In this document: positions 1 through 64,000 of the stretch, in pieces | How positions within the stretch are numbered: position 1 is the first letter of the stretch | Layout: the number at the start of each line of letters is the position of its first letter | Virus record (IMG/VR): IMGVR_UViG_3300009158_000031 | Span: 124,001-188,000 of that record | DNA: 64,000 bases | Direction: 5' to 3' (one strand) | Notes under the pieces: generated by a model | Databases searched by the model: none | What the model saw: the letters and a program-made list of their open reading frames with translations, nothing else | What the model was told of the DNA's origin: nothing | Program-made: the position numbers and the translations under genes

Positions 1-2
1 TC

Positions 3-1550
3 TTTTTAGAATTTCGTTTAGTTAGATATGGTACAGATGTAGGAACTAGAACTCTTACATTAGCGGCAATGGAATTCGAGAGCAAATCTGCTCCTGAACA
101 AATGGTTGAATCGCCATTTGGAAATACATCATGTTATGCACAATGTTCTCCATCACAAAACTTCTATACCGGAGTAAGAATTGATTGTGATCCAAGACTT
201 CTATTTCAACCTTACAATTTAATGAATCCGGCAATAAACTTCTATCGAGAAGCTTCGAATGCCGTATCTGAAATGTTTGGTCATTGTGTTCGTTATTTCA
301 AAACTCAAGCAGATGTTGCTTCAGCTGATGCGGTACTTAAAGAATATTCATTATTCAATGTGACTGATGTTAAAGACATCAAAATCATGGTTCCGGATAA
401 TACATTCCCAGATAATGCTATTGCATTCTTTCCTTATGATATGGATTTTGGAGAAGGTCTAGAGATACACATAGTAAGAGATCATTTCGAAAGAGCATTC
501 GGTGTAGATGATTTACCTGAACAAAAAGATTATTTATACTTTCCTCTCATAGATCGTATGTTCGAAGTTCATTCAGCATATCTTTATAGAGATTTTATGA
601 TGTCTCAAGTTTATTACAAAGTGATGCTATACAAATGGCAAGATAAGCTAAATGTAATGAGAGATATCAAAGAAATCAATGATTATGTAGATAATTTAAC
701 TGAGAATTTTGATGAAGTTCTACAACCAGAGGTGGATAAAGAATTTTTACAAATAACGAAACCAGATCAATATGTAACTTCATCCATGAATAATATCGGT
801 GGATATGATAATGTTAGATCTCTTATTAATACAGATATTCAAATAAAGACTTATGATCTAAACAATTACTTTACAATAGTAGGTAAGTATTTTTACGAAT
901 TGAATACCGGAATAAAACAAAATGATTTAGCGGTGAAATATAAATTGTTAGTAAATAGATCACAAAGTGAACATACTGCATTTTCTGCATGGTTCAAACC
1001 TTTAAAGTCTAATTGGACAACGCAAACAAATACATACGATACAATAATCAATGGATATAATACTGCAGAATCCAAAGGTTATCGAATCAATCTTCTTTAT
1101 AGTAATGTAAATAATACAGTTGTTACTAGTGGAATAGAAGTTAAAATAAATGGACAAACTTTACAATTCAATCAAGATTTTCCTCAATTAAATAGAGACG
1201 AATGGTATGCAATCGTATTTAATCAGCTAAACGATTTTTCACAGGCATCAATTCATATTTGGAAAATGAAATGGACAGGGGCACCAAACACACAAAAGAC
1301 AACCGATCTTCAATTAGTATACACTCAAAACGTTTCAATTATTGCAGAAGAAGTCAAACCAACTGCAACTAATTTTACTTTAGTCGGTGGAACTTTAGGA
1401 ATAACAAATGTAAGAATTTGGAAAGAATCTATTGAAGAAGAAAAACAACCATTGGTTCTTAATCAATATGTAGTAAGAGATTCTCATTTATCTTTAGCTA
1501 CAGACAATGCTATACCACCTTTACGATTAGTTAAAGAATATGTTAGATAA
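3..1550 (+). CDS. Neck/head-completion protein (T4 gp14-like N-terminal part) with C-terminal LamG/concanavalin-like domain; 5'-truncated by the window edge
   Basis: The frame is open from position 3 (FLEFRLVRYGTDVGTRTLTLAAM...), so ATG 69 is internal. Segments QKDYLYFPLIDRMFEVHSA and YKVMLYKW resemble T4 gp14-type neck proteins. It lies just upstream of terminase and sheath, as in T4 gene order. C-terminal FSAWFKP / EWYAIVF / ITNVRIW pattern is LamG-like. Confidence 0.5.
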   Translation, partial: FLEFRLVRYGTDVGTRTLTLAAMEFESKSAPEQMVESPFGNTSCYAQCSPSQNFYTGVRIDCDPRLLFQPYNLMNPAINFYREASNAVSEMFGHCVRYFKTQADVASADAVLKEYSLFNVTDVKDIKIMVPDNTFPDNAIAFFPYDMDFGEGLEIHIVRDHFERAFGVDDLPEQKDYLYFPLIDRMFEVHSAYLYRDFMMSQVYYKVMLYKWQDKLNVMRDIKEINDYVDNLTENFDEVLQPEVDKEFLQITKPDQYVTSSMNNIGGYDNVRSLINTDIQIKTYDLNNYFTIVGKYFYELNTGIKQNDLAVKYKLLVNRSQSEHTAFSAWFKPLKSNWTTQTNTYDTIINGYNTAESKGYRINLLYSNVNNTVVTSGIEVKINGQTLQFNQDFPQLNRDEWYAIVFNQLNDFSQASIHIWKMKWTGAPNTQKTTDLQLVYTQNVSIIAEEVKPTATNFTLVGGTLGITNVRIWKESIEEEKQPLVLNQYVVRDSHLSLATDNAIPPLRLVKEYVR

Positions 1551-1752
1551 TGGGAGAATGAAGGAGATTAACCTAACTAGTAACTACTAGTACTGCCTGA
1601 AGAACTATATTATTTCCTCGATCACCTTAGATAAAGGTTATATGTTATTTTGAAGTAGTCAGATTCAGTACCATCGTTGATTCATTTACACATTTCCTGC
1701 AAATAATAATAAAACCTAAGAGATGCTAATTTATGCATCCAATAAATAAATT

Positions 1753-2382
1753 ATGGAAGATAAAAACGATTCAGTAAGAAAATCTATAGATGATTTATTA
1801 GCAGAAGATCAACAATCAAATTCTTTGTCTACTACATCAGGTGGAGGTTTACCTGCATTTCAAGTAACAGATCCTTTAGATTATGATGGAGAAAAAGATA
1901 TAGCACAGAATAAGGCCAAGAAATTAATGAATTCTCTTTTGAAATTCTACCTATCACAGGAGATAATTCAAAAGAATGAATATATTACTCTCAAAGCTAA
2001 AATTGATGTAATGACAATGAGTAACTTAATGTTTCAGATGAGAACTGCTGAACATGCAATAGTTACTTTGTTAAGATCTATTGATGCCGGTGAAGCTTCA
2101 CCTCGTATGTTTGAAGTTCTTGGTGGACTTCAGAAAACGATGTTAGATATTATGAAACATCAAACCCTTCATATGATGGCTGCGGAGGAGAACATGAAAA
2201 AACTTAAACGTGATATTGATATCTATGGAGATTCAATTGATATTACACCAAAAGACACAAAACCTCAGATTGCATCTGTTAATAGAGGAACTAGAAATCT
2301 AATGAGAGATATTCAATCAGAAATCAACGGAGAAGAAATTGAAGAAACTGATTTCGATTCCCAAAATCAAGAAGATATGTAA
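1753..2382 (+). CDS. terS: Terminase small subunit (T4 gp16-like)
   Basis: ASPRMFEVLGGLQKTMLDIMK matches the gp16 PRAYEV..L.K helix motif; helical 209 aa; upstream of TerL. Confidence 0.7.
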   Translation: MEDKNDSVRKSIDDLLAEDQQSNSLSTTSGGGLPAFQVTDPLDYDGEKDIAQNKAKKLMNSLLKFYLSQEIIQKNEYITLKAKIDVMTMSNLMFQMRTAEHAIVTLLRSIDAGEASPRMFEVLGGLQKTMLDIMKHQTLHMMAAEENMKKLKRDIDIYGDSIDITPKDTKPQIASVNRGTRNLMRDIQSEINGEEIEETDFDSQNQEDM

Positions 2383-3060
2383 ATGATTAATCCAATTAAA
2401 GGTACTTTTAAAACCTTTCATAATTTCATTAAAATTATAGGTCATAACGATAAAGAGTTAGATCCTAAACAATTTACTCGAATTGATACAGAAGAGAAGG
2501 TTCTTTATCTAACGTTTGATACCTGTCCAACTAATGGAGTAGACTTCGATACCGTAAATTGGTTAATGGAAAATAAAATACCAGCAACCATATTTCTAAA
2601 TATTGAATGGTATAAAACAAACAAATCGAAAGATCTGTCATTCTTAAAATCCTCACAATTTGAAATTGGTGGTCATGGATATAATCATAAACGTCCATTT
2701 AGACAAGATCTTCGAGAACAAACATATGATATTGATTCTTGTGTAAACTTCATTGATAGTGAATTAAAACGAGAAGTAAAATGGTATCGTTGTCCTTATG
2801 GAAAACCTAATGAAGATACCTTTAATATATTAGAACCTTTAGGTATTAGATACGCATCATGGGCTGGTCATGTATTTGACAAGAGTGTACCTGATTTAGC
2901 AAATCCAAATAAAGTTGCATTATCATATCTAGCTCAAAATACTCGTCCTGGAGATATTTTGTTATTTCACATCAATGGTGAAGGAATTAATACATTAGAG
3001 ATTTTAAAGATTGCTCATACATGGGCAATCGATCAAGGATATTCCTTCAAAACGCTATAA
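2383..3060 (+). CDS. Polysaccharide deacetylase (NodB/CE4 family)
   Basis: CE4 motifs LYLTFDTCP, GHGYNH, RCPYG and GDILLFH. Confidence 0.85.
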   Translation: MINPIKGTFKTFHNFIKIIGHNDKELDPKQFTRIDTEEKVLYLTFDTCPTNGVDFDTVNWLMENKIPATIFLNIEWYKTNKSKDLSFLKSSQFEIGGHGYNHKRPFRQDLREQTYDIDSCVNFIDSELKREVKWYRCPYGKPNEDTFNILEPLGIRYASWAGHVFDKSVPDLANPNKVALSYLAQNTRPGDILLFHINGEGINTLEILKIAHTWAIDQGYSFKTL

Positions 3061-3063
3061 TTT

Positions 3064-4854
3064 ATGTTTAAAGTAAAAGAATATAAAGAGGAAAATTCAG
3101 AAGATAACAAAGTAATTTGGACATCTGCAAAAGTTGAAAAACTTCTTGTGGCAATGGAAGAAGGATATGCTACGGTTGACCATCCATTTTATGAAGGTGA
3201 TCCTAGTTATCGAAAAGGAAATATTGTATTTGAATATAGTGATTGGGAATATGAAGAGATAAAGAAATGTGCTAAGGATATCATTCACTTTGCCAATCAT
3301 TATTGTACGGTAATGACAGATGAAGGTTACATGAAAATCGAACTTCGTCCATATCAAGAAGATGTACTTCGATCATATCAAGCAAATCGTTGGAATATCT
3401 TTATGGCATCTCGTCAAATAGGTAAAACTATTACATCTTCTATATTTTTAACATGGTATCTTCTATTTCACTTTGATAAAAATGTACTCCTTATGTCTAA
3501 TAAAGGAGCAACCACTAAAGAGATTATGGATAAGATCAAAGCAATCGTTGAAGGTCTTCCATTCTTCTTAAAACCTGGTGTTAATAAGAAAGACGTTATG
3601 ACAATGATATTCGATAATAAATGTCGTATCATTGGTCAGAATACTACAAAAACCGGTGGTATTGGATTTACCATCCATTTGCTATTTATAGATGAGTTTG
3701 CTCACATTCCAGAAGGAATTAAGAGAACCTTCTATGAAAACGTATATCCAACTTTATCATCATCCAAAATATCCAGGGTTATAATCACAAGTACACCTAA
3801 TGGATTTGATCTATTTCATGATTTATATTCATCTGCTATGGATGGATCTAATGAGTATAAAGCAATGAGAGTTGATTGGTGGCAAGTTCCAGGTAGAGAT
3901 GAAGAATGGAAAGAACGAGAGATAGCAAATTTAGGTTCGTTAGAAGCTTTTAATCAACAATATGGTTGCCAATTTCTTTCATCTTCTAATTTACTTCTTT
4001 CATCCGATGAATTAAAAAGACTTAAGCGAGATGAAGCAGAATATATCTTTCAGGAATTTGATGCTTTAGATGATTTAGGTTTGGATTATTCTCAGCTTAA
4101 ATGGCATCCTGATTTTGATATATTAGATATCGACGATCCAAATAAATTCTTCATATTTGCCATTGATTTGGCTGAAGGAATAGGACGAGATCATTCTATC
4201 ATAAATATATTTGAACTTGATTCGTTAACGTATGAAGATATTGAAAAATTAGAATCGCCAGGAGGAATAACGGATTTCTTTTCATTAAGACAAGTTGGTT
4301 TATTTAGATCTAATATACATCCAATAGAAAGTTTTGCAAAAATTCTTTATACGATGTCTGTGAAAATTTTTGATCAGGAAAATCTACGACATGTAATTGA
4401 ATATAATGTTTATGGTGCTGAGTTAATGAAAAACTTAATTACGTTATATCCATCATCCAATGATTTTGATGAGGATTGTGTAGTTAGGTATCATCATAGA
4501 GTCGGTGCTAAAGTTAAACAACCCGGACTTAGATTAAATAAAGATTTGAAGAAAATTTATTGTGAAAAGATGAAAGCTTTGATAATGTCTGGAAAAATTC
4601 AATTAAACGAGAGACAATCTATACAAGAGGCTTCTATGTTTTCTAGAAATCCTTCTGGAACATATTCAGCTCAAACTGGCCATGATGATATTATTATGTC
4701 GGCGGTTTCTGTATCTTCTTTCTTCGATACTTTAGATTTTGCAGACATCGTAGAAGAGTATTTCGAATTCCTCGATGGTGAGAAAGTCGCTAAAATAGAA
4801 CAGATCCTAGATGAACTAGGAGACGATACAGGGGAAATATATGATATTTTTTAG
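3064..4854 (+). CDS. terL: Terminase large subunit (T4 gp17-like)
   Basis: LRPYQ, Walker A ASRQIGKT, Walker B LFIDEFAH, ITSTPNG, nuclease AIDLAEG and GHDDIIMS. Confidence 0.96.
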   Translation: MFKVKEYKEENSEDNKVIWTSAKVEKLLVAMEEGYATVDHPFYEGDPSYRKGNIVFEYSDWEYEEIKKCAKDIIHFANHYCTVMTDEGYMKIELRPYQEDVLRSYQANRWNIFMASRQIGKTITSSIFLTWYLLFHFDKNVLLMSNKGATTKEIMDKIKAIVEGLPFFLKPGVNKKDVMTMIFDNKCRIIGQNTTKTGGIGFTIHLLFIDEFAHIPEGIKRTFYENVYPTLSSSKISRVIITSTPNGFDLFHDLYSSAMDGSNEYKAMRVDWWQVPGRDEEWKEREIANLGSLEAFNQQYGCQFLSSSNLLLSSDELKRLKRDEAEYIFQEFDALDDLGLDYSQLKWHPDFDILDIDDPNKFFIFAIDLAEGIGRDHSIINIFELDSLTYEDIEKLESPGGITDFFSLRQVGLFRSNIHPIESFAKILYTMSVKIFDQENLRHVIEYNVYGAELMKNLITLYPSSNDFDEDCVVRYHHRVGAKVKQPGLRLNKDLKKIYCEKMKALIMSGKIQLNERQSIQEASMFSRNPSGTYSAQTGHDDIIMSAVSVSSFFDTLDFADIVEEYFEFLDGEKVAKIEQILDELGDDTGEIYDIF

Positions 4855-4881
4855 TCATCTATCACATATCAGAAAAACCCA

Positions 4882-4889
4882 GATATATA
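4882..4889 (+). promoter_or_regulatory. Representative T4-like late promoter variant RATA(A/T)ATA (also at 1741, 8219, 8883, 17657, 24760, 46152, 53260, 53880, 54721, 55554, 58853)
   Basis: Octamer lies a few to about 35 bp before starts of structural and CTS genes. T4 late consensus is TATAAATA. The AT-rich background limits significance. Confidence 0.45.
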
Positions 4890-4908
4890 ATTAAAAAATT
4901 AAAGACCC

Positions 4909-7900
4909 ATGGCAATATCTCCTAGTCTACAACAATTCAAATCTTCAGGTGTTTACCGATTAGAATTCGACAAGAGTCAAATTACTAATATTCCATCTGA
5001 AACAATCCGTTTAATTATCGGATTCTCAAAAAAAGGACCTTTTAATACTCCTGTTCTTTGTAAAGACACCGTCTTCTTTAAAGAAATTTTTGGAGATATT
5101 GATACTTCTCTTGAAAGAAAAGGTTCGTTCTTCCATAGAACGGCTCTAGTTTCTCTTGATAGAGGTCCAGTTATTGTATTGAATCTTTTGAATCTTGACG
5201 ATACTCTAGATCAATCACAATTCCGCTCAATCTCTACTGCTTCTTGGCAAGCTAATTCAGCGGTTAAGTATGCTCCAGTATCAAATTATTTCAACCAAGA
5301 TAAATTCTGGTTCACTGATGCTCAAGCTCTTATTGACACTGCAGATAATTCTGATTATCAATCAGTTTTAGCTCAAAGATTACTTAACCTTGCAAATGTT
5401 GGTAGAAAAAACATGTCAGTTTTTACTAAAAAATCTACAACTTTAGGTTTCGATATTTTAGCTAAAGATTGGTACGGAACTGGTAAAGTTCCAGAATTCA
5501 TTAACGAAAATGATTACATCTCTGATTATATGGTAGATTTGATTATCGTTGAAGGTGACTTCTCTAATTATCAATCTCTTGCAATCGATCCAATTTATGG
5601 AACTTATTTCGATGCAACTGGTTTAAAAACTACTATCACTGATTCTTATGGAAATATTTTAGATGGTTTAACTGCATTCTTAAACTTAAATTCAGTTAAT
5701 GTACTAGGTGTTTATACTGGTTGTTTAATTCCAGAATTCCAAGATAAAAATGGTAATAACCTTTTCATTCAAGATCTAGTTAATCTAGAAACTTCTAAGA
5801 CTGGTTTGCTATTAGGAATTAATGTAGATACTATTGATGATGCTCCTGAAACTATTGGAAACGATTTAATTGACTTAATTGGTCATGGTATCGAATCTCA
5901 AGAACCTACAGTAGTAGACTTCCTTTCTTATTATGGTTCTATTGTTTCTGCAATGCCTTATGCCGGAGCTACCGGTATCGATACTCTTATCGTTGCTGGA
6001 ACTGCTGGTCAAACTGGTGCTCAGGCATTAATGATTGCTTCTGCTGGTTTAACTGGAGCTTCTGCTACAAACGGTTGGAAAACTACAACAGGTCATTATG
6101 ATACTTTATTGGTATATGGTCCTTCTGCTACTCTTCCCACTTCATTTGCATCTAAATTTGCTAACGAAACAGCATTCGCTACTTTCCGTACTGCCGTTTC
6201 AGTGGATAATACATTCATTAAAGCTGGTGCTTCAGCGAATACAACTGGTGCTTCAGGTAACTACTCTTATTTAGCTTCCGAATCTTATGATACTACAACT
6301 GATATCTTAACACTTAAGATCTCTAACGTTGCTGGTTCTGGTGTTACTGGTCCTACTTCAGTTGCTCAAGGTTATTATTACTTATACCCAGTTGGTTTAA
6401 CCGCTGGTGGTACTGCTTCATTACCGGTTATCCAATCAGTGAATTTCAATTTTGCTGAAGGTGGTAATTTGTTTACTGGTGTTGCAAATCAACTTTATCA
6501 AGATAATCTTTCTGGTATTTTAACTGATGGAGATAAAGTTAAAGTTAATAATGCAGGTGCTACTGCTACTGCTTATGCTGAATTTAACCGAGTATCTACT
6601 AATGACTTTAGTGGTGCTACATTTACTAACGCTAATGCTTTTGGTAATGAAGCTCCTATTCTAAATGCATTTACTAATTACATTGAAGTTAATGCTTATA
6701 CAAATCCTAACTTATCTACTGGAGCTACTGCAATTACTCCGCAAACTACTTATGTGGTAAATACTTTAACCGGTAATATCAACGAATCTTTCGCTCTATG
6801 GGGTGGAACTGCCTATACAAATCCTACTAACGTAGTTTGGGTAGATAATGGTTCTACTGGTCCTCTTGGATTAAATGGTTTCAATGGTCTAATCATTAAA
6901 AATCAATTATTGCTTCAGAACTTTGGCGGAACTGGTGGTGCTACATCTAACAGTCCTATTACTGGAAAATCAAGATTAACTCGCATCCTTTCAGTTGCTG
7001 AAATTACCGATCCTACATCTGATCTTTACAAAAAGATCAAGATTACTACAGTAGATCCCATCTTTATTTCTGCAACAAGTGAAATTGAAAGATATAAAGA
7101 GGCTTCTAATTTTGTTACTCACTACAGACCTTCTGCTCTTAGAGGTTATACTTTAAGAACTGGTCAAATGCCTGATGGTACTGATACTCGTCAAAATGAA
7201 ATTCTAGACGTTATGTATAACAGTAATATCGCGGCTGCTCTTGCTGATCGTGAAACTATTAGTTTCCGTTATATTATCGATTCATTCCAAGGAACAATCG
7301 AACCTTCAACGAAGATTCGTTTAACTAAACTTGCTAAGAATCGTCAATCTGCTTTAGCAATTGTCAATATGCCTTCAGTGAAACAATTTAAAGATAGTAC
7401 TAACCCTATATTCAAATTAACTTCATCTTCTCAATTCGATGCTGCTTATATTGCTGATGGTGGTAATCTATCAACAAATCCTTCAAACATATTCAGCTTA
7501 CCAGGTATTGCTGATGGTGGTAATTACTCCGCTTTCTATGGTCCTAACTTGACTATCAGAGAAGCCGGTAAAAACACTTCAGTTCCTCCTGCTGCTCATG
7601 TTGGTAACTTATACATTGACAAATACACTCAAGCCCTTCCTTATTCAATTATCGCTGGTCCTCGTAGAGGTGTGATAACAGGAACTGGTCTTGTAGGTGT
7701 TGAATACAATTTTGATAGAACCGATCTAGATTCAATTGAACCATTTGGTTACAATGCAATCGTTAACAAGAGAGGTTTTGGATTAACTATTAATGCCAAT
7801 CAAACTGCTCAACAAACTGTAAAATCTGCTCTTTCACAAATTCACGTAAGAGAGTTATTAATTTACATTCAAGATGGTATTGAGGCTATCCTTAAAAATT

Positions 7901-8160
7901 ACCGTTGGGAATTCAACAGTGCTAATAATCGTTTAGAAATTAAAACTTTAGCCGACAATTTCCTATCACAAATCCTTTCTGATGGTGGAGTTTACGACTT
8001 CCAAAACATTATGGATACAACTAACAATACGACTGAGATCATCGATAACAATTATGGAATCCTTGATACTTACATCGAACCTGTTAGAGGAATGGGTATC
8101 TTAGTTCACAGAACTACAATTCTAAGAACTGGTGCTATTTCAACTGGTAACTTTATTTAA
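4909..8160 (+). CDS. gp18: Tail sheath protein (T4 gp18-like) with a large Gly/Ala/Thr-rich central insertion
   Basis: N-terminal SGVYRLEFDKS and IIGFSKKGPFNTP; C-terminal SALSQIHVRELLIYI..WEFN and DFQNIMDTTNNT..IIDNN..IEPVRGM; 1083 aa. Confidence 0.95.
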   Translation: MAISPSLQQFKSSGVYRLEFDKSQITNIPSETIRLIIGFSKKGPFNTPVLCKDTVFFKEIFGDIDTSLERKGSFFHRTALVSLDRGPVIVLNLLNLDDTLDQSQFRSISTASWQANSAVKYAPVSNYFNQDKFWFTDAQALIDTADNSDYQSVLAQRLLNLANVGRKNMSVFTKKSTTLGFDILAKDWYGTGKVPEFINENDYISDYMVDLIIVEGDFSNYQSLAIDPIYGTYFDATGLKTTITDSYGNILDGLTAFLNLNSVNVLGVYTGCLIPEFQDKNGNNLFIQDLVNLETSKTGLLLGINVDTIDDAPETIGNDLIDLIGHGIESQEPTVVDFLSYYGSIVSAMPYAGATGIDTLIVAGTAGQTGAQALMIASAGLTGASATNGWKTTTGHYDTLLVYGPSATLPTSFASKFANETAFATFRTAVSVDNTFIKAGASANTTGASGNYSYLASESYDTTTDILTLKISNVAGSGVTGPTSVAQGYYYLYPVGLTAGGTASLPVIQSVNFNFAEGGNLFTGVANQLYQDNLSGILTDGDKVKVNNAGATATAYAEFNRVSTNDFSGATFTNANAFGNEAPILNAFTNYIEVNAYTNPNLSTGATAITPQTTYVVNTLTGNINESFALWGGTAYTNPTNVVWVDNGSTGPLGLNGFNGLIIKNQLLLQNFGGTGGATSNSPITGKSRLTRILSVAEITDPTSDLYKKIKITTVDPIFISATSEIERYKEASNFVTHYRPSALRGYTLRTGQMPDGTDTRQNEILDVMYNSNIAAALADRETISFRYIIDSFQGTIEPSTKIRLTKLAKNRQSALAIVNMPSVKQFKDSTNPIFKLTSSSQFDAAYIADGGNLSTNPSNIFSLPGIADGGNYSAFYGPNLTIREAGKNTSVPPAAHVGNLYIDKYTQALPYSIIAGPRRGVITGTGLVGVEYNFDRTDLDSIEPFGYNAIVNKRGFGLTINANQTAQQTVKSALSQIHVRELLIYIQDGIEAILKNYRWEFNSANNRLEIKTLADNFLSQILSDGGVYDFQNIMDTTNNTTEIIDNNYGILDTYIEPVRGMGILVHRTTILRTGAISTGNFI

Positions 8161-8172
8161 TATTTGAATGAA

Positions 8173-8196
8173 GCTGGGATTCGCAAGGATCCCAGC
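8173..8196 (+). other. GNRA-capped hairpin between sheath and tube genes (mRNA stabiliser/processing site or weak terminator)
   Basis: gctgggattc-GCAA-ggatcccagc: 10-bp stem with one G.U pair, no U-tract. Confidence 0.55.
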
Positions 8197-8254
8197 CAAT
8201 TCATTTACGAATCAGTAAGATAAATAATAAAATACACAAAAAAAGCAATATACA

Positions 8255-8809
8255 ATGCCAGGATTACCACATTTTCTAAACAGTAAAGCGGCTACTAAAT
8301 ACTACGAACCGTTTTATCAAAACTTGTTTGAGGTAAACATTCTTCCTCCTTCTACTATTTCTGGTGGAGAGATCTTGATTGAACACGTAAATAAAATCGG
8401 CGGTTTAACTCAAGATAGAGGTTCAGAAGCAACCACTCAATCATACAAATTCGCTAAGAGATCTTACGCAATGGGAACTCCTACAGATACCATTACAGAT
8501 TTAACAATCGGTTTCTCTCTTAACTTAAACGATGCAAACGAACTATACGTATATAAAACATTACGTGATTGGTTCCGTTTGATCTATAACCCACTTACTG
8601 GTGAACAAGGTTTGAAGAAAGATTATGTAGGTACTCTCGTTATTACAAACTATAATCGTGCCGGAGATATCTTCTGGCAACGTACTTTCCATGATTGTTT
8701 CCCTACTGGAGATATCGGTGAATTAGCTGCAGATTACTCAGGTGGTGAAAAAGTTGATATGCCAGACGTTAAATTTCGTTCTGATTGGTGGGAAGAGAAC
8801 ATCGTTTAA
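8255..8809 (+). CDS. gp19: Tail tube protein (T4 gp19-like)
   Basis: YKTLRDWFRLIYNPLTG..YVGTLVITNYNRAGDIFWQRTFHDCFP; 184 aa directly after the sheath. Confidence 0.9.
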   Translation: MPGLPHFLNSKAATKYYEPFYQNLFEVNILPPSTISGGEILIEHVNKIGGLTQDRGSEATTQSYKFAKRSYAMGTPTDTITDLTIGFSLNLNDANELYVYKTLRDWFRLIYNPLTGEQGLKKDYVGTLVITNYNRAGDIFWQRTFHDCFPTGDIGELAADYSGGEKVDMPDVKFRSDWWEENIV

Positions 8810-8830
8810 TTTCAATCTATTAAGACTTTT

Positions 8831-8861
8831 AAAGAGAACTTCGAAAGAGGTTCTCTTTTGT
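8831..8861 (+). terminator. Rho-independent terminator after tail tube
   Basis: aaagagaacttc-GAAA-gaggttctcttt followed by tgtt. Confidence 0.75.
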
Positions 8862-8918
8862 TGTATATTCATATAAGTAAGAGATAAATATAATAACGAA
8901 AAAAAATTATATTTAAAA

Positions 8919-9182
8919 ATGGGTGAAACGTCGGTTGTTGGTATAATTTTAGCACTAATCGGTATATTTAAAGGAAAAGACATATGGGAATTCTTTAAAC
9001 ATCGAGCTACTATTAAAAGTAAAACTAATGACAAGGTCATTGAGATTTATGAAAAACAACTAAATACTTGCGAAACTAAAGTTCAGCTTTTAGAAACAAA
9101 AAATGATAAATTGTCTAAGAGATTTGAAACTAAATTGAAGAGTCGAGGAAAAACCAAAGAAGAACCTCTTAAAAAAGATTAA
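8919..9182 (+). CDS. Small membrane protein with coiled coil (holin/spanin-like, unassigned)
   Basis: N-terminal hydrophobic helix VVGIILALIGIF, then a heptad-rich C-terminus. Confidence 0.35.
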   Translation: MGETSVVGIILALIGIFKGKDIWEFFKHRATIKSKTNDKVIEIYEKQLNTCETKVQLLETKNDKLSKRFETKLKSRGKTKEEPLKKD

Positions 9183-9185
9183 AAT

Positions 9186-9449
9186 ATGAAAAACTACATA
9201 AACACATTTGAAGAGTTCTTAAATGAATCAATTAACGAAAATGTTTGGGCAGATATAACTAAATCAGCAAAACCTACTAAAGGTCCTTGGACTCTAGTAT
9301 CATCTGATAATAAAAAAGTTTTAGCCCAGAGCACAACTGATAATATACACATGCTTCCTGCTCATTTTGAATCACTGAAACTAAAATTTCCAAAATCAAG
9401 TATTCATATAGAAAGTGCTTCCGGTGAAGTAATTTGGAAAATGAAATAA
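9186..9449 (+). CDS. Putative internal head protein with capsid-targeting sequence (CTS 1)
   Basis: Starts MKNYINTFEEFLNESINE; compare the T4 IPII/IPIII CTS MKTYQEFIAE. Confidence 0.65.
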   Translation: MKNYINTFEEFLNESINENVWADITKSAKPTKGPWTLVSSDNKKVLAQSTTDNIHMLPAHFESLKLKFPKSSIHIESASGEVIWKMK

Positions 9450-9454
9450 TCAAT

Positions 9455-9910
9455 ATGAAAAATTACATAAACACATTTGAAGGTTTCTTAAATGAAGTTC
9501 GATTAAATGAAGATAAAATGCCGGTAGTTTCGGACTTTAAAGCTAACCCAACCGTATTGGATGGTGTTAAAATTAAAAACCTAGCCGAAGAAAATCCTGA
9601 ACAGGTGTTCATTATAAAGAAGGAATATGGCAAATGGCCTGATGATATACTTGCTAAATACAGCAAAACAGAAACTTCGATAACTGAATTTCTACCAATC
9701 GATAAATATGCTACAATGACAAAGTTAGAGTACTTAGGTTCTATGGCTGAAGTTATTGATATGATGTTCGGAGCTGACGAATGGCCACCAGCTAAACAGA
9801 AAGAACTTGCAAATGAACCATACTTATCTACTAATAAACAAGGAGAAGTTATAATAGATGTTCAACGAGGAAATATCAGTAAGTTTGTAAAATTAGCAGA
9901 AAAAAAGTAA
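9455..9910 (+). CDS. Putative internal head protein (CTS 2)
   Basis: True start is ATG 9455: MKNYINTFEGFLNEVRLNE. Confidence 0.65.
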   Translation: MKNYINTFEGFLNEVRLNEDKMPVVSDFKANPTVLDGVKIKNLAEENPEQVFIIKKEYGKWPDDILAKYSKTETSITEFLPIDKYATMTKLEYLGSMAEVIDMMFGADEWPPAKQKELANEPYLSTNKQGEVIIDVQRGNISKFVKLAEKK

Positions 9911-9920
9911 TTTAACTAAT

Positions 9921-10526
9921 ATGAAAAATTACATAAACACATTTGAAGGCTTCTTAAATGAATCTAAATACAAAGGAAATATCTCAGGAGATTCTGCTGA
10001 ATATATTGCTAAAGAAATGTCACAATATGTTAAAGGCATAATTAAACAGCCTAATGATAATGTTACTTACTTCCATTTAAAAGATAAATCCGGCAAATCA
10101 AAAGTTATTAAAACCTTATTAGATGTTTATGGATTAGAAGCAGTAGATGGTGGAAATCAATTTTCTCCATCACCTACTATTAAATTTGATAACGATCAAC
10201 TTCTTGAATCCCTTAGATCAGGTCCTAATGATGCTAAAATATATCCCATTAAAAAAGGAAGTGATCCAGAAGATCTTCTTTCCGGTAGATCTAGAGGATC
10301 ATGGGTAAGTTCAAAAACCATTAATGATATATTAGACGTTTTTGGTAAGGAAATGACCATTTATAAAGGTGACGAAATCACAGAATTCCTTCAAGTTAAT
10401 AGCCGAGATAATAGTGACATATATAAAATAGTTAGACGAGATTTAAGAGGACCTAGAACGGTTGGTTATATCCCTTCATATTATCAGAATTTTGACCAAA
10501 CCGAAGAAATAAACAATACTCGTTAA
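9921..10526 (+). CDS. Putative internal head protein (CTS 3)
   Basis: MKNYINTFEGFLNES; a possible second internal site at QLLES. Confidence 0.65.
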   Translation: MKNYINTFEGFLNESKYKGNISGDSAEYIAKEMSQYVKGIIKQPNDNVTYFHLKDKSGKSKVIKTLLDVYGLEAVDGGNQFSPSPTIKFDNDQLLESLRSGPNDAKIYPIKKGSDPEDLLSGRSRGSWVSSKTINDILDVFGKEMTIYKGDEITEFLQVNSRDNSDIYKIVRRDLRGPRTVGYIPSYYQNFDQTEEINNTR

Positions 10527-10527
10527 T

Positions 10528-11010
10528 ATGAAAAACCACATAAACACATTTGAAGGATTCTTAAATGAAGCTCGATTAAATGAAAGCAAACCTGCTATGA
10601 TGTACTATGTAGTAGCCAAGGATGTCATTAAGGATAGAAGACTTAAAGTATATCCTGAAAACATCGAAAGACTTTTGAACAACTTACAAGCAGACGGACA
10701 TTTATCATATGATGCAACGATAACATCAGATGCAAAGAAAGATATTGAAAACGCATTAGATAAGTTAGACTTGAAAGGGAATGAATTGCTTTCATATGCA
10801 AGAAAAGGCATGAAGTACGAAAGTGAAGATGTTAATGAAGCCAATCAAATTAAAGTTGGAACTTTTGTTAGATACAAAAAAGACGAAGATTTTACTGGTG
10901 GTAAGATCAAATCTATAAGTTCTGGTAAAGCAGAAATACATAATTGGGATGGTTCAACAACAGAACTTCCACTTAAAGATCTTGAATATATTGAGTCTTG
11001 GAATAATTAA
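10528..11010 (+). CDS. Putative internal head protein, two modules (CTS 4)
   Basis: MKNHINTFEGFLNEARLNE; internal EDVNE followed by a small SH3/Tudor-like beta module (IKVGTFVRY..GKIKSI..AEIHNWDG). Confidence 0.65.
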   Translation: MKNHINTFEGFLNEARLNESKPAMMYYVVAKDVIKDRRLKVYPENIERLLNNLQADGHLSYDATITSDAKKDIENALDKLDLKGNELLSYARKGMKYESEDVNEANQIKVGTFVRYKKDEDFTGGKIKSISSGKAEIHNWDGSTTELPLKDLEYIESWNN

Positions 11011-11013
11011 AAT

Positions 11014-11421
11014 ATGAAACCTATCAAACTATATAAAGAGTTTATTAATGAGGCAAAAGACGTTGATTCGGCAATGAAGAAAATCGATGATTTGCCAAAA
11101 GGATCAACCTTTGAAGATGCCAAAAGAATAGATCGTATTTTTGATATCAGTAAACATAGTTGGAGTGAGGTTGTGGAAACTTTTGAAAAGAATCAAAAAT
11201 CCGCAAAGATTAAACCGATAAATATAAAAGACATACAAATAACTCAACCAAATATCCAGAGCAATAAAGTGAAAGCCATGATTGAGAAATTTGATAAATT
11301 ACCTACAATTAATGCAGTTCAATTTCCGGATGGAATATCCATATATGATGGACATCATCGTCTATTAACTGCTTGGTCAATAGGAGAAACACGAATCAAA
11401 GTTAATCTTGTAAAAATATGA
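11014..11421 (+). CDS. CTS-bearing ParB/Sulfiredoxin-fold protein (CTS 5)
   Basis: MKPIKLYKEFINE, then INIKDIQITQPNI and IYDGHHRLLTA (ParB/Srx DGxHR motif). Confidence 0.7.
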   Translation: MKPIKLYKEFINEAKDVDSAMKKIDDLPKGSTFEDAKRIDRIFDISKHSWSEVVETFEKNQKSAKIKPINIKDIQITQPNIQSNKVKAMIEKFDKLPTINAVQFPDGISIYDGHHRLLTAWSIGETRIKVNLVKI

Positions 11422-11648
11422 AACACCTACACACATACAAAGAGTTCTTATTCGAGTCAACGATTTCCGAAATGAAGATAACTTCAGTTGGCGTTAAAGA
11501 GATTCTTAAGAAGCTTTATGACGATGCTAAACTTACAAAAGCATTACATTTTAAAAACTTCCGAGATGCACTCGATTCTATTCTTGGATATAGTCAAACG
11601 GAATTAGAAGAATTAGAAACAGAGATAAAAGAACTAGAGCACGCTTAA
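11418..11648 (+). CDS. Putative internal head protein (CTS 6)
   Basis: MKHLHTYKEFLFESTISE. Confidence 0.6.
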   Translation: MKHLHTYKEFLFESTISEMKITSVGVKEILKKLYDDAKLTKALHFKNFRDALDSILGYSQTELEELETEIKELEHA

Positions 11649-11670
11649 GATAATTTAAAAAATAAAAAAC

Positions 11671-12501
11671 ATGAAACATACACAAACATTCAAAGAGTTC
11701 TTAAATGAACAAGAAGAGATACTTAATGAAGATAGTTCTCTTGCACTTATGGTAATACTGCAAGCGGCTATAGTTAATGGACTTCTAATAGGTCAAATGG
11801 CGGCTAGTGGTGGTGGAGATGGCTTTCATCCTATCGATGATTTAAAAGCTTGGTGGGCGAAACGTAAAAAAGATAAAGCTGTAAAAAGTATTGTTGATAA
11901 ATTAAAAGAAGATCCTGAAGTTTTAGCCTTTTTGAAAATGTCAAATTGGGCACAAAAAGGAAAATGGTATAAACTTATTGAACCTAAACTTAATGACGAA
12001 GAGAAAAAATATCTAAAAAGTATTTCAAGAACTCCATTTATGAATGAGGAAGTTAATGAAAATTCCGCAATCCTTCTTGATCTTTCTGATAAGCAGTTGG
12101 CACTTTCTATAAAGGCTAAATTACCAGCCAAGTATAAAAAAGATACGAAGACTTTAATATACAATGCTCCATATTCAATGGTTTCTCATGGTGCTAAACT
12201 TACAAACCTTCCAACTCCTTCACGAGTATATCAATTGGAAAAAATGAATGAAACTTATAGAGGATCTGATAATTGGATATCTTTATCTTCATTAGCTATT
12301 GTACAAGATACAACCAATCAAGTTACTTTTGTAATTGTATATGAAGAATTTGATCCAATTCAATTTGATGAAATAAAATCAAATAAAGATTTGTACAAAG
12401 AAGAGGATTATAAAGACGAAAAAGATTTGCTTAAAAAGATGCAAACTTGGTTTGCTTATTCTGAAAAGGTCTTTAAAGAAGTAATAGAAGATCACTCATA
12501 A
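11671..12501 (+). CDS. Putative internal head protein, two modules (CTS 7)
   Basis: MKHTQTFKEFLNEQEEILNE; hydrophobic segment LALMVILQAAIVNGLLIG; internal FMNEEVNE linker. Confidence 0.6.
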   Translation: MKHTQTFKEFLNEQEEILNEDSSLALMVILQAAIVNGLLIGQMAASGGGDGFHPIDDLKAWWAKRKKDKAVKSIVDKLKEDPEVLAFLKMSNWAQKGKWYKLIEPKLNDEEKKYLKSISRTPFMNEEVNENSAILLDLSDKQLALSIKAKLPAKYKKDTKTLIYNAPYSMVSHGAKLTNLPTPSRVYQLEKMNETYRGSDNWISLSSLAIVQDTTNQVTFVIVYEEFDPIQFDEIKSNKDLYKEEDYKDEKDLLKKMQTWFAYSEKVFKEVIEDHS

Positions 12502-12512
12502 AAAAACATAAT

Positions 12513-12989
12513 ATGAAACATATACTCACATTCAAAAACTTCTTAAACGAGGAAAGAGTTTATGGAATGTTCAATGATTCTCAAGGAAAACCATCTAAAC
12601 TTTCACAAGAGATTTTAGATATTTGTCTAAAAGCACTACCTAAATATGTAATAGATAATATTGAATCAGTTGAAGCTTCCGGTTATTCTAAGACAAATTT
12701 AGCATCACCTCCTACGGTTAGTAATAAAGGTCAATCAAGAGGTGAAAATGATTATACGACTATTGTTCTAATATTCAAAAATCCAATGGGAAAATCTAAA
12801 ACAACTGAATTGACGGTTGGATTAAGAAAAAGAACTTCTGGACCAGGAACTGGTTATCTTGCGGTTAAACCTACTGCAAATGGTCATTATGTTTTACCTG
12901 AACATAGTGCCGCAATTGAATTTTATGATGCAGCGCCTGAAAGTTTAGCGGATTTATATAAGAGTACACTAGAAAAATTAATGAAATAA
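12513..12989 (+). CDS. Putative internal head protein (CTS 8)
   Basis: MKHILTFKNFLNEE. Confidence 0.65.
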   Translation: MKHILTFKNFLNEERVYGMFNDSQGKPSKLSQEILDICLKALPKYVIDNIESVEASGYSKTNLASPPTVSNKGQSRGENDYTTIVLIFKNPMGKSKTTELTVGLRKRTSGPGTGYLAVKPTANGHYVLPEHSAAIEFYDAAPESLADLYKSTLEKLMK

Positions 12990-12990
12990 T

Positions 12991-13353
12991 ATGAAACATA
13001 TACCAACATTCGATAATTTCCTAAATGAAGGAACCATCATGATTTTTCACTACTCAAAGAAATCTTCAGAGATTGATGGTGACGTGAAAGAATTACAGAA
13101 GAAAGCTCAAGAATTTATTAAAATCGCAAGAGACAAAGATTACAATATATCTTCTAACGATTCCGTACTTTATTTTCCAAATTTTAAATGGGCAGGAGGT
13201 AAACAAATCTTTGGACCATCATTAGGTATTAAAGCAGGATCAGAAACAATGCTAATTAATCCAATAGGCTCTGATAAAATAATCAAGATTAGCGAAGGCT
13301 TGCTTGTTCGTTTTGTAAAAGACGGCAGAATCGAATCATATAATTTATACTAA
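12991..13353 (+). CDS. Putative internal head protein (CTS 9)
   Basis: MKHIPTFDNFLNEG. Confidence 0.65.
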   Translation: MKHIPTFDNFLNEGTIMIFHYSKKSSEIDGDVKELQKKAQEFIKIARDKDYNISSNDSVLYFPNFKWAGGKQIFGPSLGIKAGSETMLINPIGSDKIIKISEGLLVRFVKDGRIESYNLY

Positions 13354-13354
13354 T

Positions 13355-13603
13355 ATGAAACATATACTCACATTCAAAAACTTCTTAAATGAAGGATTCA
13401 AGAAACCTTATAGCGAAAAAATGAGCCTTGAGGATTTTTCTGCTATAGAAGTTGGAAGTGAGGTTCTTTATGCTGGAGCAACTTACGAAGTGGTTAACAA
13501 CGATGGTGCAACTCTTCAATTAAAACCGGCTAAAGGTGCTAATGGTAAAGCGACTAAAGTTAATTTCTCAATGTTTAATGTTGCTGGAGCAATCCGCGAT
13601 TAG
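13355..13603 (+). CDS. Putative internal head protein (CTS 10)
   Basis: MKHILTFKNFLNEG; SH3-like cargo (IEVGSEVLYAGATYEVV). Confidence 0.65.
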   Translation: MKHILTFKNFLNEGFKKPYSEKMSLEDFSAIEVGSEVLYAGATYEVVNNDGATLQLKPAKGANGKATKVNFSMFNVAGAIRD

Positions 13604-13688
13604 TTGAATCTTCATAAATTTCAAATCATATAATTAAAATTATAAGTCTAAGGATATGATCTGCTTATAGTAAAAAATATCATATGTT

Positions 13689-15050
13689 TTGAAATTAAGA
13701 CAAGGGTTATTATTCCTAAAATCTCTACACACAAGATCTAAATCCGATGAAGAAGTTCTTCAATGGATAGAATCTAGACGATCATTAGTTAAGCACACGA
13801 TTCAACAAATCGATCTTAATAAGCTAAATGGTTGGAATTTCTACGATCATAAGATAGAACATACTTCTGGTAAATTTTATCAGATTCATATTAGACGCAA
13901 TGAGTTAGATGGAAGGATTTGGGATCAACCAATAATCAATCAACCCGAAATTGGTATTCTTGGATTTATTACCAAACAAATCGATGACGTACTTCATTTT
14001 CTAGTTCAAGCTAAAATTGAACCAGGAAATATCAATATCGTTCAGTTATCACCAACCGTACAATCAACTAAAAGTAATTTCACTAAAGTTCATGGTGGTG
14101 CATTAACACCCTTTGTAGAATATTTCTTAAAAGGAGAATCTAGAATTTTAGTAGATCAACTACAATCCGAACAATCTAGTAGGTTCTTTCAAAAACGTAA
14201 TCGCAATATTATTATAGAAGTTGAAGATGAGTTATCTCATGAAAATTATTTATGGATGACTCTTGGAGATCTTGTTGCATTAACTAGATATCCTAATACT
14301 GTCAATATGGATAGTCGAACCGTTTTAAGTTGTATTCACTTTGGTTCATATTCATTTGAACATCTAGAACTAAGAGATTTTCTTGGTGGAATTTCACATG
14401 ATTCTGCTTGGATAGATTCACTACTTCGTAAAGATGTATATCAAAAATCCCATCCAGAAATTCTTTCATTAATTACCGATCTTAAATTTAGAAGAGAAGC
14501 TTTGACTAGGTTAATTTATCTTTCAGAATCACATGATTGGAATTTGATTGATGGTAAGATTGTTCATAAAGATGAAAAATATTTTGATGTAGTAGGTTAT
14601 CGAATATTTATTGAAAATCGAGAATCCGCTCAATGGGATCAACCTTTAATCCGACCTAAATCTACTGGAATATGTTGTTTCTTTGCTCGTAAATTTGAAG
14701 GAGTATTTCACTTACTAGTTCAGCTAAAAGATGAGATTGGATCTTTTGATGGTGTTGAAATGGCACCAACTATTCAAATGTCTGAAGAGAATTTAGATCT
14801 ATCGCCTTTCTTTGAATCGTATCAAAGACTAATAAATACAGATTCGGTTTTATTTGATGTTATGCAATCCGAAGAAGGAGGAAGATTTTATCAAGAACAA
14901 AACCGAAATATTATCATAGAAGTTAATGAAGAACTGGAACTTCCAAGAAATTATATTTGGATGACTCTTAATCAACTTAAAACATTCTTACAATATAACA
15001 ATTACGTAAATATTCAAACACGTTCAATTATGTCATCTTTACCTCTATGA
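13689..15050 (+). CDS. NDP-hexose 2,3-dehydratase (EvaA/SpnO/TylX3 family), TTG start
   Basis: Two-repeat architecture: WDQPIINQPEIGILGF..LVQAKIEPGN..QLSPTVQST..QSEQSSRFFQKRNRN, then WDQPLI..LLVQ..EMAPTIQ..QSEEGGRFYQEQNRN. Confidence 0.92.
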   Translation: MKLRQGLLFLKSLHTRSKSDEEVLQWIESRRSLVKHTIQQIDLNKLNGWNFYDHKIEHTSGKFYQIHIRRNELDGRIWDQPIINQPEIGILGFITKQIDDVLHFLVQAKIEPGNINIVQLSPTVQSTKSNFTKVHGGALTPFVEYFLKGESRILVDQLQSEQSSRFFQKRNRNIIIEVEDELSHENYLWMTLGDLVALTRYPNTVNMDSRTVLSCIHFGSYSFEHLELRDFLGGISHDSAWIDSLLRKDVYQKSHPEILSLITDLKFRREALTRLIYLSESHDWNLIDGKIVHKDEKYFDVVGYRIFIENRESAQWDQPLIRPKSTGICCFFARKFEGVFHLLVQLKDEIGSFDGVEMAPTIQMSEENLDLSPFFESYQRLINTDSVLFDVMQSEEGGRFYQEQNRNIIIEVNEELELPRNYIWMTLNQLKTFLQYNNYVNIQTRSIMSSLPL

Positions 15051-16000
15051 AAGTAGCTATTCTAAATTGTTCAGATATTGCAAAACGAAGAATGATTCCG
15101 GCATTTCAGGCAATACCTGAAGTTGAAGTTTCTATCGTATGTAGCCGAGATATTCGTAGAGCTAAACAATATGCTGAAGAATTTGGAATCCCAAAATATA
15201 CGGATAATCCAGATGAAATTATTGGAGTTGATCTAGTTTATATTTCATCTCCTCCATCTGAACATTTTGATGCGATTAAAACATTTATAAAGAGAAAAAT
15301 TAATATTCTTTGCGAAAAATCTCTTACCATAGATGCATATCAAACAACCTATCTAATTAATCTAGCCGATAAACAAGGAGTTCTTATACAAGAAAATTAT
15401 GGATTTCCTTTTCATACTCAGTGGAAATGGATAAAAGAAAACCTAAATAAAATAGGAGATCTTCTTTACATAAGAAGTGGATTTGAATTTCCTCCAAGAA
15501 ATACCGAAACAGATTTTCGTTACAAATCTGCTCTCGGTGGTGGTGCTCTTTTCGATGCCGGTGGATATCCTATTAAATTAGCCTCTTTATTATTGGGAAC
15601 TCCTCAAAAACTTGATGCAGTTACTCATATATCAAAATCACTTGATATTGATCTTTCTGGAAGAACATTTATTATTGATGAAACTGGAAAATCTGCATTT
15701 TTAACTTGGAGTTTTGAATCTACTTATCGTTGTGATGTAGAAATTGTAGGAACTCAAGGAACAATTAAAGCTGGTAAGATATTTACTCCTAGAATTGATG
15801 AACATGTTGAAGTGTCAATTTCACTTATTGGAGAGCCGGTAGAAAGACAACAATTTGTTTGCGATCATTTCGTTGAACTTATTCGAGATTTTATAAATAG
15901 AATAAAGATTAAAGATAACTCTCATCATAAAAGTATATTAAAACAATCAAAATGGCAAACATATGTATCGTCTACTAGTATCAGAACCTTCACTAACTAA
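15047..16000 (+). CDS. Gfo/Idh/MocA oxidoreductase, likely NDP-sugar 3-ketoreductase (SpnN/KijD10-like)
   Basis: CSDIAKRRMIPA, ILCEKSL, GGGALFDAGGYP; coupled to the 2,3-dehydratase by an ATGA overlap. Confidence 0.82.
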   Translation: MKVAILNCSDIAKRRMIPAFQAIPEVEVSIVCSRDIRRAKQYAEEFGIPKYTDNPDEIIGVDLVYISSPPSEHFDAIKTFIKRKINILCEKSLTIDAYQTTYLINLADKQGVLIQENYGFPFHTQWKWIKENLNKIGDLLYIRSGFEFPPRNTETDFRYKSALGGGALFDAGGYPIKLASLLLGTPQKLDAVTHISKSLDIDLSGRTFIIDETGKSAFLTWSFESTYRCDVEIVGTQGTIKAGKIFTPRIDEHVEVSISLIGEPVERQQFVCDHFVELIRDFINRIKIKDNSHHKSILKQSKWQTYVSSTSIRTFTN

Positions 16001-17045
16001 CTTCGAAGAATTTGCAAATATTGCAAAAGAAGTTTGGGCAAGTGGAATCCTAACGCACAATGGACCTAAGGTCAAAGAACTCGAACATCGGTTAAAAGAA
16101 CAATGGCAGATACCTCATCTATCATTAGTTACAAATGGAACTATTGCACTTGAAGTTGCAATGAGAGCTCTAGAACTTCCTAAAGGAAGTGAAATTATTA
16201 CAACTCCATTTACCTGGATTGCAACTGCATCAGCTATTCAATGGCAAGATTATGAACCTATTTTTGTTGACGTTGATCCAAATACTCTTAATATAGATCC
16301 GGCTAAAATTGAAGAAAAAATAACAGATAGAACATCTGCTATTTTAGCGGTTCATGTATTCTCGAATCCATGTGATGTAGATTCTATTCAAGAAATTGCA
16401 GATCGTCGAGGTCTACGAGTTATTTATGATGGTGCTCATGCAGTTGGTGTAAAATATAAAGGAGTAGATCTTTCTCAATTCGGTGATATTACAACTCATT
16501 CATATCATGCAACTAAAATTTATAATAGTGGAGAAGGTGGATCGATTATTACTAGAAATCCAGAGTTAGCTAAAAGAATTGATCGTCTTCGCTTCTTTGG
16601 ACATAATGAAAAGAAAGATATTGTACATGAAGGAACTAATGCTAAAATGCATGAAATCTCTGCTGCAATTGGATTAGCTAATTTAAAAATGTTACCTAAA
16701 ACAATTATGCATAGAAAACTTTTAACTCTTATGTATAAACATAGAATGGAAGGTTTACCGGTTAGATATCAAGCAATCAGCAACGACTCTTATAATTTTT
16801 CATATTTCCCCATCATATTTGAAACAGAAGAACAATGTCTTAAAGTGTATGCGGCATTAGATGCTATTAAAATTATGCCTCGTAGATATTTCTATCCATC
16901 AGTTAACGAATTCAAAATCTTTGATCCTCAATCATGTCCTATTAGCGAAGATATTTCTAGACGAATTCTTTGTCTACCATGTCACGATGGTGTGAAGCTT
17001 ATGGATGTCGATGAAATCTCACACACAATAATCAAAACTTTCTAA
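15963..17045 (+). CDS. vioA: DegT/DnrJ/EryC1 PLP aminotransferase, VioA-like sugar 4-aminotransferase
   Basis: VTNGTIAL, IYDGAHA, SYHATKIYNSGEGG (catalytic Lys retained), GTNAKMHEISAAIGL, RRYFYP. Confidence 0.85.
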   Translation: MYRLLVSEPSLTNFEEFANIAKEVWASGILTHNGPKVKELEHRLKEQWQIPHLSLVTNGTIALEVAMRALELPKGSEIITTPFTWIATASAIQWQDYEPIFVDVDPNTLNIDPAKIEEKITDRTSAILAVHVFSNPCDVDSIQEIADRRGLRVIYDGAHAVGVKYKGVDLSQFGDITTHSYHATKIYNSGEGGSIITRNPELAKRIDRLRFFGHNEKKDIVHEGTNAKMHEISAAIGLANLKMLPKTIMHRKLLTLMYKHRMEGLPVRYQAISNDSYNFSYFPIIFETEEQCLKVYAALDAIKIMPRRYFYPSVNEFKIFDPQSCPISEDISRRILCLPCHDGVKLMDVDEISHTIIKTF

Positions 17046-17046
17046 G

Positions 17047-17661
17047 ATGCATGTAGTTATTGGAGCTAATGGATTAGCTAAACAAGTACTTCCTTTATAC
17101 GACGCAAATCCTAGAGTTATCTTCTTTGATGATACTGAAAATGCAGGAGAGAACCTATATGAACATAAAATTGCACATGATCTTAAATGGGTAAAAGAGT
17201 ATACGTCAATTGGCGAGACAGTAAATTTCTCAATTTGTATAGGAAATCCTAAATGGCGTGAGTATTTTTATTATCTTCTGGTTGATATGGGAGCCACACC
17301 AATTAATATCTTATCGGAATTATCCTCCATTCAAGAGAGATCCGAGATTGACACAGGGAATATCTTTTTAGACTACACTTTAGTAGAAACCGATGTAAAA
17401 ATTGGAAAAGGAAACCTTATAAATTGCTATGCCGGTTTATTTCATGATTCTCAAATAGGAGATTTTAATGAGATTATGCCAGGAGCTAAAATTCTAGGAG
17501 GAGCTAAAATAGGTAACTCTTGTAGAATAGGAACGAATGCAACAATTCTTCCACAAATACATATTTGCTCGAATGTAGTAATTGGAGCTGGAGCAGTGGT
17601 TACTAAAAATATTACTGAACCAGGAACATATATTGGAATTCCTGCAAGGAAGCAAGGATAA
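17047..17661 (+). CDS. NeuD/PglD/VioB-like sugar N-acetyltransferase (left-handed beta-helix)
   Basis: VVIGANGLAK Rossmann-like N-terminus; hexapeptide repeats; ends GAGAVVTKNI..GTYIGIPAR. Confidence 0.88.
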   Translation: MHVVIGANGLAKQVLPLYDANPRVIFFDDTENAGENLYEHKIAHDLKWVKEYTSIGETVNFSICIGNPKWREYFYYLLVDMGATPINILSELSSIQERSEIDTGNIFLDYTLVETDVKIGKGNLINCYAGLFHDSQIGDFNEIMPGAKILGGAKIGNSCRIGTNATILPQIHICSNVVIGAGAVVTKNITEPGTYIGIPARKQG

Positions 17662-17684
17662 ATAACAAAATACAACATATATTA

Positions 17685-18566
17685 ATGGAATTTTTAAAGT
17701 ACAACAACTTCATTCTTAATGAGCAATCTAAATGGGTTAATTTAGACACTATTAATGAAGCTGCACTTACGGCTACTCCAGATAAAAGCGTTAAGTTTGG
17801 TATTTGTATTACCACTTACAAAATTGATGCTGGTGGTAGACAAAATCACATGTCCACCGAAAAAGTTCTGAGAGAATGTTTAGAGTCAGTTAAAACACAG
17901 AGTTGGCCAGAATGGAAAGTCTATATTATGGGAGACGCATATCCACAAGAAGAATGGCCGGAAATTGAAAAACTTGCTGCATCTATCGTTCCAAAAGATA
18001 AACTTTGGATGGATAATCTAAAAACACCAGGAGAAAGAGACAAATATGATGGATCTATTCCACATCTAACAGGAGGAAATACGGCAGCAAACGTGACCAT
18101 CGCTCAAATGAAAAAAGATGGCATTAAGTATTTTGCACGTCTTGACCATGATGATGCTTGGAAAACCGATCATTTAAAAACTCATGCTACTGCTTATACA
18201 CAATTCCCAGAAGTTGTTTATAGTTTAACACAAGCTCGCAAGAAAAGAGTAAAAGGAGATGCCGGATCTTACATGTATTTTCCTGACAAAGGAACATATG
18301 AGAATTCTGAAAATAATTACACATTAGGTCTTGGTGGACAATGTCATTCAGCAATGACTTGGAAATTAGAACCTTTAAAATATATCAAGTATCGTACTTG
18401 GGATCAACAAAAAGCGACACAACCTCGTAGAAAAGAGTGCTTCCCTGGCGATTGGGATAATACTGAAAGAATTAAAAGAATTGTAGAAGATGAAAATAAT
18501 AAACACTCAATGATTTTTGTTCCTAAATTAACTGTAAAATATCGTAACTCTGAAGGAAAATTTTAA
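17685..18566 (+). CDS. GT2-like glycosyltransferase with N-terminal CTS
   Basis: MEFLKYNNFILNE..TINE leader; GICITTY, CLESVKTQS, IMGD, YFARLDHDDAW (DxDD). Confidence 0.75.
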   Translation: MEFLKYNNFILNEQSKWVNLDTINEAALTATPDKSVKFGICITTYKIDAGGRQNHMSTEKVLRECLESVKTQSWPEWKVYIMGDAYPQEEWPEIEKLAASIVPKDKLWMDNLKTPGERDKYDGSIPHLTGGNTAANVTIAQMKKDGIKYFARLDHDDAWKTDHLKTHATAYTQFPEVVYSLTQARKKRVKGDAGSYMYFPDKGTYENSENNYTLGLGGQCHSAMTWKLEPLKYIKYRTWDQQKATQPRRKECFPGDWDNTERIKRIVEDENNKHSMIFVPKLTVKYRNSEGKF

Positions 18567-18567
18567 T

Positions 18568-19140
18568 ATGAAAAAACTACTAATCTTATTAATCTCGAGT
18601 CTTCCTCTTTTTGGATATTCACAAGACACTCTGGTAAAAAGACCTATCTATACTGTAAAATATTCTCAATCACTACAACAACCTCTTTGGTTAGAGTATT
18701 CTGTTAAAAGTCGTGAATGTGGAGCGAAACGAGATGGAATGGATTTTTATTCCGAAAAGGGAATTATAACAAGTGACAACGCTGATTATGCCGATAATGT
18801 TTATGATAAAGGTCATATGGCTCCTGCTGCCGATTTCTGTGTTAATCGAGAAACTCTATTACTAACATTTTCCTATCTCAATTGTGCTCTTCAACACTAT
18901 AAATTAAACCGAGGTGTATGGAAACAACTTGAATCAAATGAACGTGAATGGTCTAAAACTGATTCATTGATTATTCGAATCGATGTTATTTTTGAAAATG
19001 CTACCAAACTTCCTAGTGGTGCAACTATTCCTACTGCTTTTAAGAAGACTATTAAATTCTATAATTCAAAGAAGACGGTTGTTTATTACTTCAAAAACGA
19101 ACCTCCTACAAAAACACTAGATCAATATCTAGTTAAATAA
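18568..19140 (+). CDS. Secreted DNA/RNA non-specific endonuclease (NucA/Endonuclease_NS)
   Basis: Signal peptide MKKLLILLISSLPLFGYSQ; YDKGHMAPAAD; TFSYLNCALQ..LNRGVWKQLE. Confidence 0.92.
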   Translation: MKKLLILLISSLPLFGYSQDTLVKRPIYTVKYSQSLQQPLWLEYSVKSRECGAKRDGMDFYSEKGIITSDNADYADNVYDKGHMAPAADFCVNRETLLLTFSYLNCALQHYKLNRGVWKQLESNEREWSKTDSLIIRIDVIFENATKLPSGATIPTAFKKTIKFYNSKKTVVYYFKNEPPTKTLDQYLVK

Positions 19141-19144
19141 CTAA

Positions 19145-19201
19145 TTGTTAATAACTTTTGATCCCGAGATTTTTTAATCTCGGGATTTTGTATTATATTT
19201 G
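19145..19201 (+). promoter_or_regulatory. Composite early promoter, copy 1
   Basis: TTGTTAATAACTT at 19145; Bacteroidota -7 element TATATTTG at 19194 (49 bp later); internal palindrome at 19161-19186. Confidence 0.8.
19161..19190 (+). terminator. Perfect inverted repeat embedded in promoter 1 (terminator for upstream operon and/or operator)
   Basis: atcccgagatt-tttt-aatctcgggat followed by tttg. Confidence 0.55.
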
Positions 19202-19223
19202 TATATACAATTTAAAACAATAT

Positions 19224-19616
19224 ATGCAAAAGATTAGTGCTCAAGTTGTCCTCATCAACGAGGAAGGAAAAATTCTCTGTGTTTCTAGAAAAGATAACCA
19301 TTCTGATTTTGGTTTACCTGGTGGTAAATCCGATCCTGAAGATAATGGTGATCCCGTTCAAACTGCCATTAGAGAAACCAAAGAAGAAACCGGTTTAGAT
19401 GTTCACGATCTTAAACTTATATTTGCAATTCATAAATACGGTTTCATGAATTATACTTATGTTGCCAAGTATTCTGGTGAAATTCATTTTAATGAACCTC
19501 ATATTGTTAAATGGGCACCAATCAAATTAGCAACGGAAGGAACCTTCGGTGTGTATAATCAATTAGTTGCAGAATCCTTAAGAGATTCAAATTATGAATT
19601 CATCCGCCATTTTTAA
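19224..19616 (+). CDS. NUDIX hydrolase
   Basis: Nudix box GLPGGKSDPEDNGDPVQTAIRETKEETGL; start moved to ATG 19224, downstream of the promoter. Confidence 0.92.
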   Translation: MQKISAQVVLINEEGKILCVSRKDNHSDFGLPGGKSDPEDNGDPVQTAIRETKEETGLDVHDLKLIFAIHKYGFMNYTYVAKYSGEIHFNEPHIVKWAPIKLATEGTFGVYNQLVAESLRDSNYEFIRHF

Positions 19617-19618
19617 AA

Positions 19619-19675
19619 TTGTTAATAACTTTATTCAAAAAGATTTTTTTATTTCACAAAGATTTATTATATTTG
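19619..19675 (+). promoter_or_regulatory. Composite early promoter, copy 2
   Basis: TTGTTAATAACTT at 19619; TATATTTG at 19668. Confidence 0.8.
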
Positions 19676-19700
19676 TATATACAATTTAAACAAATAACAT

Positions 19701-19910
19701 ATGCAACCTTTCGTAATTACTCTATCCGCTAAAGCCGCAAAATCTTTTCTTAAAGATCTTCGATCAAATGCAATTTCATTACAAACCATCGTAGAAAAAA
19801 CCCATTTTACGCATTTCGGATTTATGGAAGATTCACCTAAACTCCAAATGGCAATTCATTTAGTGAAAGAAAGATTCGGTACTAAATCATTTTCAATTGA
19901 ATACATCTAA
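19701..19910 (+). CDS. Hypothetical early protein
   Basis: 69-aa ORF directly after promoter 2. Confidence 0.6.
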   Translation: MQPFVITLSAKAAKSFLKDLRSNAISLQTIVEKTHFTHFGFMEDSPKLQMAIHLVKERFGTKSFSIEYI

Positions 19911-19928
19911 TATTAAAACCAAAATCAT

Positions 19929-20348
19929 ATGAGCAATTACAAACAATGGATGAATCAAAAACAATCAGAAGTAAAAATAACAATTTCACCTTCTGATCTT
20001 GAGTACTCTGAAATTATAAAAGAATATACATTACTTACTGGATCTACGAATTATTACGATAATCGTGATCTATACAATCAAATTACCAATAATATACGAA
20101 AGGTAATTATCTTAGAAAATGTTTCTTTAAACGAAGCTCAAACTTTCGCTGAACCTTTAAGAATTACATTCCCTAATCAATGTGTTTCACTTTATGCTGG
20201 TGAAAATTCATTCGTTGGTAATACCACTTGGAACGATCAATTAAAAATGTTTTTTGAATATCCAACATTTACGGAAATTGGAAAATCCATAATGGCAATC
20301 CGAAAAGAAGAAGCAAACGCAATGGGAATCGAAGCATCTTGGGAATAA
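19929..20348 (+). CDS. Hypothetical early protein
   Basis: 139-aa ORF in operon. Confidence 0.6.
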   Translation: MSNYKQWMNQKQSEVKITISPSDLEYSEIIKEYTLLTGSTNYYDNRDLYNQITNNIRKVIILENVSLNEAQTFAEPLRITFPNQCVSLYAGENSFVGNTTWNDQLKMFFEYPTFTEIGKSIMAIRKEEANAMGIEASWE

Positions 20349-20363
20349 TCAAAATTAATCTAT

Positions 20364-20498
20364 ATGCAATATATCAAAAAAATCTATCGTGCAATACGAT
20401 GCAAATTTTGCGGAAAGAATATATCTTCCGTTGGTGCAGGAACCGAACCTCGACCTGAAATGTGTGAGCGATGCTATGAACATGGCGGAGATGAATAA
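20364..20498 (+). CDS. Small zinc-finger protein (not in ORF track)
   Basis: MQYIKKIYRAIRCKFCGKNISSVGAGTEPRPEMCERCYEHGGDE; two CxxC pairs; fills the gap up to promoter 3. Confidence 0.6.
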   Translation: MQYIKKIYRAIRCKFCGKNISSVGAGTEPRPEMCERCYEHGGDE

Positions 20499-20555
20499 TT
20501 GTTAATAACTTTCCTACAAAACATTTTTTTATTCCACAAAAAAGTATTATATTTG
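20499..20555 (+). promoter_or_regulatory. Composite early promoter, copy 3
   Basis: TTGTTAATAACTT at 20499; TATATTTG at 20548. Confidence 0.8.
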
Positions 20556-20579
20556 TTATAACCAATTAAAAAATAATCT

Positions 20580-20822
20580 ATGAATTCATTCTATGACAAT
20601 CTAAAAGGCGTTGAAAAAGTAATGTACAAAACAAAATTCGACTTTCACATGAAATATTCTACCGGTGCTACCAAAGATTCTGCACATACTGCTGGTATTA
20701 AAGAGCTAGAAAGACTTGGAAAAATGCGTAAAGAAATGGATCAACCACAAACTTATGTAGATCTTTCAACTGGTCGTAAATTTCGTTCAACCGAATCAGA
20801 ACTTATATCACGTAATTCTTAA
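20580..20822 (+). CDS. Hypothetical early protein
   Basis: 80-aa ORF after promoter 3. Confidence 0.6.
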   Translation: MNSFYDNLKGVEKVMYKTKFDFHMKYSTGATKDSAHTAGIKELERLGKMRKEMDQPQTYVDLSTGRKFRSTESELISRNS

Positions 20823-20842
20823 CATCATATAAATTATAACTA

Positions 20843-21088
20843 ATGAAAAAATTACTCACATTTGCTCTTATCATTGTTTCTATTGCAACTTCATGTAAAG
20901 AGCCAAAAAGTAAAACCGTTGTTAATCACATAGTTCAATCTATTGACACATCATTAAAATGGAATCCGACTATTCAACGAATGGAACCAATCTATGTTTA
21001 TCATTATATAGATGGTGATAGTGTAAGAATGGCTGCTGATCGAATAAAAATCGGTGATACCATACCATACATATATTATAAATACTAA
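20843..21088 (+). CDS. Putative lipoprotein
   Basis: MKKLLTFALIIVSIATSC-KEPK lipoprotein signal. Confidence 0.6.
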   Translation: MKKLLTFALIIVSIATSCKEPKSKTVVNHIVQSIDTSLKWNPTIQRMEPIYVYHYIDGDSVRMAADRIKIGDTIPYIYYKY

Positions 21089-21097
21089 TCTTTTCGA

Positions 21098-22933
21098 ATG
21101 AAAGTAACAGACATAAGTAAAAAATACGAATTACTCGATGAAATACAGCACGTCTTAAAAAGACCTGGAATGTATATTGGTTCAACCAAACCACATCAAT
21201 CATCCGAGTATTTTTTAGAAGATGGTAAATTTCAAAAAGAAGAAATTGAATTTAATCCAGGCTTTCTAAAATTATTTGATGAAATCGTTTCCAACTCGGT
21301 AGATGAATCTAAACGTAATAAGACACTAGATACTATCGTTGTAAATGTAAACGAACAAACAAATGAAATTACCATTTGGGATAATGGTGGTATTCCAGTT
21401 GTTCAACATACTGAACACAAACAATGGATTCCAGAATTAATCTTCTCAAATCTTCGTGCTGGTTCAAATTTCGATGATACTCAATCAAGAACCGTTGCTG
21501 GAACAAATGGTGTTGGTTCCACATTAACTAATATCTTTTCCAAGAAATTTACAGTAAAAACGGCAGATGGTAAAAATCAATACCTTCAAACCTTTTCCGA
21601 CAACATGGGAAAACGAACCGAAGCTAAGATTTCCAAATCTGATAGAAAATTTACTGAAATATCTTATATCGCGGATCTTCAACAATTTGGAATGAAATCA
21701 ATTGGCGAAAAGCATCTCAAAATGATGCGTAAACGTTTAATCGATATTGCCGCTGCAAATCCAGGACTTCGAGTAAATTTCAATAAAGAGAAATATCGTT
21801 TCAAATCATTTTTAGAATATGTTAAATTATACGTCAATGAAGCTTTATTCGAATCTTCAGAAAATTGGGAATTCGCTTTTGCACCATCAAACGGATCTTT
21901 TCAATCTGTTTCCTTTGTTAACTCCATTGAAACTAAGGATGGTGGAACTCATATCAATTACATCTTAAATCAAGCAGTTGAAAAACTACGAATTCTAATT
22001 AAGAAAAAACATAAAGTCGAGGTAAAACCAGCCGAGATTCGTAATCACATTTTTCTATTTGTTAATGCAACGGTATTCAATCCGGCATTCTCATCCCAAA
22101 CTAAAGAAAAACTAATTACCGAACCTAAAGATTTTGGATCTTCTCATATCATTTCAGATAAACTTGCAATGCGTATCTTTCAATCTGAAATTGTAAAATC
22201 ATTACTTGATTGGATAGATCGTAAAAAGGAAGCTGATGAAAGAGCACAACTTCGTAAATTAAACAAGAATTTAGATACCACCAAGATTCAAAAGCTAATT
22301 GATGCAAAATCTAGAGGTGATCGTGATAAATGTGTACTTGGTATATTCGAAGGAATGAGTGCATTAAGTGCCGTTCGTAAATTTAGAGAACCTCAATCAT
22401 TCGGTGCATTTCCACTCAAAGGAAAATTCCTAAATGTTAATGAACTAAAACCATCTGATGTTATTAAGAATCGTGAAGTAGTCGATCTTATGGGTTCGCT
22501 TGGACTTCGTTTAGGTGAAGCACCTGAAAATCTTCGATATGGTAAAATTTACATATATACCGATGCTGATCCAGATGGTGATGCAATCGCTGCATTGTTA
22601 ATTAATTTCTTCGCTAAATTTTGGCCAGAATTATTTACTGAAAATCGCATCTTCCGTATTATGACTCCTATTGTGGTTGCTCAAAAAGGAAAACAAACCA
22701 TGAGTTTCTATACTAACGAAGAATATCATAAATGGTTTAAAGAAATCGATCCAAAACCCTGGTCTATCGAATACAAAAAAGGTCTTGCATCTCTTGAAGA
22801 TGTGGAATACAACGATATCATTCGTAATCCAAATACTTTATTGCTTACTAGCGATAAATTATTCAAACAAACTTTATCTGAATGGTTCGGTGGAGATTCA
22901 ACCCCTAGAAAAACAAAATTGTTAAAAGCGTAA
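21098..22933 (+). CDS. gp39: DNA topoisomerase II large (ATPase/TOPRIM) subunit, T4 gp39+gp60 fused type
   Basis: HVLKRPGMYIGS, LFDEIVSNSVDE, DNGGIP, AGTNGVGSTLTN, FEGMSA, PLKGKFLNV, YTDADPDGDAI. Confidence 0.96.
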   Translation: MKVTDISKKYELLDEIQHVLKRPGMYIGSTKPHQSSEYFLEDGKFQKEEIEFNPGFLKLFDEIVSNSVDESKRNKTLDTIVVNVNEQTNEITIWDNGGIPVVQHTEHKQWIPELIFSNLRAGSNFDDTQSRTVAGTNGVGSTLTNIFSKKFTVKTADGKNQYLQTFSDNMGKRTEAKISKSDRKFTEISYIADLQQFGMKSIGEKHLKMMRKRLIDIAAANPGLRVNFNKEKYRFKSFLEYVKLYVNEALFESSENWEFAFAPSNGSFQSVSFVNSIETKDGGTHINYILNQAVEKLRILIKKKHKVEVKPAEIRNHIFLFVNATVFNPAFSSQTKEKLITEPKDFGSSHIISDKLAMRIFQSEIVKSLLDWIDRKKEADERAQLRKLNKNLDTTKIQKLIDAKSRGDRDKCVLGIFEGMSALSAVRKFREPQSFGAFPLKGKFLNVNELKPSDVIKNREVVDLMGSLGLRLGEAPENLRYGKIYIYTDADPDGDAIAALLINFFAKFWPELFTENRIFRIMTPIVVAQKGKQTMSFYTNEEYHKWFKEIDPKPWSIEYKKGLASLEDVEYNDIIRNPNTLLLTSDKLFKQTLSEWFGGDSTPRKTKLLKA

Positions 22934-22937
22934 ATAT

Positions 22938-24296
22938 ATGAAAGTAGCTGAACAGAAATCAAAATCGGTAACTGAATATCTGGATACCGAATATTTAAGT
23001 TATGCCAAGTATGTGGTGGAAAATCGTGCAATACCTTCGGTTATTGATGGATTCAAACCAACACAAAGAAAAATCATTTTTACTGCAAATCGAGCATGGA
23101 AGAATGGAACTGAAAAACCTTTTAAGATTTTTCAATTGAGCGGTAAAGTTGCAGTTGAATCTTTTTATCATCATGGTAATGCATCACTTGATGCTGCAAT
23201 TATTGGTATGGCACAATCATTTAAGAATTCACTTCCGCTCCTTGAAGAGATTGGTCAATTTGGATCTTTGCGATCTCCTGAAGCCGGTGCTCCTCGTTAT
23301 ATCTCAACTAAATTATCTAAAAATTTCAGATTGATTTATAAAGACTTCGAATTACTTACTCCTCGAATGGAAGAAGGAAATGAAATTGAACCTGAATATT
23401 TCTTACCAATTATACCTACTGTTTTATTAAATGGATCTTCCGGTATTGCAGTTGGATTTGCCACTAACATTCTTAACCGAAATCCAATTGATTTAATCGA
23501 TGCTTGTCTTGCGATTGTTAATGGAAAGAAATTTAAAGAACCTTTACCATGGTGGAGAGACTTTAACGGTAACGTTGAAAAAGTCGATGGCAGTGCATCA
23601 TCATTTGTATTTCGTGGAATCTATGATGTAAAAGATACTACAACCGTAGAAATCACAGAACTTCCACCTTCAATGACTCTTGAGAAATATGATAATATTC
23701 TTAATGGTTTATTGGAAAAAGGAATCATTCGTCATTATGATGATAATTGTTCAAATGGAATTAGCTATACCGTAAAAATTGGTAGAGCAGAAATGAAACA
23801 ACATGAACCTCGTCTTGAAGGTTATTTAAAATTAGCCGAAGCCGAAACAGAAAATCTAACTTGTTTAGATGAACGTGGTAAGCTAATCATTTTCAAAAAC
23901 GTAAATGAAATTATCAATTACTTTGTAAACTTCCGTCTAAGTTATTATGACAAACGAAAACAATATTACGTTGATCTATATACCCGAGACCTAACTAGAT
24001 TATCAAATCGAGCTAGATTTATTAAAATGGTTGTTGATAGCAAACTAAAAATTAATAACGTTCCTAAAGCACAAATCGAAGCTGAATTAATAAAGAATAA
24101 ATTCGATCAGCTAGATGGATCGTTTACTTACTTACTTTCAATGCCTATTCATTCATTAACGAAAGAAAAAATCGATGAATTGCTTAAAGATGTTGAAACC
24201 AAAAAATCTGAAATCGAAGAAATTCAAAAGTTAACTAAGGAAGAATGGTATAAACAAGACCTTATGGCTCTTAAAAAATCATTACAAACCAAATAA
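22938..24296 (+). CDS. gp52: DNA topoisomerase II medium subunit (T4 gp52/GyrA-like)
   Basis: RAIPSVIDGFKPTQRKI, FYHHGNAS, GQFGSLRSPEAGAPRYI (active Tyr), LLNGSSGIAVGFATNI. Confidence 0.96.
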   Translation: MKVAEQKSKSVTEYLDTEYLSYAKYVVENRAIPSVIDGFKPTQRKIIFTANRAWKNGTEKPFKIFQLSGKVAVESFYHHGNASLDAAIIGMAQSFKNSLPLLEEIGQFGSLRSPEAGAPRYISTKLSKNFRLIYKDFELLTPRMEEGNEIEPEYFLPIIPTVLLNGSSGIAVGFATNILNRNPIDLIDACLAIVNGKKFKEPLPWWRDFNGNVEKVDGSASSFVFRGIYDVKDTTTVEITELPPSMTLEKYDNILNGLLEKGIIRHYDDNCSNGISYTVKIGRAEMKQHEPRLEGYLKLAEAETENLTCLDERGKLIIFKNVNEIINYFVNFRLSYYDKRKQYYVDLYTRDLTRLSNRARFIKMVVDSKLKINNVPKAQIEAELIKNKFDQLDGSFTYLLSMPIHSLTKEKIDELLKDVETKKSEIEEIQKLTKEEWYKQDLMALKKSLQTK

Positions 24297-24301
24297 TTCA
24301 C

Positions 24302-24562
24302 ATGAAAAAATATATCATCATTGCGATTGCAGCCTTAATTATAGAAGCTGCTGGTACCATGTACATATCAACCGTTGCTGATAAAAGTATATCAATGATA
24401 TTTTGGGCTTCTCTTGGTCCTTTCCTCGGTCTACCATTTGTAGGCTATATGGTTGAATCTAAAACTTGGAAAGACCGTATAAAAATGGCTTTAGCCTCTT
24501 CTACTGGTTTTACTATTGGAGCGGCAATCATTTATGGAGTTAACAGCACTCATCTTTTTTGA
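24302..24562 (+). CDS. Small 3-TM membrane protein
   Basis: Three hydrophobic segments in 86 aa. Confidence 0.55.
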   Translation: MKKYIIIAIAALIIEAAGTMYISTVADKSISMIFWASLGPFLGLPFVGYMVESKTWKDRIKMALASSTGFTIGAAIIYGVNSTHLF

Positions 24563-24783
24563 TGGCCTAGTAGATATATTCCCAATAAGTATTTTGATTA
24601 TACTTCTCGGATCAATAGATGACCACCTTTGTTTAATGATAATTTTGTTAAGGAAAAACTTTATCAAATAAATTCTGGTCATTAGAGTATCATATATTGA
24701 ATCCATATTTTTAGATTATAGGAATACTATAATCATATACTATTTTATTATAGTTCTTAGATATATAAAATAAAACCAAGGAA

Positions 24784-25026
24784 ATGAAAGAGAACAAAGA
24801 TAGAAAATACCAAGTTCTACTCTCTCCTTCGGATGACCATAAATTAAAGAACATTATCATCAATTACTCATCGGTGAAAGGTCAATTAATGACGGCATCA
24901 GCTTATATTCGAGATATGATTAACAATCATATAAGAGAATATGAAGGAGAACAAAATTCGTTTGTGAATGAACGAGTTAAAGAAATTATTCAAACAACAA
25001 AACAAAATTCAAAAAACGAAAATTAA
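24784..25026 (+). CDS. Ribbon-helix-helix-like DNA-binding protein
   Basis: KYQVLLS strand, DDHKLKNI helix, TASAYIRDMINNHI helix (CopG/MetJ-like pattern). Confidence 0.5.
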   Translation: MKENKDRKYQVLLSPSDDHKLKNIIINYSSVKGQLMTASAYIRDMINNHIREYEGEQNSFVNERVKEIIQTTKQNSKNEN

Positions 25027-25029
25027 AAA

Positions 25030-25992
25030 ATGGAAAACAAAAATAATTATGAGGCAGGGATGAATGATTTAGAGAATCGTGAATTTCGCCAAGAAACGAA
25101 AATTGAAGAACAGGAAGTAAAACCTACTTCATTGGGTAAAGCTAGAGATTATACTGATCGTGGATCAGATGAAGCGGCTTTATTACCAGGTTATCATGAA
25201 ATCTATGCAGAGCAATTCCCATCAAAAGGAATTTTTTATCCAGAAGGAACTCGCTTTATGATTCGTGCAGCACAAGTAAAAGAGATTCGTCATTTCTCTA
25301 CAATCGACGAACAAAATCCCTTTTCGGTAGATGAAGCCTTAAATGAAATTCTTAATGGATGTATGCAAATTCGTGTACCTGGCCGTCAAGCATCTTTTAA
25401 AGATCTTAAAGAAGAAGATCGTATATTCATAATCATGGCTATTCGTGAATTAACTTTCCTTAAAGGTGAAAATCGTCTAATGTTAAGTGTAACTTGCAAA
25501 GAGTGTAGTACTGATAATGAACTTGATATTCGTAATGATGCATTTGAATCTACTAAATTAGAAGATACCATTATGAAATATTACGATCCAGAATCTCGTA
25601 TATTTGATGTACAAACTAAATCATCAGGTAATATTAAAATCTCTCCACCATCAATTGGTATCATGAGAGAAATTACTAAATATATTCAAAAGACTCAACA
25701 AGAAGGAAAGAAAATCGATCAATCATTCGTTAAGGTTCTTCCTTACATGATTCAAGAATGGAGAGGATTTACTGAAGCATCCATTAAAAATATGGAAGTT
25801 GAATTTATGCGTTGGGATACTACTAAATATCAAACAATGAGTAAATTAACTGAAATGACTCGAATAGGGGTAAAAGAAGAGCTAAGTCATAATTGCTCAA
25901 AGTGCGGTACGGAGTTGCGCACTCCCATTAGCTTTCCCGGCGGTATCAAAAGTCTTTTCGTTATTTCAGATATCTCTGGAGAACTTATTTAA
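25030..25992 (+). CDS. Baseplate hub/tail assembly chaperone (T4 gp26-like)
   Basis: PSKG..FMIRAAQVKEI, DRIFIIMAIRELT, CKEC and CSKCG zinc pairs, IKISPPSIG; precedes the tape measure gene. Confidence 0.72.
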   Translation: MENKNNYEAGMNDLENREFRQETKIEEQEVKPTSLGKARDYTDRGSDEAALLPGYHEIYAEQFPSKGIFYPEGTRFMIRAAQVKEIRHFSTIDEQNPFSVDEALNEILNGCMQIRVPGRQASFKDLKEEDRIFIIMAIRELTFLKGENRLMLSVTCKECSTDNELDIRNDAFESTKLEDTIMKYYDPESRIFDVQTKSSGNIKISPPSIGIMREITKYIQKTQQEGKKIDQSFVKVLPYMIQEWRGFTEASIKNMEVEFMRWDTTKYQTMSKLTEMTRIGVKEELSHNCSKCGTELRTPISFPGGIKSLFVISDISGELI

Positions 25993-26257
25993 GACTAAAA
26001 CTTATTTACTTTATCATCTACGACTACAGCCTTCAGAAATTGAAGGCATGTCGTATTATGAGTACGAATATATCACACAGAACTTGATAGATATATTAAA
26101 GGAGAAACAAGATGCCGAAGAACGTTCTCATAAAGGACAATCTGATAGTATGAATGTTAATTCCATGATGAAAGACGCTAAAAAGAGTTTACCTTCAATG
26201 CCTAGCATGGGTTCACTATCATCTTTCCCTGGAATTCCCTCCTCATTAAAAATATAA
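25886..26257 (+). CDS. T4 gp51-like/lambda gpT-like chaperone extension; open frame lacking a good start, probably reached by frameshift
   Basis: The +1 frame relative to 25030 is open from 25886 to 26257 and reads LFQISLENLFKTKTYLLYHLRLQPSEIEGMSYYEYEYITQNL. The first ATG (26048) falls in the middle of the gp51-like motif. Confidence 0.6.
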   Translation, partial: VIIAQSAVRSCALPLAFPAVSKVFSLFQISLENLFKTKTYLLYHLRLQPSEIEGMSYYEYEYITQNLIDILKEKQDAEERSHKGQSDSMNVNSMMKDAKKSLPSMPSMGSLSSFPGIPSSLKI

Positions 26258-26264
26258 TTTGTAA

Positions 26265-29200
26265 TTGAGCGCTAGACAAGTAAATGCACAAGAAGCAATT
26301 GTTTCCATCACTAGCAAGATGGAAGCGATGCTTCAGCAAGTGCAAACCCAATATGATCAGTCAATTAATTTATTAACGTCATTAAATACAACAATGACGG
26401 TTGATGTTGGGCAGGAGCTTAAGAAGCAAACCTCCTTACTTATGTCCATTGAGGCTAAGATAGGAACCAATGGAGGTAGTGCTGGCGAAGATAAAATGTT
26501 AGGCAAGAATTTAGAAATTCTCTCTAAAGGATTGAGTAAACTTGTTAAAGCGGCTGAAAAAATTAAACCTAAAACTGGCGAACAAGTAAAAGAATTTTTA
26601 GGTAATATAGCTGATGGTCTAGCTAGTTTAACTGATAAAATAGATGAAAAGAAAGCTGAAATTATAGCGAATACGGTTATAACTTTAGCAAAAGGTGTTC
26701 TTCTATTTGGATTAGCAATGACTCTATATGTAATACTCGGACCAACCGCAATGTTAGGTTCAATGCTATTTGGATTAACAATTAGACTCTTATTGAAATC
26801 TGCCGGAGAAGTAGATGAAAATTCGCTTAAAGGAATTGTTGCAGTTGCTGCATTAGGTCTTGGTGTTATATATTTTGGATTAGCAATGGCTTTATATGCA
26901 GTTATTGGTATTCCTGCAATGCTAGGTGCTGTTTTATTTGGATTAACCGTTAGATTATTAGCTAAAACTGCCGGATTAAATGATCCTAAAGTTGCTGCTG
27001 GAATTGTCGGAATTGCTGCATTAGGTCTTGGAGCCATATATTTTGGATTAGCAATGTTGGGTTATGCAATTATCGGTATTCCAGCAATGCTAGGTGCTGT
27101 TTTATTTGGATTAACCGTTAGATTATTAGTGAAAACAGCTGGTTTAAACGATCCTAAAGTTGCTGCCGGAATGCAAGCCTTAATAGGACTTGGTAAAGCT
27201 ATTTTAATATTCGGTTTAGTTATGTTGGCTTATGCAATTATTGGTATTCCTGGATTGATTGGTGCTTTGGTTCTTGCATTAACTCTTAAACTTCTTTCGA
27301 AAAGTATTAAGTCAATGGGATCTAATATGGTCAGAAAAGGAATTATAAATATGGCTTTAGGAGCTATTGCTATTATTCTTCTCGGATTAACTATTATATT
27401 ATTTGCAAAAGAGGTTCCTATAATGAGTTCTCTTTATGTTATTCTTACCATTGGTGCATTTGCTTTAGCCTTCTATATAGTAGGTAAATTCTTTAATGAT
27501 ATATTAAAAGGAGCTCTTGCAGTTGCTGCTATAGGATTAGGTATATCATTCTTAGCCTTAGGTTTATTCTTTTATAAATCAGTTGGAATGACTTGGGAAG
27601 AAACCGCAATGTTAGGGGTTACTATCGCTGGTCTTGGATTAGTAATGGGAGGTGCTGGTGAATTCTTTATGGAAATTATTAAAGGATCCGCTGCAATGAT
27701 AGTCGCCGGAATTGCTCTAATAGTTATTTCTGCGGGTTTACTTGTATTCGCTCAAACTAAATTAACATTTCAAGATGCTGCTATTCTAGGAGCTACCATC
27801 TTAGGACTTGGTGTTGTAATGGGAATTGCCGGTGCTGGACCGGTACCTTTATTTATTGCATTAGGATCTGCCGCAATGATTGTTGCTGGTTTATCTTTAG
27901 TAGTTCTTTCTCTTGGTCTTGGAGCATTCAAGCTAACCGGATTTAAAGTTGAAGATGCTTTATCTTTAGGAGCTGCTATAGGTGCAGTTGGTGTAACTAT
28001 GGGTATTGCCGGATTAGCCTCTCCATTTATTATATTAGGTAGTGCAGCAATGGCTATTGCCGGTGTTGCATTAATGCCTCTTGCATTAGGATTGGCCGTA
28101 TTCAAAGCTATTGGTTGGAAAAAAGGAACCGATGATGAGAGTTTAAAATCTGCATTAGGTTCCGTAATATCTGGTTTTCTTGGAGGAGATATGCCTGGTG
28201 GTATTCTTGCATCAATTAAATTTGCTGCTCAAGCGGCAGCTAGATCGGTTCTTCTATTCATAGCAATTCCGCCATTAATTCTTGCCGGTGTTGCTTTATT
28301 GTCTATCTCTTTAGGATTAGCCGCATTTAAGAAAGCCGGATTTACTTCTTCGGATTCTGCTAATATGGAAGCTGCTATTGGTGGTATCGTTGGAGCATTC
28401 TCATTAGTTACTGATAAAGAACGTCAGAAGAAAATGGGAATCAATGTCGATTGGATGGATTTAATGATTGGTATTATGGCACTTTCACAAGCCGGAAATA
28501 CTCTATCTTCATTAGCAAAAGGAATTCAAGCATTTGCTAATCTTTCAGTTATTGAATATGAGGTGGTTGGTGCTGGAACTAAAAATGCTAAAATCGTTCC
28601 TAAAGGAATTACCAAATTAAGCAAGTCCGATTTTGAATCAGCGGCTTATGGAATGGCACAAGTAATTGGGGCTATTGCCGAACCATTCGCTTTAGTTGGT
28701 AAATTAGAAAAGGGTACACCATCTGGAAATCCTTTCTATGATGCAATATTCGGTGGTGGATTTGTATCTGCCGGTATTGATGCATTATCAAGATCTGGAG
28801 ATACTCTTGTTAATTTAGCAAAAGGAGTACAAGCATTCGCTAATCTCGAAATAACTGAATATGAAGTAATTGGTGCTGGAACTAAAAATGCTAAAATAAT
28901 TCCTAAATCGATTACGAAAATGTCGCCGACAGATTTTGCTGCTGCCGGAGCCAATATAGCAAAAATTATTGCGGTTGTTGCCGAAGCATTCGCTAAAGTA
29001 GGTAAAGATGAAGCTGCATCTGAAGGAGTATTCTCTGGAGGATTCTTATCTAAAGGAGTCGAAGCATTAGCTAACATAGGAGAAAATCTACAAGGAATTA
29101 CTGAATCGGTTATTAAAGTTGCAACAGGAACATTTACTCCAATGACTGCCGTTCAAGACGGAAAAGGTACTAAATTAGTACCTGGAACTCCTATTAAAAT

Positions 29201-30005
29201 TTCTAAGGCAATGTTAGAAGAGGCTGCCAGAACAATTAATAGTGTTATAATGGTTCTAGGACAGGGAATGATGGACTTCGGAACATTCGTTGACGAGAAT
29301 GAAGATTCTATCGACGAAGCTATTGAATACATTCCTACAATGAGTGAAGCCTTAATGAAGATGGTAGAGGTTAATGAAAAATTCTCTAAGATAACAGATG
29401 CAGATAAAGGAGTTAAATCATTTACTAGTTTTAATCAAGCAGTAATGGATGCTTATGATCCAGCCAAGCAGAAAAATCTTCCTCAAACAGCAGGATATAT
29501 GATGCTATTCGTTAAAGGTATTGAAAGACTTGCTGCACCGGCCGATCAATTAGGTAAGGTTGCATCTAACGTAGAACGTATAGAAGCAGCAATGAAAAAT
29601 ATCAAAACTCATGTTAATGGATTTGATATGGAAAGGCTTACTAAAACGGATTCTCTATTTAAGTCAATGGCGATTTTATCAAAGAATCCTGAAGCTATGG
29701 CTGCTAAAATTAATGATACTCTTAAAGTTGCATTTGAAGAATTTGGTAAAGCTCTTACCGAAGCAATTAAAGAATCCGGTGGTGGTGGTGGCGGTGGCGG
29801 TGGTGGAATACTTGAAGGCGTTAAAGATATTTTGACTCCAGGTCCAGCAGGTGCTGCTCCAAAAGCTACCGATCCAAAAGGAAAGGCTGCTCCTGGACCT
29901 GCTCCTCTCACTGCAGAGGCGATTGGAGCTGCTATGTCGAAAGCTTTAAATGCCGCTTCAATTACCATAAAACCGGCAGCAAACGCGGTATTCAAAACCA
30001 CCTAA
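26265..30005 (+). CDS. Tape measure protein
   Basis: 1246 aa, Gly/Ala/Leu-rich amphipathic repeats (56-aa period near 26850-27200, about 100-aa period near 28520/28820); follows the chaperone genes; TTG start uncertain. Confidence 0.8.
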   Translation: MSARQVNAQEAIVSITSKMEAMLQQVQTQYDQSINLLTSLNTTMTVDVGQELKKQTSLLMSIEAKIGTNGGSAGEDKMLGKNLEILSKGLSKLVKAAEKIKPKTGEQVKEFLGNIADGLASLTDKIDEKKAEIIANTVITLAKGVLLFGLAMTLYVILGPTAMLGSMLFGLTIRLLLKSAGEVDENSLKGIVAVAALGLGVIYFGLAMALYAVIGIPAMLGAVLFGLTVRLLAKTAGLNDPKVAAGIVGIAALGLGAIYFGLAMLGYAIIGIPAMLGAVLFGLTVRLLVKTAGLNDPKVAAGMQALIGLGKAILIFGLVMLAYAIIGIPGLIGALVLALTLKLLSKSIKSMGSNMVRKGIINMALGAIAIILLGLTIILFAKEVPIMSSLYVILTIGAFALAFYIVGKFFNDILKGALAVAAIGLGISFLALGLFFYKSVGMTWEETAMLGVTIAGLGLVMGGAGEFFMEIIKGSAAMIVAGIALIVISAGLLVFAQTKLTFQDAAILGATILGLGVVMGIAGAGPVPLFIALGSAAMIVAGLSLVVLSLGLGAFKLTGFKVEDALSLGAAIGAVGVTMGIAGLASPFIILGSAAMAIAGVALMPLALGLAVFKAIGWKKGTDDESLKSALGSVISGFLGGDMPGGILASIKFAAQAAARSVLLFIAIPPLILAGVALLSISLGLAAFKKAGFTSSDSANMEAAIGGIVGAFSLVTDKERQKKMGINVDWMDLMIGIMALSQAGNTLSSLAKGIQAFANLSVIEYEVVGAGTKNAKIVPKGITKLSKSDFESAAYGMAQVIGAIAEPFALVGKLEKGTPSGNPFYDAIFGGGFVSAGIDALSRSGDTLVNLAKGVQAFANLEITEYEVIGAGTKNAKIIPKSITKMSPTDFAAAGANIAKIIAVVAEAFAKVGKDEAASEGVFSGGFLSKGVEALANIGENLQGITESVIKVATGTFTPMTAVQDGKGTKLVPGTPIKISKAMLEEAARTINSVIMVLGQGMMDFGTFVDENEDSIDEAIEYIPTMSEALMKMVEVNEKFSKITDADKGVKSFTSFNQAVMDAYDPAKQKNLPQTAGYMMLFVKGIERLAAPADQLGKVASNVERIEAAMKNIKTHVNGFDMERLTKTDSLFKSMAILSKNPEAMAAKINDTLKVAFEEFGKALTEAIKESGGGGGGGGGGILEGVKDILTPGPAGAAPKATDPKGKAAPGPAPLTAEAIGAAMSKALNAASITIKPAANAVFKTT

Positions 30006-30023
30006 CCTAATAAAAAACAATAT

Positions 30024-30770
30024 ATGGCTAAAAGAAGAAAGAATTATCAAGAGGAAGAACAAGATTACCAAGAGGTAATCAATCATTTCCAACCAAATCA
30101 ACCCATTCTTGAAAAATACAAAATTGAGTTAAAACCTAAAAGCGAAAATCAAAAGATTTTTTTAGACTTAATAAGTAATAAGGAAATTGTAATATGTTCG
30201 GGTCCAGCTGGTACAGGTAAAACTTTCTTAGCTTGCGTTCAAGCACTTAAATTATTCAAATCCGAATTTAAGTATCGTAAAATCGTATTAGTAAAATCCG
30301 TTACAACTCTTAAGGATGAAGAGATTGGTTATCTTAAAGGAACTATGGAAGAAAAAATGGAACCTTTCGTTTATTCATTCTTTCACAACTTCGAGAAAAT
30401 CCTTCCCAAGAATGTTATTAAAAATTTAAAAGACTCTCAATCAATTGAAGTTCTTCCTCTTGCATATATGCGAGGAATTAATCTAGATAATTGTATTGTA
30501 ATTGTCGATGAATGTCAAAATATTACACCTGATAATATGAGAACTATTATGACTCGTATAGGTGAAAATTGTAAGATGATATTCTTAGGTGATGAAGGTC
30601 AAATCGATTTGAAAAATAAGAAAAACTCTTCTTTACAGCTAATCATGGATAAATTCTCAACGGTTCCAGCAATTGGATGTATTAGATTCACCGAAGAAGA
30701 TACGGTTAGAAATCCATTAATCAGAAAAATAGAAGAAGTTTTTAGATCTATTTCTAATCCTACTGCATAA
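30024..30770 (+). CDS. phoH: PhoH-family ATPase
   Basis: GPAGTGKT, IGYLKGTMEEKMEP, PLAYMRG, IVDECQN, LGDEGQID, VRNPLI. Confidence 0.95.
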   Translation: MAKRRKNYQEEEQDYQEVINHFQPNQPILEKYKIELKPKSENQKIFLDLISNKEIVICSGPAGTGKTFLACVQALKLFKSEFKYRKIVLVKSVTTLKDEEIGYLKGTMEEKMEPFVYSFFHNFEKILPKNVIKNLKDSQSIEVLPLAYMRGINLDNCIVIVDECQNITPDNMRTIMTRIGENCKMIFLGDEGQIDLKNKKNSSLQLIMDKFSTVPAIGCIRFTEEDTVRNPLIRKIEEVFRSISNPTA

Positions 30771-30777
30771 AATAGGT

Positions 30778-31299
30778 ATGAAAAGAAAAAAGCCAAATGT
30801 CTTCTTAATATCCGATACTTTCTTTGGTAGAAATTTAGCTGCCGTTGAAAGAGGATTTGAGAGTGTAGAAGAGATGGAAGATAACATGATTGATTTATGG
30901 AATGAAACCGTCGGTGAAGATGATGTAGTATATCATTTAGGTAATTTTGCATGGGATCCTATTTCAGCAGAAACGGCAATCAATTTTCTGAAAGGTAAAA
31001 TTTATTTCGTATCCGGTAAATGTGATACCTTTCTACCGACCATATCTTTAGTTAAAACTGGAGTTCATACTTTATTTACCAATCAGATTGGAACTATGAA
31101 AGATCACAATTTTATATTTTCTCATTGGCCTATGTTAGATTGGCCTGGAAAAGAAAATGGATTTATGCAATTTCATGCCGGAGAAGAACCAACAAATATT
31201 AAAGAACAACGAATCAATGTCAATTGTAAGAATTGGGGTTTAAAACCAGTTGCCCTAGATGCTATACTTGATATTATTGAAATAACAAATAAAAAATAA
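30778..31299 (+). CDS. Calcineurin-like phosphoesterase homologue with degenerate metal ligands
   Basis: FLISDTFFG, YHLGNF, VSGKCD, FSHWP, FHAG replace canonical SDxH, HLGD, GNHD, SHYP and HGH. Confidence 0.7.
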   Translation: MKRKKPNVFLISDTFFGRNLAAVERGFESVEEMEDNMIDLWNETVGEDDVVYHLGNFAWDPISAETAINFLKGKIYFVSGKCDTFLPTISLVKTGVHTLFTNQIGTMKDHNFIFSHWPMLDWPGKENGFMQFHAGEEPTNIKEQRINVNCKNWGLKPVALDAILDIIEITNKK

Positions 31300-31377
31300 A
31301 CATAGAGCCTCACTCTTGTTTGTCTTGGGTTTAATCACCCTAGAGTAGTCTAATCGGCTACAATAAGATTAACAAAC
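31298..31377 (+). ncRNA. Candidate structured 5' leader: left arm of a long-range inverted repeat plus a three-way junction with two UAAUC loops
   Basis: P1 ttgtttgtctt/aagattaacaa; P2 gggt-ttaatc-accc; P3 gtagtc-taatc-ggctac. Confidence 0.45.
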
Positions 31378-31394
31378 TAAAAACAAAGGTAAAA

Positions 31395-32171
31395 ATGTAC
31401 ACAACAACCACAACAGAAAAAGCTTGCGAAGCTCATATCGCTATTAATCACAGCCGTCTAAAGAGCTATGATAAAAATCGCTACTATCTTAAAGATAAAA
31501 CAAATTTCGAGATAGAGGTATTCAATCCACATACCGTTTCGGTATTAGCAAAAATCAAAATGAATGGTGAGTATATCTCAACTGCCGGATTGATTATTAA
31601 ACCAGGTCAACGAGTATTTCTTTCTCGTTATCTAGACACAAACAATTCCTTCCTTTTCGAAACATATGATGTTGAGAATAATCATGAAGTACTTGAAGCA
31701 ATTGCCAACAATGGTAAAATTGAAGTTGAATTCTTCTTAGAACAGAATTATTATAATCCTACTTTTAGTGGAATATCGTGGACTTCATCGCCAACGGTTT
31801 ATTATCAAAACAACTTCCATAATGGAAATATGTTGTTCGATTCACAACCCATCTTTGGAGGAATTGCCTCTACCTTCACATCATCTCTTAATATGCCTAT
31901 TGCCGGTAGTTCAGATGTAAAATCTCTTTCGGTAGATGCATCAATAGAAACGGGAAGAATTGAGAAAGGTGAAAAGACTAATCAAAAAATGGAATCATCT
32001 TATGGATCTTATAATTCATGGCCAACGAACGCCATTCAAATTCAGCTATTCCCGGAATCAATCAAACCAATTGAGGTTTCTGAAATTCGTACATATTGTA
32101 CTGAATGTGGAACTCGAATGAAAAAACAAACATGGAAATTCTGCCCTAATTGCGGAACTAAAAATGACTAA
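31395..32171 (+). CDS. Conserved phage protein with C-terminal double zinc ribbon
   Basis: Beta-rich N-domain (FEIEVFNP..KIKMNG..KPGQRVFL); C-terminal YCTECG..KFCPNCG. Confidence 0.7.
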   Translation: MYTTTTTEKACEAHIAINHSRLKSYDKNRYYLKDKTNFEIEVFNPHTVSVLAKIKMNGEYISTAGLIIKPGQRVFLSRYLDTNNSFLFETYDVENNHEVLEAIANNGKIEVEFFLEQNYYNPTFSGISWTSSPTVYYQNNFHNGNMLFDSQPIFGGIASTFTSSLNMPIAGSSDVKSLSVDASIETGRIEKGEKTNQKMESSYGSYNSWPTNAIQIQLFPESIKPIEVSEIRTYCTECGTRMKKQTWKFCPNCGTKND

Positions 32172-32199
32172 TTAGAGAGTGAGGCCTCTATGTTTTAAT

Positions 32200-32256
32200 T
32201 TGTTAATAACTTTATTCAAATAAATTTTTTTATTCCACAAAAAAGTATTATATTTG
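32200..32256 (+). promoter_or_regulatory. Composite early promoter, copy 4
   Basis: TTGTTAATAACTT at 32200; TATATTTG at 32249. Confidence 0.8.
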
Positions 32257-32282
32257 TATATACAATTTAAAACAATATACAT

Positions 32283-32483
32283 ATGACAATGACTAAATTA
32301 GACTACAACAAAATCTCAAACGTATTCGTAGGTGGAATCGATATGGAAGATTTTCCAGATTTCTGTGACGCTTACATCGAATCTGCTGATTATGATAATC
32401 GTGAAATGACCGACGAAGAATTAGATATTCTTAACGAAGACGGTAGCTTTATTTCCGAACACGCACATTCACAAATTTGTTAA
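32283..32483 (+). CDS. Small acidic early protein
   Basis: IDMEDFPDFCDAYIESADYDNREMTDEELD; very acidic, possible DNA mimic. Confidence 0.6.
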   Translation: MTMTKLDYNKISNVFVGGIDMEDFPDFCDAYIESADYDNREMTDEELDILNEDGSFISEHAHSQIC

Positions 32484-32484
32484 T

Positions 32485-32646
32485 ATGATAATTTACATGA
32501 TACAAACTCTTCAGATGTTCGTAAACATAAGAGGAGAAGAATTCGCAAAACGAATTTCAGAATGTGGAAGATTCCAACAAACTAAAGATGGAGTTCCATT
32601 TTTAATAATTGAAGACGAAGATAAACTTAATACTCTACTAAATTAA
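32485..32646 (+). CDS. Small hypothetical protein (53 aa, not in track)
   Basis: MIIYMIQTLQMFVNIRGEEFAKRISECG..; tightly packed between neighbours. Confidence 0.45.
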   Translation: MIIYMIQTLQMFVNIRGEEFAKRISECGRFQQTKDGVPFLIIEDEDKLNTLLN

Positions 32647-32647
32647 T

Positions 32648-32809
32648 ATGGAAGATAAAGAGATAATCATAAAAGCAATCGCTCAAAGAATCAAAGATGA
32701 GCAAAAGAAACATGAACGAAGTATTCCAGATTGGCATGAAATTGCTGCACGAAAAATATATGCTTCATTAGATATTAAACCTAAAACAGATTCAGATGAA
32801 AACTTATGA
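32648..32809 (+). CDS. Small hypothetical protein (53 aa, not in track)
   Basis: MEDKEIIIKAIAQRIKDEQKKHERSIPDWHEIAARKIY..; tightly packed. Confidence 0.5.
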   Translation: MEDKEIIIKAIAQRIKDEQKKHERSIPDWHEIAARKIYASLDIKPKTDSDENL

Positions 32810-33023
32810 ACCAACCGATTCTATGCGAACGAATCAACTATCATTTACTCCAGGAGGATCTACTATAAAGGTTCTATATGAAACTCATGAAGTGGTATAC
32901 ACAAAAGTAAAATATCCAAATGCATATATTAGGAAAATTCTAACCGATGCTCAACCTGAAGCAATTTGGATAAACGATCAATTAACACACATAAAAAAAG
33001 ATGGGACGATTACGAAACTTTAA
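32796..33023 (+). CDS. Hypothetical protein
   Basis: 75-aa ORF in operon. Confidence 0.55.
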   Translation: MKTYEPTDSMRTNQLSFTPGGSTIKVLYETHEVVYTKVKYPNAYIRKILTDAQPEAIWINDQLTHIKKDGTITKL

Positions 33024-33492
33024 TAAATTAAAATGGAAACCTTTTCAATTGAGAGAGGGTTCAATTTCCATAACTAATTACTTTATCGATAAAGATGGAA
33101 AGAAATGTCCAATGCAATCACATTTAGATATTCCCAAATATTCATTCTTTGAGATTGTAAAATGGGAACCTAATCAATATTATGGTAAGCTTCAAGAATA
33201 TTTAGATAATGGATGGAACATATCATTTGGCGGAGATTTCCTTCAACGGAATAATACCTCTATTTCTCTATCATTCTTTACCGGATCTCCTGAATCTTGT
33301 TTCATGCTTGCCTCATGGGAAAACATGGATCATGATGAAAAATCTCCTGACCTTAAATTTGTAGGATCTCGTCCAATGGATTTAAATGAAGAAGAACAGG
33401 CAATTTTCATGCAGATTGCAAAAGCCGGTCAACAACATATAGAAAAGGTATTAAGCAAATTCAACGAAGAAGATCACGATCATTGGAATTAA
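33001..33492 (+). CDS. Hypothetical protein
   Basis: 163-aa ORF in operon. Confidence 0.55.
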   Translation: MGRLRNFNKLKWKPFQLREGSISITNYFIDKDGKKCPMQSHLDIPKYSFFEIVKWEPNQYYGKLQEYLDNGWNISFGGDFLQRNNTSISLSFFTGSPESCFMLASWENMDHDEKSPDLKFVGSRPMDLNEEEQAIFMQIAKAGQQHIEKVLSKFNEEDHDHWN

Positions 33493-33493
33493 A

Positions 33494-33550
33494 TTGTTAA
33501 TAACTTTTGAAACAAATATTTTTTTATTCCAAAAAGATTTATTATATTTG
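33494..33550 (+). promoter_or_regulatory. Composite early promoter, copy 5
   Basis: TTGTTAATAACTT at 33494; TATATTTG at 33543. Confidence 0.8.
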
Positions 33551-33576
33551 TATATACAATTTAAAACAATATACAT

Positions 33577-33846
33577 ATGACACACAGAGAATTCCATTTA
33601 AACGTAACAAAAGCAATTACCGAAAACTCCGGTAGAGAAGTTTATCCCATAATATACAAAGTTGGTGATACTTTAACACTTAACGAAAAACAATTCGATG
33701 ATCTTCAATCTGGTTCTACTATCACTTTTTATACTAACGAAGGAATCATGGAATTTGACAAATATAATTTTAATAATGAAGTTTCCTTCACAGAAATAAC
33801 CGTTCAATCCGGAACTCGCAAATTAGGTCAACGTAAAAAGAAATAA
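33577..33846 (+). CDS. Hypothetical early protein
   Basis: 89-aa ORF after promoter 5. Confidence 0.6.
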   Translation: MTHREFHLNVTKAITENSGREVYPIIYKVGDTLTLNEKQFDDLQSGSTITFYTNEGIMEFDKYNFNNEVSFTEITVQSGTRKLGQRKKK

Positions 33847-33847
33847 T

Positions 33848-33912
33848 TTGTTAATAACTTTCCATCAATAAATTTTACTTTACCAATTTTTTTTATTATA
33901 TTATACTATAAA
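33848..33912 (+). promoter_or_regulatory. Composite promoter, copy 6 (variant -7: TATATTAT-ACTATAAT)
   Basis: TTGTTAATAACTT at 33848; TATATTAT at 33897 (49 bp later). Confidence 0.7.
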
Positions 33913-33935
33913 TAATAACTTAAACAAATCAACTT

Positions 33936-34535
33936 ATGGCTAAAAACGAATCATTAAAGGAATTAGGCGTTTCATTTAAAGAAACCAGATCAGAACGAGT
34001 ATTTACCGATTTGTATCATCGACTTAAACCAGGATTAACAAATTATGTCTTTCAAATTGTAAAAGATTACGATATGTCTAATCATATTGTTTCGGCGGTA
34101 ATGTCTGAGGTTTACAATAAAATCGATAAATATGATCCCAAATGGCATATATCAACGTGGATTTATCGAATAGCATACACTCATGCTTGTGGTTATCTTC
34201 GTGCTAAAAAAGTACAAAGAACGGTTTCCCTTTCTGCATTCGATAACGATGAAAATCGTAACCGTTTACATAAACTTGAATTTGAATCTATCGAAGATCA
34301 TCGTGATGCAATCGAAAAACGTGAGGATGCTGATGCGGAAAAAGCACACATTTTATACCTTCGTACAATCGTCGATAATTTACCAATCGAATATCGTGAG
34401 GTAGTAGTTGAAAAATTCTATAACGATTTAAAATACGATGAAATCGCCGAGAAACTAAATATTCCATTACATACCGTAAAAAATCGAATTTCTCGAGGAA
34501 AACGAATCATTCAAGAAGAACTTACCAAAAAATAA
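33936..34535 (+). CDS. ECF-type RNA polymerase sigma-70 factor
   Basis: Region 2 (VYNKIDKYDPKWHISTWIYRIAYT); region 4 HTH (LPIEYREVVVEKFYNDLKYDEIAEKLNIPLHTVKNRISRGK). Confidence 0.92.
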   Translation: MAKNESLKELGVSFKETRSERVFTDLYHRLKPGLTNYVFQIVKDYDMSNHIVSAVMSEVYNKIDKYDPKWHISTWIYRIAYTHACGYLRAKKVQRTVSLSAFDNDENRNRLHKLEFESIEDHRDAIEKREDADAEKAHILYLRTIVDNLPIEYREVVVEKFYNDLKYDEIAEKLNIPLHTVKNRISRGKRIIQEELTKK

Positions 34536-34551
34536 ATTAATTTGAAATATT

Positions 34552-34620
34552 CAATTGTCACTTATCAATGATAGGTGACAATTGCTGTTCCTACAGACCG
34601 CTAGTAGTAAGCAATTTTTT
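34552..34620 (+). terminator. Long hairpin plus overlapping alternative hairpin with T-tract after the sigma gene
   Basis: caattgtcacttatc-aat-gataggtgacaattg (34552-34584); aattgct (34580-34586) can instead pair with agcaatt (34610-34616), which is followed by tttt. Confidence 0.5.
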
Positions 34621-34658
34621 CATCACTTTTAGGATACATATCTTAAAACAAAAACAAA

Positions 34659-36581
34659 ATGAAGAAATTGCTTAAATCATTTCTATTGATGATTATTCTA
34701 GCTCTTCCAATTCTTACGTTTGCACAATCTGGTCCACCAGCACCAAGTGCAGGAATCTGGGCTTTAATAGATACCAACTATTCTGTTGGTACATCAACAT
34801 TAGGAATATCAAAAGCCAGAATAACTCTTAAAAACACAACCAGTACATTATATACTGGTGTACAATTTAGAGTATTCTACGACAAAAATGCTTTCTCATC
34901 TGCATCAGTTGCTTTAGTAGGATCAACAACTAATCTTTACCTACAATCAGTAGATAACAATACGGCAGGTTATGTTACTATGTCTCTAGTTTATACAGGA
35001 AATAGTTCAGCATATACATTAGCAGACGGTGAAAGATTTGAAATTACATTTAATCACGTATCATCCGGTGCATTTTTTGCCTTACCAAGTATTAGTGCAT
35101 TAACCTGGACTGGTTCTGCTACTTTTCCTGAGATTGCTGCTGAGCAAACTGGTTTAGATACGGTCTTAAATTTACATAGTTATGGTGGAACTTGGTTAAG
35201 ACCACAACTTAGTTATCATGGTAAATTTACTAACGTAACCGCAACACCAGCTAAAAACCTTCCGCTTTCATTAGAAAAAAAAGTTAAGATTGGTGGAACT
35301 TGGGGTGCACATGCAACTTACACAACTAACCTTTTAGGAGTATTTTCATTTACGGAATTAATCGATACAACTTATTATGATGTTCGTCTTTCTATTCAAG
35401 GAGATACAATGTCAGTTGGTAACGTTATTTCAACTGCCGATGCTCAGCTAATTAATCAATGGGTTCTTGGTGGAGCTACTCCTTCTGGATTTGATTTTTA
35501 TACTGGAGACGTTAATTCATCTAATGGAATATCCATCACCGATGCTTATGGAGTATTTGGTAGAATTGCCGGTAGATTTAGCACTTGGCCTAACTCAGTT
35601 AAAGATGTAAAATTCTTTACTGAAACAGAATATACCACAATCGTTGGAACCCCAACCACAAACTTTACTGGAACTATTTCAGGAGCTACGAACTTCTATT
35701 TTGATATACTTCCTGGAGCACCAGATAGTGTAACTTATTATGTATGTGTACCTGGTGATGCAAATGGAACCGGTTATCATATGGCTCGTCTAACCCCAAT
35801 AGATATTATTGTTAGTCCACCTGCCGGAACTCCTATCCAACAAGAAAATGTTATTGATATGAAAGTTGAATATGACTTTCCTACATCTTCTATGGAAATA
35901 GGTCTACCTTCACTTTCTGTTAAAGAAGGAAATCTAGTGGAACTTCCAGTTACTGTTAAAACTAATGGAAAAGATATTTCAGCATTACAACTTTCAATGC
36001 TATACGATCAAACGCTTTTACAATTCAAAGATGTTAAGAATTCTCAAAAATCCATGTTTTGGATGTCTTCTATTAATCCTATGAATGGTATTATAGAATG
36101 GGCCGGATATGATCCTTCATCTAACAAATCATATATGATTTCTGATGGATATGAAATATTCACTCTTCGTTTCTTGGCTTTGAAACCTCAAGCAGAATGG
36201 AATCAATCACCTCTTTATACTTCTCGTAAATTTTCAGGTGATGCTTATTCTAAAGATATGAATATTACTCCAGCAAATGGAATTTTGATTGTCGCTAAAA
36301 TGGCACCTATTTCTGGAGGTTTAAGTGAAAATGAAATGACTATATTTCCAAATCCAACATCTGGTGAAATTACCATCGACTTTACCGTAAAACAGACAGG
36401 TCGAGTAAAGTTATATATAGTAGGCATGAATGGAGAAATCAATCACATAATTCTTGATAAAGATATGCCAGAAGGTGAATATGTTTATACTTCAAATATT
36501 AATCATCTTACTCAAGGAATTTATGTTGCTTCTTTACAAGCCAAGAATCAAACTATAAGTAAAAAAATAATCAAAAACTAA
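34659..36581 (+). CDS. Secreted cohesin-Ig-dockerin-cohesin protein with T9SS C-terminal sorting domain
   Basis: Signal peptide; cohesin-like YTGVQFRVFYDKNAF; dockerin/EF-like ISTADAQLI..GDVNSSNGISITDAY; second cohesin LVELPVTVKT..ISALQLSMLYDQTLLQF; CTD TIFPNPTSGEITI..GIYVASL..KKIIKN. Confidence 0.82.
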   Translation: MKKLLKSFLLMIILALPILTFAQSGPPAPSAGIWALIDTNYSVGTSTLGISKARITLKNTTSTLYTGVQFRVFYDKNAFSSASVALVGSTTNLYLQSVDNNTAGYVTMSLVYTGNSSAYTLADGERFEITFNHVSSGAFFALPSISALTWTGSATFPEIAAEQTGLDTVLNLHSYGGTWLRPQLSYHGKFTNVTATPAKNLPLSLEKKVKIGGTWGAHATYTTNLLGVFSFTELIDTTYYDVRLSIQGDTMSVGNVISTADAQLINQWVLGGATPSGFDFYTGDVNSSNGISITDAYGVFGRIAGRFSTWPNSVKDVKFFTETEYTTIVGTPTTNFTGTISGATNFYFDILPGAPDSVTYYVCVPGDANGTGYHMARLTPIDIIVSPPAGTPIQQENVIDMKVEYDFPTSSMEIGLPSLSVKEGNLVELPVTVKTNGKDISALQLSMLYDQTLLQFKDVKNSQKSMFWMSSINPMNGIIEWAGYDPSSNKSYMISDGYEIFTLRFLALKPQAEWNQSPLYTSRKFSGDAYSKDMNITPANGILIVAKMAPISGGLSENEMTIFPNPTSGEITIDFTVKQTGRVKLYIVGMNGEINHIILDKDMPEGEYVYTSNINHLTQGIYVASLQAKNQTISKKIIKN

Positions 36582-36586
36582 TAATC

Positions 36587-36916
36587 ATGTCAGAAGAAAC
36601 ACAAGATCAAAATGACGGAACTTGGTCAGGTCTAAAGAAAACTTTAATAGGAACTCTAACCACAGTTATTGCTGGCGGAGGAATCTGGTTATCTACTACT
36701 CTATTTGGTGGTGGACACGAAGATAAAGAAGAAACTAAAACCGAGCAAGCTGCACCAGCACCAGTTGTAATTAATGTACAACAAAATCAAGAGAATACTC
36801 AAAAACAACAAAACAATGGTGGTACCACTACTATCATCAAAGAAAGAGTTATAGAGAAAGCTCCTGCTGAAAAGAAAGAAGAAAAGAAAAAAGAATCTGA
36901 GGATGCTCCTTGGTAA
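36587..36916 (+). CDS. Single-TM membrane protein
   Basis: TLIGTLTTVIAGGGIWLSTTLFG helix; low-complexity exported tail. Confidence 0.6.
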   Translation: MSEETQDQNDGTWSGLKKTLIGTLTTVIAGGGIWLSTTLFGGGHEDKEETKTEQAAPAPVVINVQQNQENTQKQQNNGGTTTIIKERVIEKAPAEKKEEKKKESEDAPW

Positions 36917-36935
36917 TTAAAAAAATTAAAACAAA

Positions 36936-37232
36936 ATGGCTAAATTACAAAACACCAAACCTGGATTCTTTAAGAGAATGTTTATGGATGATAACGATAT
37001 TAATGAAAAATCTATCGTTGGATTTTGTGCTTTCATTGTGATGGTTATTGCATTTGGAGTTGATATTTATACCGGTTTCAAAGGTATGCCTTTCGAGATT
37101 AATGAATTCATTTTTGATGGATTTATGGTTATTACTTTAGGTGCATTTGGTATCGCTTCAGTTGATAAGTACTTAACCGGAAAGAATAAAAATGAGAGTT
37201 CATCATCTAATGAAGAACCGCCTATTGAATAA
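36936..37232 (+). CDS. Two-TM membrane protein
   Basis: SIVGFCAFIVMVIAFGVDI and IFDGFMVITLGAFGIA helices. Confidence 0.6.
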   Translation: MAKLQNTKPGFFKRMFMDDNDINEKSIVGFCAFIVMVIAFGVDIYTGFKGMPFEINEFIFDGFMVITLGAFGIASVDKYLTGKNKNESSSSNEEPPIE

Positions 37233-37242
37233 ACCAAAATTT

Positions 37243-37962
37243 ATGAAAGCGATTATAATTTCTATATTGCTATTATTTTTTGCTCAAGCAAGTATTGCTC
37301 AGATTGGTACTATAAAATCTGAGCAATATCAAGCTGAGTTTGAAAAGAAGCAATCTCTTGATGCATTACCAGAATATACTGATACAGTTAAAGTTCCCAT
37401 TCAAATTCTTAAAATTGGAATCAATTCAGAATTGTATGAGATGTACCCTGAATTGAAAGATAAAAGAGTTGGTTTAGGTGTAACTAATATTGTTCTAGAA
37501 TATCTTGAATATACTAATCGTTTTGTATTCACTGAAGATAAACTTGAAATTAAAGAACGTATGGTTCAGCAATTTAAAGCATCTGATAAAGGATTTACTG
37601 AAAATAAAATAGACGGTAGAGGAAAGATCAAACTCGCTAAATATTTTGTTTATATTGAGGTCTATGATTTTTCTGTATCTGATGATGAAGTTGTAAAAAT
37701 TAATGGCGAATCAAAAACCACTCAAATAACTCGTTTAGGTTTACAAATTAAATTTGTGGATGCTGAGACTGGTGAAATTATTATGGGATCCGGTCTTGGT
37801 GAAGCATCAACTATTAAGACGGTTTCTATTTTAGATGGAGTTGATGATAGTGAAATTAAGTTCAATCAATCACACATTGGTATAACTACCAAGAAATCTC
37901 TTGAAACGGCATCTTCTAGAATTGTTTCGAGAATGATTAAAAAAGGCATATTCAAATCGTAA
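37243..37962 (+). CDS. CsgG/HfaB-like exported protein
   Basis: Signal peptide from ATG 37243 (MKAIIISILLLFFAQASIAQ); GLGVTNIVLEYL..RFVFTE, YFVYIEVYDFSV, LQIKFVDAETGEII..G.G follow the CsgG pattern. Confidence 0.75.
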   Translation: MKAIIISILLLFFAQASIAQIGTIKSEQYQAEFEKKQSLDALPEYTDTVKVPIQILKIGINSELYEMYPELKDKRVGLGVTNIVLEYLEYTNRFVFTEDKLEIKERMVQQFKASDKGFTENKIDGRGKIKLAKYFVYIEVYDFSVSDDEVVKINGESKTTQITRLGLQIKFVDAETGEIIMGSGLGEASTIKTVSILDGVDDSEIKFNQSHIGITTKKSLETASSRIVSRMIKKGIFKS

Positions 37963-39726
37963 ATGTACATTAGATCAATTATATTCTTTATTGCCTTTTG
38001 GTTCACGTCAATAGCAAGTTATGGTCAGTCTTTTAATTATTCATATACTGATCCTTGTACAGGTGTAGTCAAGACAATACCGGTTTCTACTAATGGAATA
38101 ACGGTAACCTATTACGGCCAAATCCATACATTTCAACCTACTGATTTTTACAATGGAGGTTTTGAAAGTTGGGCTCAAACGGTATACTCATCCTTTGGAA
38201 ATAATAATCCATGTGCTTCTATTGTAGGTCTTCCTACTGGAATTAATATAGCACAAAACACAGCAATCAATTTCTTAAGTATTATAAATTCTCTATCTGC
38301 TATTAGTGATTTATCTTCTTTAGGTGGAGCTACTAATTTATTATCAGGAATTGGAAGTGTTTCCGGTTCTACTAGTAATAAAAAGAAAGATGATAAAAAG
38401 AGTGGATCCGCTCAAACAGACGGAACAACCACAACTACTGAAGGTAGCGTATCAACTCCTAATGGAGGATCAACAACATCAGGTTCATCAGGAAATTCCG
38501 GATCCACTCAAACGAATGGAACTGCTACAAATACGGAAGGAAGCGTATCAACTCCAAGTGGAGGTTCAACAACTTCAGGATCTTCTACTAATCAAGGAAC
38601 TGGAAATACAAATCCAACTCAACCTACTCAAACAGGAGGTCAAACAACTCAACCACCGGTAGGTTCTACTCAAAATCAAACTGGCACAAATGGAAATAAT
38701 AACACGAGTAATACCAATAGTAATTCTAGTGGGTCTAGTAATACTAGCAATAATACAAACAATACTCAACCTACGACTGGTACAAATCAAACACAAAACC
38801 CTACCACAACCCAAAATGGAAATTCACAGAGTGGAAGCACAAATTCAAATAGCGGCAATGCTAACCAAAATGGGAGTGGATCCTCTAATAGCAATGGATC
38901 GAGCAACCAAAATGGTAGCGGATCAAACTCAAACGATGGATCTTCTCAAGAAGGTAAAAGTGGAAGCGGAAATACTCAAGGAAGCGAAACGCCTAAAGAA
39001 GAAGGTGGAAAAACCAACCTAGTAGGTGGAGCCGTTTCGACTTTAGCAAATTCAACTAGTTCTGGTAAAGCCGCTTCAACTGAAAGTAGAAAACCCACAA
39101 TTCTAGGAAGTAGTGATTTTGTTGGATTTAATTTTAAAGATTCCGATATTGATCGAGGAGCTAAATTTACAGGAGGTTATACTTCATTAAGATGGGATGG
39201 ACAAAGATCCCATGGAATTTTAGTTGATTATACAACTGCTCTTAAAGGACCAAATATTACTGGATTTTATGCAATCATAAAGAAGAAGAGAATTGATTTA
39301 ATATCAACTACGCTTACATTAGGATTTGATCGAAAGACTTCGGTTTATGGAACTTTGGCTCTTGGTCAAATGTGGAATATTGATAAAAAGAAAAAACTTA
39401 AAGCAGTATACATGTTAACCGGATCATTTGGTTCTGTATATGGCGAAGAATTTGTTGGTACTGCTGCAATTGCCGGTGTAATGTACGATTGGAAAATTTC
39501 TAAACGAATAGATATTAAATTAATGGGGCTATATGTCTATGCTCCATATGTTAGTTATTATAATGACATACTACTAAAATCTCCTCATGTAGTTCTTCCT
39601 ATCATTGGAACTAACATTGGACTTACGAAGAGATTTAAGTTAAACATAAATGGTGGTGGAGCTTGGGCATTACAAGAAAATGCATTAAACTACACCATAA
39701 TGATGGGTACTAGATTTTTATTATGA
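37963..39726 (+). CDS. Outer-membrane beta-barrel protein with a long Ser/Thr/Asn/Gly-rich stalk
   Basis: Signal peptide; about 220-aa low-complexity linker with a 31-aa duplication (TEGSVSTPNGGSTTSGSS / TEGSVSTPSGGSTTSGSS); amphipathic strands ending NYTIMMGTRFLL. Confidence 0.65.
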   Translation: MYIRSIIFFIAFWFTSIASYGQSFNYSYTDPCTGVVKTIPVSTNGITVTYYGQIHTFQPTDFYNGGFESWAQTVYSSFGNNNPCASIVGLPTGINIAQNTAINFLSIINSLSAISDLSSLGGATNLLSGIGSVSGSTSNKKKDDKKSGSAQTDGTTTTTEGSVSTPNGGSTTSGSSGNSGSTQTNGTATNTEGSVSTPSGGSTTSGSSTNQGTGNTNPTQPTQTGGQTTQPPVGSTQNQTGTNGNNNTSNTNSNSSGSSNTSNNTNNTQPTTGTNQTQNPTTTQNGNSQSGSTNSNSGNANQNGSGSSNSNGSSNQNGSGSNSNDGSSQEGKSGSGNTQGSETPKEEGGKTNLVGGAVSTLANSTSSGKAASTESRKPTILGSSDFVGFNFKDSDIDRGAKFTGGYTSLRWDGQRSHGILVDYTTALKGPNITGFYAIIKKKRIDLISTTLTLGFDRKTSVYGTLALGQMWNIDKKKKLKAVYMLTGSFGSVYGEEFVGTAAIAGVMYDWKISKRIDIKLMGLYVYAPYVSYYNDILLKSPHVVLPIIGTNIGLTKRFKLNINGGGAWALQENALNYTIMMGTRFLL

Positions 39727-40715
39727 GAAAGTTTATCACCACAATAATTGCCATCTTGTTAACCGGTGCTACATATGCACAAGCGTTTACATATTCAGGC
39801 TACATATATAACGCAAATGGTACAGGAGCAGTAAATGTTCCAGTAAAGTTATATAAGAGAACAACTCCAAATATAACTGGTTTTACGTCTCAAACAAACT
39901 ATAATGGTCACTCATATTATAGATCAACCGGTTCTATGACGTGGACTGATGCAAAACAAGCTTGCATAAATATGAATGGGCACTTGGTTACAATTGCTAA
40001 CGCCTCTGAACAATCATTCGTATTTAATACATGGCCATCAGGATGGATTGGATTTACTGATGAATCGGTTGAAGGTACATTTGTATGGGTAACTGGAGAA
40101 CCTGTAAATTATACCAATTGGAATCCTGGTGAACCAAATAATGCAGGCAATGAAGATTATGCTCAATTTGTTAGTGGCGGTAAATGGAATGATCTACCTA
40201 ACACATCTTTACCTTATGTAATTGAATTTGATTATATTGTAACCACTACTCCATGGGTTTTGCATCAAACCGTATACACAAACGCTAGTGGATATTATTC
40301 ATTCAATCAATTGACAAATCCATCAGTTGAATGGTATATTCGATATGATGCACCAACACCAATCACAATACATCAAACATCTGATTTAAGTACAATTGGA
40401 AATATCGTATTAGGAGTTACCACCAAGAAATCTTTACATTGGAATATGTTCGATGTGAATAATGATGGAAATATAACGATATCTGATGCATACTATGTGA
40501 GTGGAAAGAAAAACGGAATATTTGCAAGTTGGATTGGATCTCAATCATCAGCCTTATATACGCCAGCCCAATTTAATATTCTAAATACCGGAACTACTAA
40601 TTTAAAGGCAACATACCCTGGAGTAAGCTCATTTACAATATCAACTCCAGTGAATGGTGGATCTGCAAATTATTACCTAATTGCTCCAGGTTATGCTGGA
40701 CAAGTAACATACTAA
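39723..40715 (+). CDS. Secreted Ig-like/C-type lectin/dockerin-like protein
   Basis: Signal peptide; CTLD motifs MTWTDAKQAC, GHLVTI, WIGFTDE..EGTFVWVTGE..NYTNWNPGEPNN..EDYA..GKWNDL; FDVNNDGNITISDAY. Confidence 0.88.
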   Translation: MRKFITTIIAILLTGATYAQAFTYSGYIYNANGTGAVNVPVKLYKRTTPNITGFTSQTNYNGHSYYRSTGSMTWTDAKQACINMNGHLVTIANASEQSFVFNTWPSGWIGFTDESVEGTFVWVTGEPVNYTNWNPGEPNNAGNEDYAQFVSGGKWNDLPNTSLPYVIEFDYIVTTTPWVLHQTVYTNASGYYSFNQLTNPSVEWYIRYDAPTPITIHQTSDLSTIGNIVLGVTTKKSLHWNMFDVNNDGNITISDAYYVSGKKNGIFASWIGSQSSALYTPAQFNILNTGTTNLKATYPGVSSFTISTPVNGGSANYYLIAPGYAGQVTY

Positions 40716-40721
40716 ATATTT

Positions 40722-41177
40722 ATGAAAAATCTACTTCTTATATTACTTCTGCTTCCAATGTTATCATTCGGACAAATCAATTCATGTGTTCATGTTGATT
40801 CGGTTTATTCAACCGCTAAATATAAGGATATGGGTAATCGTGATATTCGCTTTGGTATTAGACAAATGACCGAGGATATTCTTTCTGAAAAATATTGTAT
40901 CAATTCATCATCTCCGGATGTAGATGTAGAGGTATTTTTCTTTGGTTTACCTAGAAGTACTTATAGAATAATTGGAGTAGAGAAAACTAATCAAATAACT
41001 CAAGTTGGCATTCGTATTTATTATAATGGTGTTAAATACGAAGCTTATGGAGAATCTGATACTGAAATACGAACTGTGATGTTAGAGATTGTTGAAGGAC
41101 AGACTCCATTTTCAAAGATGACGGTTTCTAATGCGATAAAAAAAGCAATAGAATCATGCGTATCTCAAATGCCTTAA
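40722..41177 (+). CDS. Exported protein, possibly CsgG/LptE-like fold
   Basis: Signal peptide; alpha/beta pattern ending in helix VSNAIKKAIE. Confidence 0.45.
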   Translation: MKNLLLILLLLPMLSFGQINSCVHVDSVYSTAKYKDMGNRDIRFGIRQMTEDILSEKYCINSSSPDVDVEVFFFGLPRSTYRIIGVEKTNQITQVGIRIYYNGVKYEAYGESDTEIRTVMLEIVEGQTPFSKMTVSNAIKKAIESCVSQMP

Positions 41178-41617
41178 TTATATTCTTACTCTTTATACCA
41201 TCATTCATATTTGGACAAATTAAAGTTCAAGATGTTGGTGACGGATGGCAAAGCAAAGTAGATTCTGCTATTACTCTTATACAGAAAACTGATACCATCG
41301 CCTATCAAATCTTAATAGAAAATTGTAAGGATGTGGAATTTATTATTGGTAAGTACTCTACTACTAAACCTCCTTATACGATTGCTATAACCACTAAAGA
41401 TATGAATCTAAATTCCATCAATAATATAGCAGCCGTGTTAATACATGAATCATATCATCTTTTTATATACAATAACAAAATAGTATATTCACCAACCGAT
41501 GAAGAAGCCACTTGCTATGAAAGAGAATATGAATTTCTTTGTAAACTCCCTAATGTTGAAGATTGGCTATTTCTTAATGCCATGAACAACATCATCCTTT
41601 TCCGAAATCGGAAGTAA
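41156..41617 (+). CDS. Exported zincin-like metallopeptidase
   Basis: Signal peptide; IAAVLIHESYH (HExxH) followed by EEATCY. Confidence 0.65.
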   Translation: MRISNALIIFLLFIPSFIFGQIKVQDVGDGWQSKVDSAITLIQKTDTIAYQILIENCKDVEFIIGKYSTTKPPYTIAITTKDMNLNSINNIAAVLIHESYHLFIYNNKIVYSPTDEEATCYEREYEFLCKLPNVEDWLFLNAMNNIILFRNRK

Positions 41618-41671
41618 CTTTTTATTACACGGTTCATATAATTAATATATTGATCTCTTAAAATTAAGGAA

Positions 41672-42298
41672 ATGAAACCACACAAGCTAAAAGGAGATTT
41701 TGATCTAGATGAATCTTCATCTAACAAAATCAAAGAAGTAAAAGATAAAATATCCAATTGGCTTTGGATGAATATTGGATGGCAATTTAGATACATTTAT
41801 CGTAAAATTCGTAATCTAATTAGATGGACTCCTATTATTTGGAAAGATCAAGATTGGGATGATACTTTCATATTTGAAATTCTAAAATTCAAATTGACCA
41901 ATCAAGCTAAATATATTGGTGGTCAGGATCGTCATACAACGGCAAAAAGAGATGCCGAGATTATGATGACTTGCGTTAGATTAATTGATCGTATACAAGA
42001 TGATTTCTATGATAGTGAATATACAGATTATCATGAAGCTGATTTTAGATTTGAAGATTGCGAAGATAAACCCGGATATTCACAATTACACATTGATGAG
42101 ATTTCTAATAGATTTCCAGAATACTTCTCTAAATATCCAAGACAATATAAACGAGCATTAGATCCTAATACTCATTGGTATTATAGCGAGAAATCTGATA
42201 AGACAATTGCAATGTGGATTAGTAACGAAAATCAAAAACGAGCACAAACTCTACTCTTCAAAATTATAAACGAAAGAATCCAAGGATGGTGGGATTAA
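41672..42298 (+). CDS. Conserved phage hypothetical protein
   Basis: 208 aa; IWKDQDWD..FEILKFKL..GWWD. Confidence 0.6.
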   Translation: MKPHKLKGDFDLDESSSNKIKEVKDKISNWLWMNIGWQFRYIYRKIRNLIRWTPIIWKDQDWDDTFIFEILKFKLTNQAKYIGGQDRHTTAKRDAEIMMTCVRLIDRIQDDFYDSEYTDYHEADFRFEDCEDKPGYSQLHIDEISNRFPEYFSKYPRQYKRALDPNTHWYYSEKSDKTIAMWISNENQKRAQTLLFKIINERIQGWWD

Positions 42299-42403
42299 TC
42301 AACAGATGTACTTCTTAGTTCATCTATTGACCCTAATAGAATCAATAACTATTATATACATTATCTTACAATCAATACCTCTATTGTTAATAATTGGCTA
42401 AAA

Positions 42404-42470
42404 TTGTTAATAACTTTATGACTCGAGATTTTTTAATCTCGGTTTTTTGTATTATATTTATACTATAATT
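42404..42470 (+). promoter_or_regulatory. Composite promoter, copy 7 (variant -7: TATATTTA-TACTATAAT) with internal palindrome
   Basis: TTGTTAATAACTT at 42404 (partial copy at 42384); CGAGATT-TTTT-AATCTCG at 42424-42441; TATATTTA at 42453. Confidence 0.72.
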
Positions 42471-42481
42471 AATTAAACAAT

Positions 42482-43126
42482 ATGAAGATAGAAATTCCAA
42501 AAGGCGTAAACGTTTGGTTTACTTCGGATACCCATTACAATCACAAAAACATTTGTCGAGGCGTAAGTACATGGGAAGCTGGAAGAGGAACTCGAGATTT
42601 TACAAATCTACAAAAGATGAACGATGCGATCGTTAATCAAATCAATTCAAAGGTAATGGAAGATGATATTCTTTTCCATCTTGGTGATTGGTCATTTGGT
42701 GGATTTGAATCTATTATGGAATTTCGTAATCGTATCGTTTGTAAAAACATTCACTTAATCTTAGGTAATCATGACCATCATATCGAAAATAATGCAGATG
42801 ATGTTCAAGATTTATTTTCTTCTGTTAATCAGTACTTGAAAATGCAAATCAACATTAACCGAACAGCAAATGGCGTAGATAAACATAACTTCGTTTTATG
42901 TCATTATCCTCTTGGATCTTGGCACGATATGGCAATGGGTGTAATACATTTACATGGTCACGTTCACCTTCCACCAAATTTAAAACTTGGTGAAGGAAAG
43001 GCAATGGATGTAGGTGTTGATGGAAATAATATGGCAGTATACTCATTACAAGAAATTGTGAACATCATGAAGAAACAACCAATTGCCTCTTTACGTTTAC
43101 CAAAAGATCATCATGAACAAGTCTAA
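42482..43126 (+). CDS. Calcineurin-like metallophosphoesterase
   Basis: TSDTHYNH, HLGDWS, LGNHDHH, CHYP, HLHGHVH, DVGVD. Confidence 0.92.
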   Translation: MKIEIPKGVNVWFTSDTHYNHKNICRGVSTWEAGRGTRDFTNLQKMNDAIVNQINSKVMEDDILFHLGDWSFGGFESIMEFRNRIVCKNIHLILGNHDHHIENNADDVQDLFSSVNQYLKMQININRTANGVDKHNFVLCHYPLGSWHDMAMGVIHLHGHVHLPPNLKLGEGKAMDVGVDGNNMAVYSLQEIVNIMKKQPIASLRLPKDHHEQV

Positions 43127-43138
43127 CATAAAATAAAT

Positions 43139-43543
43139 ATGAAAAATCTAATTCTACTTCGAGGATTACCAGGTTCTGGAAAATCCACAGCTGCAAAACT
43201 ATTTCAAGGATCAGGATATTCTTCACATTATGAAGCCGATATGTATTTCCTTAATAAAGAAACTGGTGAATATCAATTTGATCCGAGTAAATTAAAATTG
43301 GCTCATAATTGGTGTGCTATACAAACTCAAAAAGCAATGGTTGATGAGATACCTACTATTATAATCTCGAATACATTTACTCAAGAATGGGAAATGGACA
43401 ATTATCGTGAATTAGCAAAAATGCACGATTATCAAGTATTTACTCTAATTGTAGAAAATCGTCATGGTGGAGTTAATGTACATGGAGTACCTGATGATAA
43501 ATTAAAAGCAATGGAAGACCGTTTTGAACTTAAATTAATATAA
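43139..43543 (+). CDS. P-loop kinase (polynucleotide-kinase/AAA_33-like)
   Basis: LILLRGLPGSGKST, HYEADMYF, IISNTFT, NVHGVP. Confidence 0.88.
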   Translation: MKNLILLRGLPGSGKSTAAKLFQGSGYSSHYEADMYFLNKETGEYQFDPSKLKLAHNWCAIQTQKAMVDEIPTIIISNTFTQEWEMDNYRELAKMHDYQVFTLIVENRHGGVNVHGVPDDKLKAMEDRFELKLI

Positions 43544-43544
43544 C

Positions 43545-43763
43545 ATGAAAAATGACAGACACATTTGGGAAGGTTGGACAGCTCAATCTTTTATCGATGA
43601 ATTACAACCAATCTTTAATATGATAATCCAAAATCAATCTCATATTAAACCTTTTAAAACAAAAGAAGAACTTAAAACCTGGTGTAAGGATCATCAACCT
43701 TACTATAAGAAACATATACCAGAAGTATACAATCATTTCTTAGAACTTACTGAATTAAAATAA
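43545..43763 (+). CDS. Hypothetical protein
   Basis: 72-aa ORF in operon. Confidence 0.6.
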   Translation: MKNDRHIWEGWTAQSFIDELQPIFNMIIQNQSHIKPFKTKEELKTWCKDHQPYYKKHIPEVYNHFLELTELK

Positions 43764-44012
43764 ATGGGAAAAATAATATTAGAATTCGATTCAATCGAAG
43801 AATCGCAAGATGCAAGAGTAGCATTGGATGCGATGAAATGGAAAATGGCAATGTGGGACTTAGATCAAAAGTTAAGAGGAACTACTAAATATGGAGCAAG
43901 TCAACTTGATACAGCAAAAGAAGCAACAGATGAAGAGATGAATATTGCAGAAAAATACAGAAATACGATTAGGGAAATACTTAATGAATATAATCTAAAC
44001 ATAGAAGATTAA
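43764..44012 (+). CDS. Hypothetical protein
   Basis: 82-aa ORF, TAAATG-coupled. Confidence 0.6.
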   Translation: MGKIILEFDSIEESQDARVALDAMKWKMAMWDLDQKLRGTTKYGASQLDTAKEATDEEMNIAEKYRNTIREILNEYNLNIED

Positions 44013-44032
44013 ACGATTACAAAATATAATAG

Positions 44033-44293
44033 ATGAAAAATATTGATATTGAATTAGACCGAATAAATGTTCGTTCAGAACAAATACTTGATAGATTAAA
44101 AGAAATTCAAGGAGAAAGAACAACTATTAAATTCAAGATAAAAAATAATCTAATAGATTTTGTTTTAGGAGAGCTACAAATGCAAACACTCGATTATGAA
44201 GCACTTCTTCTAGTCGAAGAAACGGTAGAATTAGAAGTAGATATTTCGTTCGTGGAGTTAATCGATGAATTGGATATTGATATACAAAGATAA
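44033..44293 (+). CDS. Hypothetical acidic protein
   Basis: 86-aa ORF. Confidence 0.5.
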   Translation: MKNIDIELDRINVRSEQILDRLKEIQGERTTIKFKIKNNLIDFVLGELQMQTLDYEALLLVEETVELEVDISFVELIDELDIDIQR

Positions 44294-44299
44294 AAAATT

Positions 44300-44914
44300 A
44301 TGAAAGCGTTAAAAAAAATAAAGTACTTCATCAAAGATTTCGAATTTTTGAAGGCGTATAACTCACCATTCCTAGCACCAAAACCTCATTTGTACATTGG
44401 AAAAATTGCTTTAGGAACACCACATTTTTTTCCTAGAAAATGGGTAAAGGCTACTCCAGAAAGAGCTACTGAGGCAGCTTTACGAGAAATTGAAGATACC
44501 AAGAAATTTAATGAAAATCATACCGAATATAAAAGAACCGTCAAGACTTTTGATGATCTTTATGTAGAGAAGATGAGATGGTCTTATACCGAACCTAAAA
44601 AAATCGGTTTTGATTTTGTTTCACTTGGTTGGAAAACTAAATGGTCAGATACCGATTATCGTTTTGAATGGTCGCCTAGATGGTCATTTGTCTTTTTTAA
44701 ATGGCAAATTGCCATTACGTTTGTTGCTCCTCAAATAGATCATTATTGGGAATGTTGGTTATTTTATACTCGAAATACTGATAAAACTAAATCAATTGAA
44801 CAAAGAATCATTCAATGTAGAAAAGAATTTCCTTGTAATTGGATTTCCTCAATTGATGGAGTAAAAACAACTACTTGTTATTGGGATGTAATTTTAAAGG
44901 AAAAATGGTTATAA
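44300..44914 (+). CDS. Hypothetical protein
   Basis: 204-aa Trp-rich ORF. Confidence 0.6.
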   Translation: MKALKKIKYFIKDFEFLKAYNSPFLAPKPHLYIGKIALGTPHFFPRKWVKATPERATEAALREIEDTKKFNENHTEYKRTVKTFDDLYVEKMRWSYTEPKKIGFDFVSLGWKTKWSDTDYRFEWSPRWSFVFFKWQIAITFVAPQIDHYWECWLFYTRNTDKTKSIEQRIIQCRKEFPCNWISSIDGVKTTTCYWDVILKEKWL

Positions 44915-44926
44915 CATATAATAGAT

Positions 44927-45493
44927 ATGAAAGTAATATTTTTAGATAATGATGGAGTAATTTGTTTATCTAGCAATTGGGGTGGAAGATCTAAGAAATG
45001 GTCTAATTATAGGAGTGAAAATCCTGAATCTAGTAATGACTTAAGATCTGCTCCTGTTACCGTGAGATTTGATAATTTCGATAAGAAAGCCATTAAAATT
45101 CTTAACGAAGTTATTGAGGAAACTGGTGCTGAAATTGTGGTAAGTTCTGATTGGAAACTTCACGCAAATCTCGAAGAACTTGGAGATTATTATGAATCAC
45201 AAGGAATCGTTAAAAGGCCTATTGCAATAACTCCTAACTTAGAAGATTTTGATCCTGATTCTGCTGGCATATATCATTGGAAAGGGTGGAAGGAAAGAGC
45301 TCGAATATTAGAAATACAAAAGTATCTTGAACTACATCCAGAGATTACACATTGGGTTGCTATTGATGATTTGAATATGTCACCAGAATATAACCAAGAT
45401 CATGGATTAGAACATTTCGTTTTAACGCCGAGATCGAATGAAGGAATTAAACAATCCGGTATAAAAGAAAAACTAATTAATAAATTGAAATAG
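44927..45493 (+). CDS. HAD-superfamily phosphatase (Swiss-Army-Knife RNA-repair-like HAD)
   Basis: KVIFLDNDGV, IVVSSDWK, WVAIDD. Confidence 0.85.
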   Translation: MKVIFLDNDGVICLSSNWGGRSKKWSNYRSENPESSNDLRSAPVTVRFDNFDKKAIKILNEVIEETGAEIVVSSDWKLHANLEELGDYYESQGIVKRPIAITPNLEDFDPDSAGIYHWKGWKERARILEIQKYLELHPEITHWVAIDDLNMSPEYNQDHGLEHFVLTPRSNEGIKQSGIKEKLINKLK

Positions 45494-46156
45494 ATGGAAA
45501 CGAAGATTGTTTGTATCTCTGATACACATGGTAAACACAAACAAATTCCCGAAGATTGGTTTCCTGAAGGAGATATTATCGTACATGCCGGTGATATTAG
45601 TTCAATGGGTTATTTACACGAAATAGAAGAATTTTGTAAATGGTACTCTAATCTATCATATTCTTATAAGATTCTTATTGCAGGAAATCATGATTGGGGA
45701 TTCCAAACTAAACCTCAGGAAGTAAAAGAAATTCTTGATCGTTATCCAGAAATTACCTACCTACAAGATTCTAGTATAGAAATACGAGGTATTAAATTCT
45801 GGGGTTCTCCATGGCAACCTGAATTTTGTGATTGGGCTTTCAATCTTAAAAGAGGACCTCGAATTCTAGAAAGATGGAAACAAATACCCGAAGATACTCG
45901 AGTACTTATTACTCATGGTCCTGTACAGGGAAGATGTGATATGACATTAAGTGGAGAATTCGTTGGTTGTGAAATGCTTGAAATGGAACTTCATACTAGA
46001 TTAAATGTTGAGCTACATATATGCGGACATATTCATTGTGCTCATGGAGAAACTCATGATGGTAAAACACATTTCATCAATGCCGCAATTCTAAACGAAC
46101 GTTATCAAGTACAATATAAACCGATCGTTTACACCGTTGACCTAAACGACGAATAA
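45494..46156 (+). CDS. Metallophosphoesterase (MPPED/239FB-like)
   Basis: CISDTHG, VHAGD, IAGNHD, GSPWQP, ITHGP, HICGHIH. Confidence 0.92.
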   Translation: METKIVCISDTHGKHKQIPEDWFPEGDIIVHAGDISSMGYLHEIEEFCKWYSNLSYSYKILIAGNHDWGFQTKPQEVKEILDRYPEITYLQDSSIEIRGIKFWGSPWQPEFCDWAFNLKRGPRILERWKQIPEDTRVLITHGPVQGRCDMTLSGEFVGCEMLEMELHTRLNVELHICGHIHCAHGETHDGKTHFINAAILNERYQVQYKPIVYTVDLNDE

Positions 46157-46175
46157 ATATAAAAAACAACTTACC

Positions 46176-46469
46176 ATGGATAAAATTCCTACATATAAAA
46201 ACTATAAACAAGATTTTACGACTAAGAAGCTAGATGAAGCCGGCATGAAAGTATCTCGTCAACTTCAAAAAGCAACCGAAGATTATCATCAAGCACAACT
46301 AGATATGCAGACTATACAAAAAGATTTTATTGCAACTGCTAAAAATGATGAATCTAAACGTAAAGAACTTAAAGATAAACTAATTAAACAAAATGAAATC
46401 GTCAAAACCAAAGAGAAAGCGTTTCATCAAGCCCTTGGCAACGAGGACATTGACGATCTTGAAATCTAA
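46176..46469 (+). CDS. Coiled-coil protein with weak CTS-like start
   Basis: MDKIPTYKNYKQDF..KLDE; helical. Confidence 0.5.
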   Translation: MDKIPTYKNYKQDFTTKKLDEAGMKVSRQLQKATEDYHQAQLDMQTIQKDFIATAKNDESKRKELKDKLIKQNEIVKTKEKAFHQALGNEDIDDLEI

Positions 46470-46473
46470 AAAT

Positions 46474-46959
46474 ATGGGTCTATTTAATTTCTGGTCATGG
46501 CCAGCTGAACTTATCGATGATATACGACAATGGTTTGTTGTTAGATCAGCACTTAAAGAACCGGCTACTGATGCTGAGTTTAAAGCATTTAAAGATCTTG
46601 AAATCAGAAAAGATAAAATTGGTAGATTATATACCGTCGTAAATTTACCCGAAGAACTTTGGCCATATGAAAAAAAGAATATGGCTTGGCCTTATGTCCT
46701 AGATAAATTAAGAACTGTAGATGAACTTCTAATGAGATTGCGTCTAAACGAACTTCTATTTCCAGATGTTAGACCTATCGAAGATTCATTTGCATATTTG
46801 GTAATTCTTTCTCCATCAATTGAATCCTTTTCGATATGGAAATTTTTAAGATGGTTACTTAATTTATCAGTAACTACCGGAACATTATTTTTAATCGATC
46901 GAATAGTACTTAAACTTTCCGGATTAGGTATACTAGATCACTTCATAACATTATTTTGA
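46474..46959 (+). CDS. Hypothetical protein with C-terminal hydrophobic segment
   Basis: Start at ATG 46474 (MGLFNFWSW). Confidence 0.55.
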   Translation: MGLFNFWSWPAELIDDIRQWFVVRSALKEPATDAEFKAFKDLEIRKDKIGRLYTVVNLPEELWPYEKKNMAWPYVLDKLRTVDELLMRLRLNELLFPDVRPIEDSFAYLVILSPSIESFSIWKFLRWLLNLSVTTGTLFLIDRIVLKLSGLGILDHFITLF

Positions 46960-47678
46960 GAACTACAATAGGAAACCACGGTGCTGGTAGATACTATGTT
47001 GTAGACGAAGAGAAACAAATCAAACTCCCATCTGTCACTACTATACTTGGTGAAATGATGGACAAATCCGGTTTGCTAGAATGGCAAAAACGAGTTGGTG
47101 TTGAAGAGGCAGAAAAAATCGCCAAGAAAGCAGCAAATCGAGGAACATTCATGCATGCCGTTTTAGAGAATTATGTTGATAACTTATTCGTTGCACCTAT
47201 AGAAAATGCATTACAAGAATCTTTTAAAAAGGCAGTAGCCGAAAACGATTTCACTGAAGAAGAATTTGAAATTGGTAAGAACTTATTCTTTAACTTTTAT
47301 CAATCCGACTTTTTTAATAAAATTGATGGAGTTCTTTATCAAGAAGAAGCTCTATGGTCTAATCGAGGTGGTGGTTATGCTGGTCGTATGGACTTAGCAG
47401 TTAGGTATAAAGATCAAAAGAAAAAAGTCGTAGATTATAAAACATCTAAAAAACCTAAAAGAGATGATTGGATTCTAGGTTATAAAATGCAAGTATCCGC
47501 TTATGCAGTTGCGTTATACGATCGATTTGGAATTGTCATAGATGAATGTGAAATATGGATATCTTGTGAGACTGGAGATTTACAAACATTTACACTAACA
47601 CAACCAGATATGAAATTTTATTTCGGTGAATTTATGAAGTTAGTTAAAGGTTATCATGAGAAATTCCCACAGAATTAA
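46956..47678 (+). CDS. PD-(D/E)XK exonuclease (RecB/Cas4-like phage family)
   Basis: LPSVTTILG, RGTFMH, YAGRMDLA, VVDYKTS, YKMQVSAYA. Confidence 0.88.
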   Translation: MRTTIGNHGAGRYYVVDEEKQIKLPSVTTILGEMMDKSGLLEWQKRVGVEEAEKIAKKAANRGTFMHAVLENYVDNLFVAPIENALQESFKKAVAENDFTEEEFEIGKNLFFNFYQSDFFNKIDGVLYQEEALWSNRGGGYAGRMDLAVRYKDQKKKVVDYKTSKKPKRDDWILGYKMQVSAYAVALYDRFGIVIDECEIWISCETGDLQTFTLTQPDMKFYFGEFMKLVKGYHEKFPQN

Positions 47679-47691
47679 CATATAATAGAAT

Positions 47692-48345
47692 ATGGCGATA
47701 CCTAAAATTATACATCAAATTTGGATTGGTCCCAAGAAATGCCCTGATAAATTAATACAAACTTGGCGAGATCTACATCCAGAAGAAGATGGTTGGCAAC
47801 ATATACTTTGGACAGATAAAGATGTAGATGATTTCAAAATGAAAAATATCCGTCATTATAATGATATTGAAGAATGGGCAGGAAAAGCAGATGTTTGGCG
47901 ATATGAAATACTTTATCGTTATGGTGGATTCTTTTGTGATGCAGATTCTATTTGCACTAATACATTAGATGATTTTTTCTTTGAACATGATTGTTTTGCT
48001 GGTTTCGAAAATGAACAAGCTAGACCTAATCTAGTGGCAAACGGTTATATCGGTGCTTCAAAAGAAAATCCATTCATGAAAATCCTTATTGATGAGTTAT
48101 ACAAAACTACATCGGTTTCTCATAAATATACTAATCGTATGGCTTGGCAAAATACCGGTCCTCTTTTCTTTACGAACACAATCATTAAACATCAATATCC
48201 AATTTCGGTTTATCCATCATTTGTTTTTATACCTGAACATTATTCAGGAGTCAAATATACAGGAGATAAAAAATCTTACTCTAAACAATTATGGGGTAGT
48301 ACGCAAGAATTTGGAGCTAACCCAAACTTTTATAACGAATTATGA
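47692..48345 (+). CDS. DXD glycosyltransferase (GT32/Gb3-synthase-like)
   Basis: IPKIIHQIWIG, KADVWRYEILYRYGGFFCDAD, TGPLFFT. Confidence 0.9.
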   Translation: MAIPKIIHQIWIGPKKCPDKLIQTWRDLHPEEDGWQHILWTDKDVDDFKMKNIRHYNDIEEWAGKADVWRYEILYRYGGFFCDADSICTNTLDDFFFEHDCFAGFENEQARPNLVANGYIGASKENPFMKILIDELYKTTSVSHKYTNRMAWQNTGPLFFTNTIIKHQYPISVYPSFVFIPEHYSGVKYTGDKKSYSKQLWGSTQEFGANPNFYNEL

Positions 48346-49046
48346 TAGCATCTGTAATTGTTCCTATTTACAATACACCCATTGAATGGCTTAAACTTTC
48401 AATCGAATCGATAAAAGCACAGACATATAAAGATCTGCAAATTTTACTTATTGATGATTGTTCAACCGATCTTGAAGTACAAAAAGCCTGTCAAGAGCTA
48501 GAGGATTCTGATAATAGAATTGAATACTATAGATTAGAAGAAAATCGAGGTATTGCCGGTGCACTTAATGTAGGTTTGCATTATTCGAAATCTGAATGGG
48601 TTTTTAGAATGGATGCCGATGATATTATGTTACCAGGAAGAATTCAATTACAAATGGATTATCTTAAAGAAAATCCAACCGTTGATATTCTTGGTGGTGG
48701 TCTTTTTTATCTAATTAAAAATGAAGATACTTGGAATTATGATCCTAATCCAATAATTCATCCTAATATAATTACTCGTGAAATTGGTAAAAACTCTCAT
48801 TGGTTTATTAATCATCCAACAGTAGTTTACAGAAAATCTAAGATTCGAGAAATTGGTGGTTACGATGAATCTTTACGAGGTCTTCCTGAAGATTATGAAC
48901 TTTGGTGTCGTTCTTTACGTAATGGATTGACCATACATAACATTGCTCTTCCTTTAATATTTCTAAGACTTTCGCCAAAATCACTTTCTCAAAATTTCGA
49001 TTCTAGAGTACTTGATTTTCTAAATCAAAACCAGAAAACCCTATGA
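48342..49046 (+). CDS. GT2 glycosyltransferase
   Basis: VIVPIYNT, IDDCSTD, ALNVGL, RMDADD, NHPTV, EDYELW. Confidence 0.92.
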   Translation: MIASVIVPIYNTPIEWLKLSIESIKAQTYKDLQILLIDDCSTDLEVQKACQELEDSDNRIEYYRLEENRGIAGALNVGLHYSKSEWVFRMDADDIMLPGRIQLQMDYLKENPTVDILGGGLFYLIKNEDTWNYDPNPIIHPNIITREIGKNSHWFINHPTVVYRKSKIREIGGYDESLRGLPEDYELWCRSLRNGLTIHNIALPLIFLRLSPKSLSQNFDSRVLDFLNQNQKTL

Positions 49047-49816
49047 TAACTACTGCATTAATAGGTGGACTTGGAAATTACATGTTCCAAATTGCCACAG
49101 CTCATTCTATCGCTAAAGATGTAAGAACTGATGCCTTTTTTGATTTAAGTAGAACCGGCCAATCACAAAGACACATCAATTATTATTTAGATAATATCTT
49201 CAAAAATGTAAAGTTCGGAACCCCAATCCCGAAATACTTATATAACGAGAAAAAATTCAGTTTTGATACGATCCCAGCAGTAGATGATTTATATTTAAGC
49301 GGATATTTTCAAAGTGAAAAGTATTTTGAAAAATACGCTAAAGAAATACGAGATCTATTTAGATGCAAAGAAACTGAAATTAAATTAAGGGAACATATCT
49401 CACAAATCGATTTTACTTGCTCAATACATGTTAGACGAGGAGATTATCTTCAATATCCGAATAAACACAATCAATCACCTGCAGATTATTATAAAACAGC
49501 AATTCAATTAGTAAAAGATCAATTTCCTAATTATGAAGTAACTTTTCTGGTATTCTCTGATGATATACAATGGTGTAAAAATCATTTCATTGGAATGGAA
49601 TATATGTTCATTGAAGGATTCGAAGATTGGGAAGACATGATACTCATGTCTTTATGTGATGCTAATATTATAACAAATTCCACCTTTTCTTGGTGGGCAG
49701 CTTGGTTAGGTGAAACTCCTAATAAGCTAATCATTGCACCAGAAAAATGGTTTGGTTCAGAAGGACCACAAGATCAACAAGATATTATACCTGAACGATG
49801 GATAAAATTAAGATAA
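49043..49816 (+). CDS. GT11 alpha-1,2-fucosyl/colitosyltransferase
   Basis: GGLGNYMFQ, GYFQSEKYF, SIHVRRGDY, FSDDIQWCK, NSTFSWWAAWL. Confidence 0.92.
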   Translation: MITTALIGGLGNYMFQIATAHSIAKDVRTDAFFDLSRTGQSQRHINYYLDNIFKNVKFGTPIPKYLYNEKKFSFDTIPAVDDLYLSGYFQSEKYFEKYAKEIRDLFRCKETEIKLREHISQIDFTCSIHVRRGDYLQYPNKHNQSPADYYKTAIQLVKDQFPNYEVTFLVFSDDIQWCKNHFIGMEYMFIEGFEDWEDMILMSLCDANIITNSTFSWWAAWLGETPNKLIIAPEKWFGSEGPQDQQDIIPERWIKLR

Positions 49817-50628
49817 GAGATTATGCCTTTGCTCATGCAAAGTACAGTACAGATTTTCAAAACTCTCAATTTATTGAATGGGATAGAGGACCTATAACTG
49901 CTGAAGACAAAGTGGTATTCTATACTGACAATTCATTAGAATTAGTTCACCGAGAATCTTCGCAAAATGCACATTGTAAAAAGATTGCATGGTTGCTAGA
50001 ACCGGTGGATGTATGTCCTCATTCATACGATTTCATCCGAATAACTCGTTATTTTGATTTAGTTCTTTCGCATAACATAGATTTCGTAAATGAAATGCAA
50101 AATCGAGGAGTTGAAGCATTATGGGTACCATTTGGTGGTTGTTGGATAAAACCAGAAGATCAACGAATATATGATAAACATGGAATGACTTCAATCATTG
50201 CATCAGATAAACAAATGACGGTTGGTCATCGTTTACGACACTCAGTCATTGCAGCAACTAGAGATAAACTAACTGTTCGAGGAAGAGGCTATACGCCTGT
50301 TGATTATAAGCTCGATTTACTCAAAGATTTTAGATTCCATGTAGTTATTGAAAACGCTAATATTGCTGGTTGGTTTACTGAAAAGCTAATTGATTGCTTT
50401 AGAACAGGAACCGTTCCTATTTATTGGGGAAATCCTCTGATCGAAGAAATTTTTGATCGTGAAGGAATGATACTTTGCTACAATGAACAACAAATTATTG
50501 ATGCAATAAATTCTGTTACTCTAGAAAAATATGATACGATGAAAGAGGCAATACAACGAAATTTCGAAATTGCACAAACCTACCTAATTGCCGAAGATTA
50601 TATCTATAAAAATATTCTCAATAAATGA
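49798..50628 (+). CDS. GT10-like fucosyltransferase-family protein
   Basis: FRFHVVIEN..GWFTEKLIDCFRTGTVPIYWG. Confidence 0.78.
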   Translation: MDKIKIRDYAFAHAKYSTDFQNSQFIEWDRGPITAEDKVVFYTDNSLELVHRESSQNAHCKKIAWLLEPVDVCPHSYDFIRITRYFDLVLSHNIDFVNEMQNRGVEALWVPFGGCWIKPEDQRIYDKHGMTSIIASDKQMTVGHRLRHSVIAATRDKLTVRGRGYTPVDYKLDLLKDFRFHVVIENANIAGWFTEKLIDCFRTGTVPIYWGNPLIEEIFDREGMILCYNEQQIIDAINSVTLEKYDTMKEAIQRNFEIAQTYLIAEDYIYKNILNK

Positions 50629-51551
50629 AACAAAAAATTCTAATAACTGGATCTAATGGAATGGTTGGTAAAGACCTTATTAGATTAATAGAAGACGAAG
50701 GGTTATACTCAGTAATAGGAGTTCCTTCTAAAGTATATGATCTTAGAGATTCTCAAGAAGTATTTGGTTTATTGAGACTCAATAAACCGGATATTGTAGT
50801 TCATTTAGCTGCAAAAGTCGGAGGAATTGTAGATAACATAGAAAAACCTGCAGAATACACAGAAGATAATTTACTAATGAATACGAACATCGTATCAGCT
50901 TCTCGTAATTTTGGAGTAAAAAGATTAATTGGAATTCTTTCAACTTGTGCATATCCTGATAAAGTTGAAATTTATCCCATGACAGAAGAACAACTTCATG
51001 ATGGTCCACCGGCACCAACTAATTTTGGTTATGGTATATCTAAACGTTGTATGGCATCTCATATAGATGCAATCAATAAACAATATGGATTGGAATATCA
51101 ATATCTAATTCCCTGCAATTTATATGGAGAACACGATAAATTTGATAATCAAAGAGCACATTTCATATCAGCTCTAATCAAAAAGATATTAGATGCTAAA
51201 GAACAAAATGCAGAAGAAGTAACCCTATTTGGTGATGGAACTCCTCTTCGTCAATTTATGCATTCTAGAGATTTAGCTAACATCATATATGAATGTATCA
51301 AAAATGATATAACCGAATCAATGAATGTGGCAACTGAAGATAATTTATCTATTGATGAAATGGCACATATTGCTAGAACTTCTTTAGGTGCCGATCATAT
51401 AAAAATAAAATACGATATCACCAAACCAAATGGTCAATTTCGTAAAGATGTTTCAATACAAAAATTACGTAAACATTTCCCTGACTTTAAGTTCACTACT
51501 TTAAGCGAAGGAATCAAACAAATATATCAAACTTATGCAAAAAGCAATTAA
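50625..51551 (+). CDS. fcl: GDP-L-fucose synthase-like epimerase/reductase (Fcl/WcaG; ColC in this context)
   Basis: ITGSNGMVG, HLAAKVGGI, LSTCAYP, PTNFGYGISKR, PCNLYG, GDGTPLRQF, GQFRKD. Confidence 0.88.
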   Translation: MKQKILITGSNGMVGKDLIRLIEDEGLYSVIGVPSKVYDLRDSQEVFGLLRLNKPDIVVHLAAKVGGIVDNIEKPAEYTEDNLLMNTNIVSASRNFGVKRLIGILSTCAYPDKVEIYPMTEEQLHDGPPAPTNFGYGISKRCMASHIDAINKQYGLEYQYLIPCNLYGEHDKFDNQRAHFISALIKKILDAKEQNAEEVTLFGDGTPLRQFMHSRDLANIIYECIKNDITESMNVATEDNLSIDEMAHIARTSLGADHIKIKYDITKPNGQFRKDVSIQKLRKHFPDFKFTTLSEGIKQIYQTYAKSN

Positions 51552-52713
51552 GTTAGTATCCGACACAATTGATAAGAAAGATCTAAAGGCTCTATCTGAT
51601 TGGATGTTACACTCAGAAACTCCACAATTAACAAAAGGTCCTTTAACAATTGAATTTGAAAAGAATTGGTCAGAATGGTTAGGTGTAAAACATACGACTT
51701 TCGTAAACTCCGGTTCATCTGCAATTCTTTTGGCGCTTGCCGCATTAAAAGAAACAAATCGTTTAAGAAACGAAAAAGTCGTAGTTCCTGCATTGAGTTG
51801 GGTAACCGATGTTAGTTCTGTTATGCAATTAGGAATGACTCCTATTTTATGTGATTGTAATAATGAAGATCTTTCATTAGATCTCGATGATTTAGAGAAG
51901 ATATTTATTGAAGCAAATCCTTCAGTAATGATTTTAGTTTCCGTTCTTGGTCTAGTACCAGATATGAATAATGTTGTTAAGCTTTGTAAAAAATATGGAG
52001 TTTATCTTATTGAAGATGTATGTGAAAGTATGGGATCTTCTTATAATGGAAATAAACTAGGAACCTTTGGTGACATATCTTTATTTTCACTTTACTATGG
52101 ACATCATATTTCAACTATTGAAGGTGGTTTAATTTGTACTAATAACGAAGAGCTAAATACCATAATTCGATCAATGAGATCTCATGGTTGGGATCGCGAT
52201 TGGAACGATAAAACCAAACGAGAATATAGAGATCTATATGATATATCAGAATTTGATTCAATGTATACATTCTATTATCCAGGGTATAATCTCAGATCTA
52301 CTGATTTACAAGCCTTCATTGGTTTACGCCAAATAGGAAAGATCGACGAATTTGCTAAACTTCGTTCGTATAATTTCACGATCTATCAAGAACTTTTATC
52401 AGAATACAATGAATTAGATATTGAATATCGAGAAAATACATTTATTTCTAATTTTGCATATCCTATGGTACATGCAAATCGAGAAAAAATTATTACTGCT
52501 CTTCGAGAAAAAAATATTGAAGTTCGACCTTTAATTGCCGGAAATATGGCAAACAAACCATTTTGGAAAATGAAATATGGTGATCGAGATGATTACTTCT
52601 TCAATTGTGTTGACATTGATAAATGTGGATTCTATCTACCAAATCATCAAGGTTTAATCCGGGAAGACATTGAATTCATATGTTCAATAATTATCAAACA
52701 TGCAAAATCTTAA
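51535..52713 (+). CDS. colD: GDP-4-keto-6-deoxymannose 3-dehydratase (ColD-like PLP enzyme)
   Basis: FVNSGSSA, EDVCES, SLYYGHHISTIEGG (His in place of the catalytic Lys, as in ColD), RSHGW, GYNLRSTDLQA, RPLIAGN. Confidence 0.8.
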   Translation: MQKAIKLVSDTIDKKDLKALSDWMLHSETPQLTKGPLTIEFEKNWSEWLGVKHTTFVNSGSSAILLALAALKETNRLRNEKVVVPALSWVTDVSSVMQLGMTPILCDCNNEDLSLDLDDLEKIFIEANPSVMILVSVLGLVPDMNNVVKLCKKYGVYLIEDVCESMGSSYNGNKLGTFGDISLFSLYYGHHISTIEGGLICTNNEELNTIIRSMRSHGWDRDWNDKTKREYRDLYDISEFDSMYTFYYPGYNLRSTDLQAFIGLRQIGKIDEFAKLRSYNFTIYQELLSEYNELDIEYRENTFISNFAYPMVHANREKIITALREKNIEVRPLIAGNMANKPFWKMKYGDRDDYFFNCVDIDKCGFYLPNHQGLIREDIEFICSIIIKHAKS

Positions 52714-52752
52714 TATTAAAACAATCATATAAAATAAAACAAACAAATTAAA

Positions 52753-53268
52753 ATGAAAGTAGTTAAAGCAAACGACGTTCCTACTCAGGAACAAACAAAA
52801 ACAGGTGCAATTAATGAAGTATTAGTTGCTCAATTGGTGGAAAAATTTGATAACATGAAAATGTTAGTAGATACTAAAAAGTACTCTATTCTTTTAGATG
52901 AAAATCAAACAAATGCATTGATGAACGAATTCTATCCAGCATTTCAATGGAAAGGTTACGAATCTTATGCAGTGGCAGAAACCTATAATCAATTAAGTGA
53001 AATGGTTAAAGATAACAAAATCGATTCAGGTGCTGATGCTCCTATTATTGAAGCTATCTTTCACTTCTTAAAAAATTATATTGGAACTGGTGTTGATTCT
53101 GCTACTAAATTCCGTTCAATTTGCGATCAATTTGCATTACCTATGCAAGACATCAATACTGATCGTCAAACATTGAAAGATGTTGCTCTAGAATTAACTG
53201 CAGCGGAAAAAGGAATTACCGTAGAATCATTAGTAAATTCATTCGATCCAGAAAAACGAAATATATAA
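52753..53268 (+). CDS. Hypothetical protein
   Basis: 171-aa helical ORF. Confidence 0.6.
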   Translation: MKVVKANDVPTQEQTKTGAINEVLVAQLVEKFDNMKMLVDTKKYSILLDENQTNALMNEFYPAFQWKGYESYAVAETYNQLSEMVKDNKIDSGADAPIIEAIFHFLKNYIGTGVDSATKFRSICDQFALPMQDINTDRQTLKDVALELTAAEKGITVESLVNSFDPEKRNI

Positions 53269-53284
53269 TAGAAAGAAACTCCTA

Positions 53285-53524
53285 ATGTTCAAGAAATTCT
53301 TTCAATTTATAAGTGAAGGCAAAAAACCAAAACCGCATGAGATCCAACAAGCTGACCCTCAAAGTCCTCCTGTAGATCCATCAATAGTAACTAAATGCCC
53401 TAAGTGTGGAAGTACTGGTATGATTTGCGATTGCTATACTGATGATTATTATAATGCAAAGCTGCCTCAACAGGCACCAAGACCTAATAAAAAAGTAAAA
53501 CCTAAAACGAAAAAAGATGAATAA
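53285..53524 (+). CDS. Small CTS-like, Cys-containing protein
   Basis: MFKKFFQFISEG; CPKCG..CDC. Confidence 0.55.
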   Translation: MFKKFFQFISEGKKPKPHEIQQADPQSPPVDPSIVTKCPKCGSTGMICDCYTDDYYNAKLPQQAPRPNKKVKPKTKKDE

Positions 53525-53807
53525 ATTCGAACAATTCATAGAGAAACATTTTAACAAATTAGCTTTATTTTTGTTGATTGTTACTTTCCTAAATACATGC
53601 GGAAACCCAAACAAAGTTACAAACAAACGTTTAGATGCTTTAACAACTAAGATTGATTCTTTACAATCAATTACTGTTAATATAAAAGATCTTCAAATCG
53701 AAGGACTTAAAGCCGAAAAACGAATGATACAATCAACCGATCGTAAAATGTTAGACGTTAGTCGTCAAACAGAAATCGATAAAGAGATTGAAAAACTTTC
53801 CAAGTAA
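53517..53807 (+). CDS. Putative lipoprotein/spanin-like coiled coil
   Basis: LALFLLIVTFLNTC-GN, then a coiled coil. Confidence 0.45.
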   Translation: MNKFEQFIEKHFNKLALFLLIVTFLNTCGNPNKVTNKRLDALTTKIDSLQSITVNIKDLQIEGLKAEKRMIQSTDRKMLDVSRQTEIDKEIEKLSK

Positions 53808-53812
53808 TATAT

Positions 53813-53841
53813 AAAAGAACCGAGCAATCGGTTCCTTTTTT
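53813..53841 (+). terminator. Rho-independent terminator
   Basis: gaaccga-GCAA-tcggttc followed by ctttttt. Confidence 0.8.
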
Positions 53842-53851
53842 GTTAATAATT

Positions 53852-53877
53852 AGGAGATCTAAATGATCTCCTTTTTG
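53852..53877 (+). terminator. Second tandem terminator-like hairpin
   Basis: aggagatc-taaat-gatctcct followed by tttt. Confidence 0.6.
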
Positions 53878-53899
53878 CATATAAATAATATACATAAAA

Positions 53900-54277
53900 A
53901 TGAAAGTTACCAAAAGCATTAAATTAGAAGATTATCTTTTCCTTGAAATCGAAAGAATTATCAATGAAGATAATTCTATAGAAAAACACTTTTACTTAAA
54001 AGATGACGAAAATAAAATTCGTCAGAAATTAGCAGTATTAAGCGATCTAAGATGGTCATCTCATAATCCAATGGCATTGGATAAATTTTTTAAAATATCA
54101 AAACAATATAAGGTGCCTATAACAAATAACATCAATAAAGGATTGGATTTCGAACATGAAATAAGTATTCAAAAGAGATTTAATTGTTTCAGCCGAACAT
54201 TCAAAATTAGAGTAACTAGATTAACCAATCAAACAGCCAGAAATACAAGAAATGCAATACAGAATATACTTGGATGA
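53900..54277 (+). CDS. Hypothetical protein
   Basis: 125-aa ORF preceded by TATAAATA at 53880. Confidence 0.55.
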   Translation: MKVTKSIKLEDYLFLEIERIINEDNSIEKHFYLKDDENKIRQKLAVLSDLRWSSHNPMALDKFFKISKQYKVPITNNINKGLDFEHEISIQKRFNCFSRTFKIRVTRLTNQTARNTRNAIQNILG

Positions 54278-54725
54278 TGTAAGAACTCCAGTCGATAAAG
54301 ACTCTTGGGTGATTGTTAGAAATTATGAAAAATTCATAGCTAAAGTTAGCGAATTAGGATTGAAGAACATTTCAACAATCTCATTAGATCATGATTTAGG
54401 CGATGGAGCTATGAGTGAATACTTCAATAATGTATCACCAAATTATAAGTTAGATTATAACAACATCAATGAAAAAACAGGAATGGATTGTACTAAATGG
54501 TTGATTAATCATTTTTACGAAATCAATCCTAAGAGAACGGAAATGACACGTTTTGATAGAAAATCTGTTCCATTAATATTTCCTACCGTATATGTACATT
54601 CTGCAAATCCAATTGGAAGCGCTAATATGATGGGATATATCAATAACTTCTTAATGAATGAAGGTGCTCCTCAAACATGTGTTAGAGTTCGTATCGATCA
54701 TACTATGGAAACTATCATCGAATAA
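54252..54725 (+). CDS. Cyclic-phosphate-processing receiver-like domain protein
   Basis: IYLDDVRTP, ISLDHDLG, TGMDCTKWL, VHSANPIG. Confidence 0.82.
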   Translation: MQYRIYLDDVRTPVDKDSWVIVRNYEKFIAKVSELGLKNISTISLDHDLGDGAMSEYFNNVSPNYKLDYNNINEKTGMDCTKWLINHFYEINPKRTEMTRFDRKSVPLIFPTVYVHSANPIGSANMMGYINNFLMNEGAPQTCVRVRIDHTMETIIE

Positions 54726-54748
54726 ATAAAGAAAATATACTTACGTCA

Positions 54749-55546
54749 ATGAACAAACGCGACAACATAATTAAATGGACAATCATTGGAATCTTTGTTG
54801 GCTTATATGCCATGGTTTCAGCTATCTCCACTATTCACGTTATCGATTTCTTTCGTTTAAGTAATCCAAATTGGTTGGCAATTACTTTAGCGATTGCATT
54901 CGAGATTGGTGCTGCTGCATCGTTAGGTGCTATCGTAATCCTAGATAAAACTTCTCGTTTTATGGTTTGGATGTTATTCTTAATTATAACTGCAATGCAG
55001 ATGATGGGAAATATGTATTATGCATATACTCATTTAACCGAATATCAATCTTGGTCTGAGCTATTTGGATTGATTGAAGACGAACCCATTTATCAAAAAC
55101 GAATACTTTCATTAATTTCTGGTGCAATTTTACCTTTAGTTGCACTTGGATTTATCAAATCCCTAGTTGATTATATTAGACCTTCAAAAGAACAACATTT
55201 AACCGATAAAGAAATACAGAAAGAGGCTATCATAAAGACGATGAAATCTGACGAGAAATCTAATATATATGATACTCCTGAAGTAAAAGAAAAAATGTTA
55301 GCCGATTTATTTACAAAAGATGAGGTTATTGAAGAAGACGTTCAAGTTAGTCCTAGCATCGAATCCGAAGAAAATCCTCATAATATCACAATAGAATCGG
55401 TAGAGAATAAAGAAGAATGGCCACCAAAAGAAGAAATTCAATTCTATAAAGGACCTACTGCTAGCGAATCGTCAACTTTACCTAAAGAACCACAAACTGT
55501 TAATACTATAGAAGAGCTAAGACACTTCAATAAGATGCATGCATAA
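54749..55546 (+). CDS. Multi-TM membrane protein with acidic C-terminal tail
   Basis: Four hydrophobic helices in the first 140 aa. Confidence 0.65.
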   Translation: MNKRDNIIKWTIIGIFVGLYAMVSAISTIHVIDFFRLSNPNWLAITLAIAFEIGAAASLGAIVILDKTSRFMVWMLFLIITAMQMMGNMYYAYTHLTEYQSWSELFGLIEDEPIYQKRILSLISGAILPLVALGFIKSLVDYIRPSKEQHLTDKEIQKEAIIKTMKSDEKSNIYDTPEVKEKMLADLFTKDEVIEEDVQVSPSIESEENPHNITIESVENKEEWPPKEEIQFYKGPTASESSTLPKEPQTVNTIEELRHFNKMHA

Positions 55547-55580
55547 TCAATGAGATAAATATAAAAACATCTCATTTTAA

Positions 55581-56123
55581 ATGGACATAGTATCATCGGG
55601 TAGTAGTATCAATGGAATTTCTCAATTTGGAACGGCATTTATGGACTTGCAAGAGAATTTCTGTTGCTGGGACACGGATAACCGACATATCATTCGTTGG
55701 ATTGGTTGTAATCCATCTATTTACAAAAACAACAAAAATGTATTTTCTGCAGCCGATTTAGCATTCTGTAATTGGTATCAGGTAGTAGATTCTTATCAAT
55801 TTACTATTGTAGAAATGGCTCCTGAAGCATTAGTTGAGGTTGCTTTAAATTCAAAGTACTTAATGATGAAAGTTATATGGCCAACCGGAACTACTGGACC
55901 ATTAGAATCTGCTAAAACTATAGAAGTTCAAATTAATGAACAGGCTGGTTATGTTGGTTCTACCGTACCTGTTAATATCGAATCTCCTAGTCCTGCTAGA
56001 TATAACACATATGTTATGAAAGATGTATTTACTCTTAATTCAGAATCTCTTTTAACTAGCAATTTAATTCTAAACAATATATCTGCCTATACGGTAGATG
56101 TTGCAATATTATACGCAAAATAA
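55581..56123 (+). CDS. Hypothetical (probable virion) beta-rich protein
   Basis: GATAAATA upstream; 180 aa. Confidence 0.5.
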   Translation: MDIVSSGSSINGISQFGTAFMDLQENFCCWDTDNRHIIRWIGCNPSIYKNNKNVFSAADLAFCNWYQVVDSYQFTIVEMAPEALVEVALNSKYLMMKVIWPTGTTGPLESAKTIEVQINEQAGYVGSTVPVNIESPSPARYNTYVMKDVFTLNSESLLTSNLILNNISAYTVDVAILYAK

Positions 56124-56133
56124 ATAAAAAACA

Positions 56134-56451
56134 ATGTCTATAGCAAGTAGAAATACATTAAAAACCGGATTTGTTGCAGGTACTGCAGCAACCGCAACTA
56201 AATTTGCAGATTTAATCGATTCTGCATTTAACCGAAATGATGACTCTTTAGTATTAGGTCCAACCGGAATGACTGGTGTTTATGGTCTATTAGGTCCAAC
56301 TGGTGGAACTTATATGGGAATGTTCATCTCTCCATCTTACGCTGGATTTACTGGAGCTTCTGGAATGACTGGTCAAACTATTTTTGACGGTTATACCATG
56401 TATGTTTATAGTGGAGTAAATTGGGTAAAATTTGGTGGTACTTCAGTTTAA
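56134..56451 (+). CDS. Small virion-type protein with GxTG repeats
   Basis: SRNTLKTGF..TKFADLIDS N-terminus; GPTGMTG, GPTGGT, GFTGASGMTGQT. Confidence 0.55.
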   Translation: MSIASRNTLKTGFVAGTAATATKFADLIDSAFNRNDDSLVLGPTGMTGVYGLLGPTGGTYMGMFISPSYAGFTGASGMTGQTIFDGYTMYVYSGVNWVKFGGTSV

Positions 56452-56484
56452 GTAACTTCATATAATTACTAAAACCAATTATAT

Positions 56485-56745
56485 ATGTCACAAAAGAAAA
56501 GTGTTACTAATGCTGGTGAAGCTATCTCAGTATTAATTCAAACCGCAGAATTAGCTCAATCAAGAGGAATCTTATCGTTAGATGATGCATTCCTGGTAAA
56601 GCAATCAATTGATTTGCTTGATGCAATGGCTAAGGCTGCACAACGTATGGATGGACCAATTCCTCCAGGACATCCTGTTCCTGAAACGGCAATTCCTACA
56701 TATGATGAAAATCAAGTTTTAAACGAAAGTGCAAAAACCAAATAA
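56485..56745 (+). CDS. Hypothetical protein
   Basis: 86-aa ORF. Confidence 0.55.
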   Translation: MSQKKSVTNAGEAISVLIQTAELAQSRGILSLDDAFLVKQSIDLLDAMAKAAQRMDGPIPPGHPVPETAIPTYDENQVLNESAKTK

Positions 56746-57040
56746 AGAAAACCTGCTTACTCAAGGTGAATATAACCCAGGTACAGAAAATACTGATCTA
56801 GAAAAGATTCGTTTTTTTCGTTCTACTTGGAAAAATTTCTTCGACTACTGGAAGGCTAGAGGTGTAGAAACCGATCCTTATGAAGGTACAGAGATGGAAT
56901 ATCCTACTAAAAAAGTACAAGATAAACCAACTTTACCATATCAGGACTTTGGCACTTACGACAAATCTAGTAAAAATCAGAAGCTATCTGAAAGTTTCAA
57001 TGATTTCCAAAAAGAAGAAGATAATTCAATCGAAGAGTAA
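56729..57040 (+). CDS. Hypothetical protein (GTG start)
   Basis: 103-aa ORF. Confidence 0.5.
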   Translation: MQKPNKENLLTQGEYNPGTENTDLEKIRFFRSTWKNFFDYWKARGVETDPYEGTEMEYPTKKVQDKPTLPYQDFGTYDKSSKNQKLSESFNDFQKEEDNSIEE

Positions 57041-57057
57041 GTACATATAATTAATAT

Positions 57058-57285
57058 ATGTCATACCGAGAATTAATCCCAAATTCAAATTTTTCTAATC
57101 CTCTTAACGAATTAATGTTTAAATTCATGGATCGTTTAGATATGGATGCTCGAGATCGAGAGATCTTCGAGGATTTGGCGTTATTCATTTATCATGAAGG
57201 TAAATTAAAAGGTGCAGAAGAGTACTTAAACGAAATAACTGAAATTAAATTAATAGATAATGGAGAAAACAAAACAGCCGATTAA
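57058..57285 (+). CDS. Hypothetical protein
   Basis: 75-aa ORF. Confidence 0.55.
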   Translation: MSYRELIPNSNFSNPLNELMFKFMDRLDMDARDREIFEDLALFIYHEGKLKGAEEYLNEITEIKLIDNGENKTAD

Positions 57286-58441
57286 CGGCTTACCTACTAT
57301 TGGATTGAGCATCATTGTAAAAAATGAATCCAAAGTAATTGAAAGAATGCTCAATACCGTGCATCCTATACTTGATTACTATTGTGTAATTGATACTGGA
57401 TCTACTGATGGAACGCAAGATATTATTCGCAAATTCTTTGAAGAAAAAGGAATACCCGGTGAAGTAATCGAACATCAATGGGTTAATTTCCAAGATGCTC
57501 GTAATACGGCAATGAATGCCGTAAAAGGTAAAGTAGATTTTGGATTTTGGATAGATGCCGATGAACAATTAACATACGATCCAAGATTTAATTTAATGGC
57601 TTTGAAAATGAGTCTAGCTAAAATCGATGGTGGAAATGTAAAAGTAACTTATGGTGATCAGAATTATTACCGTATGCAATTCTTTCGAACTAATAAACCA
57701 TGGTATTGGTATGGTCCAGTCCACGAGGTTCTTATTAGTGATGAACCACTAATATCAAATGAAGTTCCTGGTCTTGGTGTCCTAGTTACTCCTGATGGTA
57801 ATTCATGGACTTCTGAATCGGTACAATCTAAATATGAAGGTCATGCTAAAATCCTAGAAGATTACGTAGCAAATGATCCCAAGAAAGATCCTCGTTGGTT
57901 ATTCTATTTAGCTCAATCATATAGAGATGCTAATGGTGAAGAAAACCTAAAGAAATCTCTTGGATGGTATACTAAACGTGCTGAAACGCTTAGTGGATTT
58001 TGGGAAGAGGTTTATTATTCAGGTTTAATGGCTGCAACTATTAAAGCTCAATTAAAACATCCAACATCAGAAATTATCGAAGATTATCTTAAGATAGGTA
58101 AAACTAATATCTTCCGTTGTGAACACCTAGTTCCCATCATTATGCATTATCAAGCAATAAAAGAATTTGATATTGCATACATATTCTCATCACATGCAAT
58201 GAAATATGCCGGTAAGAATCCATTCCCTAAAGCAACTTTATTCATCGATAAAAACACTTACAATTGGAAGATTTTTGATCTTCATTGTTTAAGTTGTTTC
58301 TATTCTGGTCGTAAAGAAGAAGGCGAACAAGCATTTAGAAAATTGCTTAAAGCTAAAGAGAAAGGACTTATCCCACAAACGGAATTAGCTAGAATTGAAC
58401 AAAACCGTCAATGGTTTATTAAAGCAAAAAATGGAAAGTAA
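57260..58441 (+). CDS. GT2 glycosyltransferase with TPR repeats
   Basis: LSIIVKNESKVIERML, DTGSTDGT, FQDARN, WIDADE, WYGPVHE; TPR-like PRWLFYLAQSYRD..WYTKR..EEVYYS. Confidence 0.9.
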   Translation: MEKTKQPINGLPTIGLSIIVKNESKVIERMLNTVHPILDYYCVIDTGSTDGTQDIIRKFFEEKGIPGEVIEHQWVNFQDARNTAMNAVKGKVDFGFWIDADEQLTYDPRFNLMALKMSLAKIDGGNVKVTYGDQNYYRMQFFRTNKPWYWYGPVHEVLISDEPLISNEVPGLGVLVTPDGNSWTSESVQSKYEGHAKILEDYVANDPKKDPRWLFYLAQSYRDANGEENLKKSLGWYTKRAETLSGFWEEVYYSGLMAATIKAQLKHPTSEIIEDYLKIGKTNIFRCEHLVPIIMHYQAIKEFDIAYIFSSHAMKYAGKNPFPKATLFIDKNTYNWKIFDLHCLSCFYSGRKEEGEQAFRKLLKAKEKGLIPQTELARIEQNRQWFIKAKNGK

Positions 58442-58658
58442 AATGAAGCTTAACAAAAGAGAAGATATTAAAGTAGCTATGTGGATAAATGAAGAGCTGG
58501 TTACTAATGATTCTAATATTGTGTATGCTGAAATTGAAGAAAACGACCTTTTCTTGTTAATAAAAACCGAGTCAAAAGATTATAAATTTAAAATATCCAA
58601 ATATGAAAACATTAAAGAAAATGAACCTGAAAGGGGAAATGGAGTACAAGAGAGTTAA
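58431..58658 (+). CDS. Hypothetical protein
   Basis: ATG 58431 overlaps the end of the GT gene. Confidence 0.4.
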   Translation: MESKMKLNKREDIKVAMWINEELVTNDSNIVYAEIEENDLFLLIKTESKDYKFKISKYENIKENEPERGNGVQES

Positions 58659-58818
58659 TGACTCTGAAGGAAACAATCTTACACGAGTTGGATGGAACTT
58701 CTGTCCTAAAACTGAGTGGAAAGAAAATGTAAGAGATTTCGGTAAAACGAAAGAAGAAATCACTAAGGTTGATAAACCTAAGAAAGAAAAGAAGATTAAA
58801 AAGGAGAAAGTCGCTTAA
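58603..58818 (+). CDS. Small basic hypothetical protein
   Basis: MKTLKK..YKRVND..GWNFCPKTEWK. Confidence 0.6.
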   Translation: MKTLKKMNLKGEMEYKRVNDSEGNNLTRVGWNFCPKTEWKENVRDFGKTKEEITKVDKPKKEKKIKKEKVA

Positions 58819-58864
58819 TTGCGGCTTTTGCCGTTTTAACCATCGAGGATTGAATATATATTAC

Positions 58865-60178
58865 ATGAAAAGATTATTAAAGTATAAAGACTTTGTTGAA
58901 GTTTTAAGCGAAGGTGCTAGACTTCAAGCATTGGTCGATGATCTTCCTTTGTTTGAAGGTGGTGCATACGGTCACCTATCACATCCTTTCGAAGACATGA
59001 ATTTGACTATGGCAGATTTGCATACGATGATACAAGATACTGTTAATGGATCTTTTGGTCCTGAGAATTTTGTTCAAGAGAAAACTGATGGTCAGCAAAT
59101 ATCAATATCTTGGAAGGATGGTAAATTGATTGCGGCAAGAAATAAAAGTCATCTAAAGAATGCTGGCGAAGCCGCATTAGATTCTTCTGGTATTGCTTCT
59201 ATGTTTGCTGGTCGTGGTGATATCGAAATTGCCTATAATGCAGCAATGGAAGATCTTCAAAAATCTATTGGCGGTTTATCAGATAAAGATAAATTAGCCT
59301 TCTTTGCTAATGGTAAGAAATTCGTTTCATTAGAAGTTATTACGCCTATCACACAAAATACAGTTCCTTATGGTCAAAATATGCTTGTATTCCATGGAGT
59401 ACTTGAATATGATGAATCCGGAAATGTTATCGATGAAGATAAACAAGCTGCTAGAAATCTTGGTAAATCAATTGCTGATGCGAATCTAGCTGCACAGAAA
59501 ATGTTCTTTGTTAGAGGACCTCAAGATATGGATATTAAACCATTTCCTAATACCGCAAAAAGATCTTCATATTACGAAAAGAAATACAACGAAATCCTTA
59601 CTACTTGTGGATTAACTGATGCATCTACCGTATTTGATTATGCAATAGGTATGGCTAGATTAGTACTTGAAGAAGAAGCTAAATCTGCAAAGGTTGAAAT
59701 CCCTGCATCTGCAATCGATGGTTTGGCTGCACGTATAGCAGATATTAATAAGTCTTTTTCGGTTTCGTTAATCAAGAAAGAACTTGGTGATAATGCTGAT
59801 TGGTATTTTGATCTAGAAAAGAAAAGTGCCAAACAACTTAAACGTAAAATTTATGCTCCTCTTGAATCGCTTTTCCTTGAAATAGGAACAGAATTCATGA
59901 AGAATATGTCTACCTTCCTATCTGCAAATCCTACGGAAGCAGCCGAAGCAATGAAAAATGAAATTGATTCTACTATCGCAAAGATTCGTACAAATGGTGA
60001 CGAAAAAGACGTAGAAAAATTAGAACACGAATTAACTAGAGTTACTGCTGCTGGTGGTGTCGAAGGATTGGTTCCTACTGAAGGAATTACATTCGTTTAT
60101 AAAGGTAAACTTTATAAGTATACTGGAATTTTCGCTCCACTACATCAAATACGCTCTATTTTAGCTTATAAAAAATAA
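58865..60178 (+). CDS. CTS-bearing ligase-like (covalent nucleotidyltransferase) protein
   Basis: True start ATG 58865: MKRLLKYKDFVEVLSE..LFEGG; GHLSHPFED; QEKTDG (KxDG motif I); PTEGITF..YKYTG (motif IV/V-like). Confidence 0.62.
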   Translation: MKRLLKYKDFVEVLSEGARLQALVDDLPLFEGGAYGHLSHPFEDMNLTMADLHTMIQDTVNGSFGPENFVQEKTDGQQISISWKDGKLIAARNKSHLKNAGEAALDSSGIASMFAGRGDIEIAYNAAMEDLQKSIGGLSDKDKLAFFANGKKFVSLEVITPITQNTVPYGQNMLVFHGVLEYDESGNVIDEDKQAARNLGKSIADANLAAQKMFFVRGPQDMDIKPFPNTAKRSSYYEKKYNEILTTCGLTDASTVFDYAIGMARLVLEEEAKSAKVEIPASAIDGLAARIADINKSFSVSLIKKELGDNADWYFDLEKKSAKQLKRKIYAPLESLFLEIGTEFMKNMSTFLSANPTEAAEAMKNEIDSTIAKIRTNGDEKDVEKLEHELTRVTAAGGVEGLVPTEGITFVYKGKLYKYTGIFAPLHQIRSILAYKK

Positions 60179-60191
60179 AAACAAAGTAATT

Positions 60192-60368
60192 ATGCAAAAG
60201 TACGAAGAAATCAAAACTTTAATCTCATCAATCGATGGTGACGTAGACAAATTTTATAATAAAGGAAATAAGTCTGCTGGAACTCGTATCCGTAAAGCTA
60301 TGCAAGATTTGAAAAAACTTGCTCAAGACTTACGTGTTGATGTTCAAGAATCGAAAAGTGCTGAGTAA
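60192..60368 (+). CDS. Histone H1-like protein, Hc1 family (58 aa, not in track)
   Basis: MQKYEEIKTLISSIDGDVDKFYNKGNKSAGTRIRKAMQDLKKLAQDLR; KF..KGNK.AGTR.RK is the Hc1/Bacteroidota histone-H1-like signature. Confidence 0.85.
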   Translation: MQKYEEIKTLISSIDGDVDKFYNKGNKSAGTRIRKAMQDLKKLAQDLRVDVQESKSAE

Positions 60369-60374
60369 TCCTAA

Positions 60375-60830
60375 ATGACCGGATTGTTCAAAATTAATGA
60401 AGATTCTGCCTTTGGACCGGGAATGATGTTTGGCATCCCTGGTCCTGGTCCAAAAGCGGATTCTCCAAAACAACCTTCTGATAAAAAGAAGGAAAAAGGA
60501 ATTACCCCGAAACAAATGAAGAAGACTATACCATCATTCAAAAAATTTAACGAAGGTTTTGCTTACGTTAAAGATCCTTTCAGAGAAGGTGAAAGGATGT
60601 TCAGTAAAGATATTAAAATAGACAATGTTGCTGTTATTAATATCAATGGTTCTATTGATGGATTAGATGCTACACACACAGCAATCGTATCCGTTATAAC
60701 TAGTACTATGGATAACTTCGGCGAAGATCTTGGTAAAGAACGAATCATATTAACACAAAAAGATTTTACCACTAAAGCAGAGGCTGAAAGCTTTTTGAAG
60801 AAAATTGAAAAAGAAATTATCTACAAATAA
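60375..60830 (+). CDS. Hypothetical protein with N-terminal FKINE and internal CTS-like IPSFKKFNE
   Basis: Sequence motifs as stated. Confidence 0.55.
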   Translation: MTGLFKINEDSAFGPGMMFGIPGPGPKADSPKQPSDKKKEKGITPKQMKKTIPSFKKFNEGFAYVKDPFREGERMFSKDIKIDNVAVININGSIDGLDATHTAIVSVITSTMDNFGEDLGKERIILTQKDFTTKAEAESFLKKIEKEIIYK

Positions 60831-61417
60831 TGAAGAAATTTAAAGAATTCGTTACAGATATTCTGATATTTGAAAAGATTGATGGAAAGGAAGTTTGTAT
60901 ATTTCCTGGACGTTTTCAACCTTTTCATAATGGACATATTGAAGCAATACATCGAACAGCAAAAGCTTTCGGAGTTCCTGTTATCCCGGTACAAATCAAA
61001 TCAAAGAACGAAAATTCACCTTTCCCAGATTCTCTTCTAGAAAAGATTGGTAAGGCCATGATTAAAGAATTTCCTTTCATTGAAGATTATGTACTTTATC
61101 CTCCTGATAAGAAAACTGTAGTACCTCAAATGGTTAAATTCCTTCAAGAAAAGGGTTATGATCCAATTGGTATTGGTTGTGGAAGTGATCGTTTAAGAGA
61201 TTATGAACGTCAAGTTGAATATCTAACATCACCGAAATCGGATGTTCAAGTTAATAAATTTTCGGTTGCAATGGTTGATGAACGAAGAGCCGATGGTCCT
61301 TCAGGAACAAGAGTTCGTGAAGCACTTATGAATGATGATAAAGAGGCATTCGAAAAAGCTACACCAAGATCACTACATCCTTTCTATAAAGAGCTACAAA
61401 AATACCTTAAAAAATAA
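60830..61417 (+). CDS. CTS-bearing HIGH-superfamily (cytidylyl/adenylyl) nucleotidyltransferase
   Basis: MKKFKEFVTDILIFE; FPGRFQPFHNGH (HxGH); GSDR; SGTRVRE. Confidence 0.85.
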   Translation: MKKFKEFVTDILIFEKIDGKEVCIFPGRFQPFHNGHIEAIHRTAKAFGVPVIPVQIKSKNENSPFPDSLLEKIGKAMIKEFPFIEDYVLYPPDKKTVVPQMVKFLQEKGYDPIGIGCGSDRLRDYERQVEYLTSPKSDVQVNKFSVAMVDERRADGPSGTRVREALMNDDKEAFEKATPRSLHPFYKELQKYLKK

Positions 61418-61433
61418 AAATCATAATATAAAT

Positions 61434-62957
61434 ATGAAACCTATTAAAAACTACAACGAATTCATTAATGAAGCATGGATTGGTCCATTCGTATTCAATG
61501 AAGACATGACCGATGATGAACTAAAGGCTATATACCAAGGTGCATTAGATGGATTTGCTTATTGGCAAAAAGGATTTGAATATCCAAAAGCCGATTACAA
61601 AAAGGCATATACTGAAATTGGAAAGATTCTAAAGAAAAGAGGAGTTAATGTTGATGAATCTGTTAATGAAGGATCTAACGACGAAATGGTAAAACGGAGT
61701 TGTGTCGAAAGACTTTCTCAATTCTTTAGAGTTAGTCCAAACGCATTATCACATTTCAAATTTGATGGAACCGATAACATTAAAGCTTTAACAAAAGCTC
61801 TTAATTCTACATCAGATGAAGGAACCGAGGCATACTATAAAGTAGCAATCCGAGTTGGAAAACAAGATGCCGGTATCGAAGAATCTATCGAGGAATCAGC
61901 TAAATGTCCTCCTATATACATTCCGGTATTATCTAATATCGATCATACTAGAATAATCAAATGGATGGATATTCATTTTGATAGTCATAAATGGGATATG
62001 AAGAAATCCGGTGCTGGTTTTGAAATCGATGTTGAAAAACTATCTAGTCAAGAACAAGATGATTTATTAAAATATTTACACTCACAAGATTATTTAGAAG
62101 AATCTGTTAATGAAGCTTGGAGTAATATAGACACCGACAAAGCTGCCGATCTAATCAATAAAGAAATTGGAGTTAATCCTGGTTATTTCTTTATTGGCGA
62201 TGAAGATTTATGCATCAAATTTGATAAATTATGGACTGAAAAGAAATACAAAGTAGCTCTTAATATGTTATTTTTTATTGAAAATCTAAAAGATCTTAAA
62301 GACTTCATAAAACAAAACCAAAACGAATCGGTTAATGAAGCAGTATCACCAGAAGTACATCGTATGGTTAATAAATTTGTAACCGGTATGGCTGATAAAT
62401 ATGATTATTCTTTACAAGATGCAGTTTATGCAATACTAGACGTTTTAAAAAGTCAAAAATATAAAGGATTAAAAGAATCTGTTAATGAAGGTGAAACTTT
62501 AATATTTGATGAGATCGGAGAAAACCTAACCAAACTTCAGGATCAAATAGATGCAATGCTTAAATGGGAAATCACCGATCAAAAATGGATCGTTGCACTT
62601 AAAACAATTCAATCTGCCTGTTCTAAATTGGAAGATACTGTCGCTAAAGCTGATCAGAAATTAGGTGCTATTGAATATAATGAATCCATTAGTGAAGGTC
62701 TTTTAAAATTAGATGAAGGTGCTGTTAAACAATTTGAGATCGATTATAAAGACATGGAAAGTAGTATCAAACGAGGTATTGGTTGGATTGATCCTGAATA
62801 TGTGGCTGAAACTTGGGAGAATTCTTCAGATACTATTGATTATGAAATAGTTAGAAATGAAATTCTTACTCGTCTAATTAAAGCCGATCTTCTTTATACA
62901 TCACTAGATGGAGAAACTAAAGGTAAAAGAATTACCAACATAAGTCAAATTAAATAA
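61434..62957 (+). CDS. CTS-bearing multi-module polyprotein with ES(V/I)(N/E/S)E linkers
   Basis: True start ATG 61434: MKPIKNYNEFINE; linkers DESVNE, EESIEE, EESVNE, NESVNE, KESVNE, NESISE. Confidence 0.75.
   Translation: MKPIKNYNEFINEAWIGPFVFNEDMTDDELKAIYQGALDGFAYWQKGFEYPKADYKKAYTEIGKILKKRGVNVDESVNEGSNDEMVKRSCVERLSQFFRVSPNALSHFKFDGTDNIKALTKALNSTSDEGTEAYYKVAIRVGKQDAGIEESIEESAKCPPIYIPVLSNIDHTRIIKWMDIHFDSHKWDMKKSGAGFEIDVEKLSSQEQDDLLKYLHSQDYLEESVNEAWSNIDTDKAADLINKEIGVNPGYFFIGDEDLCIKFDKLWTEKKYKVALNMLFFIENLKDLKDFIKQNQNESVNEAVSPEVHRMVNKFVTGMADKYDYSLQDAVYAILDVLKSQKYKGLKESVNEGETLIFDEIGENLTKLQDQIDAMLKWEITDQKWIVALKTIQSACSKLEDTVAKADQKLGAIEYNESISEGLLKLDEGAVKQFEIDYKDMESSIKRGIGWIDPEYVAETWENSSDTIDYEIVRNEILTRLIKADLLYTSLDGETKGKRITNISQIK
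61656..62490 (+). repeat. 16-bp linker repeats gaatc(t/g)gttaatgaag at 61656, 62100, 62325 and 62475
   Basis: Three identical copies and one with a single substitution; degenerate copies at 61881 and 62682. Confidence 0.92.
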
Positions 62958-63859
62958 TGCTAAAATTTAATCAATTTGTTAACCTGATTCTTAATGAAGG
63001 AGGTAATGCGATTGAGGATGCTCGTCCTATTTTGCAATCTGAAATAGATGCAACGTATGCATATGTTATTAAAAACATATATCCTCTTATTGGTCTTGCC
63101 GAAGATTTTGCTAAACCAATAGGATCTTTTAAGAAAAAAGCACCTGATCAAACATCTGGTGATATCGATATTGCCGTTCTTGCTGATAGAATTGCCGGAG
63201 AAAATGGAATTGATTTATCTCAGGTTCTTGAATTCATCGCATCTAAATTGAGTGATTATTCTCCGGTCGTTAGTAAAGGGTTTCAACAAGTTTCTATAGG
63301 TGTTCCAATTGAAGGTGATAAGAAAAAAGGTATTGCACAAATTGATTTGATGCTAACAGATAATCTGAATTTTTCCTCCTTCATGTATCATTCACCAGAC
63401 TTTACTCAAGCAGAATCCAAATATAAAGGACTTTACCGTAATATTCTACTAATGAATATCATTAGCAATTCGAAACGAGAAACTACCAAGCTAACCGACA
63501 AAGGTGAAATTGAAGAATATCGTTCATATGTACTTCGTCTAAATCAAGGTGTTGTTGCGGTAACCAAATCGTTTATAGGTAAGAAAGGGTTAGTTAAGAA
63601 TCCTACATTACTCAACGATCAAGATAAATTTATGTCTAATACTCCAGAAGTTATTGCGGAATTGGCATTCGGTCCGGATGTTCCCATTTCAGAAATAATG
63701 ACTTTTGAAGATACTTGGAGACATACAATGGATTCTAAATTTATTCACCAAGATAAATTAGATGCAATTCTAAAAGATTTCAGAACTAGATTACTTGCTG
63801 CTAAAGTTCCTTTCCCTATTGAATGTGTAGAACAATACCCAAATATATTTACATCATGA
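62957..63859 (+). CDS. CTS-bearing DNA polymerase beta-superfamily nucleotidyltransferase
   Basis: MLKFNQFVNLILNEGGNA; PIGSFKKK..SGDIDIAV (GS..DxD); AQIDLM. Confidence 0.8.
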   Translation: MLKFNQFVNLILNEGGNAIEDARPILQSEIDATYAYVIKNIYPLIGLAEDFAKPIGSFKKKAPDQTSGDIDIAVLADRIAGENGIDLSQVLEFIASKLSDYSPVVSKGFQQVSIGVPIEGDKKKGIAQIDLMLTDNLNFSSFMYHSPDFTQAESKYKGLYRNILLMNIISNSKRETTKLTDKGEIEEYRSYVLRLNQGVVAVTKSFIGKKGLVKNPTLLNDQDKFMSNTPEVIAELAFGPDVPISEIMTFEDTWRHTMDSKFIHQDKLDAILKDFRTRLLAAKVPFPIECVEQYPNIFTS

Positions 63860-64000
63860 TGTTAAAATACAATCAATTCGTTCAATGGTTAAATGAATCA
63901 GCTATGGCTCCAGTTGAATGGAATGAGAAGCCTAAATATCGAGTACAATTTCTTAGTTTCTTAGAAGATAAAAATAAAGAACTTATAATTGATGGTAAAT
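63856..64000 (+). CDS. CTS-bearing protein, 3'-truncated by the window edge
   Basis: MMLKYNQFVQWLNESAM.. starts at an ATGA overlap with the previous stop. Confidence 0.65.
   Translation, partial: MMLKYNQFVQWLNESAMAPVEWNEKPKYRVQFLSFLEDKNKELIIDGK

What the first reader, a model, noticed from the sequence alone, without database searches (positions are those of the whole stretch)
17685..18566. Glycosyltransferase with a capsid-targeting leader directly after the rare-sugar operon
Seen: MEFLKYNNFILNE..DTINE precedes a GT2-like domain (RLDHDDAW). It has its own GATAAATA element (17657) overlapping the end of the acetyltransferase gene. Inference: a glycosyltransferase that is packaged into the head, and then either modifies DNA or internal proteins in the capsid or is injected to glycosylate a host target. 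This would parallel the packaged ADP-ribosyltransferase Alt of T4. Adjacency suggests it uses the trideoxy sugar.
Basis: partly seen in the sequence, partly recalled or inferred. Interest (0 to 1): 0.72.

Follow-up and report, generated by a model that had tools for sequence, protein, structure and literature searches.

The report
Phage glycosyltransferase with capsid-targeting-like leader
A 254-kb freshwater jumbo phage encodes a sugar-transferring enzyme with an added N-terminal tag like the one phage T4 uses to load proteins into its head and then cut off, so the enzyme is probably packed into the virus particle, which is not yet shown.

Summary
ORF 17685-18566 (+, 293 aa) is a GT-A/GT2-fold glycosyltransferase. 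Its catalytic fold starts at about residue 37. Residues 1-36 are an add-on: most relatives (225-250 aa) begin directly at the first strand.

The add-on carries two Glu-ended sites, LNE13 and INE25. N24 and E25 are invariant in 21 homologues.

The genome encodes a T4-type (S77) prohead protease. At least 36 ORFs start M-K-x-I-x-T-F-x-E-F-[LIV]-N-E. The T4 capsid targeting sequence (CTS) MKTYQEFIAE scores 10.7 bits on this family's profile.

This GT alone matches that profile poorly (2.5 bits) because of a one-residue insertion. However, a profile built from GT homologues of other genomes retrieves this genome's leader proteins as its top hits.

Only one of at least 10 GTs in the genome has the leader. 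GATAAATA at 17657 is a positioned element that is conserved upstream of the GT in relatives. The GT always follows an acetyltransferase gene, usually within an amino-sugar cassette.

Packaging, cleavage, donor and acceptor are inferred, not shown. I rate it a new variant of a known kind (CTS-guided head cargo), with interest about 0.64.

The parts
17657..17664 (+). GATAAATA promoter-like element, 28 nt upstream of the GT start, overlapping the acetyltransferase stop codon
   Evidence: Read. 14 of 23 + strand copies in the genome lie 8-60 nt upstream of a gene start, against a 6.6% baseline. Conserved upstream of the GT in L003, L006, L008, L025, L027 and L029. Promoter function is inferred.
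17685..18566 (+). Whole ORF, 293 aa: leader, linker and GT-A glycosyltransferase
17685..17723 (+). Leader part 1 (M1-E13): aromatic-x-x-aromatic-I-L-N-E. It is the genome's leader motif with one extra residue. Putative first cleavage site is LNE13.
   Evidence: F3, F9 and E13 are at least 90% conserved in 21 homologues. Modelled at pLDDT about 51-54, outside the fold. A profile of GT-homologue N-termini retrieves the genome's leader ORFs.
17724..17759 (+). Spacer and second site (Q14-E25), ending I-N-E followed by Ala. Putative final cleavage site.
   Evidence: N24 and E25 are invariant in 21 homologues of 53-95% identity. An [ILV]-x-E site is kept at this place in most clades below 40% identity. 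A second xNE site recurs in 6 of 31 canonical leaders vs a 4.6% background.
17760..17792 (+). Linker (A26-V36) between the leader and the first strand
   Evidence: Alignment A4: leaderless homologues start at or just before the K/I-F-G-I strand. No secondary structure in the model.
17793..18563 (+). GT-A (GT2-related) catalytic domain, K37-F293, with the DxD-type motif D154-H-D156-D157 at 18144-18155
   Evidence: Pfam PF00535. Profile hits to GalT1 5hea and SpsA. Foldseek hit to SpsA at E 2e-12. D154, D156 and D157 are at least 90% conserved, and Q72, D84, N111, H163 and P200 invariant, over 101 sequences.
13689..15050 (+). NDP-hexose 2,3-dehydratase, first gene of the sugar cassette
   Evidence: PF03559, E 5e-134. 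Same cassette in L003, L004 and L006.
15047..16000 (+). GFO/IDH/MocA oxidoreductase (probable sugar ketoreductase)
   Evidence: PF01408 and PF22725
15963..17045 (+). DegT/DnrJ/EryC1 sugar aminotransferase
   Evidence: PF01041, E 3e-90
17047..17661 (+). PglD-like hexapeptide N-acetyltransferase, always directly upstream of the GT
   Evidence: PF00132 and PF17836. Adjacent to the GT in the own locus and in L003, L004, L006, L008 and L009; one small leader ORF lies between them in L005. Also close to leaderless homologues in L068 and L069.
9186..13603 (+). Array of ten consecutive small ORFs with the canonical or near-canonical leader (MK[NH]xI(N)TFxxF[LI]NE), immediately upstream of the sugar cassette
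61434..63859 (+). Two further leader-bearing ORFs (507 aa and 300 aa). Their leaders (MKPIKNYNEFINE; MLKFNQFVNLILNE) are close to the GT's.
   Evidence: No Pfam or PHROG match.

Best explanation
The gene encodes a soluble GT-A-fold glycosyltransferase of about 31 kDa, made as a precursor with a 25-residue N-terminal propeptide.

The propeptide is a diverged member of this phage's large family of T4-CTS-like leaders. By analogy with T4, it would bind the enzyme to the scaffolding core while the prohead assembles. The phage's S77 prohead protease would then cut after Glu13 (LNE) and/or Glu25 (INE, followed by Ala). The trimmed enzyme, starting at about A26, would stay in the head with the DNA and leave with it at infection.

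The enzyme is the last gene of a four-enzyme cassette: 2,3-dehydratase, ketoreductase, aminotransferase and N-acetyltransferase. From knowledge of these families, the cassette should turn dTDP-4-keto-6-deoxyglucose into a dTDP-acetamido-trideoxyhexose. That sugar is the likely donor.

The acceptor is not known. My order of likelihood is:
1. Co-packaged material: the glycosylated hydroxy- or hydroxymethyl-cytosine DNA that this phage probably makes, or the many leader-bearing internal proteins.
2. A host target after ejection.

Shown by tools: the fold, the add-on nature and conservation of the extension, the leader family, the protease gene and the synteny. Inferred: core binding, cleavage, retention in the virion, donor and acceptor.
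For: Extension is an add-on.
- An exhaustive search shows most relatives (225-250 aa) align from query residues 36-38 to their own residues 2-7.
- In the AF2 model residues 1-20 have pLDDT about 52, and the fold starts at residue 38.

The sites are under selection.
- N24 and E25 are invariant, and F3, F9 and E13 at least 90% conserved, in 21 homologues of 53-95% identity.
- Most of seven further clades at 32-42% identity keep an [ILV]-x-E about 10-14 residues before the first strand.

A leader family exists.
- At least 36 ORFs match a 14-position profile at E<0.01, and about 45 match a looser pattern.
- Conserved positions show synonymous codon variation, so selection acts on the protein.
- The residue after Glu is A, S or G in 19 of 31 leaders.
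- Leader genes cluster next to portal, protease-scaffold and MCP.

Link to T4.
- The genome has a PF03420/S77 protease (50.7 bits; PHROG head maturation protease at E 6e-42) fused to a scaffold-like region, and a Gp23-family MCP.
- The T4 CTS MKTYQEFIAE (PMC8442874) scores 10.7 bits on the leader profile. Only about 0.4% of background N-termini reach 9.5 bits.
- T4 Alt is trimmed at ITE-6 and LTE-619, and T4 internal head proteins join the core through the CTS (PMC5694885).

The GT leader belongs to the family.
- A profile of the first 16 residues of GT homologues from other genomes gives canonical leader ORFs as ranks 2-7, and as 12 of the next 20 hits against about 0.35 expected.
- 4 of 8 clade representatives reach 5.8 bits or more on the canonical profile, against a background rate of 1.6%.

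Specificity.
- None of the other 9 or more GTs, and none of the sugar enzymes, has a leader.
- Contigs with leaderless GT homologues (61 kb sampled) have no leader ORFs, while several contigs with leader-bearing GTs do.

Synteny with an acetyltransferase or amino-sugar cassette holds in all contexts read.

The leader sits on other enzymes too: a RimK ATP-grasp protein and a PAP2 phosphatase.
Against: - There is no proteomic or biochemical datum for this or any related phage.
- This GT's own N-terminus scores only 2.5 bits on the canonical leader profile, in the top 5% of background. It carries an extra residue between Phe and LNE.
- In the 462-kb relative LR756500 the GT homologue's extension no longer matches either profile, although that genome has the leader family. 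The tag can therefore decay.
- The donor-making enzymes have no leader. A packaged enzyme would then lack its phage-made donor inside the head and at injection, unless small molecules enter proheads or it uses a host donor.
- The complex prediction of leader with protease gave no answer.
- That the leader family is a capsid-targeting signal rests on likeness to T4, not on a test.
Confidence: 0.55

Rival explanations
1. The enzyme is an ordinary cytoplasmic terminal transferase of the sugar pathway. It decorates phage DNA or virion or host glycans before packaging. The N-terminal extension is a relic or an uncleaved accessory helix, for example for partner binding or oligomerisation. It may have been acquired by recombination with a leader gene but no longer directs packaging.
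For: - Weak match of this GT's N-terminus to the canonical profile.
- The LR756500 homologue's extension is degenerate.
- Leaderless homologues do the same job at the end of similar cassettes in other phages.
- The donor pathway enzymes are not tagged.
- RNA-library contigs bridge the acetyltransferase-GT junction, which fits simple operon membership (weak).
Against: - N24 and E25 are invariant and E13, F9 and F3 at least 90% conserved, while neighbouring residues drift.
- The [ILV]-x-E site persists down to about 33% identity.
- The profile of GT N-termini specifically retrieves leader ORFs.
- A relic would not keep exactly the protease-type sites.
Confidence: 0.27
2. The leader is recognised and cut by the prohead protease, but as a timing or activation switch (zymogen) or a disposal signal. 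The enzyme is not retained in mature heads.
For: - In T4 most core proteins that enter the prohead are cut into fragments and leave (PMC5694885).
- Two sites in the propeptide resemble multi-site propeptides made to be cleared.
Against: - Both sites lie in the first 25 residues. I made no scan for further sites inside the well-folded core, so there is no sign of fragmentation, but it is not excluded.
- In T4, proteins cut only once next to the CTS are the ones that stay (PMC8442874).
Confidence: 0.1
3. The whole leader family is a sorting or interaction tag for something other than the head interior, for example another assembly, a compartment, or a chaperone. The GT shares that other destination.
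For: - No direct test of the family's destination exists.
- About 14% of the genes carry it, far more than T4's handful.
- The motif also occurs at the C-terminus of an 861-aa K/A/E-rich protein.
Against: - Likeness to the experimentally defined T4 CTS.
- Glu-ended motif with a small next residue, matching T4-type protease sites.
- Leader genes cluster beside portal, protease-scaffold and MCP.
- Co-occurrence with an S77 protease-scaffold fusion in two distant genomes.
Confidence: 0.08

Closest known systems
[quoted passage not shown]
   Same: - Short N-terminal tag on otherwise unrelated proteins, with the pattern aromatic-x-E-F-[IL]-x-E and a Glu at the cut.
- The genome has a gp21-type (S77) protease and a Gp23-type capsid protein.
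- The T4 CTS scores 10.7 bits on this genome's leader profile.
   Different: - Here the family has at least 36 members instead of a handful, and the consensus ends in N-E.
- The GT's copy has one extra residue and a second, better conserved site 12 residues on.
- No experimental proof of targeting or cutting.
T4 Alt, the packaged and injected ADP-ribosyltransferase
   Same: - A modifying enzyme, rather than a small basic protein, carrying a short N-terminal propeptide ended by [IL]-x-E. Alt is cut at ITE-6 (PMC5694885).
- It is the precedent for enzyme cargo that acts in the next host.
   Different: - Different fold and chemistry: GT-A glycosyltransferase, not an ADP-ribosyltransferase.
- Alt uses NAD, which every host has. 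This GT sits behind a phage pathway for a rare sugar that would be absent at injection.
- It may work like Alt, but it is not a member of Alt's family.
GT2/GT-A glycosyltransferases such as B. subtilis SpsA, S. aureus TarS/TarP, L. monocytogenes RmlT and AvpGT
   Same: Same fold, a DxD-type motif and a nucleotide-sugar binding N-terminal half. Foldseek E-values are 2e-12 to 1e-9 for the chains named (TMq 0.50-0.60), and SpsA was solved with dTDP.
   Different: - Only 10-16% identity, and there is no PHROG family.
- None of these has a cleavable targeting leader.
- Donor and acceptor cannot be read from these matches.
Phage DNA glycosyltransferases of hypermodifying phages (RB69, DLP3 and RL38JI transferases, which resemble GT-B-type enzymes in PMC13326640; T4 alpha/beta-GT are GT-B by textbook knowledge)
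   Same: - The genome has the hallmark trio of ThyA homologue, GT-B-like transferase and nucleotide kinase.
- The ThyA homologue is 53% identical to those of E. coli and Klebsiella T4-like phages. I read these as Mosigvirus (RB69-type) from my own knowledge of the phage names.
- In relative L005 that trio lies directly upstream of the sugar genes and this GT.
   Different: - The known DNA transferases in that paper are all likened to GT-B-type enzymes (PMC13326640). This one is GT-A.
- In the own genome it lies 136 kb from the ThyA module.
- No test of DNA as acceptor.
Ejection or inner-body proteins of giant phages (phiKZ, SPN3US) processed by S80 proteases
   Same: Many head-internal proteins with N-terminal propeptides cut after Glu, often at several sites (PMC5694885).
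   Different: Those use S/A/G-x-E motifs and long propeptides without a shared short tag. Here the protease is S77-type and the tag is short and shared.

Membership tests
GT2 / GT-A glycosyltransferase | Sequence match to the family model above the curated threshold | tested here: met
   PF00535, 29.7 bits vs a 23.3 cut-off, though only residues 59-99 align. A family profile hits GalT1 (5hea) at 5e-9 and SpsA at 2e-8.
GT2 / GT-A glycosyltransferase | GT-A fold (single Rossmann-like alpha/beta domain) | tested here: met
   AF2 model with pLDDT 90.4 and pTM 0.88. Foldseek SpsA at E 2e-12 (1h7q), TMt up to 0.72 (1qg8); TarS, RmlT, WrtF and AvpGT also match.
GT2 / GT-A glycosyltransferase | Acidic DxD-type metal and nucleotide-sugar motif | tested here: met
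   L-D154-H-D156-D157. D154, D156 and D157 are at least 90% conserved in 101 sequences.
GT2 / GT-A glycosyltransferase | Glycosyl transfer from a nucleotide sugar | not testable with these tools
   Needs an enzyme assay.
T4-type CTS-tagged head-internal protein | Short N-terminal tag shared with other proteins of the same phage | tested here: inconclusive
   The own sequence scores 2.5 bits, rank 122 of 1769, on the canonical profile. At the family level the test is met: the reciprocal profile retrieves leader ORFs, and homologues score 6-12 bits.
T4-type CTS-tagged head-internal protein | Tag ends in an [IL]-x-E protease site | tested here: met
   L11-N-E13 and I23-N-E25-A26. E13 is at least 90% conserved and N24 and E25 invariant. 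T4 examples are IAE, ITE-6 and LTE-619.
T4-type CTS-tagged head-internal protein | Tag is separable from the folded domain | tested here: met
   Leaderless homologues start at the first strand. Low pLDDT for residues 1-20.
T4-type CTS-tagged head-internal protein | Phage encodes a gp21-type (S77) prohead protease | tested here: met
   PF03420, 50.7 bits, at G000 101739-102092. phrog_207 at E 6e-42.
T4-type CTS-tagged head-internal protein | Protein present in the mature head with its tag removed | not testable with these tools
   Uncultured phage with no virion proteome. The complex prediction gave no answer.
T4 Alt-like injected enzyme | ADP-ribosyltransferase fold | tested here: not met
   The fold is GT-A. 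The likeness is in the mode of delivery only.
Phage DNA base glycosyltransferase | GT-B fold as in known DNA transferases | tested here: not met
   The fold is GT-A. The DNA transferases in PMC13326640 all resemble GT-B-type enzymes.
Phage DNA base glycosyltransferase | Gene linked to a ThyA-homologue, kinase and transferase module | tested here: inconclusive
   Linked in L005. In the own genome the module is at G000 5474-9280, 136 kb away.

The most novel reading that the evidence does not exclude
This would be the first glycosyltransferase delivered into a phage head by a CTS-type leader. It would be one item of an arsenal of about 40 leader-tagged cargo proteins, including an ATP-grasp ligase and a PAP2 phosphatase. 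It would work inside the capsid or in the newly infected cell, either finishing a rare-sugar decoration on packaged DNA or internal proteins, or glycosylating a host target as Alt ADP-ribosylates RNA polymerase.
Probability: 0.4. Interest if true: 0.8.

Novelty: new variant of a known kind. Interest (0 to 1): 0.64.

Why it matters
CTS-guided loading of proteins into heads is known from T4, where it applies to a few small internal proteins and to Alt.

If the reading is right, a widespread group of freshwater jumbo and huge phages uses the same device on a much larger scale. At least 36 tagged genes occur here, and 30 or more in the 462-kb phage LR756500. The tagged proteins include enzymes, among them a glycosyltransferase tied to a rare-sugar pathway.

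That would add protein or DNA glycosylation to the activities a virion can carry. It would give a simple sequence rule (N-terminal aromatic-x-x-F-[LIV]-N-E) for predicting virion cargo in uncultured phages. It would also offer a natural targeting tag for packaging foreign enzymes.

It also points to a phage with at least 10 glycosyltransferases and a probable glycosylated-cytosine genome.

Tried and rejected
- PHROGs gave no family for the GT or for six leader proteins.
- A PDB sequence search with the close-homologue profile found nothing. A wider profile was needed.
- The first AF2 run with 21 close homologues was poor (pLDDT 63.8). It was replaced by a 101-sequence run.
- The search for related loci with the wide alignment found no stretch conserved enough to search with.
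- The canonical-leader HMM did not place this GT significantly. I therefore tested the homologues and a reciprocal profile.
- I first judged GATAAATA to be chance from its raw count. I reversed this after the positional analysis.
- Complex prediction of protease residues 1-230 with GT residues 1-45 gave no answer. It counts neither for nor against.
- Contexts of two leaderless homologues were on contigs too short to use. Longer contigs were found later.
- Lay of RNA-library contigs shows presence in metatranscriptomes and contigs bridging the junction. It gives no read-level 5' ends and DNA carry-over is possible, so it is weak.
- An RNA-level cause for leader conservation was rejected, because conserved residues use different codons.
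- A signal-peptide reading of the leader was rejected on reading the sequence, without a tool. The leader is short, charged and Glu-ended, unlike the lipoprotein-type N-terminus of the neighbouring nuclease.
Full report
**What the window is.** The window is bases 124001-188000 of a single 254,393-bp, 33% GC IMG/VR viral contig, estimated 83% complete. Nearly all genes lie on the + strand. The genome has a Gp23-family major capsid protein, a portal, and a T4-type (Pfam S77) prohead protease fused to a coiled-coil, scaffold-like region. It also has a T4-like split topoisomerase II. Its nearest relatives in the phage collection are uncultured huge phages of 462-735 kb. The runs that hold the sequence are freshwater and lake metagenomes.

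**The observation.** ORF 17685-18566 (+, 293 aa) is as described. It opens MEFLKYNNFILNE, has DTINE at residues 21-25, and has RLDHDDAW at 152-159. Pfam GT2 matches above threshold, but only over residues 59-99. A 101-sequence alignment gave a confident AF2 model, with pLDDT 90.4 and pTM 0.88. The GT-A fold starts at residue 38, and residues 1-20 have pLDDT of about 52. The best solved matches are SpsA (solved with dTDP), AvpGT, TarS/TarP, RmlT and WrtF. Foldseek E-values are 2e-12 to 1e-9 at 10-16% identity. The family profile also hits GalT1 and SpsA by sequence. D154, D156 and D157 are at least 90% conserved across 101 sequences. The enzyme therefore looks catalytically intact.

**The extension is an add-on.**
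- The exhaustive representative search found 296 relatives. The bulk are 225-250 aa and align from query residues 36-38 to their own residues 2-7.
- Their sequences start directly at the first strand.
- Only the close family (21 sequences, 53-95% identity) and seven further clades of about 300 aa carry an extension.
- Within the close family N24 and E25 are invariant. F3, F9 and E13 are at least 90% conserved, while the residues between them drift.
- In most of the distant clades an [ILV]-x-E is kept about 10-14 residues before the first strand. Examples are VLNE, ILLE, QIFE, LLTE and SINE, and the next residue is usually A or K.

**The leader family.**
- A profile built from 31 clear cases (M-K-x-I-x-T-F-x-E-F-[LIV]-N-E) finds at least 36 distinct ORFs at E<0.01. 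A looser pattern finds about 45, roughly 14% of the genes.
- Ten leader ORFs stand in a row at window 9186-13603, just upstream of the sugar cassette. Six more lie just upstream of the portal gene.
- Conserved residues use different codons (Phe TTT/TTC, Asn AAT/AAC, Leu by four codons). The constraint is therefore on the protein.
- The residue after Glu is A, S or G in 19 of 31 leaders.
- A second xNE site within 15 residues occurs in 6 of 31, against a 4.6% background. The GT has the same layout.
- The tag sits on unrelated proteins. Most have no known family, but they include a RimK-type ATP-grasp enzyme, a PAP2 phosphatase, a KTSC protein and a DUF5824 protein.
- The same family, with consensus MKYIKEYEEFLNE and 30 or more ORFs, is present in the 462-kb phage LR756500. 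That phage also has an S77 protease fused to a scaffold-like region.

**Link to T4.**
- The T4 capsid targeting sequence is MKTYQEFIAE. It is cut once, and the cargo stays in the head (PMC8442874).
- T4 internal head proteins join the scaffolding core through it, and foreign proteins fused to it are encapsidated (PMC3012670 and PMC5694885).
- T4 Alt is trimmed at ITE-6 and LTE-619.
- The ten-residue T4 CTS scores 10.7 bits on this genome's leader profile (aligned kt[FY]eeF[LI]). Only about 0.4% of this genome's other N-termini reach 9.5 bits.
- That [IL]-x-E is the gp21 site is established knowledge. Here I cite only the examples above.

**Does the GT's N-terminus belong to the family?** Taken alone, it matches weakly: 2.5 bits, rank 122 of 1769, which is the top 5% of background. 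The cause is one extra residue (F-I-L-N-E instead of F-L-N-E) and the lack of Lys2. Other members also have insertions here, such as FVVNE, FITHLNE and FVNLILNE. Three further tests support membership.
1. Homologues without the insertion score 6-12 bits. Four of eight clade representatives reach 5.8 bits, against a 1.6% background rate. The nominal binomial P is 4e-6, but the clades are not fully independent.
2. A profile built only from the first 16 residues of GT homologues from other genomes was searched against all 1769 candidate N-termini of this genome. It returned this GT first. Canonical leader ORFs then took ranks 2-7 and 12 of the next 20 places, where about 0.35 would be expected.
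3. In the sister clade the tag reads MFKKFNEFLGE. It is nearly the same as two leaders of this genome, MFKKFRQFINE and MFKKFFQFISE.

**Specificity.**
- The genome encodes at least 10 glycosyltransferases: six GT2-like ORFs, one GT-B-like, one DXD sugar-binding type, one GT11 and one GT10-like. Only this one has the tag.
- None of the four cassette enzymes has the tag.
- Leaderless homologues P0042 and P0056 lie on phage-like contigs, again at the end of DegT plus hexapeptide-acetyltransferase cassettes. P0036 lies among sugar genes, with a DegT gene next to it.
- Together those three contigs (61 kb sampled) contain no leader ORF. Several contigs with leader-bearing GTs do.
- The tag thus appears in the lineage that has the leader system.
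- It can also decay. The LR756500 homologue's extension matches neither profile.

**Gene context and donor.**
- Upstream lie a 2,3-dehydratase, a GFO/MocA oxidoreductase, a DegT aminotransferase and a PglD-like acetyltransferase.
- The same five-gene unit occurs in relatives whose flanks differ (L003/L004).
- In L005 the sugar genes differ, but an aminotransferase, an acetyltransferase and the GT remain, with one small leader ORF between the last two.
- In L008 only the acetyltransferase precedes the GT, and the leader is retained.
- From what these enzyme families do, the product should be a dTDP-linked acetamido-trideoxyhexose made from dTDP-4-keto-6-deoxyglucose. This is inference.
- No nucleotidyltransferase was found in the held 254 kb.
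- Two SDR epimerase/dehydratase genes are present.

**The GATAAATA element.** It is not over-represented by count. However, 14 of 23 + strand copies lie 8-60 nt upstream of a start, mostly at 23-36 nt. It is kept upstream of the GT in six relatives. A second positioned motif, ATATATAA (20 of 30 copies), precedes the protease-scaffold gene, the 1083-aa homologue of a sheath-annotated gene, and many leader genes. Promoter function and timing are inferred. Contigs assembled from lake and sediment RNA libraries cover the cassette and the GT, and some bridge the acetyltransferase-GT junction. This is weak evidence of transcription, because it comes from contigs only and DNA carry-over is possible.

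**What it might glycosylate.**
- At G000 5474-9280 lie a divergent ThyA homologue, a GT-B-like protein, a thymidylate-kinase-like protein and an SDR.
- The ThyA homologue is 53% identical to those of E. coli and Klebsiella T4-like phages of about 169 kb. I take these to be Mosigvirus (RB69-type) phages from my own knowledge of their names. RB69's homologue makes 5-hydroxy-dCMP, the anchor for sugars on DNA (PMC13326640).
- In L005 this module lies directly upstream of the sugar genes and the GT. DNA, perhaps as acceptor of a distal sugar, is therefore a real candidate.
- Against this, the DNA transferases in that paper all resemble GT-B-type enzymes. Also, a second locus with four GTs in a row suggests an oligosaccharide, possibly on proteins.
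- A host target after injection is possible but awkward, because the phage-made donor would be absent at that moment.
- I cannot decide among these.

**Verdict.** Packaging, cutting and target are inferred. I put 0.55 on the packaged-and-trimmed reading and 0.27 on a cytoplasmic enzyme with a non-functional or other-purpose extension. The rest goes to a protease-timed switch or a non-capsid destination for the tag. I found no paper describing a glycosyltransferase with a capsid targeting sequence. The one paper that holds both terms does not describe a CTS-tagged glycosyltransferase in the passages I read; it concerns DNA glycosylation in RB69 and DLP3.

Noticed in passing
window 9186-13603, and genome-wide (G000 5084 to 224666): At least 36 ORFs (about 45 by a looser pattern) begin with M-K-x-I-x-T-F-x-E-F-[LIV]-N-E. 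Ten stand in a row here and six just upstream of the portal gene. Tagged proteins include a RimK ATP-grasp enzyme (G000 109121), a PAP2 phosphatase (223447), a KTSC protein (222842) and a DUF5824 protein (12539).
   Followed up: yes
LR756500.1 (loci L043-L066), e.g. 317720, 332545, 181730: The published 462-kb uncultured huge phage has the same leader family (MKYIKEYEEFLNE, 30 or more ORFs) and an S77 protease fused to a scaffold-like region. The tag system therefore spans distant jumbo and huge phages.
   Followed up: partly
window 47692-52713 and 57260-58441: A second glycan locus holds four glycosyltransferases in a row (DXD sugar-binding type, GT2, GT11, GT10-like), then an SDR epimerase/dehydratase and a DegT aminotransferase. 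Another GT2 lies 4.5 kb on. None has the leader.
   Followed up: partly
G000 5474-9280 (locus L012): A ThyA homologue lies next to a GT-B-like protein, a thymidylate-kinase-like protein and an SDR. The ThyA homologue is 53% identical to those of T4-like E. coli and Klebsiella phages that I take to be Mosigvirus. This is the gene set of phages with glycosylated 5-hydroxy- or hydroxymethyl-cytosine DNA.
   Followed up: partly
genome-wide; in the window e.g. 17657, 8219, 8883 (GATAAATA) and 4883, 24761, 53261 (ATATATAA): There are two positioned upstream motifs. GATAAATA has 14 of 23 copies upstream of starts. ATATATAA has 20 of 30, and it precedes the protease-scaffold gene, the 1083-aa homologue of a sheath-annotated gene, and many leader genes. 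They may be two promoter classes.
   Followed up: partly
G000 106061-108646 and 103692-105302 (locus L017): An 861-aa Lys/Ala/Glu-rich protein next to the capsid gene ends in ...EEYQFLINE, a leader-like motif at a C-terminus. The major capsid protein starts MYLINES.
   Followed up: no
window 18568-19140 and 19158-19616: Directly downstream of the GT lie a non-specific DNA/RNA endonuclease with a lipoprotein-like signal peptide (MKKLLILLISSLPLFGYSQ) and a NUDIX hydrolase. The same pair follows the GT region in L006.
   Followed up: no
L006 3915-5371; L008 5162-6606: In some relatives a TauD-family dioxygenase follows the GT directly, and a further gene comes next (GDSL/SGNH-like by Pfam in L006 only). 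Both are absent from this window. This may be a variant tailoring of the sugar or of the acceptor.
   Followed up: no
L003 16352-19136: In a related phage the topoisomerase IV-type subunit gene carries an intein-splicing domain and is split by an inserted gene. The window's copy (22938-24296) is uninterrupted.
   Followed up: no
L005 9568-9999: In the sister clade a 143-aa leader-bearing ORF (MDNLKDFNDFINEGSLNEA) sits between the acetyltransferase and the GT.
   Followed up: no

Follow-up and report, generated by a model that had tools for sequence, protein, structure and literature searches.

Seven copies of a 13-base box, TTGTTAATAACTT, lie within a 64,000-nucleotide window (positions 124,001 to 188,000 of IMG/VR record IMGVR_UViG_3300009158_000031) of the 254,393-bp contig of a lake jumbo phage. 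All seven are exact and occupy the + strand, although only about 0.02 exact matches are expected from base composition. With up to 2 mismatches allowed, 22 matches are found against 8.1 expected, and 0 of 100 shuffles reach 22. Each box starts exactly 49 bp before TATATT, the beginning of a Bacteroidota -7 element, and a T-run lies 25 nt after the box start in all seven. The boxes, their promoter elements, and the genes they precede are collected below.

Table. Box-containing promoter cassettes and associated features in the window (window coordinates)
Position	Strand	Feature	Details
19145..19223	+	Cassette 1	Box 19145-19157; hairpin plus T-run about 19160-19187 (-18 kcal/mol, z -5.3); -7 TATATTTG 19194-19201; leader up to the ATG of a NUDIX gene (19224)
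19619..19700	+	Cassette 2	Box 19619-19631; T7 run 19644-19650; -7 19668-19675; leader up to a 69-aa ORF (19701)
20499..20579	+	Cassette 3	Box 20499-20511; -7 20548-20555; heads the operon with the T4-like topoisomerase II genes (21098, 22938)
32200..32282	+	Cassette 4	Box 32200-32212; -7 32249-32256; followed by a run of small ORFs
33494..33576	+	Cassette 5	Box 33494-33506; -7 33543-33550; followed by an 89-aa ORF
33848..33935	+	Cassette 6	Box 33848-33860; variant -7 TATATTAT 33897-33904 followed by ACTATAAAT; heads the sigma-factor operon
33936..34535	+	Phage ECF-like sigma factor gene	Sigma70_r2 plus r4_2; first gene after cassette 6
42384..42396	+	Degenerate second box	2 mismatches; 20 bp upstream of the box of cassette 7 and 69 bp from its -7
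42404..42481	+	Cassette 7	Box 42404-42416; hairpin plus T-run about 42420-42444 (-9.6 kcal/mol, z -4.4); variant -7 TATATTTA 42453-42460 followed by ACTATAAT; heads the phosphoesterase operon (42482)

The arrangement described in the original prediction, seven boxes each 49 bp from a -7 element with a T-tract between, is confirmed in this window, although several details require correction. The 49-bp distance was thought to be invariant, but across the whole contig there are about 25 cassettes, all on the + strand, at distances of 49 (19 copies), 59 (5), and 70 (1) bp, roughly whole helical turns, with extra second boxes at 69 and 71 bp. The first box base is T or A and base 11 is C or G, so the GTTA-A-TAAC palindrome is broken in some copies. 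The variant -7 at 33897 is followed by ACTATAAA rather than by ACTATAAT, as had been stated. The strong hairpins of cassettes 1 and 7 lie inside the spacer. The proposed division into two subclasses is descriptive only; genome-wide there are three leader types.

The cassettes carry the -7 element of a Bacteroidota sigma-A promoter (-33 TTTG / -7 TAnnTTTG), placed about 20-40 nt before the start codon, but not its -33 element. Five of the seven window copies have TATATTTG, while the two variants match at 7 of 8 positions or fewer. In F. psychrophilum, the -7 occupies -12 to -5 (PMC9723704), and at a promoter of this type transcription would start 5-9 nt after the -7. At the place of the -33 element, about 19 bp upstream of the -7, where TTTG or TTG would be expected, the cassettes have a T7 run without G. 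An ECF-type -35/-10 reading of the box, considered by eye on the cassette sequences, was dropped because the T-run stays with the -7, not with the box, in the 59-bp and 70-bp copies. The box and the -7 are conserved islands, with pairwise identities of 0.96 and 0.94, respectively, against 0.48 for the spacer and 0.52 for the leader. Essentially every TAnnTTTG site upstream of an ORF in the phage genome is a box cassette. Cassettes are absent from the 21.5-111 kb structural block, and together with gene content this makes the predicted early timing plausible, though it is inferred without expression data. Two lake metatranscriptome runs hold only short contigs of 90-95% relatives and give no transcription starts, although one RNA-library contig runs across a cassette.

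A megablast of 15 kb against a phage database found only one weak 420-bp match, so there is no annotated relative. Other viral contigs carry the box, with a bimodal distance histogram at 48-50 and 57-60 bp, and most of these carriers share 2-8 proteins with this phage at 40-70% identity.

The box is also a host element. In 401 Flavobacteriaceae genomes, the forward box with a -7 occurs in 109, against about 16 control matches. About 70 matches are at exactly 59 bp, and these are gyrB promoters. In an unbiased draw of 30 gyrB upstream regions, 26 of the 29 that were readable carry a TGTTRATAA element at 58-60 bp. Most of the gyrB promoters with the box, as read by eye, also lack a TTG at the -33 place. 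The reverse box occurs in 140 of the 401 genomes, against about 20 controls, and sits at the same position upstream of hup, encoding HU (7 of 7 loci), and mraZ (5 of 5 loci). Further carriers are a ribonucleotide reductase gene, Pol III PHP/exonuclease, dnaX, rpsF, purH, an HU-CCDC81 gene, lon, and some 16S operons. A mapped sigma-A start in F. psychrophilum (dnaE/dnaQ) has the box at 39 bp. Host distances fall at 39-40, 49-51, 58-61, and 68-70 bp. Because the gyrB, hup, and mraZ hits are orthologous promoters, they count as a few evolutionary instances rather than hundreds. Generality is further limited by a sample of 300 genomes across the phylum (301 with the genome G002), in which the 12-mer TGTTAATAACTT, the box without its first T, with a -7 was only slightly above control and most matches were again gyrB promoters. 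None of 16 unbiased 16S upstream regions had the box, indicating that it is not a general strong-promoter element. An Rfam scan of loci where the box promoter precedes non-coding DNA found nothing, and a reading of the loci L312-L314 as rRNA leaders proved wrong.

The original interpretation, a fixed-geometry activator or UP site read by a host factor, possibly DnaA, or by an injected phage protein, is partly supported. The box is a separate, selected promoter-upstream element with constrained geometry, and it is most likely read by a host factor. The explanation favored here, with moderate confidence, is that the box is an upstream promoter element of the Flavobacteriaceae host that a lineage of large myoviruses has copied into its host-type (sigma-A) promoter cassettes. 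In this view, a host DNA-binding protein, probably a symmetric dimer or a DNA-bending nucleoid protein, binds the GTTA-A-TAAC core and, from a fixed face of the helix, helps RNA polymerase at promoters that have a strong -7 but no -33 TTG, with the box center about 33, 43, 53, or 64 bp before the T of the -7. Each phage cassette consists of the stop codon of the previous gene, the box, a free spacer that may hold a terminator hairpin, a T-run, the -7, and an A-rich leader, and would restart transcription of the next block of small or replication-related genes, much as PeSL cassettes do in T4-type phages. The anatomy, the quantized spacing, the selective conservation, and the occurrence at host genes in both orientations are established by the sequence analysis, whereas protein binding, activation rather than repression, the transcription start, and early timing are inferred. 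The site could instead serve a repressor or an insulator, and the palindrome is weakened by the A-to-G variant at box position 6, common at gyrB, and the C-to-G variant at position 11 in the phage 59-bp class. An SOS repressor site was rejected, as the Bacteroidetes LexA-like motifs are GGA-N5-TCC and CTAA-N5-TTAG.

Among the alternatives, a Bacteroidota-type UP element read directly by the C-terminal domain of the RNA polymerase alpha subunit, with no separate activator, is the least improbable, though still unlikely. The box lies at positions that alpha-CTD can reach, shifts by whole helical turns are tolerated, the box is found in either orientation, and it occurs at a minority of rRNA operons. 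In E. coli, the rrnB P1 UP element keeps partial function when moved by one turn. However, UP elements are expected at the strongest promoters, above all those of rRNA, and the 16 unbiased 16S promoters lack the box and use phased A-tracts instead; a general rRNA UP element was rejected on this sample. The G and C of the box are strictly conserved, unlike minor-groove A/T reading, and the carrier genes look like a specific regulon (replication, nucleoid, division) rather than simply the strongest promoters. A DnaA box read by host DnaA acting as a transcription factor is not supported and seems very unlikely. Although the reverse complement, TTAT(T/C)AACA, is one base from TTATNCACA, with the natural variation falling on the N position, every instance has AACA where DnaA boxes have CACA. 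The dnaA promoters of five genomes of the family carry a CACA-type box and no TGTTRATAA, and occurrence in both orientations at a fixed position fits a symmetric site better than a monomeric 9-mer. The carrier genes (ribonucleotide reductase, Pol III, gyrB) do resemble the DnaA regulons of other bacteria, and one candidate oriC-like region holds both box types, but the oriC observation rests on a single unverified locus about 2 Mb from dnaA. An oriC at gyrB was rejected because there is no DnaA-box cluster upstream of gyrB.

A phage-encoded or virion-delivered reader, with the host occurrences unrelated, is the most doubtful of these possibilities. Every host-type promoter of the phage carries the box, which is kept across a diverged phage lineage, but an injected protein is unnecessary when hundreds of host genomes carry the same 13-mer at the same phased distances upstream of single-copy housekeeping genes. 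No HU-family gene is present in the phage, and no candidate phage reader was identified. It is likewise improbable that the box has no transcriptional role and is conserved only as the homologous edge of a mobile promoter-terminator cassette that mediates recombination, or that it acts in the RNA at the 3' end of upstream messages. The repetition of about 25 cassettes between small genes, in the manner of PeSLs (PMC2839356, PMC4122927), the terminator-like hairpins of some copies, and the RNA contig spanning one cassette speak for these readings. Yet the spacer next to the box has diverged while the box has not, and the box keeps quantized distances to the -7 at host genes whose upstream neighbor is divergent, and in both orientations, which excludes an RNA 3'-end role there.

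The cassettes can be compared with several described systems. PeSL (promoter-early stem-loop) cassettes of T4-type phages are also short composite terminator/promoter modules with host-sigma promoters, repeated many times, all co-oriented, between small variable genes of a large myovirus (PMC2839356, PMC4122927). Here the repetition and location fit, but the promoter is of the Bacteroidota -7 type, a stable hairpin is found in only 2 of 7 window copies and in 3 of about 25 genome-wide, and the most conserved part is an extra box 39-70 bp upstream that the host also uses. Class I activator sites (CRP at -61.5, -71.5, and -82.5) and the Fis/UP elements of rrnB P1 in E. coli depend on the helical face, as is inferred for the box, and like the box occur at distances differing by about 10-11 bp and are shared by growth-related genes; the sequence and phylum differ, and for the box, binding and activation are inferred from sequence alone. 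The DnaA box shares a 9-bp core one base away and replication-related carrier genes, but differs at its conserved C. T4 early promoters with upstream A-rich elements offer a further comparison (PMC2988021). Those promoters are stronger-than-host versions of host sigma promoters with an added upstream element, as the phage cassettes are inferred to be, but the T4 element is an A/T tract next to the -35, whereas here it is a discrete 13-mer with conserved G and C, one to three turns further upstream. No description of the box was found in the searchable literature. String searches for the box, its core, and its reverse complement returned nothing relevant, and the work found on Bacteroidota promoters and on Flavobacterium start-site mapping describes only -7/-33 elements.

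The phage thus probably plugs into an undescribed host regulatory system. A broader possibility, tentative and somewhat less likely than not, is that TTGTTAATAACTT marks a previously undescribed global regulon of Flavobacteriaceae that couples DNA replication (Pol III genes, ribonucleotide reductase), supercoiling and nucleoid (gyrB, HU), cell division (mraZ/dcw), and growth genes (some rRNA operons, rpsF, purH) through one orientation-independent, helix-phased upstream site. A lineage of large phages would then wire all its host-type promoters into this regulon, so that phage early expression follows the host's replication or growth state. Transcription control in Bacteroidota beyond the -7/-33 elements is poorly known, and the box gives a concrete 13-bp handle, as well as a compact, portable upstream element for expression tools in Flavobacteria. 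On the host side, it links the promoters of gyrB, HU, mraZ, replication genes, and some rRNA operons in Flavobacteriaceae, pointing to an unknown master factor that could be fished out directly with the site. On the phage side, it shows how a group of abundant freshwater phages may build strong promoters by copying a host control element rather than only the core promoter.

The phage sequence is a linear viral contig of 254,393 bp (33% GC) with an estimated completeness of 83%, and its DNA is found in freshwater and lake metagenomes. The window is bases 124,001-188,000 of this contig. The contig encodes a tail sheath, a large terminase, T4-like topoisomerase II, an ECF-like sigma factor, and a cohesin protein with a type-9-secretion C-terminal sorting domain, the last a host-secretion signal in a phage gene. 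It is therefore a large myovirus of a Bacteroidota host. In a simple ORF call, 329 of 338 ORFs lie on the + strand. The observation behind the original prediction, that seven exact copies of the box each precede a -7 element by the same distance, is confirmed: all seven are at the predicted positions on the + strand of the window, each starts 49 bp before TATATT, and about 0.02 exact matches would be expected by chance.

The whole contig carries 13 exact and 12 one-mismatch boxes on the + strand and none that is promoter-linked on the - strand. About 25 of these form a cassette of roughly 95 nt, consisting in order of (T/A)TGTTAATAA(C/G)TT, about 12 variable nt, a T7 run, ATTCCACAAAAAAG-like filler, the -7, an A-rich leader, and the ATG. 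The distance from box to -7 is 49 bp in 19 copies, 59 bp in 5, and 70 bp in 1, second boxes occur at 69 and 71 bp in two cassettes, and nothing lies between these values. In the 19 copies at 49 bp, mean pairwise identity is 0.96 for the box and 0.94 for the -7, but 0.48 for the spacer after the box and 0.52 for the leader. The box is therefore kept by selection and is not simply carried along in a recent repeat. Two window copies, and three genome-wide, hold a strong hairpin plus T-run inside the spacer (-18 and -9.6 kcal/mol for the window copies), while the other five window copies have none, and only the length of the spacer seems to matter. One truncated cassette, outside the window, retains the box, the T-run, and the ATTCCGCAAAAAAG filler, but its -7 is replaced by unrelated sequence. 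A 268-nt contig from an RNA library (run X24, record 9) runs across a whole cassette of another locus of the phage (genome about 214046), reflecting either read-through transcription or DNA carry-over.

Practically every TAnnTTTG site upstream of an ORF in this phage is a box cassette, yet the cassettes are absent from a block of large structural-type ORFs and from a second stretch of the contig. A different promoter-like motif, CATATAA(T/A), lies 5-60 nt upstream of about 45 ORFs all over the genome, including the structural block, and occurs 76 times on the + strand against 35 on the - strand. This motif looks like a separate, T4-late-like promoter class resembling the T4 late TATAAATA, and it may be the late or middle promoter read with the phage sigma. 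Its presence fits the idea that the cassettes are the host-polymerase class, for which early timing is inferred. The window also contains an ORF of about 1,230-1,246 aa that is Gly/Ala/Leu-rich, has 168-nt tandem repeats and further internal repeats, and has no PHROG match, as well as a family of at least seven small paralogous genes whose first 47 nt (the start codon region) are 66-94% identical.

Coordinates of features in the phage genome (G000) and at two host loci
Feature	Location	Coordinate system
CATATAA(T/A) motif	8870, 13337, 20826, 41635, 44915, 47679, 52726, 53878, 56459, 57044 (and about 35 more in G000)	window
Family of small paralogous genes	9183-13395	window
Cassette sequence matched by the RNA-library contig	20500-20554	window
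Repeat-containing ORF	26265-30005	window
168-nt tandem repeats within that ORF	26694-27303	window
Cohesin protein with type-9-secretion sorting domain	34659-36581	window
Block of large structural-type ORFs without cassettes	21.5-111 kb	phage contig
Second stretch without cassettes	166.5-197.7 kb	phage contig
Truncated cassette	196808-196860	G000:C1 (outside the window)
Conserved non-coding sequence after a box promoter	about 1282-1500 (- strand)	L312 (host locus)
Conserved non-coding sequence after a box promoter	likewise	L314 (host locus)

The box is not confined to this phage. A scan of viral contigs for the box plus TATATTT at any gap of 33-57 nt hit more than 119 loci, and the distance histogram has two peaks, at 48-50 bp (29 hits) and 57-60 bp (60 hits), with little elsewhere. 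The convincing cases have quite different spacers, and most of them share 2-8 proteins with this phage at 40-70% identity, indicating a diverged phage lineage. One of the loci (L001) is the same phage.

Host genomes carry the same element. A scan of bacterial genomes gave the first hints, returning at least two Flavobacteriaceae 16S operons with the box 49-51 bp before the outer promoter, and lon in Rikenellaceae-like Bacteroidales at 49-50 bp. An unbiased sample of 16 Flavobacteriaceae 16S upstream regions had no box, however, and the box is therefore not a general rRNA element. The decisive test was a pattern search over 401 Flavobacteriaceae genomes. The pattern searches used exact 12-13-mers, so that frequencies are lower bounds, and the host hits are largely orthologous promoters. 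The forward box with a -7 occurs in 109 genomes against about 16 control matches, with about 70 matches at exactly 59 bp, 13 at 60, 5 at 58, 18 at 49-51, and 7 at 68-70. The 59-bp class is the gyrB promoter (25 of 30 loci). Of 30 gyrB upstream regions drawn without regard to the box, 29 could be read, and 26 of these carry TGTT(A/G)ATAA at 58-60 bp. At the host gyrB loci (L281-L309), a hairpin plus T-run with stems that look covarying by eye sits between the box and the -7, even where the upstream gene is divergent. It is therefore not a terminator for a co-directional gene, and it may be a supercoiling-sensitive cruciform.

The reverse-complement box is even more frequent, found in 140 genomes against about 20 controls, and at the same place. 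It lies 60 bp from the -7 of hup (HU; 7 of 7 loci), with a second box-like copy about 20 bp further up, and 48-50 bp from the -7 of mraZ-rsmH (5 of 5 loci), directly beside three GTGG-type repeats. In these mraZ promoters (L399-L403), the three 11-bp GTGG(T/G)AAAAA repeats lie between the box and the -7 and resemble the MraZ operator repeats described in E. coli. Other carriers, confirmed by Pfam, are Pol III PHP/exonuclease (box to -7 distance of 39-40 bp), the ribonucleotide reductase large subunit (49 bp), an HU-CCDC81 protein (49 bp), dnaX (58 bp), rpsF (68 bp), and purH (70 bp). The Pol III case includes a mapped sigma-A start in F. psychrophilum. Measured from the box centre to the T of the -7, all of these fall into four groups, at 33-34, 42-45, 52-55, and 62-64 bp. 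With the -7 at -12 to -5, the centres lie near -45, -55, -65, and -76. At two further host loci (L312 and L314), a box promoter at 49 bp appears to drive about 200 nt of conserved non-coding sequence that ends at a convergent gene and has no Rfam match, and this may be an unknown small RNA of Flavobacteriaceae. In 300 further genomes sampled across the phylum (301 with genome G002), the 12-mer TGTTAATAACTT, which is the box without its first T, was only slightly above control when paired with a -7, and most of those matches were again gyrB promoters.

The analysis establishes a quantised distance with a free spacer, independence of orientation, a missing -33 TTG in the cassettes and in most of the gyrB promoters read by eye, and a coherent set of host genes. 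Together these point to a protein-bound upstream site acting on sigma-A polymerase from one face of the helix, although protein binding, the transcription start, and early timing are inferred from sequence alone, and activation as opposed to repression is inferred from the position only. The symmetric core GTTA-A-TAAC and the orientation result favour a dimer or a bending protein. Because hup and an HU-domain gene are themselves carriers, an HU/IHF-family protein is a candidate, but this is speculation, and the phage has no such gene.

The interpretation offered in the original prediction, a fixed-geometry upstream site read by a host factor, possibly DnaA, or by an injected phage protein, is partly supported. 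The box is one base away from the DnaA box, but the conserved C is always A, and dnaA promoters in the same family use CACA-type boxes without any TGTTRATAA. In the host dnaA promoters examined (L363-L367), a conserved TTTTGTTCACATATTTG sequence places a CACA-type DnaA-like box over the -7 of dnaA, suggesting autorepression. One oriC-like locus holds both kinds of box, although this is a single unverified case. An SOS repressor is excluded by its known motifs. Direct reading by alpha-CTD, as at UP-type elements, cannot be excluded, but it fits the gene set and the conserved G and C less well.

The cassette as a whole behaves like the PeSL promoter-terminator modules of T4-type phages, and the box would work like a class I activator or Fis/UP-type site. 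No description of this sequence was found in the searchable literature, which does not cover subscription journals. The box is an upstream element of putative early phage promoters that appears to be borrowed from an apparently undescribed host regulon.

Follow-up and report, generated by a model that had tools for sequence, protein, structure and literature searches.

In the long-tailed phages, the tail assembly chaperones G and GT of phage lambda are a case of a conserved frameshift, in which two products share an N-terminus, the ribosome probably shifts a few codons before the end of the upstream ORF, and the gene sits directly before the tape measure gene (Xu, Hendrix and Duda 2004, cited in PMC9024508). 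T4-type phages seemed to lack this otherwise near-universal tail-chaperone frameshift. In phage T4, gp26 and gp51 are encoded by two separate, divergently transcribed genes with no recoding, and their roles, listed only as "hub assembly chaperones" (PMC3004832) and "essential protein of unknown function", have stayed vague. The two proteins are paralogues sharing the whole T4_baseplate domain, with gp26 (residues 1-206) and gp51 (residues 1-201) both spanning the Pfam family, while the gp51-specific C-terminal tail corresponds to phrog_634 (baseplate hub assembly catalyst), T4 gp51 residues 147-246 aligning to profile positions 2-103.

Here, we analyzed a 64,000-nucleotide stretch (hereafter the window) of a 254-kb freshwater phage record, IMG/VR IMGVR_UViG_3300009158_000031, positions 124,001 to 188,000. 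Comparative evidence indicates that this phage very probably makes a short, gp26-like and a long, gp51-like form of its chaperone from one gene, by slipping of the ribosome into the +1 frame at a short run of U's, although this rests on sequence comparison without protein, ribosome-profiling or reporter data. The features of the locus are as follows.

25030..25992 (+), gp26-like gene of the T4_baseplate family, 320 aa, the unshifted product, ending in a conserved E-L-(L/I) tail
25177..25479 (+), N-terminal domain (residues 50-150) with a predicted tail-assembly-chaperone-like fold
25953..25959 (+), proposed shift site T CTT TTC, read ..S-L-F.. in frame 0 and ..V-F-S.. in the +1 frame
25958..25989 (+), dual-coding overlap, encoding the VISDISGELI tail in frame 0 and SLFQISLENLF in the +1 frame
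25958..26257 (+), +1-frame extension of 99 codons plus TAA, a gp51-type tail
25970..25978 (+), ATA (25970) and CTG (25976), proposed as alternative non-canonical starts and read here as internal Ile and Leu codons
26265..30005 (+), large downstream tape-measure-like ORF, 1246 aa from TTG 26265 (ESM Atlas entry from residue 19, ATG 26319)

The sequence anatomy of the original prediction, which had proposed a +1 or -2 shift joining a gp26-like chaperone to a gp51-like extension, is correct in every statement. The upstream ORF ends ...GGIKSLFVISDISGELI-TAA, and the +1 frame is open from 25886, after TAA 25883-25885, to TAA 26255-26257 (123 codons), its first ATG/GTG/TTG being ATG 26048. The sequence agt CTT TTC gtt lies at 25951-25962, with CTT-T at 25954-25957, and a shift at this site gives a product of 408 aa (+1 model) or 409 aa (-2 model). 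Independent assemblies agree, and an RNA-library contig (25882-26031) is identical with no indel.

The 320-aa protein belongs to Pfam T4_baseplate (PF12322), scoring 28.5 bits against a cut-off of 24.5, with residues 75-295 aligned to profile positions 15-206, and it matches phrog_36717 at 8.7e-34; in a search of its own genome it scored 27.8 bits and was the only T4_baseplate match in the 254-kb record. The AF2 model (pLDDT 81, pTM 0.75) has as BFVD matches PAU gp93 and T4-like baseplate hub/assembly proteins. The N-domain's best PDB matches are tail assembly chaperones, the HK97 chaperone 2ob9 and YqbN, although Foldseek against the PDB gave nothing significant for the whole protein or the domain. 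The protein further carries a split Cys4 zinc ribbon, with C156, C159, C289 and C292 invariant in one alignment (A2) and residues about 150-300 aligning with zinc fingers in the structure search; another alignment (A1) was too divergent for a locus search.

The +1 extension is homologous to the gp51-specific tail. The window's peptide hits phrog_634 at E 0.015 in the PHROG scan and E 0.00115 in the own-genome search, where it is the only phrog_634 match, and 24 of 45 diverse homologous peptides hit the same profile, best E 2.6e-7. Some of these matches cover profile positions from 47-60 to 115-119. However, the link to T4 gp51 runs through phrog_634; an HMM built from the 131 extension peptides and searched against T4 ORFs gave no hit to gp51. 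BLASTP against T4 gp51 of a fusion modelled with the shift placed five codons upstream was not significant, and a PHROG scan of that fusion added nothing beyond the separate parts. The downstream ORF is considered tape-measure-like from its position, size, repeated hydrophobic segments and a Gly run; an Atlas match to T4_Tape_measure PF25671 (0.85) is a lead only, and Pfam and PHROGs gave no significant hit.

Notably, this arrangement is far more than chance. All 12 loci first examined have the downstream ORF in the +1 frame, and among 132 distinct homologous junctions from GenBank phages and IMG/VR contigs, 131 have a +1 ORF running at least 40 codons (at least 52 observed) beyond the gp26-like stop, all overlapping the upstream gene by at least 59 nt. 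The one exception is a Lak-B phage whose +1 ORF is cut by a TAG, a codon that is probably recoded in that group. In the window's clade (67 junctions), codon periodicity switches from frame 0 to +1 exactly at CTT-TTC. The last frame-0-type variable third position is that of CTT (H 1.06), and the first +1-type variable third position is G25960 (H 1.27). Upstream, entropy is 0.82, 0.82 and 1.37 at frame-0 positions 1, 2 and 3, whereas in the overlap (-30..-10) it is 0.92, 0.38 and 0.26, respectively. Environmental contigs from relatives pile up only on about 25930-25990.

The +1 peptide is under purifying selection at the amino-acid level. From the site onward, the +1 residues (S-L-F-Q/K-I-S-L) are invariant or nearly so, with synonymous third positions: S64/L3 (TCG31 TCA29 TCC4), L67 (TTA35 TTG32), F67 (TTT35 TTC32), I67 (ATA53 ATC14), S66 and L63. 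Meanwhile, the overlapping frame-0 residues vary (V/I/L, I/V, S/Q/P/H, I/L, S/A/T/D) and their third positions are fixed; upstream +1 codons are not conserved, and frame-0 GGN is free. At the site itself, T25953 is invariant although its codon varies (S/A/D/G), the Leu codon is CTT52 CTC5 CTG4 TTA3 CTA1 TTC1 ATT1, and Phe is TTC64/TTT3; 14 of 67 junctions lack the full U-run. Furthermore, 22 of 67 junctions have no ATG/GTG/TTG at or upstream of the first conserved +1 codon, and 11 of 67 have none in the whole overlap. In two of the homologous loci, L019 and L021, a +1 stop lies 59 nt before the frame-0 stop, with no near-cognate start between it and the FSL motif.

We therefore propose, with good confidence, that one gene gives two tail-assembly chaperone proteins by programmed ribosomal frameshifting. 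In this model, most ribosomes read 25030-25992 and release the 320-aa protein, comprising a chaperone-like N-domain, the split Cys4 zinc ribbon, a helical domain and a conserved ELL-type tail, while a fraction change into the +1 frame on T CTT TTC and read on to 26257, adding the 99-residue gp51-type tail. The direction of the shift is unresolved, and we slightly favor a backward -2 tandem slip, in which peptidyl-tRNA-Leu moves from CUU to xUC and tRNA-Phe from UUC to UUU, giving ...KSLF-SLFQ... (tryptic junction peptide SLFSLFQISLENLFK), over a forward +1 slip of tRNA-Leu from CUU to UUU, giving ...KSL-SLFQ... (SLSLFQISLENLFK). In line with this preference, all 10 junctions whose Leu codon is CTC/CTG/CTA have C before the invariant T (CTCTN, allowing Leu re-pairing at -2), against 29 of 52 with CTT (Fisher p 0.0096, not corrected for phylogeny). 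By analogy with lambda G/GT and with T4 gp26/gp51, the shared part would hold the tape measure protein encoded immediately downstream, and the extension would couple it to tube or hub assembly.

Some features of the site fit this model less readily. It is not a canonical heptamer, its A-site codon is an ordinary Phe codon with no stop or known hungry codon, and no conserved stimulator was found. A hairpin after the site in the window (-6.5 kcal/mol) breaks in about 40% of relatives, and alifold gives no consensus; GGAGG 10 nt upstream is not conserved; and Rfam finds no frameshift element, a sub-threshold "freshwater-2" hit at 26051-26114 (27.9 bits against 49.9) not being found in 15 relatives. 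Phage pT24 and the Lak phages have no U-run at the aligned position. Other shift mechanisms were considered and rejected: a +1 slip on the A-run (AAA-A, 25948-25951), because the Lys codon is AAG/AGG/AGA/TCA in relatives; transcriptional slippage, because four T's are too few and the RNA-library contig is collinear, although contigs cannot exclude rare variants; and a -1 shift, because the +2 frame closes within a few codons of the stop in many relatives and shows no conservation.

The main competing reading, which we consider unlikely, is that the gp51-like peptide is a separate small protein started inside the overlap at ATA 25970 or CTG 25976, or at ATG 26048, by coupled or internal initiation. 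Indeed, GenBank relatives annotate separate small ORFs (PAU gp94, PTm1 ORF-023, pT24 131 and MA9V-1 007), S-PM2 gp51 has an ATG, and T4 gene 26 itself probably uses an internal AUU start. The column aligned with ATA is ATG in 55 of 57 junctions of the LR745206-like clade, GTG in PTm1 and TTG in pT24, so independent initiation in other clades cannot be excluded. However, a conserved ATG at this ISLEN position, which the original prediction had named as one observation that would refute a shift, occurs only in that one other clade, where the upstream +1 codons and the U-run are conserved too, so the column behaves as a hydrophobic I/M/V/L residue rather than a start. In the window's clade the column is never ATG, although one frame-0-conservative change would make it so, and the +1 codons upstream of it (S, L, F, Q/K) show a coding-type pattern of synonymous variation. 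Some phrog_634 matches start at or next to the FSL motif, upstream of that column, a start at 26048 would drop about 30 conserved residues, and in T4 the homologous tail is covalently attached to a T4_baseplate domain.

Less likely still is a prfB-like +1 slip at the stop codon itself, with the last sense codon ATT/CTT followed by TAA (25987-25992) and the whole 320-aa protein extended from AAG 25991 onward. Curiously, 55 of 67 junctions end CTT-TAA, the same CUU-U-plus-stop arrangement as prfB (CUU UGA), and Lak phages, which lack the upstream U-run, end TTT-TAA, which allows perfect +1 re-pairing. Nonetheless, this reading leaves the amino-acid-level conservation of the +1 frame inside the overlap unexplained; the residues SLFQISLENLF align with the cyanophage gp51 residues SMFYNNLENYY and with T4 gp51 FTFYQIN..., so they must be translated, and they lie before the stop. 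The window itself has ATT-TAA, a poorer slip codon. Finally, overlap conservation can partly come from the other frame, but that the +1 ORF is an unexpressed chance frame or a shadow of frame-0 or RNA-level constraint is only a remote possibility, since 88 of its codons lie beyond the frame-0 stop, are conserved with +1 periodicity (entropy 1.48 at +1 third positions) and match a curated phage family.

The wider inference of the original prediction, that gp26 and gp51 form a G/GT-type pair, gains support from these data. In a broader and more speculative view, about as likely as not, the T4 superfamily has an ancient G/GT-like recoding site that has gone unrecognized because T4 itself split it into genes 26 and 51. 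At one homologous U-run, cyanophages would shift -1 on U UUU UUC, while the large freshwater, marine and gut phages whose cultured relatives infect mostly Bacteroidota (this window, PAU, PTm1, LR7565xx and probably the Lak phages) would shift into the +1 frame, most likely by a natural bacterial -2 tandem slip with no obvious stimulator, and gp26/gp51 would be the tape-measure chaperones of T4-type tails. Literature searches, in an incomplete library, found no description of a gp26/gp51 frameshift. Such a model would correct many annotations, since at least 800 IMG/VR loci encode relatives of the window-type genes and 566 GenBank records match S-PM2 gp51, calling a truncated small ORF or nothing at this position. 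It would also offer a natural series of homologous sites differing in direction (-1 versus +1/-2) for studying slippage on U-runs, including in hosts with weak Shine-Dalgarno use.

Compared with lambda G/GT, the frame change here is net +1 rather than -1, without an X_XXY_YYZ heptamer, and the protein is much larger, with the zinc ribbon and helical domain after the chaperone-like domain and no detectable sequence similarity. The tape-measure-like ORF starts 8 nt after the extension's stop; however, in this window the gene does not follow a tail tube gene, being preceded by a topoisomerase subunit and small ORFs, while in PAU, MA9V-1 and pT24 it follows the sheath gene after two to four unnamed ORFs. 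As in the +1 frameshift of prfB (RF2) and, probably, the +1 shifts in structural genes of Listeria phage PSA (reference listed in PMC9024508), the net change is +1 in a bacterial or phage gene and CUU-U is a possible slip codon, but here there is no stop or known slow codon in the A site at 25957 and no SD-like element 3 nt upstream, where the bases are aaa agt. With -2 frameshifts, such as the predicted Mu-type chaperone shift and what appears to be the arterivirus site G GUU UUU, the locus shares a U-run on which the A-site tRNA-Phe can re-pair two bases back, and the conserved T before the Leu codon fits P-site re-pairing, although no trans-acting or downstream stimulator was identified.

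The T4-like cyanophages, for example S-PM2 (p207/p208), have homologous genes in the same order, with a U-run at the homologous codons and the extension out of frame. All 59 distinct cyanophage junctions have TTTTTTC in X_XXY_YYZ register, with the gp51 ORF in the -1 frame, and 21 of 59 have no canonical start; their canonical heptamer T TTT TTC lies three codons before the stop, while the window has T CTT TTC eleven codons before the stop and the extension in the +1 frame. With T4 itself, the locus shares the Pfam family of the common part and the PHROG of the gp51 tail, and its unshifted C-terminus (G-I/L-K-x-x-F...ELL) resembles the end of gp26, such that the unshifted form resembles gp26 and the shifted form gp51. 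Neither gp51 (PMC3004832) nor a lambda-type chaperone is a virion component. Gp26 would correspond to lambda G and gp51 to GT, with T4 encoding as two separate genes the two forms that one gene appears to give here.

The window lies within a 254,393-bp virus record, and the sequencing runs that hold it are freshwater metagenomes. The original prediction placed a programmed +1 (or -2) frameshift at a CTT-T site joining a gp26-like gene to a gp51-like extension lacking a start codon, and every sequence statement on which it rested is correct. The features concerned are as follows:

24784-25026: an 80-aa ORF directly upstream of the gp26-like gene, with a weak match to a transcriptional regulator family (phrog_639, E 0.025)
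25030-25992, frame 1: an ORF of 320 aa (gp26-like) ending ...GGIKSLFVISDISGELI-TAA
25886-26257, +1 frame: an open frame of 123 codons running to the TAA at 26255-26257
25951-25962: the bases agt CTT TTC gtt
25970: ATA in the +1 frame
25976: CTG in the +1 frame
26048: ATG, before which the open +1 frame has no ATG, GTG or TTG
26265-30005: a tape-measure-like ORF of 1246 aa

The 320-aa protein passes the Pfam gathering score for T4_baseplate (28.5 against 24.5 bits) and hits phrog_150 "baseplate hub", while the +1 peptide hits phrog_634, "baseplate hub assembly catalyst", which is the gp51 family. The latter match has an E value of 0.015 on residues 24-81 and profile positions 56-115, and in a search of the phage's own genome the same stretch gives E 0.00115. 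T4 gp26 (208 aa) and gp51 (249 aa) both span T4_baseplate end to end, at residues 1-206 and 1-201, respectively, and gp51 residues 147-246 match phrog_634 positions 2-103. So the profile segment matched by the window's extension corresponds to the roughly 48-residue tail that gp51 has and gp26 lacks, which in T4 is covalently attached just after the T4_baseplate domain, although this link to T4 gp51 runs through a family profile and not through a direct match. The unshifted product therefore has the gp26 architecture, and a shifted product would have the gp51 architecture. Notably, the 254-kb record (CheckV completeness 83%) holds only one T4_baseplate match and one phrog_634 match.

A tblastn search found the gene in 31 phage records, including the LR7565xx and LR745206 huge phages, Lak megaphages, Sphingomonas phage PAU, Tenacibaculum phages PTm1, PTm5 and pT24, and Chryseobacterium phages MA9V-1 and MA9V-2. 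In all 12 loci first examined, the next ORF is in the +1 frame, and that frame is open at least 59 nt upstream of the gp26-like stop. Two scans of IMG/VR found more than 800 loci that encode relatives (504 and 324), of which the best 80 each were kept, and from 181 loci we obtained 132 distinct junctions. Of these, 131 keep a +1 ORF of at least 52 codons beyond the stop, and all overlap by at least 59 nt; the exception is a Lak-B phage whose +1 ORF is interrupted by TAG, a codon that is probably recoded in that group. GenBank records annotate only a short ORF from the first internal Met or TTG, as a separate hypothetical protein. The extensions also share an ending, since after a polar low-complexity linker (window 26200-26254 and the ends of the aligned extension ORFs) they finish in a conserved short motif (M/I)-P-(K/S)-x-(K)-(I/L/F), for example ..GIPSSLKI, ..SMPKL or ..RMPKMKKFW, which may be a docking peptide.

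The window's clade comprises 67 distinct junctions, in which the +1 codons starting at TCG 25958 are conserved at the amino acid level. Over the same bases, the frame-0 residues vary (V/I/L, I/V, S/Q/P/H, I/L, S/A/T/D, G/S/D) and their third positions are fixed. Upstream, the picture is reversed, with frame-0 Gly using all four codons and the +1 "residues" being unconserved.

Table. Residues and codons of the +1 frame from TCG 25958 in the 67 junctions of the window's clade.
Codon 0: S64 L3; TCG31 TCA29 TCC4
Codon 1: L67; TTA35 TTG32
Codon 2: F67; TTT35 TTC32
Codon 3: Q/K
Codon 4: I67; ATA53 ATC14
Codon 5: S66; TCT/TCG/TCA
Codon 6: L63

The mean per-site entropy by frame-0 codon position confirms the switch. 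The last frame-0-type variable site is the third base of CTT, and the first +1-type variable site is G25960, so that the switch lies on CTT-TTC, the site named in the original prediction.

Table. Mean per-site entropy at frame-0 codon positions 1, 2 and 3, by region relative to the stop.
Upstream (-99..-40): 0.82, 0.82, 1.37
Overlap (-30..-10): 0.92, 0.38, 0.26
Downstream (+3..+119): 1.48, 1.03, 0.55

The last three frame-0 residues (E-L-L/I) are also conserved and recur at the end of T4 gp26, such that the overlap appears to be truly dual-coding. T4 gp26 (gene 26, at 7803-8429 of the T4 locus) ends ..RGLKEFFELL, and the unshifted product of the window's clade (window 25939-25992) ends ..GGIKSLF......ELL/ELI. 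The ELL tail is conserved across very distant phages, so the short form's own C-terminus is probably functional.

Assembly artefacts do not account for this arrangement, as independent assemblies from different metagenomes are identical or keep the frames. A contig from a metatranscriptomic library covers 25882-26031 with no difference and no indel, although such libraries can contain DNA and contigs hide rare variants. Besides, in all four environmental runs, extra contigs from other phages match only about 25930-25990 and run on into unlike sequence on both sides, and the depth peaks there (for example, 45 against 4-8). This roughly 60-nt island of conservation across many co-occurring phages is an independent sign of the nucleotide-level conservation of the dual-coding stretch.

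An internal start is the principal alternative to a frameshift, but the conserved +1 codons S, L, F and Q/K lie upstream of the ATA column, which is ATA or ATC and never ATG in the 67 junctions. Of these, 22 have no canonical start at or upstream of the first conserved +1 codon, and 11 have none anywhere in the overlap, while the TTG seen in 32 of 67 is a synonymous variant of a Leu codon that is TTA in the other 35. In two of the homologous loci (L019 and L021), a +1 stop lies only 59 nt before the frame-0 stop, with no near-cognate start between it and the FSL motif. Curiously, in the LR745206-like clade the aligned column is ATG in 55 of 57 junctions, and it is GTG in PTm1 and TTG in pT24, so that an additional internal start in those clades cannot be excluded. 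The LR745206-like clade also keeps T ATT TTC in 56 of 57 junctions (one has C for the first T), as well as the upstream +1 residues V-F-S-L-F, and we therefore read the column as a hydrophobic residue. However, 14 of 67 junctions lack the full U-run, and pT24 and the Lak phages lack it altogether. In Prevotella phages Lak-C1 and Lak-B5 (L005:3760-3800 and L006:3689-3844, two of the homologous loci), the gp26-like ORF ends with TTT-TAA, a possible shifty stop with perfect +1 re-pairing, and Lak phages may shift at the stop instead. Their +1 ORF has a roughly 45-residue insertion, and in Lak-B5 it contains an in-frame TAG, in keeping with the likely recoding of TAG in that group.

Both possible directions of the shift decode TCG 25958-25960 as the first new-frame codon. 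In the +1 model, tRNA-Leu slips from CUU to UUU, with no stop or slow codon in the A site and no SD-like element 3 nt upstream. In the -2 model, tRNA-Phe moves from UUC to UUU and tRNA-Leu from CUU to xUC, which explains why the base before the Leu codon (T25953) is invariant although that codon encodes S, A, D or G. It also explains why all 10 junctions whose Leu codon is CTC, CTG or CTA have C before that T, giving CTCTN and Leu re-pairing at -2, compared with 29 of 52 junctions with CTT (Fisher p 0.0096, not corrected for relatedness). The -2 model further keeps the family on backward slips, like the site found in cyanophages, and we favor it only slightly. No conserved stimulatory structure was found, and a sub-threshold Rfam hit to the "freshwater-2" RNA motif inside the extension ORF (26051-26114; 27.9 bits against 49.9, E 0.037) was not found in 15 related loci and is probably due to chance.

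The AF2 model of the 320-aa protein is confident (pLDDT 81, pTM 0.75). Foldseek finds nothing significant in the PDB, whereas in BFVD it finds PAU gp93 and many "baseplate hub" or "hub assembly" proteins of myoviruses. Several of these structural relatives are 370-475 aa long (for example, Ralstonia phage phiRSL1, 384 aa, and Achromobacter phage Motura, 438 aa) and may be naturally fused, gp51-like long forms in other jumbo phages. Residues 50-150 folded alone reach pLDDT 88, and their best matches were sought among 48,161 PDB representatives.

Table. Best PDB matches of the predicted fold of residues 50-150, in rank order.
1: 2ob9, HK97 tail assembly chaperone; 6.2; 77 of 104
2: 3fgx, uncharacterized protein; 5.8; 84 of 96
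3: 3klu, YqbN of B. subtilis; 5.8; 84 of 119
4: 5ir0, ORF19 of a Vibrio PICI-like element; 4.6; 83 of 103
5: 9ubw, an unrelated channel protein; 4.3; 75 of 149
6 onward: 3.1 or less

YqbN is probably the chaperone-position gene of a B. subtilis prophage, and Foldseek also ranks 2ob9 first, but at E 0.78, so that the likeness to tail assembly chaperones is suggestive rather than proven. The gene lies 8 nt upstream of the 1246-aa ORF, whose nearest named cluster in the ESM Atlas is T4_Tape_measure at a score of 0.85, which is a lead only. This ORF, which the Atlas holds only from residue 19 (ATG 26319), has at least four repeats of a hydrophobic module of about 45 residues and a run of nine Gly near the C-terminus. 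The chaperone and tape-measure cassette is isolated from other tail genes in the window, being flanked upstream by a topoisomerase II subunit (judged by its sequence) with small ORFs (22938-24296), and downstream by PhoH, a phosphoesterase and a sigma-factor-like gene (30024-34535). In PAU, MA9V-1 and pT24, it follows the tail sheath gene, with two to four unnamed ORFs between them.

Taken together, the observation is confirmed and its interpretation as a frameshift is supported, on comparative evidence and without evidence at the protein level. Frameshifting in tail chaperone genes is already known, whereas the net +1 frame change in a T4_baseplate-family gene is what differs here, with a wider implication for T4 gp26/gp51 and for cyanophage annotation; we found no published description of it, although the literature searched was incomplete. 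Reviews call gp26 and gp51 hub assembly chaperones (PMC3004832; PMC9024508), and one GenBank record, that of Acinetobacter phage Berthold, already names gp51 "tape measure protein assembly chaperone".

In T4-like cyanophages, the homologous site is a canonical heptamer. A search with phrog_634 located gp51 of Synechococcus phage S-PM2 (L185:2640-2864, the S-PM2 locus; NC_006820 about 151140-151363), where gp26 ends ...LEGLQSFFA-TAA, encoded as ...cag tcT TTT TTC gca TAA, and the 57-aa gp51 lies in the -1 frame. T TTT TTC is a textbook X_XXY_YYZ site, located three codons before the gp26 stop, and GGAGG lies 10 nt upstream in S-PM2. After a -1 slip, the frame reads FFRISMFYNNLENYYRT..., which aligns with the window's SLFQISLENLFKT. 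Among 59 distinct junctions from cyanophage-type IMG/VR contigs (loci L186-L265), all carry TTTTTTC in that register and all have the extension in the -1 frame, while the column holding the S-PM2 ATG is ATG32 CTC17 TTG6 CTA2 CTG2. Importantly, 21 of the 59 have no canonical start at all, and nine have a -1-frame stop directly before the heptamer. GenBank records name a small "baseplate hub assembly catalyst" ORF, or nothing where no start exists. This looks like an unannotated programmed -1 frameshift. A homologous recoding site used in different directions is what Xu, Hendrix and Duda (2004; cited in PMC9024508) described for tail chaperone genes.
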